32,000 nt of DNA from Nonlabens ponticola (GTDB lineage Bacteria; Bacteroidota; Bacteroidia; Flavobacteriales; Flavobacteriaceae): assembly GCF_003966335.1 (NCBI RefSeq), contig NZ_CP034549.1, positions 150,001-182,000 on the forward strand. Reading direction: 5' to 3'. The translations under genes were made by a program, and so were the position numbers. This document shows, piece after piece, positions 1-32,000 of the stretch. How positions within the stretch are numbered: the first letter of the stretch is position 1; the number at the start of each line of letters is the position of its first letter. The notes under the pieces were generated by a model. That model did no database searches, had not been told where the DNA came from, and saw only the letters and a list, made by a program, of their open reading frames with translations.

Positions 1-1605
1 GATCGTGATTCTGGTGCTGTTCAAGATAGTTTTGTTATAGACTTTGAAGACCGAGGTGATTTCAATTCCATTTACAGCATTGAATTTTCAAAATCTGGCA
101 GATACCTTTATGCTAGCACCGTTTTTGACGGTATTTATCAAATTGATTTGCAAGATCTCAATTCCGAAGATGCCCAAAATTCAATTACCCAACTGTTACC
201 TATAAATCCAGTGGTTAGGGATAATGGCGTGCAAGTTCTGGATTGGGCTTTACAAATAGGGCCCAATGATAAAATATATGTTTGCCACGGCGGTTATGAT
301 GCATTAGGTGTTCTAGAAAATCCTGAAAATGAAGCAGGCTCAGTAAATTACAATTTTGCTTCAGTACCATTAGATGGTCTTACCGGAATCAGTTTACCGC
401 AGTTGCCACCTTCTTTTAAATTTGGCGATATCATTACAAGAAACAATTGTAGCGGCGAGACTGTCAATATAGAATTGATTACAAACATTCTAGGTACAGT
501 GACTTGGAATTTAGGTGATGGCACTATAATAAGTGGTAATCCCATTGATCATATATATAGCGACTCAGGCACGTATCAAATAACCGCTACTGTCTCTTCA
601 CAATCTGGCAATATAACGTTCAGTCAAGAAATAGAAATGTTTCAAAGCCCGCCAGATTTGAACAATCTAGAAATCATTATTTGTAATGATGACGCGATTA
701 GTCCCAATCAAATTTTAGATCAGATTGATGATTTCGATGATAGGGAACTTTATGAAATTGGACTTTATTCATCCGTAAACGATGCAATGGAGATGATCAA
801 TGAAATTAGTGATCCTATTACTCTTAACGACAGTACGACTGAACTTTTTCTCAATATCTACAATCCAGATAATCTTGCTTGCTCTAATATCACTACGCTT
901 GAGATCACAAAAGAAAACCTTGACATTGACAATTTTCAAGAATTAGAGATTTGTCCAAATGCTGCAACGACGATCTATGCACCAGAAGGATTTAATAATT
1001 ATCAATGGTCTGATGGAACGACAGGCCAGCAAATAGATATCACAAACGCTGAAAGTATTAGCGTCTCGTTCAATACCAGAGCTGACGATTCAGGTTGTGA
1101 ACTAGAAGTACATTACAATTTCATTAATAGATCATTGATTCAAGAAATAGAGGCCCGAGTTGTAGAATCTACTAGCAGTGGCAACACTATTGAAATTTTA
1201 TCGCCGTTGGGTGATGATTATGAATACGCTATCGACGGTATTTCCTTTCAATCAGAGCCATTATTCGAAAATTTACCAAACGGCATCTATACCATAACTG
1301 CACGCGACACCTTGTGTGACCAAGTGTACTCATCAGAAATTGTAATTTCTAGATTGCCAAAATTTTTTACTCCCAATGGCGATGGTTTCAATGACGTATG
1401 GAATCCATTCAGCGATACAGAACGAGATATTTTATTAGTCAGGATTTTTGATAGATACGGTAAGTTGCTTACTCAATTATCACCATCTCAGCCTTCATGG
1501 GACGGCACGATAGACGGACAGGATTTACCCAGCTCAGATTATTGGTATTCCATAATTGATGAAAGCGATAAAGTTATCAACGGACATTTTACTTTGAAAA
1601 GATGA
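1..1605 (+). CDS. Secreted surface protein with a PKD-like repeat and a C-terminal T9SS type B sorting (gliding-motility CHU_C) domain; the 5' end lies outside the window
   Basis: Frame 1 is open from nt 1, so the TTG at 148 in the ORF track is only the first start-like codon. PKD-like WNLGDGT...GTYQITATV is present. The C-terminal LPKFFTPNGDGFNDVW...RIFDRYGKLL...WDG...SDYWY...GHFTLKR fits the Bacteroidota type B sorting domain pattern. Confidence 0.8.
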   Translation, partial: DRDSGAVQDSFVIDFEDRGDFNSIYSIEFSKSGRYLYASTVFDGIYQIDLQDLNSEDAQNSITQLLPINPVVRDNGVQVLDWALQIGPNDKIYVCHGGYDALGVLENPENEAGSVNYNFASVPLDGLTGISLPQLPPSFKFGDIITRNNCSGETVNIELITNILGTVTWNLGDGTIISGNPIDHIYSDSGTYQITATVSSQSGNITFSQEIEMFQSPPDLNNLEIIICNDDAISPNQILDQIDDFDDRELYEIGLYSSVNDAMEMINEISDPITLNDSTTELFLNIYNPDNLACSNITTLEITKENLDIDNFQELEICPNAATTIYAPEGFNNYQWSDGTTGQQIDITNAESISVSFNTRADDSGCELEVHYNFINRSLIQEIEARVVESTSSGNTIEILSPLGDDYEYAIDGISFQSEPLFENLPNGIYTITARDTLCDQVYSSEIVISRLPKFFTPNGDGFNDVWNPFSDTERDILLVRIFDRYGKLLTQLSPSQPSWDGTIDGQDLPSSDYWYSIIDESDKVINGHFTLKR

Positions 1606-1664
1606 ATTCCATGTTCAAAATGCTATCTCGGTCATCATAATTTTAAACGTTTTTTGAATGACTA

Positions 1665-1680
1665 CGCTTTCGCGAAAACC
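1665..1680. repeat. Palindrome family copy A (degenerate, 14/16: CGCTTTCGCGAAAACC)
   Basis: Intergenic, between convergent 3' ends (1605 and 1694). It is followed by TAATC, as in the extended consensus. Confidence 0.7.
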
Positions 1681-1693
1681 TAATCACCACCAT

Positions 1694-1978
1694 CTACAAA
1701 AAATGTAAATACAGCCAGTAGATCAAAAATCCTATAACCATAATAAGTGTCACTATCCTAACAAAGAGTAATCGTCGTTGACCAGATTTGATGACGAGCC
1801 TAATGCGCATCACGTCAATGAAAACTAGTATCAAGCCTAGAATTAGATAGATCCACTTTTGAGTTTGAAATTCCAGCGTGCCTTTGAAAAGAAAAAACAA
1901 TAAAATCAATAGCAGGATGACCATGGACGCGATGTTCCATTTATTGATTTTTGAGCTTGGATTAGGTTTTGACTCCAT
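1694..1978 (-). CDS. Hypothetical small membrane protein (94 aa)
   Basis: ORF with two or three long hydrophobic segments (MVILLLILLFFLF, IYLILGLILVFI, VTLIMVIGFLIYWLYL). No recognised family. Confidence 0.4.
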   Translation of the reverse strand: MESKPNPSSKINKWNIASMVILLLILLFFLFKGTLEFQTQKWIYLILGLILVFIDVMRIRLVIKSGQRRLLFVRIVTLIMVIGFLIYWLYLHFL

Positions 1979-2094
1979 AAATGATGGTGATGTTTTGTGG
2001 CTAATCTCGAGGATAAAGATTAGAGTTTCAAAAGTTCATGCGTTTATGCACAAGCTACTAGCATCTTTAGATCCGAGTATCAATCTAATGATAC

Positions 2095-2271
2095 TTAAGC
2101 CTCTTTGGAGTCACTCTGGACTTGAGGTTCCTTTTTGTATGCCACCCAACAAAATACAATCATTCCAACCACCATCGGAACGTATAGTTCAATTTCCAAA
2201 AATAAGTCGATCAAAATCGCAATGGACGTGAAGATGATGCTGGCTATTAATATGATTTTAAATAATTTCAT
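2095..2271 (-). CDS. Hypothetical small membrane protein (58 aa, below the ORF-track cutoff)
   Basis: Hand translation of the minus strand gives ATG(2271-2269) MKLFKIILIASIIFTSIAILIDLFLEIELYVPMVVGMIVFCWVAYKKEPQVQSDSKEA then TAA (2097-2095). It has two hydrophobic helices. It explains this stretch better than the 1878..2231 plus-strand ORF. Confidence 0.3.
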   Translation of the reverse strand: MKLFKIILIASIIFTSIAILIDLFLEIELYVPMVVGMIVFCWVAYKKEPQVQSDSKEA

Positions 2272-2342
2272 AGATAATGGTCGATTTTCTCAAGTATACA
2301 AAACGTGATATGCAATTCCTAATTTGATTCAGGATGTAATCT

Positions 2343-2350
2343 TACCTTTG
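2343..2350 (+). promoter_or_regulatory. Candidate Bacteroidota -7 promoter box (TACCTTTG) for rpe
   Basis: Exact match to TAnnTTTG, 16 nt upstream of the rpe ATG. A TTTG lies at 2323-2326, but its spacing is shorter than the usual ~19 bp. Confidence 0.3.
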
Positions 2351-2366
2351 CCAAAACCTCAACACC

Positions 2367-3026
2367 ATGCCTAAACTTATTGCACCATCAGTACTAGCTG
2401 CAGACTTTGCCAACCTTCAACGTGATTGCGAGATGCTCAATCGCAGTGATGCAGACTGGTTCCATATTGACATCATGGATGGTGTATTTGTGCCTAACAT
2501 TTCGTTTGGGATGCCTGTGCTGCGTGACATTATCAAACATGCTGATAAAACCATTGATACGCATTTGATGATCGTTGATCCAGATCGATATGTCAAGACT
2601 TTTGCAGATCTAGGTTGCGATATTCTTACTGTTCATTATGAGGCTTGTACTCACTTGCACCGCACGCTGCAAAACATCAAAGCACATGGTATGAAAGCTG
2701 GTGTGGCACTTAATCCGCATACTAATGTTGACCTGCTCAAAGATGTTATTCAAGATATTGATTTGGTGTGTTTAATGAGCGTGAATCCAGGTTTTGGCGG
2801 TCAAAGCTTTATTGAAAACACTTATTCAAAAGTGAGCGAACTGAAAGAATTGATCAATAAAAAAGGTACCGGCACACTTATAGAAATTGATGGTGGCGTG
2901 ACTGATAAAAACGCAAAACAATTAGTGGCCGCTGGAGCTGATGTCCTGGTAGCTGGATCCTACGTTTTTAAATCTAGTGATCAAGAGAAAACAGTCAAAG
3001 AACTTAGAGAACTGGCCAATTCATAA
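2367..3026 (+). CDS. rpe: Ribulose-phosphate 3-epimerase
   Basis: 219 aa. N-terminal IAPSVLAADFANL, HIDIMDGVFVPNISFG, MSVNPGFGGQSF and EIDGGV are the canonical Rpe motifs. Confidence 0.93.
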   Translation: MPKLIAPSVLAADFANLQRDCEMLNRSDADWFHIDIMDGVFVPNISFGMPVLRDIIKHADKTIDTHLMIVDPDRYVKTFADLGCDILTVHYEACTHLHRTLQNIKAHGMKAGVALNPHTNVDLLKDVIQDIDLVCLMSVNPGFGGQSFIENTYSKVSELKELINKKGTGTLIEIDGGVTDKNAKQLVAAGADVLVAGSYVFKSSDQEKTVKELRELANS

Positions 3027-3033
3027 TTGCATT

Positions 3034-3480
3034 ATGAAAAGCATACTTCAAACATCCCTTTTCTTCATCTTTCTAATCACTAGCTCAATGACTAACGCGC
3101 AGAGCATTGAAAAACATGAGTGGAAAGAGCGCGTGCTTCTTATCATGGAAAAAGAATCGGAGTCATCAAACACAGAAAAGCAAATCGACTTGCTTCTGGA
3201 CAATGCTAATGGACTCAAAGAGCGACAATTGGTTACCTATGTTATATCTGAGAAACAGGCACAGAAACTAGATCGTGCAAATGGTAAATTGGTTAAAACG
3301 ACCAACTCAGATCATCTATTCTATCGTTACAACAAGGGAAACGCAGATTTCAAAGTCATTCTCATAGGTCTAGACGGCACAGTAAAAAATAAATATCTTG
3401 AACCTGTAAGTACTAAAAAACTGTTTACCATCATCGACGGCATGCCCATGAGAAAAGCAGAGATAAAGAAGGGAAATTAG
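3034..3480 (+). CDS. DUF4174 domain-containing secreted protein
   Basis: I prefer the ATG at 3034 (MKSILQTSLFFIFLITSSMTNAQ signal peptide) to the 2977 start, which overlaps rpe. WKERVLLI..., FKVILIGLDGTVKNKY and IIDGMPMRKAE fit my recollection of the DUF4174 pattern. Confidence 0.65.
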   Translation: MKSILQTSLFFIFLITSSMTNAQSIEKHEWKERVLLIMEKESESSNTEKQIDLLLDNANGLKERQLVTYVISEKQAQKLDRANGKLVKTTNSDHLFYRYNKGNADFKVILIGLDGTVKNKYLEPVSTKKLFTIIDGMPMRKAEIKKGN

Positions 3481-3573
3481 TAGTTAATCCTATTCATTCA
3501 ATCTCGCAAATAGCTACGACTAGTTTAAGTCAATATTTAAATTTTACTTCCTACCAGCCAGTATCTTTGCTTT

Positions 3574-4563
3574 ATGGCTGTAGATATTTATGACGTTCTC
3601 ATCATTGGCGCTGGTCCTATAGGGATTGCTTGCGCGCTTGAAGCTAAAAAGGCTGGACTAGATTATCTAGTCATAGAAAAAGGACCGCTGGTCAACTCGC
3701 TGTACCACTACCCGACCAACATGAACTTTTTCAGCACTAGTGAGAAACTAGAGATTGATGAGATTCCGTTTATTTCTAAAGAAGCCAAACCTAGCAAACA
3801 AGAAGCCTTAGAATATTACCGCAGGATTGCCACCTCTAGCAATTTGAACATCCATCTTTTTGAACTGGTTAAGTCGGTGAACAAGTCTAGTGATTTTGAG
3901 ATCATCACTGATAAAGCTACCTATCATTCCAAAAGTATCATAGTCGCCACAGGATTCTATGATATACCAAACAAATTGAATGTCCCTGGCGAGAATCTAT
4001 CTAAGGTCACGCATTACTATGATGACCCGCATTTGTATGCGTTCCAAAAAGTAGCCATCGTAGGCGCCAGCAATAGCGCAGTCGATGCCGCGCTAGAAAT
4101 CTATCGTAAAGGTGGCGAAGTAAGCATGATCGTGCGTGGCAATTCTATTGGTGATCGCGTAAAGTATTGGGTAAAACCAGATATTGAGAATCGTATTAAA
4201 GAAGACTCTATCGCAGCTTATTTCAATGCAGAAATTACTCAGATCAAGGCAAAAAGCATCGTCTTTACCCAAAATGGCGAGACCCATGAGATCGCAAATG
4301 ACTTTGTGGTAGCACTGACTGGCTACAAGCCCAACTTTAATTTTCTCAAGATGCTGGGCGTAGAATTAGAGGGTGGTCGCAAGATTCCCAACTACGATCC
4401 ACGCACTATGCAAACCAATGTTTCGGGAATTTATCTAGCAGGTGTAATTTGTGGCGGTCTGGACACGCACAAATGGTTTATAGAGAACAGCCGTGTCCAC
4501 GCTGAGTTGATCATCAAGAATATCACAAACAGCCAGAATGAACTAGCTGGCGTGGTAGAATAA
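3574..4563 (+). CDS. YpdA-family NAD(P)/FAD-dependent oxidoreductase (putative bacillithiol disulfide reductase)
   Basis: DVLIIGAGPIGIACALE Rossmann motif followed by VIEKGPLVNSLYHYPTNMNFFSTSEKLEIDEIPF, which is typical of the YpdA family. A second dinucleotide motif, VAIVGASNSAVDAALE, is present. Confidence 0.75.
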   Translation: MAVDIYDVLIIGAGPIGIACALEAKKAGLDYLVIEKGPLVNSLYHYPTNMNFFSTSEKLEIDEIPFISKEAKPSKQEALEYYRRIATSSNLNIHLFELVKSVNKSSDFEIITDKATYHSKSIIVATGFYDIPNKLNVPGENLSKVTHYYDDPHLYAFQKVAIVGASNSAVDAALEIYRKGGEVSMIVRGNSIGDRVKYWVKPDIENRIKEDSIAAYFNAEITQIKAKSIVFTQNGETHEIANDFVVALTGYKPNFNFLKMLGVELEGGRKIPNYDPRTMQTNVSGIYLAGVICGGLDTHKWFIENSRVHAELIIKNITNSQNELAGVVE

Positions 4564-4564
4564 T

Positions 4565-5299
4565 TTATCTAGCGGTGTAACCACCATCAATGATGTGGTA
4601 GGAACCAGTCACAAAACTGGCTTCTTCACTGGCCAACCAGTAAACGATGTTTGCTACCTCATCTGGTTTTCCCAATCTACCTATAGGATGTTGGGCAATC
4701 AATTGTTTTTCCTGTTCCTCATCAATTACATCTAGCAGTGGCGTCTCAATATATCCTGGACCTACGGCGTTAATGCGTACACCTTTTTCGGCATACTCAA
4801 TGGCGGCGGTTTTGGTCAAACCTACCACGGCATGTTTTGCCATGACATAGGCCACAGATTGTGGTGACCCTACGGATCCTAGCATACTCGCCATGTTGAC
4901 GATCGCGCCACCTGTTTTTAATAATTCTGGTATCTGCGCCTGGCAACCGTAAAAAACACCGTTTTGGTTCACTGCAATCACGTTGTTGTAGCTTTCCTCT
5001 GGATAGTCTGCCGTTAGTGCCATCTCACCACTTATCCCAGCATTATTTACGGCAGCGTGTAGCGCACCGTATTTATCTACAGTCTTCTGGACAAGCATTT
5101 CGTTTTCAGATTTTTTGGAAACATCTGCTTTAATAAAGTAGGCTGATCCACCTGCATCTTCTATTTCTTTGACAACGCTTTTTGCATCTTCTTCATCCAC
5201 ATCTGAAACGACGACATTATATCCTTCTTTTCCAAATCTATGGGCGATTGCTCTTCCCAATCCACTGGCGGCTCCTGTAACTATGACGGTCTTTTTCAT
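4565..5299 (-). CDS. SDR-family oxidoreductase (classical short-chain dehydrogenase)
   Basis: TGAASGLGRAIA cofactor motif, NNAGI, and the catalytic S...YxxxK (YVMAKHAV). 244 aa. Confidence 0.88.
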   Translation of the reverse strand: MKKTVIVTGAASGLGRAIAHRFGKEGYNVVVSDVDEEDAKSVVKEIEDAGGSAYFIKADVSKKSENEMLVQKTVDKYGALHAAVNNAGISGEMALTADYPEESYNNVIAVNQNGVFYGCQAQIPELLKTGGAIVNMASMLGSVGSPQSVAYVMAKHAVVGLTKTAAIEYAEKGVRINAVGPGYIETPLLDVIDEEQEKQLIAQHPIGRLGKPDEVANIVYWLASEEASFVTGSYHIIDGGYTAR

Positions 5300-5380
5300 T
5301 TTTTCTTTTGAAGATAGCCATCAACAGTCTCAATATGAGTTAATAAAGTCTGAATTGTGTTATAAAGATGATAGGGATTA

Positions 5381-5396
5381 CGCTTTCGCGAAAGCG
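5381..5396. repeat. Palindrome family copy B (perfect CGCTTTCGCGAAAGCG; extended GGATTACGC...GCGTAAC)
   Basis: Intergenic, downstream of the polyferredoxin gene stop (5450) and upstream of the SDR start (5299). Confidence 0.95.
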
Positions 5397-5449
5397 TAAC
5401 AGCCACAAGCACACTAACAAGGAAATTTCTCTAGAAAACTGCAAATAGA

Positions 5450-7093
5450 TTATGCAGACTTGTTGCTTTTCAACAACTCCATCAAGTCTGGATCTTGACC
5501 TAAAAGCACAGCCTCACTATTGATTCGACCTTCTAGCGGGCCGTTCTCCAATTTAAGAACGCCACGTGGACAAACCGCGCTACAAATACCGCAGCCTACA
5601 CAGCTGGCACGTATGATGTTTTCGCCCTTTTGAGCATAGCTGCGCACGTCAATTCCCATCTCACAGTAAGTAGAACAGTTACCACATGAAATACACTGAC
5701 CACCATTAGTCGTTATGCGAAATTTTGAAAACAAACGCTGCTGCAATCCCAAGATCGCCGCCATAGGACAACCAAAACGGCACCAAACGCGATTACCAAA
5801 AATGGGATAGAAACCAGTACCAATAACGCCAGAAAATATAGCACCAATCAAAAACCCATACAGACTCTTAACAGCAACATCCAGTGAGTAGATTTTCTCA
5901 TTAATACCGAATGAAAAGTAAGCAGCATTCACCTGTATCTGCGTGATGTCCACAAAGTAGATCAAAGCAACAGATGCTAATGATATAGCCAGATAAACCG
6001 TTGCACCAACAATCGCATCTTTCTTGAGCGTATCACGCTTCCAGATCATCACAGCTGCATACAAAACCACGAGAAGTGCCGCCACCGAAAACAAAAAGGT
6101 ATCTCTGGATAACCAGTAACCTTCGCCCTCATAACCTAGATAAACGCTTACCACAGTAGTCGTCATCATAACCACAAAAACGAGAACACTGTGTACTACC
6201 CAACGTTCTACTTTCCATGCAGCCTGTGACTTGTCAGACAATTGTCTAAAAGAATCTCCAGCAGTCTCGGCCAGGCCACCACAACCACAAACCCAACTAC
6301 AGTACCAGCGCTTACCATATTTGTATGTCAGTATAGGTGTGATGATAAAAATGGACGCTAGCCCAAAAAACAGCAAGAACATACCAATAGCACCAGAACT
6401 GATAAAGTCATTGATGCGGTATTGCTCAAAGTTGTAATAGTTGAGTGGCCAGATGTTTTTAAGATCGTAGTAAGGCAAGTTGAATCCGTCGCCGTTCAAT
6501 CGTGCCATAAATTCTGGAATCAAGAATGCAAAAGCCGTCTGAAAAAACATGACGCTGCTCGTGCGTATGATTTCATATCTATTGTGTCTATACTTCCAGA
6601 TAAATTTGACACCAAAAGCTAAAATAGCTACCGTATAGAGCGTACCATAAACAAACCATTGACTGGCAGGATTACCACTCAGCGCACGGCTCAAAGGATC
6701 AAATAGCGCCACCACACCAGTATTGGCACCATCTGGATTAAGGCCTAGCAATTCTGCATAGAAGTAGAGCACGATGTAAAATCCAGTAAGCGCAATTCCA
6801 GCCATCCAGCCTAAAACACCACGACTGGAAATAGACTTGAACCACACGCCGTCATTTTTAATTCCAGCCTGTTTGTGGGCATAACTAGCAATGGTAAAAC
6901 CTATAATCCCGACGCTCATTAGCACCAAAGATGCTGTGAGCCACAAAGCAGCATTAGTTATAGATTGATTGAAAAGATGCAAGACGAGGATACCTAATCC
7001 TGCCATACCAGCAAAAACCGATGCGCGTTGACCTGCATTAAGTGATTTTGGCGGCTCGCCAGTTAAGGACATACTTTTTTGAACAGTGGACAT
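5450..7093 (-). CDS. Polytopic membrane 4Fe-4S ferredoxin-type protein (NapH/polyferredoxin-like)
   Basis: Many hydrophobic helices, plus Cys clusters YCSWVCGCGG and VWCRFGCPMAA. Two classical ferredoxin motifs are present: CISCGNCSTYCE and CVGCGICSAVCP. Confidence 0.7.
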   Translation of the reverse strand: MSTVQKSMSLTGEPPKSLNAGQRASVFAGMAGLGILVLHLFNQSITNAALWLTASLVLMSVGIIGFTIASYAHKQAGIKNDGVWFKSISSRGVLGWMAGIALTGFYIVLYFYAELLGLNPDGANTGVVALFDPLSRALSGNPASQWFVYGTLYTVAILAFGVKFIWKYRHNRYEIIRTSSVMFFQTAFAFLIPEFMARLNGDGFNLPYYDLKNIWPLNYYNFEQYRINDFISSGAIGMFLLFFGLASIFIITPILTYKYGKRWYCSWVCGCGGLAETAGDSFRQLSDKSQAAWKVERWVVHSVLVFVVMMTTTVVSVYLGYEGEGYWLSRDTFLFSVAALLVVLYAAVMIWKRDTLKKDAIVGATVYLAISLASVALIYFVDITQIQVNAAYFSFGINEKIYSLDVAVKSLYGFLIGAIFSGVIGTGFYPIFGNRVWCRFGCPMAAILGLQQRLFSKFRITTNGGQCISCGNCSTYCEMGIDVRSYAQKGENIIRASCVGCGICSAVCPRGVLKLENGPLEGRINSEAVLLGQDPDLMELLKSNKSA

Positions 7094-7120
7094 AATAAAT
7101 GCTTTTGGTGGTTACAACAA

Positions 7121-8422
7121 CTATGCGGTTTGTGCAGCTTCTTTAAAATCAAAGTCTGCTTTTATGGCTGCAAATGGTTTGGTATAAAACTCTGGATTGA
7201 AACAAGACTTCTCAATATTAGAAATCACTTGATCTACCGTGCGCTCGTCAGTGAGCCATTGGTCAAATACCTCATGTCGCATGCGTATCCCAAAAGTGTT
7301 GATGCCAATGAACTTACGACTGGCGATATTGTACTCAACCGTGATGGCGCGGTCCTCTTTAAGATCTTTCCAGTGGTAGTGCGCGTGCCCTTCTTTTGGT
7401 ACAGCCCATACCCAACCATAGGTTTGATATTCGATATCCATGAACTTGGCACTATTGAACCAGTGTCCTGGATTCCATTTTTTAGGATTACCACATAAAG
7501 TTTGTGCCAGCGTCTCGCCCATCATGCGACCTGTGTACCAAACTGCTTCTACTGACTTGCGCTCGCCTACTGGCTCACGTTGTTGCGCGCAATCGCCTAT
7601 GGCATAAACATCAGGATAATTCGTCTGTAAATGACGATCAACTAGAATACCGCGATCGGTTTCTATGCCGCTGCCTGTTAAAAAGCCAATTTGAGGTCGC
7701 ACTCCAGCGCAAAGTCCGACAAGGTTGCACTCTATGATTTCGCCTTTGGCGGTTTTGACCGCTTTGACTTTTCCGTTTTCGTCTCCTATGATTTCTGCCA
7801 TTTCTTCTTCATGGCGCAAATCAATATGATGCGACAAGATATGATCTGAAATCATGGTAGCGTCTGGCAACGGCAACACGCCACTCCAGAATGCTTTCTC
7901 GCGCACAAGGAATGTCACTGGTATTTTTCTGGTGTGCAGCATTTCGGCAAGCTCGACACCTATCAAGCCACCACCGATGATCACGGCGCGTTTGCAAACT
8001 TGATTATTGGGCGCGTTGATTTCCAGCGCATCTAGATCTTGTCGAGACACCAGCCCTTGAACGCCTTGCAAATCCTGGCCAGGCCAGCCAAACTTGTTAG
8101 GGATACTACCGGTAGCCAGCACCAGTTTGTCATACTGCATTTGGTCGCCAGTTGCAAAAGTGAGTGTCTTAGAATCTGGCTCAACTTGCTTTACGTATGC
8201 GTTCTTGAGCTCGATATTGTTCTTTTCCCAGAACCAATTCTCATACGGTTGCGTGTGCGCAAATTTCATGTGACCCATGTACACATACATCAGCGCCGTG
8301 CGCGAGAAAAAGTAATCTGTCTCTGCACTTATGACAGTAATTCTATGATCTGAAAGTTTGCGTATGTGGCGCGCACAGGTGATTCCTGCAATGCCATTTC
8401 CTATGATAACAATGTGATCCAT
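7121..8422 (-). CDS. NAD(P)/FAD-dependent pyridine-nucleotide-disulfide-type oxidoreductase
   Basis: I prefer the ATG at 8422 (MDHIVIIGNGIAGITCA, a Rossmann motif at the N-terminus) to the listed 8482 start. A second motif, RAVIIGGGLIGVELAEML, is present, along with YAIGDCA near the FAD site. Confidence 0.8.
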   Translation of the reverse strand: MDHIVIIGNGIAGITCARHIRKLSDHRITVISAETDYFFSRTALMYVYMGHMKFAHTQPYENWFWEKNNIELKNAYVKQVEPDSKTLTFATGDQMQYDKLVLATGSIPNKFGWPGQDLQGVQGLVSRQDLDALEINAPNNQVCKRAVIIGGGLIGVELAEMLHTRKIPVTFLVREKAFWSGVLPLPDATMISDHILSHHIDLRHEEEMAEIIGDENGKVKAVKTAKGEIIECNLVGLCAGVRPQIGFLTGSGIETDRGILVDRHLQTNYPDVYAIGDCAQQREPVGERKSVEAVWYTGRMMGETLAQTLCGNPKKWNPGHWFNSAKFMDIEYQTYGWVWAVPKEGHAHYHWKDLKEDRAITVEYNIASRKFIGINTFGIRMRHEVFDQWLTDERTVDQVISNIEKSCFNPEFYTKPFAAIKADFDFKEAAQTA

Positions 8423-8606
8423 ACGTGGTTGGTTTGGGTTGGAAAAGCCTTGGCTGACTTTAAAGCTACAACAAATTAACAATTATTAACAGCCTCGACA
8501 TTATTTAATTCTACCTGTTTACTAGGACAAATTTCCCTGATCGCTCCTTTTTCTATGTATTATCTTTAGGCACAAGCCTTGGCGTGATAATTGAACCTCT
8601 TTTTCC

Positions 8607-9335
8607 ATGAAAATTCAATCCTATAAATTTTTACTTGTTGTAGTGTGGATTTTGGTGGGTTCCGCTTTCGCGAAAGCGCAATTATCAACCATCAACACTG
8701 CTACCAGAGAGCTATTTGCCAACCATGTTGCAGCTGGACAAGTGGACTATGCAGCCATCAAAAAAGATCCTACAAACCTAAATACCGCAATACAATCCAT
8801 TAAAAAGATTAACCTGAACTCTTTGACCGCAGCAGAACGTAAAGCCTTGCTGATCAATGCGTACAACTTATTTACCATCAAAGGCGTGGTAGACGCCTAC
8901 CCTATAAAATCGGTGATGGATGACGCATCATTTTTTGATGCTACCCGATATGAATTAGGCGGTGAAATGGTTTCTTTAAATCAGCTAGAGAAACAAATCT
9001 TATTCAAAGAATTTCCTGACCCACGATTGCATTTTGTTCTCGTTTGTGGTGCCGTAAGCTGTCCACCGCTTAACAACAAGCCTTTTACTGCAGAGAATAC
9101 AGAATTCATGCTCAAGAAACTCACGCGTGCCGCAATCAACAATCCGGCATTGGTAAAGATAGATATGCATGAAAAAGTAGCTTACGTTTCTAAGATTTTT
9201 GACTGGTATGCTGCAGACTTCACCAAAAAAGGGACTTTGATAGATTACCTCAACACCTATCGTGAGGACATGATACCAGATGGTTTCAGCGTCAAGTTTA
9301 TGAGTTATAATTGGTCGCTTAATGATGCAAAATAG
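8607..9335 (+). CDS. DUF547 domain-containing secreted protein
   Basis: Signal peptide ending AFA|KA. LINAYNLFTIKGVV and RLHFVLVCGAVSCPPL fit the DUF547 signature. Confidence 0.75.
   Translation: MKIQSYKFLLVVVWILVGSAFAKAQLSTINTATRELFANHVAAGQVDYAAIKKDPTNLNTAIQSIKKINLNSLTAAERKALLINAYNLFTIKGVVDAYPIKSVMDDASFFDATRYELGGEMVSLNQLEKQILFKEFPDPRLHFVLVCGAVSCPPLNNKPFTAENTEFMLKKLTRAAINNPALVKIDMHEKVAYVSKIFDWYAADFTKKGTLIDYLNTYREDMIPDGFSVKFMSYNWSLNDAK
8663..8678. repeat. Palindrome family copy C (perfect), inside a CDS
   Basis: Lies in the signal peptide of the DUF547 gene and is read as S-AFAKA-Q. Confidence 0.95.
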
Positions 9336-10377
9336 TATACTTACCTTATTTCAAGCGCTGCCTAGCTTTAGAAGAATTGCTGTGTGGATTACAGCGATAG
9401 CAATGGCAACCTTGACTATTTCCTGTACTGCCCAAACTCCAGAAAGTATAGACGGGATTTCGTTTGTCGCAACTAGAAATCCTATCGATCAAACTGATGT
9501 GCAGCCGCTGTTGGACTATAATGCCGATTATGCCGCAGTGATCCCTTATGGTTTTATGCGTGATCTATCAAGTCCAGAAGTGATCTACAACACTGATAGA
9601 CAATGGTGGGGCGAGACTAAAGAAGGTGTAGAAAAAACGATAGAACTGTTTCACACAGATGGGCTCAAAGTCATGCTCAAACCACAAATCTGGATCTGGC
9701 GTGGCGAGTATACAGGTAATATCCAGCTAGAAAATGCGCAGCAATGGAAACAGCTGGAAGACAGTTACAGTCAATATATTCTCGATTATGCGCAAGTGGC
9801 CCAAGACCAAAATGTAGAAATGTTATGCATCGCTACGGAGCTGGACAGCTTTGTTGACCAACGTCGTGATTACTGGATGGAACTCATCAAAAAAATCAAG
9901 GCGATCTACCAGGGCAAAATTACCTATGCAGGAAATTGGGACAGCTATAAAAACGTGCACTTTTGGGATCAAATGGACTACATAGGTGTAGATGCTTATT
10001 TTCCTTTAAGCGATCAAAAAACGCCTGATAGCACTACCATTGCAAATAATTGGAAGAAATGGAAGCTGGAATTGAGCACGCTTTCGCGAAAGCATGACAA
10101 ACAAATTCTTTTTGCAGAATACGGTTACATAAGCGCCGATTATGCAGGCAAGGAACCATGGAAAAATGCCGATGAAACTCGTGAGGTCAATAACGATGCC
10201 CAACAAATATTGCTTCAAGGCATGTATGACAACGTGTGGAATGAGGACTGGTTTGCTGGCGGCTTTTTATGGAAACACCATGCAGAAGAAAGTCGACGTG
10301 GCTTTGCAAAACGATTTACACCACAAGGAAAACCAGCGGCACAAACTGTGGCTGAAGCCTACAAGAAATACGAGTAA
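9322..10377 (+). CDS. Putative glycoside hydrolase, clan GH-A-like TIM barrel, lipoprotein
   Basis: Lipobox-like LTISC. CIATELD and LFAEYGY resemble acid/base and nucleophile Glu motifs of (beta/alpha)8 glycosidases. The family assignment is not secure. It overlaps the upstream DUF547 gene by 14 nt. Confidence 0.45.
   Translation: MMQNSILTLFQALPSFRRIAVWITAIAMATLTISCTAQTPESIDGISFVATRNPIDQTDVQPLLDYNADYAAVIPYGFMRDLSSPEVIYNTDRQWWGETKEGVEKTIELFHTDGLKVMLKPQIWIWRGEYTGNIQLENAQQWKQLEDSYSQYILDYAQVAQDQNVEMLCIATELDSFVDQRRDYWMELIKKIKAIYQGKITYAGNWDSYKNVHFWDQMDYIGVDAYFPLSDQKTPDSTTIANNWKKWKLELSTLSRKHDKQILFAEYGYISADYAGKEPWKNADETREVNNDAQQILLQGMYDNVWNEDWFAGGFLWKHHAEESRRGFAKRFTPQGKPAAQTVAEAYKKYE
10079..10094. 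repeat. Palindrome family copy D (15/16), inside a CDS
   Basis: Lies in the glycoside hydrolase-like gene and is read as T-LSRK-H. Confidence 0.85.
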
Positions 10378-10383
10378 AAGATT

Positions 10384-12027
10384 ATGAGAATACTATATAT
10401 CATACTATGCGTAGCACTGGGCACTAACGCTGTAAGCGCACAGTTGCTTCAAAACAAAAAGCAATTTACCCGACAAGATTCTCTGCGTGGATCTATAACA
10501 CCAGAGCGTGCCTGGTGGGAAATCACTTATTATGATCTTGATGTGAAAGTGCAGCCTGATGATAAGTTCATATCGGGTTCCAACACTATTCATTATCGAG
10601 TGCTTGAACCTTATCAAACATTACAGGTAGATCTGCAAGAGCCACTTGAGATTCTCAAGGCTGTTCAAAATGGTCGCGAATTAGAAATTGAACATGATGG
10701 TAATGCGCATTTTGTAAAGCTGGAAGATGAGCAAAATGTAGGTGATATTAATAAGGTAGAAATCGTTTATGAAGGCAAGCCGCGCGAGGCACGCAATGCA
10801 CCGTGGGATGGCGGCTTTTCATGGAAAAAGGATGATCAAGGCAATCACTTCATTGCCACATCAAATCAAGGATTAGGCGCCAGCGTATGGTGGCCCAATA
10901 AAGATCACATGTATCAAGAAGTGGACAGTATGTCGATAAGCGTCAACGTGCCTAGTGAACTGATGAATGTGGGCAATGGAAGATTGAAAGGAGTTGAATT
11001 GAAAAATGATGGAACGACCACCTATCACTGGAAAGTTGAAAATCCCATCAACAATTATGGTGTGAACATCAATGTTGGGAATTATGTGAATTTCTCTGAG
11101 ACCTACGATGGTGAAAAAGGTGAGCTGTTCATGGACTATTATGTACTGGAAGAGAACCTCAAAAAAGCCAAAGAACAATTCAAAGACGCACCCAAGATGA
11201 TGGAGGCTTTTGAGCATTGGTTTGGACCGTATCCGTTTTATGAAGACAGTTTCAAGTTGGTTGAAGTTCCATACTTGGGCATGGAACATCAAAGTAGTGT
11301 TACCTATGGCAATCAGTATGTCAATGGTTATCTGGGCAACGATTTATCAGGTACTGGTTGGGGTTTAAAATTTGATTTTATCATCATTCATGAGTCTGGT
11401 CATGAGTGGTTTGCAAACAACATCACCTACAAGGACATTGCTGATATGTGGATTCACGAGAGTTTCACCGCTTATTCGGAAAATTTGTTTCTCGATTATC
11501 ACTATGGCAAGGAAGCAGCAGCAGAATATGTGATCGGCACTAGACGCGGTATTAGAAACGACAGGCCTATCATAGGCCAATATGATGTTAATCATGAGGG
11601 TTCTGGCGACATGTATTACAAGGGTGCCAACATGCTACACATGATACGCCAGCTTATCAATGACGATGAAAAATGGCGTCAAATCCTGCGAGGACTGAAC
11701 AAAGAATTTTACCATCAAACAGTCACCACAGAGCAAATCGAAAATTACATTGCAGCACAAAGCGGAATTGATCTAAGTAAAGTATTTGATCAGTATTTGA
11801 GAGATGTGCGTATTCCTGTATTAGAATTCAAAAAAACAAACGATCATATTGAATATCGTTGGACTGACGTCGTAAACGGTTTTGCTATGCCTGTTGAAAT
11901 CGAGTTGGATGGGAAATTAAGTTGGATTACACCAACCGAAGAATATCAGAAATTAGACCTGACCGATTTGACATCAGGAATTAAAATTGACAACGATTAT
12001 TACATAGAAGTAGCTTTTTTAAAGTAA
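10384..12027 (+). CDS. M1-family zinc metallopeptidase (aminopeptidase N-like)
   Basis: Signal peptide, a HESGHEWF (HExxH) motif and the downstream WIHESFTAY glutamate ligand. 547 aa. Confidence 0.88.
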   Translation: MRILYIILCVALGTNAVSAQLLQNKKQFTRQDSLRGSITPERAWWEITYYDLDVKVQPDDKFISGSNTIHYRVLEPYQTLQVDLQEPLEILKAVQNGRELEIEHDGNAHFVKLEDEQNVGDINKVEIVYEGKPREARNAPWDGGFSWKKDDQGNHFIATSNQGLGASVWWPNKDHMYQEVDSMSISVNVPSELMNVGNGRLKGVELKNDGTTTYHWKVENPINNYGVNINVGNYVNFSETYDGEKGELFMDYYVLEENLKKAKEQFKDAPKMMEAFEHWFGPYPFYEDSFKLVEVPYLGMEHQSSVTYGNQYVNGYLGNDLSGTGWGLKFDFIIIHESGHEWFANNITYKDIADMWIHESFTAYSENLFLDYHYGKEAAAEYVIGTRRGIRNDRPIIGQYDVNHEGSGDMYYKGANMLHMIRQLINDDEKWRQILRGLNKEFYHQTVTTEQIENYIAAQSGIDLSKVFDQYLRDVRIPVLEFKKTNDHIEYRWTDVVNGFAMPVEIELDGKLSWITPTEEYQKLDLTDLTSGIKIDNDYYIEVAFLK

Positions 12028-12909
12028 ATCAGCCAGACACTCTTCTACAGTCTTATAATTAAATTCGAATCTTGCATCTAACAAACGTTGTGGATAAACG
12101 TATCTGCTTTTAAGCAGAAGTTCAGTTTCTGTTCCAATGACAGCAGCACCTATTTCTAGCAGCCATTTGGGTTGGTCAATACGCAATGGAACTCTAAGCT
12201 TTTGGCTCAACACTTCCATGAAATTATCATTTCGCATCGGGTTTGGAGCAGTGATATTGATCGGACCATCCAAATCAGAATCAATGATGAACTTGACCGC
12301 TCGACAAAGATCCTGTATATGAATCCAACTGATAAATTGATTACCTCGACCTTGTTTACCGCCCATTCCTAATCTGGTTATCTTCTTGAGCATGGGAAAT
12401 GCACCACCATCATTTCCTAGAACTATAGATGTGCGCAATGCAATTTTACGCACGCCATCAAAAGACTTACTGAAAAACTCCTTTTCCCATGACTTAGCGA
12501 TTCCCATTGAGAAGTCGTCACCTATTATTCCGTTTGCTTCTGTATTTATTTGAGTTTCAGAATGTGCATAAATGGTTGCAGTACTCGCGTTGAGAAATAC
12601 TTTGGGTTTAGTCACAGCCTTTTCCAACGCTAAGTTTAATACTCTCGTACTATCAATTCTAGAGTTATAAATCGCTTTACGATTAGCGTCCGTATATCTA
12701 CAATCAACAGATTTTCCTGCTAGATTGATGAGTACATCTGTATCTTCTAAGTGTTTGACCCATTCACCTAAATCTTTTCCATTCCAATGAGTTGTATTTT
12801 GAATGCGCTTTCGCGAAAGCGTAATTACTAAAACACCTTGCTTTTCAAAATATTCTTTGAGGGCAATTCCTAAGAAACCTGTGCCGCCTGCGATAATAAC
12901 CTTTTTCAT
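12019..12909 (-). CDS. TIGR01777/YfcH-family NAD-dependent epimerase-like protein (DUF1731 C-terminus)
   Basis: MKKVIIAGGTGFLG Rossmann start. The ~296 aa length and the C-terminal SRYVYPQRLLDARFEFNY are typical of the family. An ATGA stop/start overlap links it to the upstream gene. Confidence 0.75.
   Translation of the reverse strand: MKKVIIAGGTGFLGIALKEYFEKQGVLVITLSRKRIQNTTHWNGKDLGEWVKHLEDTDVLINLAGKSVDCRYTDANRKAIYNSRIDSTRVLNLALEKAVTKPKVFLNASTATIYAHSETQINTEANGIIGDDFSMGIAKSWEKEFFSKSFDGVRKIALRTSIVLGNDGGAFPMLKKITRLGMGGKQGRGNQFISWIHIQDLCRAVKFIIDSDLDGPINITAPNPMRNDNFMEVLSQKLRVPLRIDQPKWLLEIGAAVIGTETELLLKSRYVYPQRLLDARFEFNYKTVEECLADLL
12806..12821. repeat. Palindrome family copy E (perfect), inside a CDS
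   Basis: Lies in the TIGR01777-like gene (minus strand) and is read as IT-LSRKR-IQ. Confidence 0.95.
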
Positions 12910-13250
12910 ATTCTTGAATTTTGATTGGAAAATTTTTGTTGTTGGTCAGAAAGGATTATACTAAAAACAAGTGATGATGCGCTTATCACAATAGCTATGT
13001 CTAAAAGGACCTGAGATTCCAAATAAGCATAAACCAACGATATTATTCCTACCGAGGCTGCTGCGCAGAAATGGCAGAACGCCAATGTCCGAATCTTACC
13101 GTTCGTAGATTTGTATAAGATACATATGGTTAGAAACACTTGTAAAATGCCATACGGTAGAAATCCCATAACCGCGAGAATGGGGTTCCAAACAAAAACC
13201 ACAAGTAAAATAACGAGTCCAGCGATGTTGATGTTGAATAGAAATTTCAC
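12906..13250 (-). CDS. Hypothetical membrane protein (114 aa)
   Basis: Three or four hydrophobic helices. It apparently starts at a GTG. Its TGA overlaps the ATG of the next gene (ATGA at 12906-12909). Confidence 0.4.
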   Translation of the reverse strand: MKFLFNINIAGLVILLVVFVWNPILAVMGFLPYGILQVFLTICILYKSTNGKIRTLAFCHFCAAASVGIISLVYAYLESQVLLDIAIVISASSLVFSIILSDQQQKFSNQNSRI

Positions 13251-13275
13251 GATGCTATATTTTGATATTTAGGAT

Positions 13276-13674
13276 CTAGACGTTAGGGTTTTCTAGTTTG
13301 ATTTTACGGTAGTCAGGTCTTTTGCTTTTTCTACGACCCCTAAAAAACAGGATTAAATTGAAGAAAAGCATCACACCTAGATAGATAGAAAAACCGCCAA
13401 TCTTACCGCTGAATATTTCGATAAGATTTTGATAGGTGTCTTCAAACCCATAAGAGTTGACCTCTAGAATATAGAGCCCAAAACCAAGATTCAACAAGTA
13501 GAATCCTACTTCAAATAGCTTGTTGGTAGAATGTGCAATCTCTTCTTGACCATTGAAAATGTCAAGCATAAAGATTTTACCATTCTTAAATAACGTGCGA
13601 GATACAAAGAATGTCATACCGATAATGACAGGCACATACACGAGATAACCGACGAGAATTTTTGAAGTTTCCAT
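13276..13674 (-). CDS. Hypothetical membrane protein, paralog of 13679..14026
   Basis: Shares the motif VGFYLLNLGFGLY (versus VGYYLLNLGYGIY) and the overall helix layout with the upstream gene. Only 4 nt separate the two genes. Confidence 0.55.
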   Translation of the reverse strand: METSKILVGYLVYVPVIIGMTFFVSRTLFKNGKIFMLDIFNGQEEIAHSTNKLFEVGFYLLNLGFGLYILEVNSYGFEDTYQNLIEIFSGKIGGFSIYLGVMLFFNLILFFRGRRKSKRPDYRKIKLENPNV

Positions 13675-13678
13675 AATA

Positions 13679-14026
13679 CTAGATTTTAGATTTTGATTTG
13701 TAAATAATATTGATAACCATCATGTTGACATAATGTATAAGCGCGAGTATTAAAGTAATTGCAGCTAGATGAGAGATTACCATTGCTAACATTTGAACGG
13801 TGTTGTTTACTCGTTCCCAACTAGAGATGCCATAAATTCCATAGCCTAAATTGAGCAAGTAGTATCCAACCAATAAGATGTCGTTGATCCTATCGCTCAA
13901 CGCAAGATCATCAGGCAGCAAGCGGCTCACATAAATTCTCCCATTCCTATGGCATATATGACCTACTCGCAGTATGATGGTTAAGATCACTGTTACATAA
14001 ATTATATATGAGATCAGATTATACAT
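13679..14026 (-). CDS. Hypothetical membrane protein, paralog of 13276..13674
   Basis: 115 aa with three hydrophobic helices and the shared VGYYLLNLGYGIY motif. It is preceded by a 28-bp perfect palindrome. Confidence 0.55.
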   Translation of the reverse strand: MYNLISYIIYVTVILTIILRVGHICHRNGRIYVSRLLPDDLALSDRINDILLVGYYLLNLGYGIYGISSWERVNNTVQMLAMVISHLAAITLILALIHYVNMMVINIIYKSKSKI

Positions 14027-14040
14027 TTATTTTAGTTTTA

Positions 14041-14064
14041 AACTTTCAGTAATTACTGAAAGTT
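14041..14064. promoter_or_regulatory. Candidate operator AACTTTCA-N8-TGAAAGTT (core of a 28-bp perfect palindrome at 14039-14066)
   Basis: TAAACTTTCAGTAATTACTGAAAGTTTA reads identically on both strands. It lies between the regulator stop (14083) and the start of the small membrane protein genes (14026). The same half-sites and spacing recur at 14615-14638. Confidence 0.5.
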
Positions 14065-14082
14065 TATTTGAAATAAAAAAGG

Positions 14083-14607
14083 CTATGAAATCGCCTTGAT
14101 CATTTTTTTCAAGTAATTATTATTATTAATTTTAGTTGCGAGGTTCATTAGATTTTCCATTTGTGAGACAAAATCAGATAAATCAGATATGATACCTTGA
14201 AAATGTTTCACTTCTTCGGCATTGCCTTCAATCTTTGCGTTTTTTAGTTGATTAAGTAACAATCTTACTGGCTCAATCTCACGACGTCTGCGCTCTTCCA
14301 TAATGTGTTGTGCGATGGAATAAACGTCATGGTCTGCTACAAAAAATTCCTTGCGCTCACCTAAAACTGTTTCCTTGCGCACTAATCGCCAATTGATTAA
14401 CTCACGCACGTTGGTGTTCACGTTACCTCTTGACAGCTGTACCTGCTCCATGATTTCATCTGCGCTCAAACCAGCTGGTGACGATAATAAAAGCGCATGG
14501 ATCTGAGCCATGGACTTGGAAATACCCCATTGACTAGCTAGCGATCCCCAAGCTTGGATAAATTGATTTTTACCGTCCTCCAATTTCATACTCCAAATGT
14601 ACGACAT
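14083..14607 (-). CDS. GbsR/MarR-family winged-helix transcriptional regulator
   Basis: WGISKSMAQIHALLLSSPAGLSADEIMEQVQLSRGNVNTNVRELINWRLV is typical of GbsR-like regulators. The start could instead be the ATG at 14589. Confidence 0.72.
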   Translation of the reverse strand: MSYIWSMKLEDGKNQFIQAWGSLASQWGISKSMAQIHALLLSSPAGLSADEIMEQVQLSRGNVNTNVRELINWRLVRKETVLGERKEFFVADHDVYSIAQHIMEERRRREIEPVRLLLNQLKNAKIEGNAEEVKHFQGIISDLSDFVSQMENLMNLATKINNNNYLKKMIKAIS

Positions 14608-14614
14608 CTTTTAT

Positions 14615-14638
14615 AACTTTCAATATTTTCTGAAAGTT
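14615..14638. promoter_or_regulatory. Second copy of the AACTTTCA-N8-TGAAAGTT inverted repeat, upstream of the regulator gene
   Basis: AACTTTCAatattttcTGAAAGTT has identical 8-nt arms and 8-nt spacing to the site at 14041-14064. It lies 7-25 nt upstream of the two possible regulator start codons. Confidence 0.45.
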
Positions 14639-14667
14639 TAATTTATTTTCTAGTAGCTTGTTTGTTA

Positions 14668-14675
14668 TAAGTTTG
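14668..14675 (+). promoter_or_regulatory. Candidate -7 promoter box (TAAGTTTG) for the HD-domain gene
   Basis: Exact TAnnTTTG match 32 nt upstream of the ATG at 14708. Its 3' end overlaps palindrome copy F (14674-14689). Confidence 0.3.
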
Positions 14676-14689
14676 CTTTCGCGAAAGCG
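14674..14689. repeat. Palindrome family copy F (15/16; followed by TAATCC)
   Basis: Lies in the divergent intergenic region between the GbsR-like gene and the HD gene. It abuts the candidate -7 box at 14668-14675. Confidence 0.85.
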
Positions 14690-14707
14690 TAATCCGCAAT
14701 TTTCTTC

Positions 14708-15361
14708 ATGCAACAAACGATCATTACAACTACCATAGACTTCGTCAGACAACAGCTAGCAAATGCCGAAGGTGGTCACGACTGGTTTCATATAGAGCGT
14801 GTGTGGAAAAATGCTCAACTGATAGCGAGTAAAGAGACAAATGCAGACCCGATGATCGTTGAATTGGGAGCTTTGCTACACGACATTGCCGACTCTAAAT
14901 TTCACGATGGTGATGAAACTGTTGGACCACGAGTGGCACGTGAGTTTTTGGAATATCAGCAAGTTGATGATAGGATTATCGATCACGTGATAAAAATCAT
15001 TGAAAACATTTCTTTTAAAGGTGGTAATGTAGATCAAAGTTTTAAAAGCATAGAATTGGATATAGTTCAAGATGCCGACAGGCTTGATGCCCTAGGTGCT
15101 ATTGGTATCGCACGCACGTTTAATTACGGCGGTTTTAAAAACAGAACCATCTATGATCCAGCGGTCAAACCTGATCTAAACATGGATAAGGAAACTTACA
15201 AGAAAAGTACGGCACCGACGATCAATCATTTTTACGAAAAGCTTTTACTGCTCAAGGATCGCATGAATACAAAAGCTGGTAAGCAACTTGCCCAAAAACG
15301 CCATCAGTTCATGGAACATTATCTAGAGCAGTTTTATGCGGAATGGAACGGTGAAGTGTAA
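14708..15361 (+). CDS. HD-domain metal-dependent phosphohydrolase
   Basis: HDWFHIERV ... LLHDIADSKF ... DADRLDALGAIGIAR fits the HD superfamily (YedJ-like) pattern. 217 aa. Confidence 0.8.
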   Translation: MQQTIITTTIDFVRQQLANAEGGHDWFHIERVWKNAQLIASKETNADPMIVELGALLHDIADSKFHDGDETVGPRVAREFLEYQQVDDRIIDHVIKIIENISFKGGNVDQSFKSIELDIVQDADRLDALGAIGIARTFNYGGFKNRTIYDPAVKPDLNMDKETYKKSTAPTINHFYEKLLLLKDRMNTKAGKQLAQKRHQFMEHYLEQFYAEWNGEV

Positions 15362-15385
15362 TATCTAACTACAGACTTACCTAAA

Positions 15386-16120
15386 TCAATCAGCTACTTC
15401 TAGCTTTTCCTTAGAAACATCGCACCATTTGAGATAGTACTCATAGATTTCATCTATGCTAGCACCTCGACGCTTTTTCCAATAAATCGTGAGGTAAAAC
15501 CATTGCAGTTTGAAAACGCCTACATCAGTATAGCGTCTCGCACTTGTGGTAAGCCACTTTGGGATCACATGGAAATGCTCAAGATCATAAAGCTCATGGA
15601 TGAGCAGGTAATCCTCATAGATAGGAACATCTGTGTTATAGCCGCCCAACTGCTCATATAATCCTCTAGTAATGTATTGGCTTTGATCGCCGCCACGGCT
15701 TGCTCTCCAATTGAATCTAGTAAACCAGCCTATGATGACCAGCCACCAGTGCCAACTTCTAAAACGCATACGGAAACAGCCTGCTGGCTCGCCAATTTTG
15801 ATCGCATTATGAATGTACAAATCATAATTTTTAGGTGGATGAGAGTCTGCATGCAGAAAGTAAAACGTGTCATACTGTGCAGCAAGCGCGCCGTTATGCA
15901 TTTGTAGACCGCGACCCTTGTCACTCTCTATTACTCTTATCCTTTGATGGCTGTGATCAGTGGCAAAACGTTTTACCTCGCTCAACGTATCATCAACACT
16001 ACGTCCATCAACAACTATAAATTCTAGCGATTGTGGATCGTGAGCACGTCGCAATAATAGTTTTAATAAAGAATAAATTCCTGTCTCTTCATTAAGTACA
16101 GGAATGACAATGCTCATCAT
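15386..16120 (-). CDS. Family 2 glycosyltransferase of the TIGR04283-like type
   Basis: SIVIPVLNEE, FIVVDGRSVDDT, GRGLQMHNGA, FLHADSHPP, GDQSQYITRGLYEQLGGY and IYEDY follow the pattern I recall for TIGR04283 GT2 enzymes. Confidence 0.65.
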   Translation of the reverse strand: MMSIVIPVLNEETGIYSLLKLLLRRAHDPQSLEFIVVDGRSVDDTLSEVKRFATDHSHQRIRVIESDKGRGLQMHNGALAAQYDTFYFLHADSHPPKNYDLYIHNAIKIGEPAGCFRMRFRSWHWWLVIIGWFTRFNWRASRGGDQSQYITRGLYEQLGGYNTDVPIYEDYLLIHELYDLEHFHVIPKWLTTSARRYTDVGVFKLQWFYLTIYWKKRRGASIDEIYEYYLKWCDVSKEKLEVAD

Positions 16121-16168
16121 ACGGTCAAATATACGATGAGCATTGTTTTATGGTTTGTAGGATTTTAT

Positions 16169-16948
16169 TTATTCTTGATCGTTGAGCGACCAGTCATATT
16201 CTTTAAAATCTACCTTGGCACCCGTATTGATTTTTTGATCTGCATACTGGTTCACGTAGGCTACTAGACTCTTGCCAGTATCGGTAAAGTCGCTAGTGTA
16301 AAACTTGAAGATGCTGCTCAGTTTTGGGTTTGCAGGGTCGCTTAAATCATTCTTATCGCTATTGACAAATTCTCTTGCAGCACGATCCATAAGTTCATCC
16401 ACGTTAGAACCTGTAAACGCGTCACGCATCAATTTGGGACAAGAATAACTCGCACAATTAATAGCAAAATGGATTCTAGGATCACCCATTTTTTGCAGCA
16501 CGCCTTTTTCAATCGAGGCAAGCGAATACATCTCACCATTCACATTAATATATTCCTTAAGCCACACTTGACCCAACGGCCCACTAATATCCTTAATACT
16601 TGCGGGCATGTCATTGTCCAAAATCAAATCCAGCGTTGCAGCATTATATAAATTGATGTAATAGGCAAATTGCTCACCGTTTTCCCAATCCTTTTTAGGT
16701 GGATTTACACTCAAATACGTCAAGTATGATTTAAGTGCCGCATGCTCTTTTTTAAGACCCTCATAGTCCACAAAACCTTCTTCATTGACATATCTCTTGA
16801 GCAGCTTGTCATATTCACTGTGGTCTAACTGCGACCTATTGGTAGAAATCTGTTCGTTGGCCTCTAGTGTGTCATAGTATAGACTACCAGCGCCAACACA
16901 AGAAGCTGTTATAAAAATGAAGAGTAATAAATATGTTATTTTTTTCAT
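16169..16948 (-). CDS. DUF547 domain-containing lipoprotein (second DUF547 paralog in the window)
   Basis: Signal/lipobox ITASC. YINLYNAATLDLIL and RIHFAINCASYSCPKL fit the DUF547 signature. Confidence 0.75.
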   Translation of the reverse strand: MKKITYLLLFIFITASCVGAGSLYYDTLEANEQISTNRSQLDHSEYDKLLKRYVNEEGFVDYEGLKKEHAALKSYLTYLSVNPPKKDWENGEQFAYYINLYNAATLDLILDNDMPASIKDISGPLGQVWLKEYINVNGEMYSLASIEKGVLQKMGDPRIHFAINCASYSCPKLMRDAFTGSNVDELMDRAAREFVNSDKNDLSDPANPKLSSIFKFYTSDFTDTGKSLVAYVNQYADQKINTGAKVDFKEYDWSLNDQE

Positions 16949-16957
16949 GATGCGTTA

Positions 16958-16973
16958 CGCTTTCGCGAAAGCG
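16958..16973. repeat. Palindrome family copy G (perfect; TTACGC...GCGGAATCC)
   Basis: Lies 9 nt upstream of the DUF547 ATG (16948) and downstream of the PNP stop. Confidence 0.95.
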
Positions 16974-17004
16974 GAATCCTTAAACACCACTTTCTTAGTT
17001 AAGT

Positions 17005-17012
17005 CAAAATTA
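17005..17012 (-). promoter_or_regulatory. Candidate -7 promoter box (TAATTTTG on the minus strand) for the DUF547/GT2 genes
   Basis: Exact TAnnTTTG match on the minus strand. Palindrome copy G (16958-16973) would then fall in the ~50-nt leader before the ATG at 16948. Confidence 0.3.
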
Positions 17013-17056
17013 GACACCTACCAGCTTTTACTGCACCACTTAACGCAACAATAACG

Positions 17057-17875
17057 TTACAGTCGCTCGATCACGCCCTGGAATAGCTGGACCATTTTAG
17101 GCTCAGCTTTTCCTGCCACTTCTATAATTTCTGGCACATTTACAGGTGCGAGATCGTCTGGATCGCACTCATCTGTCAAAACGGAAACCGCGCTCACAGG
17201 TAAATTCAAATGGTTGGCAACGATAATTTCAGGCACGGTACTCATTCCTACCGCATCAGCACCCATGATTTTGAGCATGCGGTACTCGGCTCTGGTTTCT
17301 AGTTGCGGGCCAACGACGCTGGCGTACACACCTGTGTGTAAATTGATGCCGTGATCGCTCGCAACATCCTGTAAATGCTTGTTCATAGTCGCATCATAAG
17401 GCGCGCTCATATCTGTAAATCGCTCGCCAAAATCAGACACACCCTTAAAAGCCAGCGGGCTACCACCTTGCAAATTGATGTGATCGTCGATCAACATCAA
17501 ATCGCCTTTTTTCATATCTAGATTGATGGCACCAGCAGCATTTGAAACCAATAAATTATTGATTCCCAAACCATGCATGACACGTATAGGATATGTGATA
17601 TCGATAAAATCATAACCTTCATACAAGTGAAAACGACCTTGCATCACGACAACTTTTTTACCACCTAGATCGCCGTAAATCAGTTTACCAGTATGAAACT
17701 CTACCGTCGCAAGTGGGAACGATGGTATGTTATTGTAGTGTGCTACTTTCTGGTTCTCGATCTTGTCCACCAGCTGGCCTAGACCTGTACCTAGGACGAT
17801 ACCAACCTCTGGTGCATCAAAGCCTTGATCCTTTAAATAATCTATTGAGTTTTCTAGTTGTTTTCTACTTAGCAT
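17057..17875 (-). CDS. Purine-nucleoside phosphorylase (trimeric PNP family I, inosine/guanosine type)
   Basis: 272 aa. GIVLGTGLG, GRFHLYEGY, VSNAAGAIN, GPQLETRAEYRML and GADAVGMSTVPE are the canonical PNP-I motifs. Confidence 0.88.
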   Translation of the reverse strand: MLSRKQLENSIDYLKDQGFDAPEVGIVLGTGLGQLVDKIENQKVAHYNNIPSFPLATVEFHTGKLIYGDLGGKKVVVMQGRFHLYEGYDFIDITYPIRVMHGLGINNLLVSNAAGAINLDMKKGDLMLIDDHINLQGGSPLAFKGVSDFGERFTDMSAPYDATMNKHLQDVASDHGINLHTGVYASVVGPQLETRAEYRMLKIMGADAVGMSTVPEIIVANHLNLPVSAVSVLTDECDPDDLAPVNVPEIIEVAGKAEPKMVQLFQGVIERL

Positions 17876-17878
17876 GTT

Positions 17879-18478
17879 TTAATCTAATAATAGTTGAAAG
17901 TCTGGATGATCCTTAACATCATCTTCTGTATCGACATCGTTGCGCTCTTCAAGCATTGCATAATCTAGGCCTTCCAGATCTTTAAGAGTTTTCTCTAGGA
18001 CTGTTGACGTTCCCCAATCCTTGTTCTCAAAGATACCATTAGGAATCTTGTCCCTAAAGCCCAAAAGATAATAACCACCATCCATTGCTGGTCCTATCAC
18101 AGCGTCCTTTTCATTGAGCTTTTTAAAGGCGTCGTCTATCTCTAGCGCAGTGAGATCATACATGTCAGACCCTATGATAATGACACTCTGGTGTCGTTCT
18201 AGTGCTTGTTCAAAAGCAAATCTCATGCGCTCGCCTAGATCATTGCCTTGCTGCTGGTATTTTTCATAGGCCAGATTATCCCAATCATCATCCTTATGGA
18301 CACGCTCGCTGTACCAGACCTGCTTGACGCCATAGATGTTTTTTGTAATCGATCGTGTGTGGTCGAGTAAAAACTTATAAATCTCCAGCGCTTTTTCATC
18401 GCCCAGCGTTGCAGCCAGACGACGTTTACCTTTCCCTAATTCTGGATTGCGAGTGAATATGATGAGGCAGTTGGTCAT
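17879..18478 (-). CDS. DUF2064 / TIGR04282-like glycosyltransferase-fold protein
   Basis: LIIFTRNPELGKGKRRLA...ALEIYKFLLDHT at the N-terminus and GPAMDGGYYLLG are typical of DUF2064. It lies 3 nt upstream of PNP. Confidence 0.65.
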   Translation of the reverse strand: MTNCLIIFTRNPELGKGKRRLAATLGDEKALEIYKFLLDHTRSITKNIYGVKQVWYSERVHKDDDWDNLAYEKYQQQGNDLGERMRFAFEQALERHQSVIIIGSDMYDLTALEIDDAFKKLNEKDAVIGPAMDGGYYLLGFRDKIPNGIFENKDWGTSTVLEKTLKDLEGLDYAMLEERNDVDTEDDVKDHPDFQLLLD

Positions 18479-18576
18479 TTGTGAGTTAAGTTTTGGTTTA
18501 CGGCCTAGGTAATTTTAATATGCAACAATAGGACAACTCAGTCATTTTAACGATCTTTCCTTATCAAAATTCAATT

Positions 18577-18819
18577 ATGGCAACCGTTGATAATATAAGA
18601 AACAGTTTGATTAAAAAGCTCCTAGCAGTAAGCGATAGAGAATTTTTGAAAGCGTTAGACCAGTTAGTCGCGACGACTACCAAAGAAACAGAGGTCATAC
18701 AATTGACTGATGAGCAACATAAATTACTCATGTTGAGTGAAGATGATATTAGAGAAGGTAACACCATTTCTCAAGAAGCTATGAACAAACGTAATAGAGA
18801 GTGGCTGGGCGCAATGTAA
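18577..18819 (+). CDS. Putative antitoxin of a type II toxin-antitoxin pair
   Basis: 80-aa acidic protein immediately upstream of the ParE-like toxin ORF and overlapping it by 19 nt. It was called from context only. Confidence 0.55.
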   Translation: MATVDNIRNSLIKKLLAVSDREFLKALDQLVATTTKETEVIQLTDEQHKLLMLSEDDIREGNTISQEAMNKRNREWLGAM

Positions 18820-19112
18820 TATGGACCAAGACTGCTGATATTCAATTTATAGGGATTCTAGAATACTGGGTTAGAAGAAACAATTCCAAATCGTATTCAA
18901 TAAAGCTAATCGAAAAAGTAGAAGACTACACTAATAAAATTGCAATAGACCCTTTACTTTTTCAAAAGACCAGTTTTCAGAATACGAGAATGGCGGTACT
19001 TGGAAACTATAGCATCTTTTATCAATTTACAGATAGTGATGTAATAATCATGGCTTTCTGGGACAATAGACAAGATCCCAAAAAACTATTGGCCGTTCTG
19101 AGAACAAAATAG
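18801..19112 (+). CDS. RelE/ParE-family type II toxin
   Basis: About 100 aa. IWTKTADIQFIGILEYW, a NYSIFYQF beta-strand and VIIMAFWDNRQDPKKL at the C-terminus fit the ParE-like pattern. The only in-frame start-like codon is the GTG at 18801. Confidence 0.65.
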   Translation: MAGRNVIWTKTADIQFIGILEYWVRRNNSKSYSIKLIEKVEDYTNKIAIDPLLFQKTSFQNTRMAVLGNYSIFYQFTDSDVIIMAFWDNRQDPKKLLAVLRTK

Positions 19113-19137
19113 TTGTGAGAAATCAGGAATATTTTTA

Positions 19138-19164
19138 GGATTTGGAATTTGGAATTTGGAATTT
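19138..19164. repeat. 7-bp microsatellite (GGATTT)(GGAATTT)x3
   Basis: aggatttggaatttggaatttggaattt lies between the convergent 3' ends of the toxin gene and ruvC. Confidence 0.8.
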
Positions 19165-19182
19165 AAACATACCCGACCACTC

Positions 19183-19737
19183 TTATTTATCCACTCGTTT
19201 CTCATTCTGCTTAACATAGGCTGCCCATCCAGAATAGTTTTTACCTATCTCAATCCTACCGCTGTTATAAAAATGGCATACTGCCGCGGCAAGACCATCG
19301 GTCATGTCTAGGTTTTTGGGAAGTTCCTTTAAATTAAGGGTACTTTTAAGCATGGCGGCAACTTGTTCCTTGCTCGCGGTTCCTTTTCCTGTGATGGATT
19401 GTTTGATTTTTCTGGGTGCATATTCGGTTACAGGGATGTCACGAGACAATCCTGCAGCCATCGCAACGCCTTGTGCGCGGCCCAATTTAAGCATGGATTG
19501 CACGTTCTTACCAAAAAACGGTGCTTCCAGCGCAATCTCATCTGGATGATAGGTATCTATAAGCTCAATAGTACGTTCAAAAATGCGACGCAGTTTGATG
19601 TATGGATCTTTGATTTTTCTTAAATCAAGCTCATTCATCTGAATAAATGACATGGTGTTGCCCACGACCTTGATCACGCCAAAACCCATGATCGCCGTTC
19701 CCGGATCAACTCCTAAAATGATTCTTTCCTTAGCCAA
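19183..19737 (-). CDS. ruvC: Crossover junction endodeoxyribonuclease RuvC
   Basis: ERIILGVDPGTAIMGFGVI, EIALEAPFFGKNVQSMLKLGRAQG and DMTDGLAAAVCH are the canonical RuvC motifs. The start is a TTG; there is no in-frame ATG between it and the upstream stop. Confidence 0.9.
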   Translation of the reverse strand: MAKERIILGVDPGTAIMGFGVIKVVGNTMSFIQMNELDLRKIKDPYIKLRRIFERTIELIDTYHPDEIALEAPFFGKNVQSMLKLGRAQGVAMAAGLSRDIPVTEYAPRKIKQSITGKGTASKEQVAAMLKSTLNLKELPKNLDMTDGLAAAVCHFYNSGRIEIGKNYSGWAAYVKQNEKRVDK

Positions 19738-19755
19738 TTGTTGTAATTTGAGCCC

Positions 19756-20646
19756 ATGCTAGGCATCTCAAACAAAGCTAAACATTTCTTGTTCCTGACC
19801 TTGAAGATCGCGGTAATTCTGTTAATCGTGACATTCCTAGTTCTTAAATGGCAATCGCAACCGTTTTCATTCATTGATCTTAAAATCTATGCCTTGTCAT
19901 TACCCATTTATCTTTGGGTATTATTACCATTACTAAGCTTGTCAAGCTGGCTGGTAGAAAGTCTCAAATGGCAATTTCTTGTAAGAGATTTTAGAGAATT
20001 ACGCTTTCGCGAAAGCATCATCCAAAACCTCACATCGCAAGCAACAAGCTTTTTAACACCGCTGCGCGCTGGAGAATTTGCCACCAAACCTTTCTTTTTT
20101 CAAGCAGATTACCGCAGGAAAGTGCTGAGAGCCGTGTTTACAGGAAACGTATTGCAAATGGCGATCACGGTAATCCTAGGTGTACCAGCATTGATATTTT
20201 TACTTGATGTGCCGATGTTATGGATAAGTGTTTGTGCCGTTGTCGCCATCCTGCTGGTGTTGATAGAACAGCGATGGATGAATTTACTCAGGCTTACTAA
20301 TGTCGAGTTTGTAAGTATTGTGCTTCTTAGTTTAGGGCGATATCTGCTGTTTGCAAGCGTGTGGTTGATATTGATTTTAAACAGCGATATTTTCACAACC
20401 ATCATTAGCGTGATGGCAGCAATAAGTGCTATGTATCTCGTGGTGTCCATACTACCGGTATTGCAATGGATGGATATCATCGTGCGATTGGGTGCGGCGC
20501 AATTCTTTTTGTCCATGTTAGGTGTTGATAGTGCAGAAATTGTGTTGATGGTTTTTATCGTCTGGTTGACTAATACGCTGTTACCAACGGCAATTGGTTC
20601 TCTTATACTCATATCCTTGCGATCTCCTAAAAATCTACTTGCATGA
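19756..20646 (+). CDS. Polytopic membrane protein (flippase-like / lysyl-PG-synthase TM-region-like)
   Basis: 296 aa with about 8 hydrophobic helices. An ATGA overlap links it to the downstream GT2 gene. The family assignment comes mainly from context. Confidence 0.45.
   Translation: MLGISNKAKHFLFLTLKIAVILLIVTFLVLKWQSQPFSFIDLKIYALSLPIYLWVLLPLLSLSSWLVESLKWQFLVRDFRELRFRESIIQNLTSQATSFLTPLRAGEFATKPFFFQADYRRKVLRAVFTGNVLQMAITVILGVPALIFLLDVPMLWISVCAVVAILLVLIEQRWMNLLRLTNVEFVSIVLLSLGRYLLFASVWLILILNSDIFTTIISVMAAISAMYLVVSILPVLQWMDIIVRLGAAQFFLSMLGVDSAEIVLMVFIVWLTNTLLPTAIGSLILISLRSPKNLLA
20002..20017. repeat. Palindrome family copy H (15/16), inside a CDS
   Basis: Lies in the flippase-like membrane protein gene and is read as EL-RFRES-II. 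Confidence 0.85.
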
Positions 20647-21791
20647 TGTTTGTCGTGGTGGTTATCAGCCTTGGGTATGCACTGTTGTTATTATCGCTTG
20701 CCATGCCTGCACTTACCTATCAACCACATCCCACGAGTAGGAAAAAAAACGTAGGATCCGCTCCTATCAAGTTTACTATTATCATAACTTATAGAAATGA
20801 GGCTGCTGTCCTGCCGCGTTTACTAGGCAGCATCGCACAGGTTGATTACCCAGCAGATTGTTCACAATGGATTTTAGTCAACGACGCGAGTGAGGATAAT
20901 AGTGCTAAAATAATCTCTGATTTTAAAGAAACTTATAAGCACCTAAATCTTAAAATGCTGGATCGAATACCTCAATCCAATAGTGGCAAAAAAGACGCTA
21001 TCACTCAAGCACTGGATCAAGCTCTTTACGACAACATCATCACTACTGATGCAGATTGTCAGCTGCCCAACCATTGGCTCAAAGCATACAATCAACACTA
21101 CCAGCAATATGCCGATGCTCAATTTATCGCAGCACCTGTGATTATTGAAAGTGATGATTTGCTAACTCAATTACAGGCAAGCGAGATGCTTTCACTGCAA
21201 GCAATTAGCATAGGTGCTTTTTCATATAGGCAACCCTTCTTGAGTAATGGTGCTAATATGTCTTTCTTAAAAGAGGCTTTTTATCAAGTTGATGGATATG
21301 CTGGAAACAATCAAATATCTAGCGGTGATGATATTTTTTTACTCGAGAAACTAGCTGCCGAAGATGTGATACAATGCCACTATCTTAAGAGTGATGATGC
21401 TATAGTGACGACCTTACCTAAAAGGTCTTTAAATGGGATAATCAGACAGCGTGTTCGCTGGTCAAAAAAAGGTTCTAAAACCAAAAGCATGCTCAACAAA
21501 CTAGTTAGCTTTCAAGTTTTGGCGATGTCGTTGTTATGGATTGTTGCACCACTACTCTATCTGGTAGAGGTAATCACGCTAGATCTATGGCTCATTGTTT
21601 GGATACTAAAGTTCTTTACTGATGCCATCGTGTTGCTCATTGGCTCAACAGCACTTAACCAGAGTGGGTTGAATTCTTGGTTTTTAATTAATCACTTAGG
21701 CTATCCTTTTATTGTTATCGCCATTGCTTTTAAATCAATAACAGCAAAGGTCATCTGGAACGATAGAGTTATTGATCGGCAGATTTCTTAA
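20643..21791 (+). CDS. Family 2 glycosyltransferase with N- and C-terminal transmembrane segments
   Basis: FTIIITYRNEA, VNDASEDNS, TDADC, SGDDIFLLEK and RQRVRWSKKG (a QxxRW-like motif) fit a membrane GT2. C-terminal hydrophobic helices are present. Confidence 0.75.
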   Translation: MMFVVVVISLGYALLLLSLAMPALTYQPHPTSRKKNVGSAPIKFTIIITYRNEAAVLPRLLGSIAQVDYPADCSQWILVNDASEDNSAKIISDFKETYKHLNLKMLDRIPQSNSGKKDAITQALDQALYDNIITTDADCQLPNHWLKAYNQHYQQYADAQFIAAPVIIESDDLLTQLQASEMLSLQAISIGAFSYRQPFLSNGANMSFLKEAFYQVDGYAGNNQISSGDDIFLLEKLAAEDVIQCHYLKSDDAIVTTLPKRSLNGIIRQRVRWSKKGSKTKSMLNKLVSFQVLAMSLLWIVAPLLYLVEVITLDLWLIVWILKFFTDAIVLLIGSTALNQSGLNSWFLINHLGYPFIVIAIAFKSITAKVIWNDRVIDRQIS

Positions 21792-22269
21792 TTTCTTGAG
21801 GAACGATGATGATAGGCAATTGATAGCTTGTAGCGACTGGAATTCCTTGTTTGAGGGCACTGTCAATGCTAGGTAAATCTGCCAGAGCAATGTTAAGTAG
21901 TGAATCCATAGAAACCTTATTGACGTGATAAGCGCTATCCACAAGTCCTTTATAGGATAATTGTCCTTGAGCATTGACCTCTAATAAAGCAACTATACTG
22001 TCACGACTGGATATGGTTTGTTGTAATTGGTTATTGAGCAATCGATTTGAGATGAGTTCCTGCATCGCCTCATAAAAACATTCTTTATTTTGATCCAGCT
22101 CGTCACAATTATCAAATCGCGGATAGATATCTACCTCGCTCATATCAACTCGCTCAAAACGTTCCTGTGCCATACGCTGTGCCTCTAGGTTCTTGTCAGC
22201 ATCTGTTTTACAGGAAGCTACCAATAGTGCTAAGCAGAAAAGGATGATATTTACATAACGCTTGCTCAA
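21769..22269 (-). CDS. Hypothetical lipoprotein, possibly with a TonB-C-like fold
   Basis: Lipobox LLVASC and the YPRFDNC...CFYEAMQELI pattern seen in flavobacterial TonB-C-like proteins. It has a TTG start in a TTGA overlap with the upstream TPR gene. Its 3' end overlaps the convergent GT2 gene by 23 nt. Confidence 0.4.
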   Translation of the reverse strand: MSKRYVNIILFCLALLVASCKTDADKNLEAQRMAQERFERVDMSEVDIYPRFDNCDELDQNKECFYEAMQELISNRLLNNQLQQTISSRDSIVALLEVNAQGQLSYKGLVDSAYHVNKVSMDSLLNIALADLPSIDSALKQGIPVATSYQLPIIIVPQEIKKSADQ

Positions 22270-23426
22270 TCCTGTGGGCTCATAAACTGTTCTTTTTTGA
22301 GATCGCTCAATCGCGCCGCTGCTGACTCGCCATAATCAGAATCAGTACCAAATCTCTGGACAAACCGCTCGTAATACTGAATAATGGTTTCTTTGTCCTT
22401 AAAATAATTATCGGCTGCTAAAACTAGTTGGTAAGCAATGATCTCATCTTCTGGAGCTTCTTGTGAAGCTAGTTTTATGTAGTTGAACGCTTTTTTAAGA
22501 TCACCTTTTTGAGCCCAAATGGATGATAATTGTAAATACTCCTGATCTATAGCTGGTCGCTTGTAAAGAATACTATTTTCCATCGCATCTACCGCTTTAT
22601 CATACTCTTTAAGACGATAGTAAGCTCGAGCAAGCTGAAACCATATAAGTGCATTCCCTTCTTCATATTGATCGATGTAGATTTTGAAACTATCTGCTGC
22701 TTGCTGCCATTGAGCATCTCCTAGGTATGATAGACCCAAGGTTTTCCTGTTAAATTCTGTATCGTTGCCTAGTTCAAAAAGCTTGTTGAAGACTTCAATA
22801 GCTTTATCATATAGTTTTGCATTATAGTAAGCTTGTCCTAGTAAACTGTTTATTTTAATATCATCTGGATTTTGTTGTAATCCTTCTTGAGCTGTGGCGA
22901 TCGCCTTAAAAGATTGACGTGTTTTAATAAAATTGCTTATTGATTCTATACGAGCCGCACGATATGCTGGCTGCAACTTTAGCGCTTGTGAATAGTTGAT
23001 GATTGCAGAATCAGTCTGATTGAGAATGTCTTGAGATTCCGCCAGGTAATAATGATACGTCGCTACTTGAGAATTATTTGCTTGTAAATTCTTAAAAATA
23101 GTCAAGGCTTGCAATGGTTGATTGCTGCGCAATAGTAATTTACCTAACTCAAACCTGGTTTGATCGTCTTCTGGAGTAATAAGTAACGCTTTTTCATAAC
23201 TTGATATAGCGAGATCTGGATTACCCATAGTTGTGTAAACGCGAGCGATTTTTTTATAAGTATCTACATCGTCATGTACCTGATTGTATTGATCTAAAGC
23301 TTCACTGTATCTACCTAGAGCGAATAAGCTATCACCTGCGATAATAGTTGATTGTTGCGCTGCGACATGACACAAAATCATACAAGTAAAATAGGTAAGA
23401 GTAAGTTGCTTCAAGATTTTGGGCAT
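22266..23426 (-). CDS. Tetratricopeptide-repeat (TPR) protein, secreted
   Basis: Repeated 34-residue A..Y..AL..P-type units run throughout (e.g. YSEALDQYNQV, AISSYEKALLITPED, AIINYSQALKLQPAY). An N-terminal signal-like segment is present. Confidence 0.75.
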   Translation of the reverse strand: MPKILKQLTLTYFTCMILCHVAAQQSTIIAGDSLFALGRYSEALDQYNQVHDDVDTYKKIARVYTTMGNPDLAISSYEKALLITPEDDQTRFELGKLLLRSNQPLQALTIFKNLQANNSQVATYHYYLAESQDILNQTDSAIINYSQALKLQPAYRAARIESISNFIKTRQSFKAIATAQEGLQQNPDDIKINSLLGQAYYNAKLYDKAIEVFNKLFELGNDTEFNRKTLGLSYLGDAQWQQAADSFKIYIDQYEEGNALIWFQLARAYYRLKEYDKAVDAMENSILYKRPAIDQEYLQLSSIWAQKGDLKKAFNYIKLASQEAPEDEIIAYQLVLAADNYFKDKETIIQYYERFVQRFGTDSDYGESAAARLSDLKKEQFMSPQD

Positions 23427-23462
23427 GCTATTTGTTTTCTCATAATTCTAAAATACTACATT

Positions 23463-23996
23463 ATGAAAAATATACTACTATTAATGGTGCTCGCAGTAGC
23501 CACTATCTCATGTGAAGGCGATCCAGGATTTGATGGACGTGATGGAATAGACGGTCGTGATGGAATCGATGGCATTACAGTAGAGGCCTTATCGTTTGAG
23601 GAGACTGTTGATTTTAATGAGGATAATGATTATAGAGTCTTTTTACCGTTTGAAGATTATGTCGATCTTAATGATGTAGGTCTAGACGATATGACGTTGG
23701 TCTACATTCTATTTGATCAATTTGAAGATGACAATGGTGATGTATTTGATGTATGGAGATTGATACCTCAGGTACTGTATAGCGACAATGGTGAGTATCA
23801 GTATAATTTTTCTGCGACAAACTTTGATGTTGAAATCTTTGTAGATACTCCAGATCTAGACGATAGAGGCAACTTGAATGAGGCTGATCTTGAAAACCAA
23901 ACCTTTAGAGTTGTGATATTGCCTATTGACTTTGCAACAGACCCTAATATTGATGTGTCTGATTATGAAAGTGTTGCAAAACTACTTAAGCTGTAG
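23463..23996 (+). CDS. Hypothetical acidic lipoprotein with a short collagen-like Gly-X-Y tract
   Basis: I prefer the ATG at 23463 (MKNILLLMVLAVATISC lipobox) to the 23352 start, which overlaps the TPR gene. GDPGFDGRDGIDGRDGIDGIT gives seven G-X-Y triplets. Confidence 0.55.
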   Translation: MKNILLLMVLAVATISCEGDPGFDGRDGIDGRDGIDGITVEALSFEETVDFNEDNDYRVFLPFEDYVDLNDVGLDDMTLVYILFDQFEDDNGDVFDVWRLIPQVLYSDNGEYQYNFSATNFDVEIFVDTPDLDDRGNLNEADLENQTFRVVILPIDFATDPNIDVSDYESVAKLLKL

Positions 23997-24049
23997 TCCT
24001 AACATTATTATTTGAATAGCCAAGAGAGCAGCCGTAATAGGCTGCTTTT

Positions 24050-24859
24050 TTATTGTAGTAAGTTGTCCTCAAGCCATAGTGCGACTCCATCTTTCTTGTG
24101 ATGTAAAGTGACATCGTTTGCAACCGCCTTGACCTCTGGTCGTGCATTCTCAACAGCGACGCCATATCCAGCGTCACGCAACATCTCAATATCATTGTAG
24201 TTATCACCAAATGCGGCCACCTCTCTAATACTTATCCGTTTGAAGTTAGTACTTAGCAGCAGTTGTAGCGCACTACTTTTTGATATTCCTGCTGGTGAGA
24301 TTTCGGTATAAGTATCTTTTGAGCGGTATAAATGTAGTTTTTTGGACAGTGCTTTGTTGGCTTTCGCGAAAGCGGAATCCATATCATCCTTATCGCCCAT
24401 GTACATAATCTTGTGGGCGCCGCCTGCTCCCTGAGTACGCTCTAATTGAGCAAGGGTCATAGCGAGATCCTGCACAATAGGTTGCACGCGTGTGTTGTTG
24501 ATCTCGCGCGCCGTCCATTTGTCCACCTGCGTTACAAACCACTCGTCATCGCGGTAGATGCTCACATGTAAATTGTGCGCTACGCCTATTTGTGCCACTT
24601 CCTTGATAATTGCAAACGGTATGGTTAGACTATAAAGTTCATGACCTTGATGCTTTATAAGTGCGCCGTTGTAACAAATGATGGGCGCACCAGAACGACC
24701 CAAAGCGTCTTGCAAATAATACATGGCACTGGGCATGCGTGCAGAAATTAATATCACGGGAATCTCTAGCTGACTAAATATCGACCTTGTTTTCTGGGAA
24801 ATGAAGCGATTATCGTCAAGCAGCGTGCCGTCAATATCTGTAGCAATAAGTTTAACCAT
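24050..24859 (-). CDS. Cof-type HAD-IIB family hydrolase (sugar phosphatase-like)
   Basis: LIATDIDGTLL (DxDGT motif I), ISARMP, and AFGDNYNDIEML (motif IV). 269 aa. Confidence 0.82.
   Translation of the reverse strand: MVKLIATDIDGTLLDDNRFISQKTRSIFSQLEIPVILISARMPSAMYYLQDALGRSGAPIICYNGALIKHQGHELYSLTIPFAIIKEVAQIGVAHNLHVSIYRDDEWFVTQVDKWTAREINNTRVQPIVQDLAMTLAQLERTQGAGGAHKIMYMGDKDDMDSAFAKANKALSKKLHLYRSKDTYTEISPAGISKSSALQLLLSTNFKRISIREVAAFGDNYNDIEMLRDAGYGVAVENARPEVKAVANDVTLHHKKDGVALWLEDNLLQ
24359..24374. repeat. Palindrome family copy I (15/16; followed by GAATCC), inside a CDS
   Basis: Lies in the Cof-type HAD gene (minus strand) and is read as DS-AFAKA-NK. Confidence 0.85.
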
Positions 24860-25089
24860 GTGGCGAAACTATGCATTAGGTAAGCAGCAAAAAAGCTTTT
24901 GAATTATTTTTAAAAAAGATGGTCACTCGCTTGCCAGTTTATTAATGATAGGTATATTTGCATCCGCTAACGCAGAAATGCTTTAGTATCGTTCTGAAAT
25001 TTTTTTGATGTTCCTTTTGACTAATTCATCAGGTTTATCAATGAATATAGATATAGACATCGCTTATAAAGTCTCTAAAATAGTAGCAC

Positions 25090-25163
25090 GGTCTGGTAGT
25101 TCAGCTGGTTAGAATGTCGCCCTGTCACGGCGAAGGTCGCGGGTTCGAATCCCGTCCAGACCG
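25090..25163 (+). tRNA. tRNA-Asp (anticodon GTC)
   Basis: Hand-folded cloverleaf. Acceptor stem GGTCTGG/CCAGACC, D stem GTTC/GAAT, anticodon stem TCGCC/GGCGA with loop CTGTCAC, T stem GCGGG/CCCGT with loop TTCGAAT, discriminator G. CCA is not encoded. Confidence 0.92.
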
Positions 25164-25203
25164 CAAATTTTGGTTTGACAACCAATGTAAGATTCAAGTT
25201 GTG

Positions 25204-25290
25204 TGTCCTCTAAAACAATTGAGGATTTGAAGGCGTCGATAAGATGCTTTTTGAGAAGCTTTTCCGAATAGGAGAGGCTTTTTTGTTTTT
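25204..25290 (+). ncRNA. Candidate small RNA / repeat unit 1 (41-nt conserved core plus terminator-like hairpin)
   Basis: The core TGTCCTCTAAAACAATTGAGGATTTGAAGGCGTCGATAAGA (25204-25244) recurs at 25360-25400 with one mismatch. The unit ends in a hairpin plus T-run. Confidence 0.35.
25258..25290 (+). terminator. Rho-independent terminator-like hairpin closing repeat unit 1
   Basis: GCTTTTCC-GAATA-GGAGAGGC (8-bp stem including two G-U pairs) is followed by TTTTTTGTTTTT. Confidence 0.45.
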
Positions 25291-25359
25291 AAAGCCTCAA
25301 AGAAATGTTTTTGGCATCCAAAATTTTAGGTATGTTCTAGTCCCGATCACTGATTGAGA

Positions 25360-25445
25360 TGTCCTCTAATACAATTGAGGATTTGAAGGCGTCGATAAGA
25401 GGCTCTTTGATCCTGAAGTTTGAGAAATTAAGGAGAAACTTTTTT
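25360..25445 (+). ncRNA. Candidate small RNA / repeat unit 2
   Basis: The core at 25360-25400 matches unit 1 at 40 of 41 positions. The downstream part is degenerately similar and ends in the AAGTTT...AAACTT stem followed by a T-run (25416-25445). Confidence 0.3.
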
Positions 25446-25544
25446 AAGGTTGTTACTTTGCTTTTACAAGAACTAGCATAGATCAAAAATTGACACAAAG
25501 ACTTACCCCAATTACTGCTAAAACTAAATCGATTTCCTGCATAA

Positions 25545-26132
25545 ATGAGCCAGCTTGAAGTACCCATCACTGATGTTGAGACGTTTATCTATTGTCTTGA
25601 GGTGGTTCCCGATGTTGATGTTGTTCAAACTACTGAGGTTACTTCAATTCTTGAAGATATTGCGCGCAATCAACACATCACGAGTATTTATAAAGCTTGC
25701 GACACCATTGAAGGACTTGAAGAAGCTATCAATCAGCTTATTTATGATGACCATCATTTCAAGGATTATGAGATAATATACTTGGTCTTACCAGGCGATG
25801 CCAATAACATTCTTATCAACGGCTACTATTACAGCATTGAAGAAATTGCAGAATTGTTTGAAGGCAAACTGGACGGCAAGATTCTCCATTTTGCTAATAA
25901 AAAGGTACTTGATCTGACTGATGAGGAATCACAGTATTTTATGGATATCACAGGTGCTAGAGCGGTTTCTGGATACGGCTTCAAATCAGATAATTTGACA
26001 AGCGCGTTTACAATTGATCGAGTGTTTTTTAGCCTGTTTTATGAGGACGATGACATCAAAGCTGTAGTAGAACGCATGTTTAGGAAGCATTACAAATTGT
26101 GTACGTTGCTGGATTTTAGATTGTATTATTGA
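25545..26132 (+). CDS. Hypothetical acidic cytoplasmic protein (195 aa), no recognised domain
   Basis: Clean ATG-initiated ORF with no signal peptide or transmembrane segment and rich in D/E. I cannot assign a family from the sequence. Confidence 0.5.
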   Translation: MSQLEVPITDVETFIYCLEVVPDVDVVQTTEVTSILEDIARNQHITSIYKACDTIEGLEEAINQLIYDDHHFKDYEIIYLVLPGDANNILINGYYYSIEEIAELFEGKLDGKILHFANKKVLDLTDEESQYFMDITGARAVSGYGFKSDNLTSAFTIDRVFFSLFYEDDDIKAVVERMFRKHYKLCTLLDFRLYY

Positions 26133-26145
26133 TTCTGGTGGGTTA

Positions 26146-26161
26146 CGCTTTCGCGAAAGCG
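26146..26161. repeat. Palindrome family copy J (perfect; GTTACGC...GCGGAATT)
   Basis: Lies between the convergent stops of the 195-aa ORF (26132) and blh (26178). Confidence 0.95.
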
Positions 26162-26177
26162 GAATTATCGACTCATT

Positions 26178-27101
26178 TTAAACAGGTGGTCGCTCCCAAT
26201 GATTATCTGGATTTTGATTTCGCTGCCATGCGAAGAGCAAAACGTGAGGAATGGTAGTTGCGGCGCTAAGTATGATTACTAGTGATAGCTGGGTAATAGT
26301 ATCGCCCATAAGCAGGTAGAGCATCACGATACCAGCGATCGACACTAGGTAAAATGGCAAGGCTTTTTTTATGTAAGTCATAAAACCCTCCAATCGCTTC
26401 AATTTTAAATCGTCTAGTTGACTTATAATACTAGGAACACTGTGCCAGAATACAAAGTAAAAAGCAAACCCTTGAAGCAAATCAAAGACCGTAAAAAATA
26501 GATACAGCACTAACAGACTGAGCTGCAATATCAAGAATTGATACACCTTGATACGCCTTAAAATCATGTTCCCGAAGGAAACGATCGCCTGAATTACCAG
26601 AAAAGGGATTAGTGCTAGATAGTTCCATTCAATTAGAGTTGGGTCAAATATGGTAGTAGATAAAACTTGCTGTAGCTCTTGTATATTAGCTATGAATAAA
26701 ATCGCAAAAACAGAAAGCCCATAGAAAAACGCCAGTAGGTTACCTGACCATCCTTTTACTGGCATCCAGTGATGCAAATGCTCCTCGCCAAAATGATAAG
26801 CGCTTACCAAAACAAAAACATTGAGTGCCACCCATGGTAATCCCCAAAAAAGTAATGCAATTGCTGCACCTGCAGCGATGTAAATAGAAATAAAGCTGAC
26901 TAATTTTATTTGGAACTTCCCAGCAGATCGCAGAATGAAATAATCATTTGCGCCGTGAATCAAACCTAATGTAGCGACTAATATCATCAAAAAAATGGAG
27001 AGAAACCGGTCATTAACAAGGCCGACTCTACCAATAAAAAAGCCACCTAGAGTGATGGCTATTAATGTGATATATAAAATAAGAGGCTTAGTCTTTAACA
27101 T
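26178..27101 (-). CDS. blh: Brp/Blh-family beta-carotene 15,15'-dioxygenase (retinal synthesis)
   Basis: Polytopic membrane protein with the conserved His motifs HGANDY, AYHFGEEH and FVFWHSVPS. I prefer the ATG at 27101 (MLKTKPLILY...), which still overlaps the upstream gene by 14 nt. The ORF-track start at 27137 is also possible. Confidence 0.85.
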   Translation of the reverse strand: MLKTKPLILYITLIAITLGGFFIGRVGLVNDRFLSIFLMILVATLGLIHGANDYFILRSAGKFQIKLVSFISIYIAAGAAIALLFWGLPWVALNVFVLVSAYHFGEEHLHHWMPVKGWSGNLLAFFYGLSVFAILFIANIQELQQVLSTTIFDPTLIEWNYLALIPFLVIQAIVSFGNMILRRIKVYQFLILQLSLLVLYLFFTVFDLLQGFAFYFVFWHSVPSIISQLDDLKLKRLEGFMTYIKKALPFYLVSIAGIVMLYLLMGDTITQLSLVIILSAATTIPHVLLFAWQRNQNPDNHWERPPV

Positions 27102-28266
27102 CTTCAAAAATAGGAAAAGGCAAGTCAGTGATATCAATGTCTTCTTGATGTAACCTCAATAATGATTTGCGTAATGACTTGACGAGAATAGGATCTTCTT
27201 TCATATAGTTCCACATCTCAACATAACAATAGCGCACTAGATCGACGGTTTTGAGCCATTTGACATAGACGTAATGTTCTCCATCTTCTGAATAGCAATT
27301 GTGATCTGGTATTCTTGATCTCAGGATAAATAGCTGTGTGAGGTAGTCAATGGCACCTAGCGCCGTTCCTGGATCATTGATCGCTGGACTACTTGCTTTT
27401 ACGGCCACTTCTACCAGGTGTTTTATCTCAGTCTCATGCATTTCAAGCGGTACGCGCATACTTACATTGACCTGTTTCCTGATGTTGCTCCACAATTTTT
27501 CGATATCACCATCAGTGCGCAGTAGCACGTCCTCTTGCAAGACAAACATACCTGGTTGCGGTTCAATCCATACGTGACATTTATTCTTTTTAGCGATTTT
27601 TCCTAACGCGTCTAGGTCAGGTATTTGAAAATATCCGCAGTCATCGCTTTTTTTGACATTCCAGCTATTCAAATCTTCTGGTCTGCCTTTACTTTCAGAG
27701 ATTTCTGCACGCTTGTGCATGCCTTCAATGCCTTTACTGGATTTAGTAAAACTCTTTTTCAGGATATAATTAATGTGAATAGACTGCGATACACTGTGTA
27801 TAAAGTAGATAAAAAGTAAAATACAAATGATGCTAAAAACAATACCTATGGTAGCGCCTAGCGGTGGCCGTCTAGATATTTCCTCACTGGCAGCTGGTAT
27901 TGATAAAACCATTGCATAAATGATCGTACCGCAATTAAAACCTAGTGTTAATTGATGGTGTTTCTCTGATAGGATAAGCGGTATCAATCTAGGTGAGAAG
28001 TTATTGATGCTACGATCCATCACATTCATTACCATCGTATAACTAAATATGGTCAGCGTGAAGATCCCACCAATAATAAACATGAGAACAAACTGAATGT
28101 TCTCACGATCCTGAATCATAAGATTCTTGAGGAAATGCGGTAAGTTTTCTGCCTCGTATGGCAAAAAAATTAACACCACGGCAAAGACCAAAAAAGATAG
28201 CGCTATTCCCGCAGGGACTAGCGCTACACTATCATATACTCTTCTTATAAGTGTGAGCAGCTTCAC
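27088..28266 (-). CDS. DUF2254-family membrane protein of unknown function
   Basis: About four N-terminal hydrophobic helices, NFSPRLIPL after helix 2, and a ~220-aa soluble C-terminal part carrying the SSPAINDPGTALGAIDYL signature that I associate with DUF2254 (PF10011). The GTG start shares its G with the rhodopsin TAG stop. Confidence 0.7.
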   Translation of the reverse strand: MKLLTLIRRVYDSVALVPAGIALSFLVFAVVLIFLPYEAENLPHFLKNLMIQDRENIQFVLMFIIGGIFTLTIFSYTMVMNVMDRSINNFSPRLIPLILSEKHHQLTLGFNCGTIIYAMVLSIPAASEEISRRPPLGATIGIVFSIICILLFIYFIHSVSQSIHINYILKKSFTKSSKGIEGMHKRAEISESKGRPEDLNSWNVKKSDDCGYFQIPDLDALGKIAKKNKCHVWIEPQPGMFVLQEDVLLRTDGDIEKLWSNIRKQVNVSMRVPLEMHETEIKHLVEVAVKASSPAINDPGTALGAIDYLTQLFILRSRIPDHNCYSEDGEHYVYVKWLKTVDLVRYCYVEMWNYMKEDPILVKSLRKSLLRLHQEDIDITDLPFPIFEDVKD

Positions 28267-29087
28267 TATGCTACCGCACTCTTATCCATACCTATTTTAT
28301 CAAGTGCTTGTTGCGCTGGTACATATCCAGCAGCGGCAGATTGTTTGATGGCAATGTAGGTAATCATGATACCGTAAATCACTTTACTTGATATATCAGC
28401 CACCGTAAATAATCCTTGTCTCAATACTACACCATCAGCGCTAGGCATAAATTGCGGTACTAGATAAGCTATAGGATATAGTGTCCATGCAAACATCATT
28501 AACCAGAAAACCTTGGTAATAGTAGATTGGGTACCACCAGTCATGGTAGACTTGTTTCTAAAGATTCTTACACCTACAATCCAGTTCATCACTACAAAGA
28601 ATGCTGTACTAATCGCTCCCCAAACCATGAGTTGTGATAGATCATCTACTTCATACAATTGTCCAATATAACCTGTAACGATCATACCCCATGCAGAGAT
28701 GATTAACCAGGTCGCTGTTGAAAATATTGATTTACCCTTCAAGTTCAAGACGATCAATAATTGTACAAGCAAACATGGAATGGTAGCCATCCAGTTCACA
28801 TAACGGTAACCGTTAGAGAATGTTAGATCTTGCAGAGTGTACACCTCACCATTAAATCTAAAGGCGTCAGTCCACATTGCAGCTTGTGAAAACAGGATCA
28901 TACCTGCCGACAACATTACAATACAAGACAATGCTGTTGCAACTCTATATTTAGGAGCTACAAAACGGGACACCACAATAAAGAATACTAATGCAGCAAA
29001 GTGCACACCTACGCCCATGGTAAGCATGTGATCGATAGCTTCAAATTGACCTACCGTGTAATCGTATAAATTTTCAATGTTTCTCAT
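28266..29087 (-). CDS. Microbial rhodopsin with the NTQ motif (light-driven inward chloride pump class, ClR)
   Basis: Seven hydrophobic helices. Helix C, RYVNWMATIPCLLVQ, aligns to bacteriorhodopsin RYADWLFTTPLLLLD, giving N98/T102/Q109 at the D85/T89/D96 positions. The Schiff-base lysine is in DISSKVIYG (K235). The sequence is very close to what I recall of Nonlabens marinus NM-R3. Confidence 0.92.
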   Translation of the reverse strand: MRNIENLYDYTVGQFEAIDHMLTMGVGVHFAALVFFIVVSRFVAPKYRVATALSCIVMLSAGMILFSQAAMWTDAFRFNGEVYTLQDLTFSNGYRYVNWMATIPCLLVQLLIVLNLKGKSIFSTATWLIISAWGMIVTGYIGQLYEVDDLSQLMVWGAISTAFFVVMNWIVGVRIFRNKSTMTGGTQSTITKVFWLMMFAWTLYPIAYLVPQFMPSADGVVLRQGLFTVADISSKVIYGIMITYIAIKQSAAAGYVPAQQALDKIGMDKSAVA

Positions 29088-29107
29088 TTCTTAGTCAGTT
29101 TAGATGT

Positions 29108-29115
29108 CAAACATA
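29108..29115 (-). promoter_or_regulatory. Candidate -7 promoter box (TATGTTTG on the minus strand) for the rhodopsin operon
   Basis: Exact TAnnTTTG match 20 nt upstream of the rhodopsin ATG. No convincing -33 TTTG is present. Confidence 0.3.
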
Positions 29116-29197
29116 GCTTTATGGTCGAGCGATGAATGTGAAAGCTTTAAGAATTTAAAAAATATTAACCTTTTTCCTACAATATGAATTTGGATTA

Positions 29198-29213
29198 CGC
29201 TTTCGCGAAAGCG
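29198..29213. repeat. Palindrome family copy K (perfect; GGATTACGC...GCGGAAT)
   Basis: Lies in the divergent intergenic region between the rhodopsin operon (start 29087) and the LuxR-type regulator gene (start 29374). Confidence 0.95.
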
Positions 29214-29373
29214 GAATAAACAAAACCTATAAACAAGGTAAAAAAAATAAGAATCACCCTAATGATGGATGTTTCCTCAATAATATTATATCCGTTTATG
29301 TGAAAGAAAAATATGCTAAGTTTATGCAATTATCACCCATCTAAAAGTGTCTCCTCACGTCAAGTTGCATATA

Positions 29374-32000
29374 ATGCTCAAGTACCTATTCCTTTTCATG
29401 TTACTGTCCATGAGCGGTCATTTAGTATCACAGGATCTACATCCTGAAATCACTAATTACTCCTATGGTGGTAGTCAAAACTGGAGTATTGATATTGATG
29501 AATCTCAAATTGTTTCCATAGCCAATAATTCTGGGCTAACAAGATTTGATGGGCAATCCTGGTCCTTGCATCCCATTCCCAAGAAAATGATCGTACGTTC
29601 TGTACTGTGTGTGGGCAGCAGGACCTACATAGGCTCTTATGAAGAATTTGGTTATTGGGACAAGCAAGAAAATGGCGAGCTCATATATCATTCTCTATCA
29701 ACAAAGTTTCCTGAAAAAACACCACAACAAAGTGAAGAGTTCTGGCAGATTATTGAGCATGAAGGCATTATCTATTTTAGGTCTTTTGGATCGATTTATA
29801 AATATGATGGCACTAGCATCCAACTAGTTGTGAACTCCTTAGATATTTCTAGTCTAGCGGTACTTGATAGTAAATTGCTTTACGGTAGTCTCTCGCAAGG
29901 AGTTTTTGAGGTAGTTGGGAATCAGGTTAGACCTTATTCCCATGGAACATCACTAGATGAACTTACCAACGTGAACAACATTGAAGTGTTTGATAACCAA
30001 TTGTTCATCTATGATCAAACACGTGGTGCATTCCTGTATGATTCTAAGGAGCGTATAGAACTATCTAATTCCTTAGAACAAATGCTTGAAGAGGATGTTC
30101 TTAATAAGGTAGAATTTATTGATGATGATAGAATCGCTTTTGGAACTATTAAGAATGGTGTAATAATATATTCTATAGCGAGTCAAAATATTGAGACTAT
30201 TAATAGAAAGTCGGGATTACGGAATAATACTGTATTGGATCTTACAGCCCACAATGGAAATTTATGGCTGGCCTTAGATAATGGTGTAAGTCGCATCGCA
30301 GTAGATAGCGCTATTTCTTTTTATACTGATGACACTGGCACATTAGGGACTGTATATGATATTGAATTACTTAATGGACAACTTTATCTAGCCAGCAATA
30401 CTGGTGTTTATACTTTCATTGATAACCAATTGACCCTTTTGGAAAATTCTGAAGGTCATTGTTGGGGCATCCATAAATCCAATAGTGAGCTATTCTTTGG
30501 CCATAATAAAGGAGCACTGATTCTGGCAAATGGAAAGCTTGAATTAATAGAAGGTTCCTACAGCGGCGTCTACGATTACGTTCCTATCCCGAATTCTCAA
30601 GACTTTCTATTATCGACCTATTCTGGAATAGGGTATCTATCTATCGATAACGGCAGCTATGAAGTAACAAAACTCGACGGGCTGGACGTGCCTATTGACA
30701 ACATCATTTTTGAGAACGAAAAGCTCCTATGGGCGACAGATAATTTCAAAAATCTATTTAAAATAGAGTTTAACACCAACAATAAGACGCTTGAAAGTGT
30801 AGTCTTGATGGAAAGCAAGGAGTTAGCAAAGGAGAAAATGGTTGATATCGTCAAAATTGATGATCTACCTTACTTTGTGATAGGTGGATCATGGTTTACC
30901 TACTCGCATGGAAAAAGCAGCTTTCAACCTGCTGAAAAATTTGAAGGTAAATTACTGATTGGTCAAGATGATAGCAGTCTTTGGTTTATGAATGAAGATC
31001 GTTCTAGCATCGTCAAGATAGACCGGCAGTCAGGTGAAGTAACAACACTTTCTAATCAAGAATTTTTCTCAAAACTCGTAGACGGTTACTCAAAAGTTTT
31101 CGCGATTGACGAAAACCGCAGCAGCATCAACCTTAAAGACGGATTTGCAATTATTCACAATGATAAAAGCGGTATCAATGATTATGAAAGCATAATCATC
31201 AAGGAAATAACCGCTAGCGATAAGATAATAGAGCGATCTGAGCCGAATGACCTCATATTGAGTTATGAAGAAGCTAGATCTATAAACTTTAAAATTTATT
31301 CTCCTGGTAATTATGATCATAATTTCACATACCAGCTTGAAGGAGAAATGAGTCAATCTGATAAAATTATGGATGGTAGTTTCATGCTGCGCAATCTCAA
31401 AAGCGGCAATTATATTTTATCTATTGTCGATAGTGGGAACGACCAAATAAGAAAAGAACTGAGCATTGAGGTAATGGCGCCCTGGTATCTAAGTTGGTGG
31501 ATGAAGCTGGGTTATTTACTGTTACTTATAGCATTATTGTTCCTTGCAGGTAGATATCAAAAGATCAAAGCCAATAAAGCTCATAACAAGGCTCAAAAAG
31601 AATTACTACAACAAGCCAAGCAAAAGCTTGAAGCTGTGGAAAAAGAGAACCTAATTAAAGAAGTGGAGTCTCGACAAAAGGAATTGATTAACCGCACCGC
31701 GACGATTGTAAGAAAGAATGAGGCGATCATAACTCTAAGAAATGAACTTAGAAAACTTCAGGAAAGCTCGCCTAATAAGATCAGGACAGACAATATTTTA
31801 AAAAGAACTGGTGAACAGCTGGACAGTAAAAATGACTGGCATTTATTTGAGTCAAAATTCAATTCATTGAATGAGGACTTCTTTAATAATCTATCCAGAA
31901 AGTTTCCAAAATTGACCAGTAAAGATCAAAAGCTATGTGCCTATATCAAAATAGGTCTTACTTCTAAAGAAATTGCTCCGTTGTTGGGAATCACTAAAAG
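29374..32000 (+). CDS. Transmembrane one-component regulator: periplasmic beta-propeller repeats plus a Y_Y_Y domain, one TM helix, a coiled coil and a LuxR-type HTH; the 3' end lies outside the window
   Basis: This ORF is not in the ORF track because it runs off the window. I translated it by hand and it is open from the ATG at 29374 to nt 32000 (875+ codons). It has a signal peptide (MLKYLFLFMLLSMSGHLVSQ), repeated propeller-like units (e.g. NGNLWLALDNGVSRI, NGQLYLASNTGVYTF) and a Y_Y_Y-like INFKIYSPGNYDHNFTYQLEG. The TM helix WYLSWWMKLGYLLLLIALLFLAG lies at ~31483-31551, and it ends in LTSKDQKLCAYIKIGLTSKEIAPLLGIT (LuxR HTH). Confidence 0.8.
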   Translation, partial: MLKYLFLFMLLSMSGHLVSQDLHPEITNYSYGGSQNWSIDIDESQIVSIANNSGLTRFDGQSWSLHPIPKKMIVRSVLCVGSRTYIGSYEEFGYWDKQENGELIYHSLSTKFPEKTPQQSEEFWQIIEHEGIIYFRSFGSIYKYDGTSIQLVVNSLDISSLAVLDSKLLYGSLSQGVFEVVGNQVRPYSHGTSLDELTNVNNIEVFDNQLFIYDQTRGAFLYDSKERIELSNSLEQMLEEDVLNKVEFIDDDRIAFGTIKNGVIIYSIASQNIETINRKSGLRNNTVLDLTAHNGNLWLALDNGVSRIAVDSAISFYTDDTGTLGTVYDIELLNGQLYLASNTGVYTFIDNQLTLLENSEGHCWGIHKSNSELFFGHNKGALILANGKLELIEGSYSGVYDYVPIPNSQDFLLSTYSGIGYLSIDNGSYEVTKLDGLDVPIDNIIFENEKLLWATDNFKNLFKIEFNTNNKTLESVVLMESKELAKEKMVDIVKIDDLPYFVIGGSWFTYSHGKSSFQPAEKFEGKLLIGQDDSSLWFMNEDRSSIVKIDRQSGEVTTLSNQEFFSKLVDGYSKVFAIDENRSSINLKDGFAIIHNDKSGINDYESIIIKEITASDKIIERSEPNDLILSYEEARSINFKIYSPGNYDHNFTYQLEGEMSQSDKIMDGSFMLRNLKSGNYILSIVDSGNDQIRKELSIEVMAPWYLSWWMKLGYLLLLIALLFLAGRYQKIKANKAHNKAQKELLQQAKQKLEAVEKENLIKEVESRQKELINRTATIVRKNEAIITLRNELRKLQESSPNKIRTDNILKRTGEQLDSKNDWHLFESKFNSLNEDFFNNLSRKFPKLTSKDQKLCAYIKIGLTSKEIAPLLGITK

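Follow-up and report, generated by a model that had tools for sequence, protein, structure and literature searches.

A 16-base palindrome dispersed at regular intervals through Nonlabens-type genomes, possibly a lineage-specific self word

The window analysed here, a 32-kb stretch of the genome of the marine flavobacterium Nonlabens ponticola (Flavobacteriaceae), contains 11 copies of the 16-base palindrome CGCTTTCGCGAAAGCG where 0 are expected by chance, and 100 dinucleotide-preserving shuffles of the window gave zero matches to the 16-mer. Six copies are perfect, four match at 15/16 and one at 14/16, while all 11 share the inner 10-mer TTTCGCGAAA without a mismatch. The copy number, coordinates and match grades given in the original prediction were all reproduced exactly. 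It had also described a mixture of convergent, co-directional, divergent and coding contexts, and this is correct: four copies are clearly in coding sequence (10079, 12806, 20002, 24359), one is in signal-peptide coding sequence (8663), and the six intergenic copies span all three kinds of gap. No earlier description of the Nonlabens palindrome was found in the literature. The copies and their surroundings are as follows.

1665..1680: copy 1, 14/16 (CGCTTTCGCGAAAACC), intergenic, 60 nt past the stop of a PKD/CHU_C secreted protein gene (148-1605, plus strand)
5381..5396: copy 2, perfect, in a co-directional gap with flanks GGATTA and TAAC, 54 nt past the stop of a Fer4 membrane protein gene (5450-7093, minus strand) and 82 nt upstream of the start of an SDR gene (4565-5299, minus strand)
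8663..8678: copy 3, perfect, in the signal-peptide coding part of a DUF547 gene (8607-9335, plus strand), read S-A-F-A-K-A-Q
10079..10094: copy 4, 15/16, within a GH113 gene (9322-10377, plus strand), read T-L-S-R-K
12806..12821: copy 5, perfect, within an epimerase/DUF1731 gene (12019-12909, minus strand), read T-L-S-R-K
14674..14689: copy 6, 15/16, in a divergent gap, 19 nt upstream of the start of an HD-domain gene (14708-15361, plus strand) and 67 nt from an ORF (14083-14607, minus strand)
16958..16973: copy 7, perfect, 10 nt upstream of the ATG of a DUF547 gene (16169-16948, minus strand) and 84 nt past the stop of PNP (17057-17875, minus strand)
20002..20017: copy 8, 15/16, within a membrane protein gene (19756-20646, plus strand), read R-F-R-E-S
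24359..24374: copy 9, 15/16, within a Cof-type HAD hydrolase gene (24050-24859, minus strand), read A-F-A-K-A
26146..26161: copy 10, perfect, in the convergent gap between a DUF6642 gene (25545-26132, plus strand) and a blh-like ORF (26178-27137, minus strand)
29198..29213: copy 11, perfect, in a divergent gap with flanks GGATTA and GAATAA, 111 nt upstream of the start of a chloride-pump rhodopsin gene (28266-29087, minus strand)

The motif has a nearly invariant core, GCTTTCGCGAAAGC, with a fixed two-base centre, and forms a dyad-symmetric element of about 50 bp overall. The flanking symmetry originally proposed, GGATTA...(T/G)AATCC, is real as a consensus, and across 106 unique copies and 594 half-sites it reads T-T-K-A-T-T-A / core / T-A-A-T-M-A-A. 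Next to the core the inner flanks are TTA and TAA, and shoulders of about 17 nt on each side are T/G-rich and C-poor at the 5' end and G-poor at the 3' end. The core does include the NruI site that had been pointed out, for which no role has been shown. The spacer is fixed in 268/271 cases, and no free half-sites were found. The core can pair as a 6-bp stem with a 4-nt loop, and as DNA an ideal 28-mer reaches −11.3 kcal/mol while real copies fold weakly, at −5.9 to −8.4 kcal/mol. The loop bases are as invariant as the stem bases, 107 of the 114 altered dyad pairs are uncompensated, and there is no covariation between the flank arms. The motif is conserved as sequence, not as structure. Its mismatch spectrum runs 66/33/12/1 and then reaches background, with over-representation ending abruptly at 2 mismatches, so decayed copies form no tail.

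All 20 Nonlabens-type PNP loci carry the motif, with two to eight copies each and a density of about 1 per 3-3.5 kb throughout, and low-GC marine metagenome contigs have one copy per 3.3-3.7 kb. In other Flavobacteriaceae, 59 syntenic loci (1.13 Mb) contained neither perfect copies nor copies with one mismatch, and just one match with 2 mismatches, and no hyper-abundant 11-mer of another sequence was found in those genera. The motif is thus a genuine dispersed repeat family, as originally claimed, present in 20/20 Nonlabens-type loci and 0/59 loci of other genera. The sample consists of about 1 Mb around chosen loci and does not cover whole genomes; among the genomes sampled, the motif is limited to those of Nonlabens type. 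Temperate phage contigs (with integrase, portal and capsid genes) carry two to six copies. Two cultured Nonlabens phages have zero copies, lack TCGCGA and contain 9-10 CGCG sites against 35-44 expected; host DNA outside the motif has no CGCG bias.

Within genes, the motif can be compared with orthologues. Genes hold 177 of 306 copies (58%), in all three frames (AFAKA 89, RFRES 47, LSRK 41); intergenic DNA is nevertheless enriched 4-5 fold. In GH113, GT2, DUF2064 and the DUF547 signal peptide, the motif takes the place of a native stretch of equal length, and residues are altered to accommodate it (xLSEK to TLSRK; NAFQEAF to YAFAKAM). Copy 3 is also present in L011; at its position L001 has SLMMSAQ and outgroups FGFGQ, all at equal length. 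Copy 4 has orthologues in L001, L004, L005, L011 and L014, and its site in outgroups reads xLSEK or xLSNT without an indel. A sister lineage shows an intermediate with 2 mismatches to the motif, and where a new copy has arisen, many substitutions are clustered within about 20 nt. In genes and between them alike, the motif is created in place through base substitution and is not inserted.

Copy 5 is kept in L001, L004, L005 and L014, and copy 9 in eight other species. At copy 8, CGC TTT CGC GAA AG is identical in eight other species with proteins only about 40% identical. At conserved residues the identical codon is used in 118/131 cases (90%) within the motif vs 1565/3596 (44%) in the remainder of these genes (P=4e-28). 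The motif is maintained at the DNA level, by selection or drive on the sequence itself. Among the intergenic copies, copy 7 has counterparts at the same position in L002, L003 and L011 but none in the L001 clade; in L007, L011 and L017 a copy also adjoins the HD gene, apparently in the same gap as copy 6 (the gaps were not aligned).

The copies are also evenly spaced. In the window, the coefficient of variation of spacing is 0.34 vs 0.96 for a null model that takes the preference for intergenic DNA into account by weighting (P=0.0002), and pooling nine lineages gives P=2e-10, although some orthologous copies are common to lineages, so these are not fully independent. Positions turn over between lineages while the spacing is retained. 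The original prediction had likened the palindrome to HIP1 and uptake signals, a comparison that gains support from in-place substitution, the use of three frames, synonymous conservation and even spacing, all of which are seen.

The best explanation, held tentatively and at somewhat less than even odds, is that the motif serves as a "self" word specific to its lineage, of the same kind as USS, DUS and HIP1; its function is unproven. A homodimeric protein would probably recognize the motif in double-stranded form, an inference for which no binding protein has been identified, and by further inference the motif probably marks genus DNA during exchange, serving as a signal for uptake or recombination. 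What would then keep it abundant is molecular drive, in which uptake is biased and the DNA taken up replaces its homologue, a mechanism also proposed for USS and DUS. This reading is supported by the excess of copies over chance, the range limited to Nonlabens-type loci among those sampled, the origin in place, the use of all frames with intergenic enrichment, the conservation of sequence and not structure, the synonymous conservation without a decay tail, the even spacing with positional turnover and the presence of the motif in temperate phage contigs but not in the two cultured phages. Uptake-driven accumulation is expected to give relatively even spacing (PMC7811141).

The USS of Pasteurellaceae is likewise a lineage-specific word, found about once per 1-3 kb, with a conserved core and extended A/T-rich flanks. 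Like the motif, it originates in place as existing sequence acquires point substitutions, and in genes it occupies all frames. Some 60-65% of USS lie in ORFs (65% in H. influenzae; PMC1939737), with non-coding DNA relatively enriched and spacing relatively even (PMC1939737, PMC7811141). The DUS of Neisseriaceae is a genus- or family-specific word strongly conserved across species, scarce in recently acquired DNA, spaced in agreement with conversion-tract size and, in new copies, often too divergent from the homologous sequence for single point mutations (PMC2397512). Riemerella columbina, of the same order as Nonlabens, has natural competence and favours DNA of its own kind, with no uptake motif identified (PMC7965970).

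The case for a self word has clear gaps. No experiment ties the motif to DNA uptake, no candidate receptor has been identified, whether a pilin or another protein, and no literature report of natural competence in Nonlabens was found. USS and DUS are non-palindromic, unlike the motif with its perfect 16-bp palindrome and symmetric shoulders: the USS is asymmetric, with a 9-bp core and one-sided flanks, and belongs to another phylum (the motif is in Bacteroidota), and the DUS is 10-12 nt, is recognized by the pilin ComP, forms terminators only as pairs and lies in ORFs in only 35% of cases. USS over-representation falls gradually with mismatch load, unlike the abrupt stop seen here, and one analysis found USS and DUS less evenly spaced than a structural element should be (PMC1939737). 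The strikingly regular spacing and perfect palindrome suit an intracellular architectural role equally well.

Such a role is possible, if on the unlikely side: the motif would be a chromosome-architecture site bound by a genus-specific dimeric nucleoid, condensin-loading or topology protein, with a structural ruler of about 3 kb under selection. Dimers that bind duplex DNA typically recognize such sites, with a perfect dyad, a fixed centre and no free half-sites. In every lineage the copies are strongly under-dispersed, their spacing is preserved despite turnover, and compaction sites are expected to be evenly spaced (PMC1939737). The cyanobacterial palindrome HIP1 (GCGATCGC) offers a precedent, being hyper-abundant, non-randomly and periodically spaced, selectively conserved within and between ORFs, without evidence of a peptide, RNA or gene-regulation role, and interpreted as related to nucleoid structure (PMC5861425). 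HIP1 differs in being 8 bp, phylum-wide and present up to more than once per gene, with a periodicity of 10-90 kb, whereas the motif is 16 bp plus flanks, occurs about once per three genes at a regular spacing of about 3 kb and is found in one genus among those sampled; the sequences are unrelated. No architectural protein is known for the motif, known nucleoid proteins have degenerate sites and the specific sites that are known (parS, matS, Noc, SlmA) are few and regional. Sister genera do without a comparable word, giving no clear sign of a general architectural need, and uptake drive also yields even spacing (PMC7811141).

A drive without any cellular function for the word itself is improbable. 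In this HIP-type scheme, a methyltransferase or repair system acting at CGCG/TCGCGA would favour the word during repair or short-patch conversion, and the word would accumulate in any DNA long resident in the cell. HIP1 abundance is reported to follow cognate methyltransferases (PMC4390886), and the motif, like HIP1, is centred on a potential methylation site (TCGCGA/CGCG). The strong CGCG avoidance in the two cultured phages suggests a host system at this site, resident temperate phage DNA gained the word while the two cultured phages did not, and substitution clusters of about 20 nt are expected under patch conversion. However, a repair bias specifying 16 bases and 17-nt shoulders is unprecedented. 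Neutral replenishment does not predict even spacing, nor the orthologous copies kept across species with saturated synonymous sites; the host has no CGCG bias outside the motif, and there are no methylation data.

A Chi-like recombination signal, read by an AddAB/RecBCD-type end-processing enzyme from either direction, has only a slight chance of being correct. The G/T-rich, C-free 5' shoulder of each strand would become the RecA-loading 3' tail, and RecA prefers GT-rich DNA. Chi too is an over-represented self-marking word found every few kb, in genes through substitution and lacking in some phages; the motif occurs about once per 3 kb, arises in genes by substitution and is absent from the two cultured phages. 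A preprint suggests that HIP1 may act partly like Chi (10.1101/2024.09.10.611283). Unlike the motif, known Chi sites are 5-8 nt, asymmetric, replication-oriented and read on one strand of single-stranded DNA; a single-strand reader needs no full dyad, yet free half-sites are missing. The half-site is also not enriched in other Flavobacteriaceae, with 19 in 1.13 Mb vs about 20 expected (a hand estimate from composition).

On the evidence of context, T-tracts and the absence of indels, the motif is neither a terminator nor a mobile element, and it does not form an operator set. An RNA-level hairpin more broadly (terminator, attenuator or mRNA-stabilizing stem-loop, as REP elements can be) is very unlikely, even though the stem-loop described above could form and some 40% of copies fall between genes. 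T-tracts are missing from every copy, no copy falls on any of the 31 terminator-like sites of the window, ordinary hairpin-plus-T-tract terminators are present elsewhere in Nonlabens and an Rfam search gave no match. The majority of copies lie in genes, the loop is as constrained as the stem and broken pairs go uncompensated. Copies are about as dense in one kind of gap (divergent, tandem or convergent) as in another, upholding the original view that neither a terminator nor a single regulon is involved.

Spread by transposition, as in a REP/RAYT, MITE or RPE-like family, is barely tenable: it would fit a many-copy dispersed palindromic repeat with one pair of copies 87% identical across 52 nt, but there are no terminal repeats, target duplications or 5' GTAG, no similarity beyond the consensus of about 50 bp and no decayed-copy tail, and the possibility of the copies belonging to some longer mobile element, which would have counted against the original prediction, was tested and did not hold. 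REP/BIME elements with RAYT are also short G+C-rich palindromes scattered by the hundreds, with intergenic enrichment, in an A+T-richer genome, but they are extragenic, imperfect, often paired, variable in sequence and transposase-spread. The motif is nearly invariant, lies in genes in 58% of cases with all three frames occupied, and originates without insertion; its in-gene copies keep the length of their outgroup orthologues, which for these copies already contradicts transposition.

A search tolerating mismatches recovered exactly the 11 copies first claimed for the window, six of them perfect, four matching at 15 of 16 positions and one at 14 of 16, at 1665, 5381, 8663, 10079, 12806, 14674, 16958, 20002, 24359, 26146 and 29198. 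The inner TTTCGCGAAA is exact in every one. Their over-representation is borne out by dinucleotide-preserving shuffles of the window, none of which (0 of 100) contained any match, and the outward extension of the symmetry to about GGATTA...TAATCC can be followed both in the copies printed with their flanks and in the output of a repeat finder. Two of the copies, at 8638-8689 and 26121-26172, are 87% identical over 52 nt, above the flank-consensus expectation; this likeness could be due to chance where composition is biased, or to a past conversion of one copy by another.

The genes of the window are the ordinary housekeeping set of a marine flavobacterium, including ribulose-phosphate epimerase, PNP, RuvC, glycosyltransferases, an M1 peptidase and GH113, together with a gene for a PKD/CHU_C type IX secretion substrate. 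One gene matches the solved chloride-pumping rhodopsin of Nonlabens marinus (E = 1e-148; structures 5G28 and 5B2N). It belongs to a co-directional cluster on the minus strand, 26178-29087, bracketed by two copies of the palindrome:

26146: motif copy
26178-27137 (-): blh-like ORF
27088-28266 (-): 392-aa membrane ORF
28266-29087 (-): rhodopsin gene
29198: motif copy

The original prediction proposed a comparison with related genera, in which the word proves to be hugely over-represented in Nonlabens-type loci and absent at one mismatch or fewer from 59 loci of other genera. With PNP as the probe and one genome per species, the 20 best matches (80-86% identity) were to Nonlabens or close relatives, after which identity falls to 72-77% in other genera of the Flavobacteriaceae. 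Each of these 20 Nonlabens-type loci carries two to eight copies with no more than two mismatches, and 384 kb of such DNA holds 111 copies (66 perfect, 33 with one mismatch and 12 with two). The outgroup is made up of the 59 nearest non-Nonlabens PNP loci, 1.13 Mb from Croceivirga, Flagellimonas/Allomuricauda, Maribacter, Kordia, Ulvibacterium, Euzebyella and others, and absence from these loci is what is meant here by genus-limited. The 10-mer core occurs in none of the 59, and the 1.13 Mb contains no perfect match to the 16-mer, none with one mismatch and a single one with two, in one locus. A screen of the same 59 loci found no analogous hyper-abundant 11-mers in other genera; among the sampled genomes the phenomenon itself, beyond this particular word, is special to Nonlabens. 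All figures come from about 1 Mb around chosen loci, without complete genomes, and gene calls in the fetched loci were made by a simple ORF picker.

An exact-match scan of metagenome contigs returned at least 120 stretches, and among the matches listed, contigs of 30-45% G+C carry one copy per 3.3-3.7 kb. Two Nonlabens MAG lineages, L006 (copies at 1128 and 8927) and L008 (10917), have two mismatches in most copies, and in L006 the HAD and GT2 copies that are perfect in other species have decayed. Maintenance may be relaxed in these two lineages, which would predict loss of the reader protein there.

Positions 2-15 of the motif (GCTTTCGCGAAAGC) are 95-100% invariant and the outermost pair is looser, as found in 106 unique copies and then in 594 half-sites. 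Each half is preceded by T-T-A/C, with weaker preferences for T or G farther out. On either strand, 5' positions -17 to -3 have a C content of 2-10% against a background of 15-18%, in coding as well as intergenic copies, and these C-poor shoulders flanking the core imply that the selected unit is about 50 bp. In 268 of 271 cases, two bases separate TTTC from GAAA.

Like USS and DUS, the motif arises in existing sequence, genes included, in all frames and without insertion. Codon alignments covering GH113, GT2, DUF2064, DUF547, HAD, the epimerase and one membrane protein give motif-bearing and motif-free orthologues of equal length. GH113 reads ACG CTT TCG CGA AAG (TLSRK) in Nonlabens, where about 45 outgroup orthologues of the same length read xLSEK, xLSNT or xLAEQ. 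The DUF547 signal peptide has SAFAKAQ in the window and in the Nonlabens-type locus L011, SLMMSAQ in L001 and FGFGQ in the outgroups. One clade (L001, L004, L005, L007, L014, L017 and L019) carries YAFAKAY or SAFAKAY in GT2, L006 has a decayed form, and the residues are unrelated in other Nonlabens species, including that of the window. For DUF2064, the widespread NAFQEAF (AAT GCT TTT CAA GAA GCA) has become YAFAKAM (TAC GCT TTC GCG AAA GCG) in L017, with a two-mismatch form in L014. All three reading frames are used, with counts of 22/19/18 for the PNP loci and 89/47/41 for the pooled copies. The evolution of USS and DUS has also been reported as substitution in place (PMC1939737), and Treangen et al. 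found that new DUS are often too unlike the homologous sequence to result from single point mutations (PMC2397512).

Maintenance is seen at the level of DNA. When the window is compared with other Nonlabens species, codons for conserved amino acids are identical in 118 of 131 cases (90%) within the motif and in 1565 of 3596 (44%) in the remainder of the four genes compared (Fisher P = 4e-28, a value that overstates independence because the compared species are related). The membrane protein keeps CGC TTT CGC GAA AG identical in nine species even though the proteins are only ~40% identical. Conservation at orthologous positions had also been proposed as a check, and here some copies are common to eight or more species and others turn over between clades. 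Only one three-mismatch copy was observed where outgroup frequency predicts about 2.7; with no excess of this class, copies are kept nearly intact or lost, without slow decay.

The spacing of the copies is also far from random. Neighbours in the window lie 1.4-4.4 kb apart with a CV of 0.34, where random placement gives ~0.92 (P = 0.0004), and under a null weighted five-fold towards intergenic DNA, P is 0.0002. The CV falls under the random mean in 16 of 16 loci tested, and the combined Fisher's P over nine lineages is 2e-10, with the reservation that shared orthologous copies leave the lineages not fully independent. Copy positions turn over without loss of the spacing. In the interval bounded by the shared copies of the membrane protein and the epimerase, for example, the L001 clade has one copy inside GT2, and the window has instead two copies flanking the GT2 gene, at 16958 and 14674. 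Divergence blocks in three close strains (L001, L004 and L005) are noisy, and their boundaries cannot be placed relative to the motif.

These facts place the motif among the lineage-specific words that have accumulated in place (USS, DUS and HIP1), in keeping with the resemblance to HIP1 and uptake signals that was first claimed. As with USS and DUS, it is a short word whose massive excess in one lineage is not shared by its relatives; as with HIP-type words, it is an over-represented palindrome whose conservation at orthologous sites exceeds what neutrality predicts. HIP1 is GCGATCGC and cyanobacterial, whereas the motif is another word in a flavobacterial host, and the two are alike in kind without belonging to one family.

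Of the mechanisms considered, the likeliest, held only tentatively with no experiment on function to support it, is that a dimeric protein reads the motif as a signal for DNA uptake or self-recognition. It is chosen because it accounts for more independent features than any other reading (substitution origin, spread over frames, ratio of coding to intergenic copies, flanks that extend beyond the core, restriction to the genus, even spacing and occurrence in temperate phage), because natural competence with a preference for own DNA occurs in the same order, in R. columbina (PMC7965970), and because, according to a preprint, one cyanobacterium is transformed better when HIP1 is methylated (10.1101/2024.09.10.611283). 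Its main competitor, an architectural binding site, we consider somewhat unlikely; it draws support from the perfect dyad, the ruler-like spacing and the precedent of HIP1 (PMC5861425). Spacing cannot separate these two leading explanations, since relatively even spacing is the expected result of uptake-driven accumulation (PMC7811141) and even spacing is an expected feature of compaction sites (PMC1939737).

A methylation- or repair-linked drive remains possible at a low probability, and a Chi-like signal at a lower one. Chi is an asymmetric word of 5-8 nt, read on one strand and oriented with replication. The motif does not meet this description: the full 16-bp dyad is required, and no free half-sites were found beyond slightly mismatched full copies.

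An RNA hairpin is essentially excluded. Structured RNAs are expected to hold their pairing by compensatory changes and to let the loop vary. The 91 variant copies contain 114 altered dyad pairs, only 7 of which are restored by a compensating change, and in the 106 unique copies the bases of the centre, the putative loop, are as invariant as the stem. Past the first flanking pair, the complementarity of the flanks within each copy is no higher than column composition predicts, and the folding of real copies as DNA is weak (-5.9 to -8.4 kcal/mol, 6-9 pairs). An Rfam scan of the whole window at gathering thresholds gave one tRNA only and nothing at the motif copies. Both a structured RNA or hairpin element and an extended hairpin, with arms reaching into the flanks, were rejected on the missing covariation and compensation, the former also on its invariant centre and lack of an Rfam match. 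The pattern is consistent with a symmetric dimeric protein that recognises duplex DNA and not with a hairpin or cruciform, with the protein nature of the reader being an inference.

Other familiar classes of repeated sites were also considered. Intrinsic terminators consist of a G+C-rich hairpin followed by a T-tract at the 3' ends of transcription units. This reading was rejected because no motif copy overlaps any of the window's 31 terminator-like sites, the flanks are rich in T upstream and in A downstream, the opposite of a terminator, and the density in divergent gaps (0.71 per kb) equals that in convergent gaps (0.75), with 1.08 in tandem gaps and 0.19 per kb in coding sequence (1.06 Mb). 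In three Nonlabens-type loci (L010, L012 and L016) a canonical intrinsic terminator (AAAAAGCGGAATCTTGTTTTCCGCTTTTTTG) stands ~100 nt after PNP, where other species have the palindrome or nothing, indicating that Nonlabens uses ordinary terminators. Operators of a regulon are sites upstream of a limited gene set; a set of transcription-factor operators was rejected since 177 of 306 copies (58%) lie inside ORFs and the regular spacing runs across many kinds of housekeeping genes regardless of function. Segregation sites of the parS, Noc or matS type have few copies confined to one chromosomal region, and the density of the motif, one per 3 kb in every sampled contig (contigs only, with no whole-chromosome map), speaks against this class. 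Its TTTC...GAAA half-sites stand in another register and enclose a 2-bp centre, as against what we take to be a 4-bp centre in parS and Noc sites (NBS).

REP elements are extragenic, spread by insertion and have an associated RAYT transposase, while a MITE or RPE-like insertion is a unit with defined ends that lengthens its host sequence; the first was rejected because the motif is not extragenic and brings no indel at in-gene copies, and the second because motif-bearing orthologues have no added length. The weakest account, that all copies are parts of a longer mobile element, would have weakened the original prediction, and the absence of indels at in-gene copies leaves it essentially excluded, the least probable of all.

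To our knowledge, hyper-abundant "self" words occur in a few lineages only, USS in Pasteurellaceae, DUS in Neisseriaceae and HIP1 in cyanobacteria. Whether such words originate by selection or by drive is still debated, and the cognate receptor of DUS in Neisseria is a ComP-type pilin. A full-text literature search found no description of GCTTTCGCGAAAGC or TTTCGCGAAA, nor any related report of a palindrome, competence or repeats for Nonlabens. The kind of element is already known; what makes the case usefully different is the phylum (Bacteroidota), the length, the perfect symmetry, the unusually even spacing and the sharp limit to one culturable marine genus whose close relatives are without any such word. 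Speculatively, and with considerable doubt, an unknown genome-wide system can be proposed in which a genus-specific dimeric protein, unrelated to the known USS and DUS receptors, reads the 16-bp palindrome at ruler-like intervals of ~3 kb despite a cost in protein sequence. This would be either the first sequence-specific system of DNA uptake or self-recognition outside the Proteobacteria, relying on a symmetric signal, or a novel type of site that organises the chromosome. The contrast between Nonlabens and its relatives makes several points directly testable, including competence and own-DNA preference, a co-distributed gene, and whether the spacing comes from tract length or nucleoid structure. 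The word could also serve as a marker of Nonlabens DNA in metagenomes and is a candidate element for better genetic tools in marine flavobacteria.

The palindrome is also found in phages. An exact scan of IMG/VR gave 40 stretches, with low-GC contigs holding two to six copies each. Three of these contigs are real phages by gene content: L093 has portal, protease and capsid genes, L116 a baseplate hub, and L085 an integrase and a tape measure gene. Together with a fourth contig, L109, they carry the host palindrome about once per 4-6 kb, with some copies apparently inside structural genes, as judged from ORF coordinates. Host-like copies in integrase-bearing phages are the finding that calls for an explanation, and they fit a process acting on DNA that is resident in, or recombining with, the chromosome. 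Its presence may be of use in linking temperate phages to Nonlabens hosts, and the word might distinguish temperate from lytic phages of the genus. The whole genomes of the cultured Nonlabens phages P12024S and P12024L (35.7 kb each) contain no copies even at three mismatches, which is the plain chance expectation. Both strongly avoid CGCG (9-10 observed vs 35-44 expected), and neither has TCGCGA, for which base composition predicts ~3.5; the host, as represented by the window, has no avoidance of CGCG outside the motif. As an indirect hint, the avoidance in the phages points to host restriction at CGCG, which forms the centre of the palindrome. It is likewise the sole hint, and an indirect one, of a cognate orphan methyltransferase for the core such as HIP-type words have.

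Two unrelated sets of repeats were noted in the window:

14036-14069: different palindrome, AACTTTCAG-(6-8)-CTGAAAGTT, first copy
14083-14607 (-): 174-aa ORF
14610-14643: second copy of the different palindrome
25090-25163: tRNA gene
25204-25254: 51-nt direct repeat, first copy
25253-25283: 13-pair terminator-like hairpin
25360-25410: 51-nt direct repeat, second copy

The two copies of the different palindrome are 82% alike and flank the 174-aa ORF, one on each side. The ORF has no Pfam match at 1e-5, and the pair resemble the operators of a DNA-binding protein that regulates its own gene. The direct repeats, 94% identical, lie just downstream of the tRNA gene, and the hairpin overlaps the end of the first copy. 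A small RNA or terminator module that was duplicated, or the remnant of an integration site, could account for this repeat.

What the first reader, a model, noticed from the sequence alone, without database searches (positions are those of the whole stretch)
26178..29087. An uncharacterised DUF2254 membrane protein sits inside a chloride-pump rhodopsin / retinal-synthase operon
The three minus-strand genes are joined stop-to-start. The rhodopsin TAG shares its G with the GTG start of the DUF2254 gene (TAGTG, 28264-28268). The DUF2254 TAA (27088-27090) lies inside blh, whose first plausible ATG is at 27099-27101 (ATGTTAAAGACTAA). No room is left for a promoter or terminator, so the sequence argues for co-transcription and translational coupling. 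The flavobacterial retinal photosystem as I know it is rhodopsin plus blh, with crt genes elsewhere. A 392-aa protein with about four TM helices and a large soluble domain (SPAINDPGTA signature), and no assigned function, is an unexpected third member placed between pump and chromophore enzyme. Possible roles are an accessory or assembly factor for the pump, a Cl-/anion conductance or homeostasis partner, or a transducer that couples light-driven Cl- import to something else.
Basis: partly seen in the sequence, partly recalled or inferred. Interest (0 to 1): 0.8.

Follow-up and report, generated by a model that had tools for sequence, protein, structure and literature searches.

The report
Conserved partner gene of chloride-pump rhodopsin
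In this marine flavobacterium a light-driven chloride pump gene is joined stop-to-start to a membrane-protein gene of unknown function, and the pairing is conserved across two bacterial classes, so the unknown protein is probably a missing partner in how these bacteria handle light-driven chloride uptake.

Summary
The window comes from Nonlabens ponticola. It carries a minus-strand unit of three genes: an NTQ chloride-pump rhodopsin (ClR), a DUF2254 gene and blh. The junctions are TAGTG and a 14-nt overlap. In one-genome-per-species contigs, a DUF2254 gene sits directly downstream of the NTQ rhodopsin in 32 of 42 assessable loci, from Flavobacteriia and Saprospiria. It is absent from all 27 assessable NDQ (sodium-pump) loci (p=3e-11). 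The junction is -4 to +10 nt in almost every linked locus. DUF2254 is the only neighbour family shared by both classes; blh follows only in some Flavobacteriaceae. The linked gene is under purifying selection. Its confident AlphaFold model (four TM helices plus a cytoplasmic domain) matches no solved fold. The pairing is not obligate: ClR occurs without DUF2254 and the reverse, and no residues are specific to linked copies. In other phyla, DUF2254 genes are adjacent to, and sometimes overlap, MscS-type channel and Na+/H+ antiporter genes. My best reading is an ion-homeostasis partner of the pump, such as a counter-ion path, relief valve or sensor, not a retinal enzyme. No function has been shown. 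I found no published report of the linkage.

The parts
28266..29087 (-). NTQ chloride-pumping rhodopsin (ClR), 273 aa, first gene of the unit
   Evidence: PF01036 E=4e-58. 81% identical to the N. marinus ClR, and PDB 5b2n/5g28 E~1e-148. N98/T102/Q109, D231 and K235 present.
28264..28268 (-). TAGTG junction: the ClR stop and the DUF2254 GTG start share one base
   Evidence: Read directly. Equivalent junctions (TAATG, TGATG, ATGA, or +1 to +10 nt) occur in 36 of 37 linked loci.
27088..28266 (-). DUF2254 membrane protein, 392 aa: four TM helices (16-34, 54-89, 103-126, 137-162), a stalk helix (165-188) and a cytoplasmic alpha/beta domain carrying the SPAINDPGT loop (293-301)
   Evidence: PF10011 E=8.5e-64. 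AF2 pLDDT 92, pTM 0.85. No PDB fold or sequence match. Conservation map. dN/dS 0.05-0.15 in linked relatives.
27088..27101 (-). 14-nt overlap between the end of DUF2254 (TAA 27088-27090) and the blh start (ATG 27099-27101)
   Evidence: Read directly. The DUF2254-to-blh gap is -20 to +10 nt in Flavobacteriaceae relatives, and also -14 in N. antarcticus L004.
26178..27101 (-). blh, beta-carotene 15,15'-dioxygenase (retinal synthase), 307 aa, last gene of the unit
   Evidence: PF15461 E=5e-36. TIGR03753 138 bits against a cut-off of 95.
29108..29115 (-). Candidate Bacteroidetes-type -7 promoter box TATGTTTG (TAnnTTTG), 21 nt upstream of the ClR ATG
   Evidence: Pattern match only. The motif occurs about 0.47 times per kb per strand in the window, so this is weak evidence. 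The sigma-70 scan was uninformative.
29198..29213 (.). Perfect 16-bp palindrome CGCTTTCGCGAAAGCG upstream of the promoter region. It brackets the unit together with the copy at 26146-26161
   Evidence: It is one copy of a dispersed repeat, with 11 copies of the 14-nt core in the window against 0 expected.
26146..26161 (.). Second copy of the palindrome, 17 nt downstream of the blh stop, between blh and the convergent DUF6642 gene. It is a possible terminator or insulator hairpin
   Evidence: No function was tested.

Best explanation
ClR, DUF2254 and blh form one transcription unit, and DUF2254 is translated by coupling to the ClR stop codon, so pump and partner are made together. DUF2254 is a conserved accessory of NTQ chloride pumps in Bacteroidota. 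It is not part of retinal synthesis. Most likely it is an ion-homeostasis membrane protein. Its conserved centre is the cytoplasmic half of a four-helix TM bundle plus a helix-loop-helix (SPAINDPGT) from the cytoplasmic domain. I propose that it handles the consequence of electrogenic, light-driven Cl- entry. It could provide or gate a counter-ion or relief pathway, giving net salt uptake or protection against hyperpolarisation and Cl- overload, or it could sense the ionic state. This would parallel the way other DUF2254 genes are paired with MscS-type channels and Na+/H+ antiporters. Shown: gene anatomy, conservation and enrichment of the pairing, purifying selection, the novel fold, and the association of the family with ion translocators. 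Inferred: co-transcription, translational coupling and ion-related function. Speculative: that the protein itself conducts ions, and which ion.
For: (1) Anatomy: the junctions are a 1-nt and a 14-nt overlap, with no room for an internal promoter or terminator. (2) Census: 32/42 assessable NTQ loci have DUF2254 at +1 on the same strand, against 0/27 NDQ loci, Fisher p=3.4e-11. Cultured strains N. spongiae, Nonlabens sp. YIK11 and N. antarcticus show the same order. (3) Among 44 NTQ loci, DUF2254 is the only neighbour family shared by Flavobacteriia and Saprospiria (33 loci). blh is found in 12, and everything else is lineage-restricted. (4) The junction is conserved at -4 to +10 nt. (5) The ClR and DUF2254 trees share their subclades, so the pair is inherited as a unit, and the DUF-positive state is spread over the whole ClR tree. 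(6) dN/dS of linked DUF2254 is 0.05-0.15. (7) Saprospiria keep ClR-DUF2254 without blh, and rhodopsin+blh clusters of NDQ type never carry DUF2254, so the link is to the Cl- pump and not to the chromophore. (8) Elsewhere, DUF2254 overlaps or abuts ion translocators: DUF2254->Na_H_Exchanger at -4 nt (L107); MscS->DUF2254 at -4 nt (L134); DUF2254-MscS-Na:H antiporter at +9 and +4 nt (L131); further cases. An MscS or cation:proton antiporter gene lies within 3.5 kb in 6/17 annotated plasmid loci, against about 0.7% expected from 1.13 Mb of control loci, p~2e-9. (9) Conservation is concentrated in TM2, TM4, the cytoplasmic helix ends and one loop, while the rest of the soluble domain varies. That pattern fits a membrane-embedded active centre or pore better than a scaffold.
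Against: No experiment or homology assigns any activity. Foldseek and profile searches of the PDB found nothing. The pairing is not obligate: 10/42 NTQ loci lack DUF2254 next door, with at least 8 scattered losses. A close Flavobacteriia sister clade of DUF2254, and one member inside the linked clade (L084), have no rhodopsin. No residue distinguishes linked from unlinked copies. ClR alone pumps Cl- when expressed in E. coli; this is established knowledge from the N. marinus and Fulvimarina work and was not re-checked here. The enrichment counts loci, not independent events, and the linkage probably arose once. The NDQ controls come mostly from other phyla, and proton-pump (DTE) controls were not retrieved. 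The association with ion transporters comes from plasmid stress islands that also carry YetF, EEP phosphatase and ferritin-like genes, so it could reflect co-regulation under stress and not a shared ion function.
Confidence: 0.45

Rival explanations
1. DUF2254 is a dedicated physical subunit of the pump. It would act as an assembly, stabilising or regulatory partner that binds ClR in the membrane, with translational coupling setting the stoichiometry.
For: Start/stop overlap is typical of subunits of one complex. The topology is compatible: the ClR C-terminus and the DUF2254 N-terminus are both cytoplasmic, by the positive-inside rule applied to the helices. The two trees are congruent.
Against: No residues are specific to linked copies. 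The same family pairs with unrelated MscS and CPA proteins, which argues against a ClR-specific interface. ClR works alone in E. coli (established knowledge). 24% of ClR loci lack DUF2254. No complex prediction could be run.
Confidence: 0.2
2. DUF2254 is a general membrane-stress protein that is co-expressed with ClR but acts independently of chloride. It would share regulation (light or stress) without sharing ion chemistry.
For: The second paralogue type in Flavobacteriaceae is conserved next to a divergent HSP20 gene. The plasmid contexts look like general-stress islands, with CsbD, ferritin-like, YetF, PRC-barrel and DUF305 genes. Linked and unlinked copies do not differ.
Against: This does not explain why the association is with NTQ pumps only and never with NDQ pumps. 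It also does not explain why the junction is kept at -4 to +10 nt over class-level divergence, or why the closest operonic partners elsewhere are ion translocators.
Confidence: 0.15
3. The linkage is a historical accident. ClR once landed upstream of a resident DUF2254 gene, and the pair has since travelled together by descent and cassette transfer without any functional relation.
For: The linkage is compatible with a single origin. There are at least 8 losses of the adjacency. A sister clade has no rhodopsin. The cassette demonstrably moves: in the N. spongiae group it was inserted between HSP20 and another resident DUF2254.
Against: All other neighbours have been scrambled between the two classes, while this one stayed at +1 with an overlapping junction. 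The gene is intact and under purifying selection in nearly all linked loci. A useless passenger would be expected to decay.
Confidence: 0.15
4. DUF2254 is an enzyme or carrier of the chromophore pathway (retinal or carotenoid handling), placed between the opsin gene and blh.
For: In this window it sits between the rhodopsin gene and blh. Polar residues are conserved at the membrane-cytoplasm interface.
Against: In Saprospiria the ClR-DUF2254 pair persists without blh in the cluster. NDQ rhodopsin+blh clusters (Micromonospora, Tepidisphaerales, Salinarimonas) never contain DUF2254. Most family members lie in loci with no rhodopsin at all. The histidines are not conserved family-wide.
Confidence: 0.05

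Closest known systems
Nonlabens marinus NM-R3 / ClR (NTQ chloride-pumping rhodopsin; PDB 5b2n, 5g28)
   Same: The window rhodopsin is 81% identical and has the same length, the same NTQ motif and the same Schiff-base lysine.
   Different: Nothing notable in the pump itself. What is added here is its conserved downstream partner. I could not find that partner mentioned in the open-access ClR literature.
Flavobacterial rhodopsin-blh retinal photosystem clusters (proteorhodopsin or NaR plus blh, with crt genes elsewhere)
   Same: The opsin gene and the retinal-forming dioxygenase lie in one co-oriented unit.
   Different: A 392-aa membrane protein is inserted between them, with overlapping junctions on both sides. 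It tracks the ClR type and not blh.
DUF2254-MscS-Na+/H+ antiporter operons of Alphaproteobacteria and Cytophagia (e.g. Sphingomonas insulae plasmid, Methylobacterium aquaticum pMaq22A_2p)
   Same: The same Pfam family is co-oriented with, and often overlaps, a gene for an ion-translocating membrane protein.
   Different: The partner there is a channel or an antiporter, not a light-driven pump. Those DUF2254 proteins are only about 23-33% identical to the window protein. None has been characterised either.
Halorhodopsin-based salt uptake in haloarchaea (Cl- pumped in, K+ follows through a separate pathway)
   Same: This is a functional analogy only. An inward Cl- pump needs a counter-ion route for net salt uptake. 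This is established physiology and is cited from memory.
   Different: No DUF2254 involvement is known there.
Bestrophin-rhodopsin fusions and four-TM oligomeric anion channels (bestrophin, LRRC8)
   Same: The architecture of four TM helices plus a cytoplasmic domain, and the association with a rhodopsin, are reminiscent of these channels.
   Different: Foldseek against the PDB gave no match to bestrophin or to any channel; the best hit had E=0.23 and TM-score 0.14. DUF2254 is therefore not a member of those families.

Membership tests
NTQ chloride-pumping rhodopsin (ClR) | Microbial rhodopsin seven-TM domain with a Schiff-base lysine | tested here: met
   PF01036 at 197 bits, residues 17-248. 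K235 and D231 are aligned and invariant.
NTQ chloride-pumping rhodopsin (ClR) | Asn-Thr-Gln at the positions of bacteriorhodopsin D85/T89/D96 | tested here: met
   N98, T102 and Q109 lie in NWMATIPCLLVQ. An HMM-aligned motif call separates NTQ from NDQ loci.
NTQ chloride-pumping rhodopsin (ClR) | Light-driven inward Cl- transport | not testable with these tools
   Inferred from 81% identity to the experimentally characterised and crystallised N. marinus ClR.
Pfam PF10011 / DUF2254 | Full-length match to the family HMM above the gathering score | tested here: met
   216 bits against a cut-off of 28.8, residues 13-369 on profile positions 3-366 of 368.
Pfam PF10011 / DUF2254 | Four N-terminal TM helices plus a C-terminal soluble domain with the SPAxNDPxT loop | tested here: met
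   AF2 model with pLDDT 92. S293, P294, N297, D298 and T301 are conserved in every subgroup.
Blh/Brp beta-carotene 15,15'-dioxygenase | Match to PF15461 and TIGR03753 above their cut-offs | tested here: met
   125 bits against 28 and 138.5 bits against 95.25.
Blh/Brp beta-carotene 15,15'-dioxygenase | Cleavage of beta-carotene to retinal | not testable with these tools
   Inferred from family membership only.
Single operon with translational coupling | Co-oriented genes with overlapping or abutting stop and start codons and no internal terminator | tested here: met
   The overlaps are 1 nt and 14 nt and are conserved in relatives. The terminator-like hits inside the genes are weak and not conserved.
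Single operon with translational coupling | One mRNA spanning all three genes | not testable with these tools
   No transcript data are available.
Known anion or ion channel folds (bestrophin, CLC, MscS, LRRC8, ALMT and others) | Structural or sequence similarity to a solved member | tested here: not met
   Foldseek against the PDB gave no hit with E<0.2. A profile search of PDB sequences gave no hit with E<0.07. NCBIfam gave nothing.
Conserved ClR-DUF2254 gene pair (defined here) | DUF2254 immediately downstream of an NTQ rhodopsin on the same strand, with a gap of 10 nt or less | tested here: met
   The window gap is -1 nt. The same holds in 32/42 species-level loci and in 0/27 NDQ loci.

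The most novel reading that the evidence does not exclude
DUF2254 is a new, structurally unprecedented family of ion-conducting or ion-sensing membrane proteins, with about 7,400 UniProt members according to PMC11184937. Together with ClR it would form a two-component, light-driven salt-uptake or osmoregulation module. That would explain what inward chloride pumps are for in marine Bacteroidota, and why the same family is wired to MscS channels and Na+/H+ antiporters in other phyla.
Probability: 0.25. Interest if true: 0.85.

Novelty: new variant of a known kind. Interest (0 to 1): 0.68.

Why it matters
The structure and photochemistry of NTQ chloride pumps have been studied in great detail, but their physiological purpose in marine bacteria is still unclear. 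A partner gene that is conserved and translationally coupled offers a concrete experimental handle on that question. The obvious experiments are co-expression, deletion and flux assays. The finding also gives the first functional context for DUF2254, a large family with no solved fold. Here it is tied to three unrelated classes of ion translocators. If the partner modulates or complements Cl- transport, this would also matter for the optogenetic use of ClR. Until now ClR has been expressed without it.

Tried and rejected
- Fold and homology searches for DUF2254 found nothing usable. This covers Foldseek against the PDB, a profile search of PDB sequences and NCBIfam.
- Literature searches for DUF2254, PF10011, COG4325 and IPR018723, and for ClR synteny, found only a protein-knot paper and nothing on rhodopsin. 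The 2014 PNAS ClR paper is not held, so an early unremarked gene map cannot be excluded.
- The sigma-70 promoter scan found fewer hits than shuffled sequence and is unsuited to Bacteroidota. The TAnnTTTG match upstream of ClR is weak evidence.
- I first took the second DUF2254 paralogue upstream of ClR (9 loci) as independent evidence of linkage. I rejected that reading. In Maribacter and Gillisia the resident arrangement is HSP20|DUF2254-esterase. The ClR cassette was inserted into that intergenic region once, in the N. spongiae group.
- A search for residues specific to ClR-linked copies found none.
- ClR is not on any PLSDB plasmid.
- Look-ups of P0053 and P0006 (N. marinus) were not on record, so adjacency in N. 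marinus itself is unverified.
- A fused ClR-linker-DUF2254 paired alignment was prepared but not submitted.
- The apparently gene-free 29.1-32 kb stretch is a long + strand ORF that runs off the window. It is neither a degraded paralogue nor an RNA gene.
Full report
WHAT IS THERE

The window is from Nonlabens ponticola. The rhodopsin and the DUF2254 protein are 100% identical to proteins from a 2.87-Mb N. ponticola contig (P0121, P0001). Three minus-strand genes are packed together:
- A 273-aa rhodopsin at 28266-29087.
- A 392-aa DUF2254 protein at 27088-28266.
- A 307-aa Blh at 26178-27101.

The rhodopsin TAG and the DUF2254 GTG share a base (TAGTG). The blh ATG lies 14 nt inside the DUF2254 gene.

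Pfam assigns the three proteins to PF01036, PF10011 and PF15461, all with strong scores. TIGR03753 confirms Blh.

The rhodopsin carries the NTQ motif (N98, T102, Q109) and the Schiff-base lysine K235. It is 81% identical to the crystallised N. marinus chloride pump.

The GTG start is correct. The N-terminal sequence it adds is conserved in relatives. The public 363-aa gene model is too short.

LIMITS OF THE UNIT

A TAnnTTTG box of the Bacteroidetes -7 type lies 21 nt upstream of the ClR ATG. A perfect 16-bp palindrome, CGCTTTCGCGAAAGCG, lies on both sides of the three genes, at 29198-29213 and 26146-26161. It belongs to a dispersed repeat with 11 copies of the core in the window, so it is not specific to this unit. 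It may still act as a hairpin boundary.

Upstream and divergent is a long ORF that runs off the window. It has no Pfam hit. Downstream and convergent is a DUF6642 gene.

IS THE PAIRING MORE THAN CHANCE?

A scan of one genome per species with a ClR alignment returned 78 loci. I called ORFs and searched them with HMMs built here, and assigned rhodopsin motifs from an HMM alignment.
- Of the NTQ loci with enough downstream sequence, 32 of 42 have a DUF2254 gene directly downstream on the same strand.
- None of the 27 assessable NDQ (sodium-pump type) loci has one within 8 kb (Fisher p=3.4e-11).

The linked loci include Nonlabens, Pricia, Leeuwenhoekiella, Gangjinia and Aequorivita. They also include many Flavobacteriaceae MAGs, Lewinella/Neolewinella, other Saprospiraceae and a Chitinophagales MAG. 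Cultured strains N. spongiae and Nonlabens sp. YIK11 show the same order.

I clustered all neighbours within four genes of the rhodopsin. DUF2254 is the only family shared by both classes (33 of 44 loci). blh appears in 12 loci, all Flavobacteriaceae. Every other family is lineage-restricted.

The ClR-to-DUF2254 gap is -4 to +10 nt in all linked loci but one, often as TAATG, TGATG or ATGA.

The ClR and DUF2254 trees share their subclades, and the DUF-positive state is spread over the whole NTQ tree. The pair is therefore ancient and inherited as a unit, with at least eight scattered losses.

Where synonymous sites are not saturated, linked DUF2254 has dN/dS of 0.05-0.15, against 0.02-0.07 for ClR.

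LIMITS OF THE ASSOCIATION

- It is not obligate. Ten NTQ loci have unrelated genes downstream.
- A DUF2254-centred metagenome scan found the rhodopsin next to only 3 of 14 close relatives.
- The unlinked copies form a Flavobacteriia sister clade of the linked ones. One example is Marixanthomonas ophiurae.
- One member inside the linked clade sits beside a tRNA with no rhodopsin (L084).
- No alignment position distinguishes linked from unlinked copies. The biochemical activity is therefore probably the same in both settings.
- The enrichment counts loci, not events. The linkage probably arose once.
- The NDQ controls are mostly from other phyla. Proton-pump (DTE) controls were not retrieved.

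A second DUF2254 paralogue (about 430 aa) lies divergently upstream of ClR in nine loci. It is the resident gene of an HSP20|DUF2254-esterase arrangement that Maribacter and Gillisia have without any rhodopsin. The ClR-DUF2254-blh(-TerB) cassette was inserted there once. I do not count this as independent support.

WHAT THE PROTEIN LOOKS LIKE

AlphaFold2, run with a 78-sequence alignment, gives a confident model (pLDDT 92, pTM 0.85). Its parts are:
- A short N-terminal helix.
- TM helices at 16-34, 54-89, 103-126 and 137-162.
- A long helix at 165-188.
- An alpha/beta domain to about residue 375.

Charge distribution places the N-terminus and the soluble domain in the cytoplasm; this is inference.

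Foldseek finds no solved structure that resembles the model (best E=0.23). A profile search of PDB sequences also finds nothing. The only literature on the family concerns its predicted knot or slipknot (PMC11184937).

Conservation across all subgroups is concentrated in four places:
- TM2.
- The SPRL turn after TM2.
- The cytoplasmic ends of TM3 and TM4.
- The helix-loop-helix EVAVKAxSPAINDPGT.

The rest of the soluble domain is variable. The residues invariant family-wide include R93, S160, S293, N297, D298, T301, Y154 and Y354. The histidines are not universally conserved, which argues against a His-based metal site.

This pattern suggests a membrane-embedded functional centre facing the cytoplasm. 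It does not say what that centre does.

WHAT THE FAMILY KEEPS COMPANY WITH ELSEWHERE

This is the most informative functional lead.
- In metagenome loci, a distant DUF2254 overlaps a Na+/H+ exchanger gene by 4 nt (L107). Another follows an MscS gene (L108).
- Portibacter has MscS and CorA genes nearby.
- Among 17 annotated plasmid loci from different genera, six have an MscS-family or cation:proton antiporter gene within 3.5 kb. They include DUF2254-MscS-Na:H antiporter with gaps of +9 and +4 nt in Sphingomonas insulae. They also include MscS overlapping DUF2254 by 4 nt in Methylobacterium aquaticum.
- Other loci carry TrkGA or a Na:Ca antiporter.
- In 1.13 Mb of control loci, the same queries found one homologue. 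That gives about 0.7% expected per window and p~2e-9. The controls are chromosomal and rhodopsin-centred, so the number is rough.
- Recurrent companions such as YetF, EEP phosphatase, ferritin-like and CsbD genes suggest stress islands.

HOW IT MOST LIKELY WORKS

Several points together indicate that DUF2254 is tied to the chloride pump and to ion handling, not to the chromophore:
- The link is specific to NTQ pumps.
- The pair persists without blh.
- The junction is conserved.
- The gene is under purifying selection.
- The family is repeatedly coupled to three unrelated classes of ion translocators.

Because it pairs with unrelated partners and often stands alone, an autonomous activity that complements the partner is more economical than a dedicated binding subunit. 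An inward Cl- pump is electrogenic. It needs either a counter-ion route, for net salt uptake as in haloarchaeal physiology, or a relief route against Cl- loading and hyperpolarisation. I propose that DUF2254 supplies, gates or senses such a route, and that translational coupling fixes its amount relative to the pump.

I put about 0.7 on a real functional link to ion homeostasis. I put about 0.45 on the explanation as stated, and less on actual ion conduction.

Rivals are a ClR-binding assembly or regulatory subunit, a chloride-independent stress protein that is merely co-expressed, an evolutionary passenger, and a chromophore-pathway enzyme. The last is disfavoured by the comparative data.

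NOVELTY

ClR, Blh and the rhodopsin-blh cluster are known. The conserved, overlapping third gene is not mentioned in any paper I could search. This includes papers on YIK11 and on ClR-type synteny. The 2014 description of the N. marinus ClR could not be read. I rate the finding as a new variant of a known kind of system. It is of real interest because it makes the physiological role of ClR, and the function of a large orphan family, directly testable.

Noticed in passing
window 1666, 5382, 8664, 10080, 12807, 14675, 16959, 20003, 24360, 26147, 29199 (14-nt core starts): The palindrome GCTTTCGCGAAAGC occurs 11 times in 32 kb (10 exact copies, 1 with one mismatch), against 0 expected. Some copies appear to fall inside ORFs. 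The same core is present in 13 Nonlabens-like loci, including about 120-300 nt upstream of ClR in L001 and L004, and inside the upstream DUF2254 paralogue at a conserved position. It looks like a genus-level REP-like element. Its function is unknown.
   Followed up: partly
L005, L006, L007, L009, L010, L011, L014, L052, L079 (about 6530-7860 in locus coordinates; L079 2708-4000): A second, roughly 430-aa DUF2254 paralogue lies directly upstream of ClR, mostly divergent. It is the resident gene of an HSP20|DUF2254-esterase arrangement seen without rhodopsin in Maribacter (L119) and Gillisia (L120). The ClR-DUF2254-blh-TerB cassette was inserted between HSP20 and this gene.
   Followed up: yes
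window 28180-28266: The public gene model for the DUF2254 protein (P0001, 363 aa) starts at an internal GTG and drops about 29 conserved N-terminal residues, including half of TM1. The overlapping GTG at 28264-28266 is the start supported by homologues.
   Followed up: yes
L116 (Nonlabens sp. YIK11, LBMJ01000001.1 1451572-1464723); L002 5619-6458: In YIK11 the ClR-DUF2254-blh unit is flanked by two BLUF blue-light sensor genes, and a second rhodopsin lies 3.6 kb upstream. In L002 an NDQ rhodopsin lies 1.5 kb upstream of ClR. These look like small 'light islands'.
   Followed up: no
L131 3231-6885; L134 2536-4811; L107 4866-7447; L127; L126: DUF2254 genes of Alphaproteobacteria, Gammaproteobacteria and Cytophagia sit in tight, co-oriented arrays with MscS-family channel and Na+/H+ antiporter genes. 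YetF (DUF421) and endonuclease/exonuclease/phosphatase-family genes are recurrent companions.
   Followed up: partly
L035 1057-1884; L026 8839-10040: One Saprospiraceae MAG has an NTE motif instead of NTQ in an otherwise ClR-like rhodopsin. In L026 the linked DUF2254 is split into two ORFs, by a frameshift or an assembly error.
   Followed up: no
L084 (2.5-kb metagenome contig): A DUF2254 that branches inside the ClR-linked clade sits about 500 nt downstream of a tRNA gene with no rhodopsin. This may be a remnant after loss of ClR, or an integration hot spot.
   Followed up: partly
window 29401-32000 (+): A long ORF of at least 866 codons runs off the window end, divergent from ClR. It has no Pfam hit at E<=0.001. 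By eye its last residues resemble a LuxR-type HTH cut by the window edge. It is not conserved next to ClR in other loci.
   Followed up: partly
window 25090-25164 (+); 25545-26132 (+): A tRNA-Asp(GTC) gene and a DUF6642 gene (PF20347, E=4e-84) lie just downstream of, and convergent with, the unit.
   Followed up: no
L024, L038 and 10 other Saprospiria loci (e.g. L024 8880-11783, minus strand): A gene of about 967 aa on the opposite strand is conserved one or two genes downstream of ClR in 12 Saprospiria loci. It was not identified.
   Followed up: no
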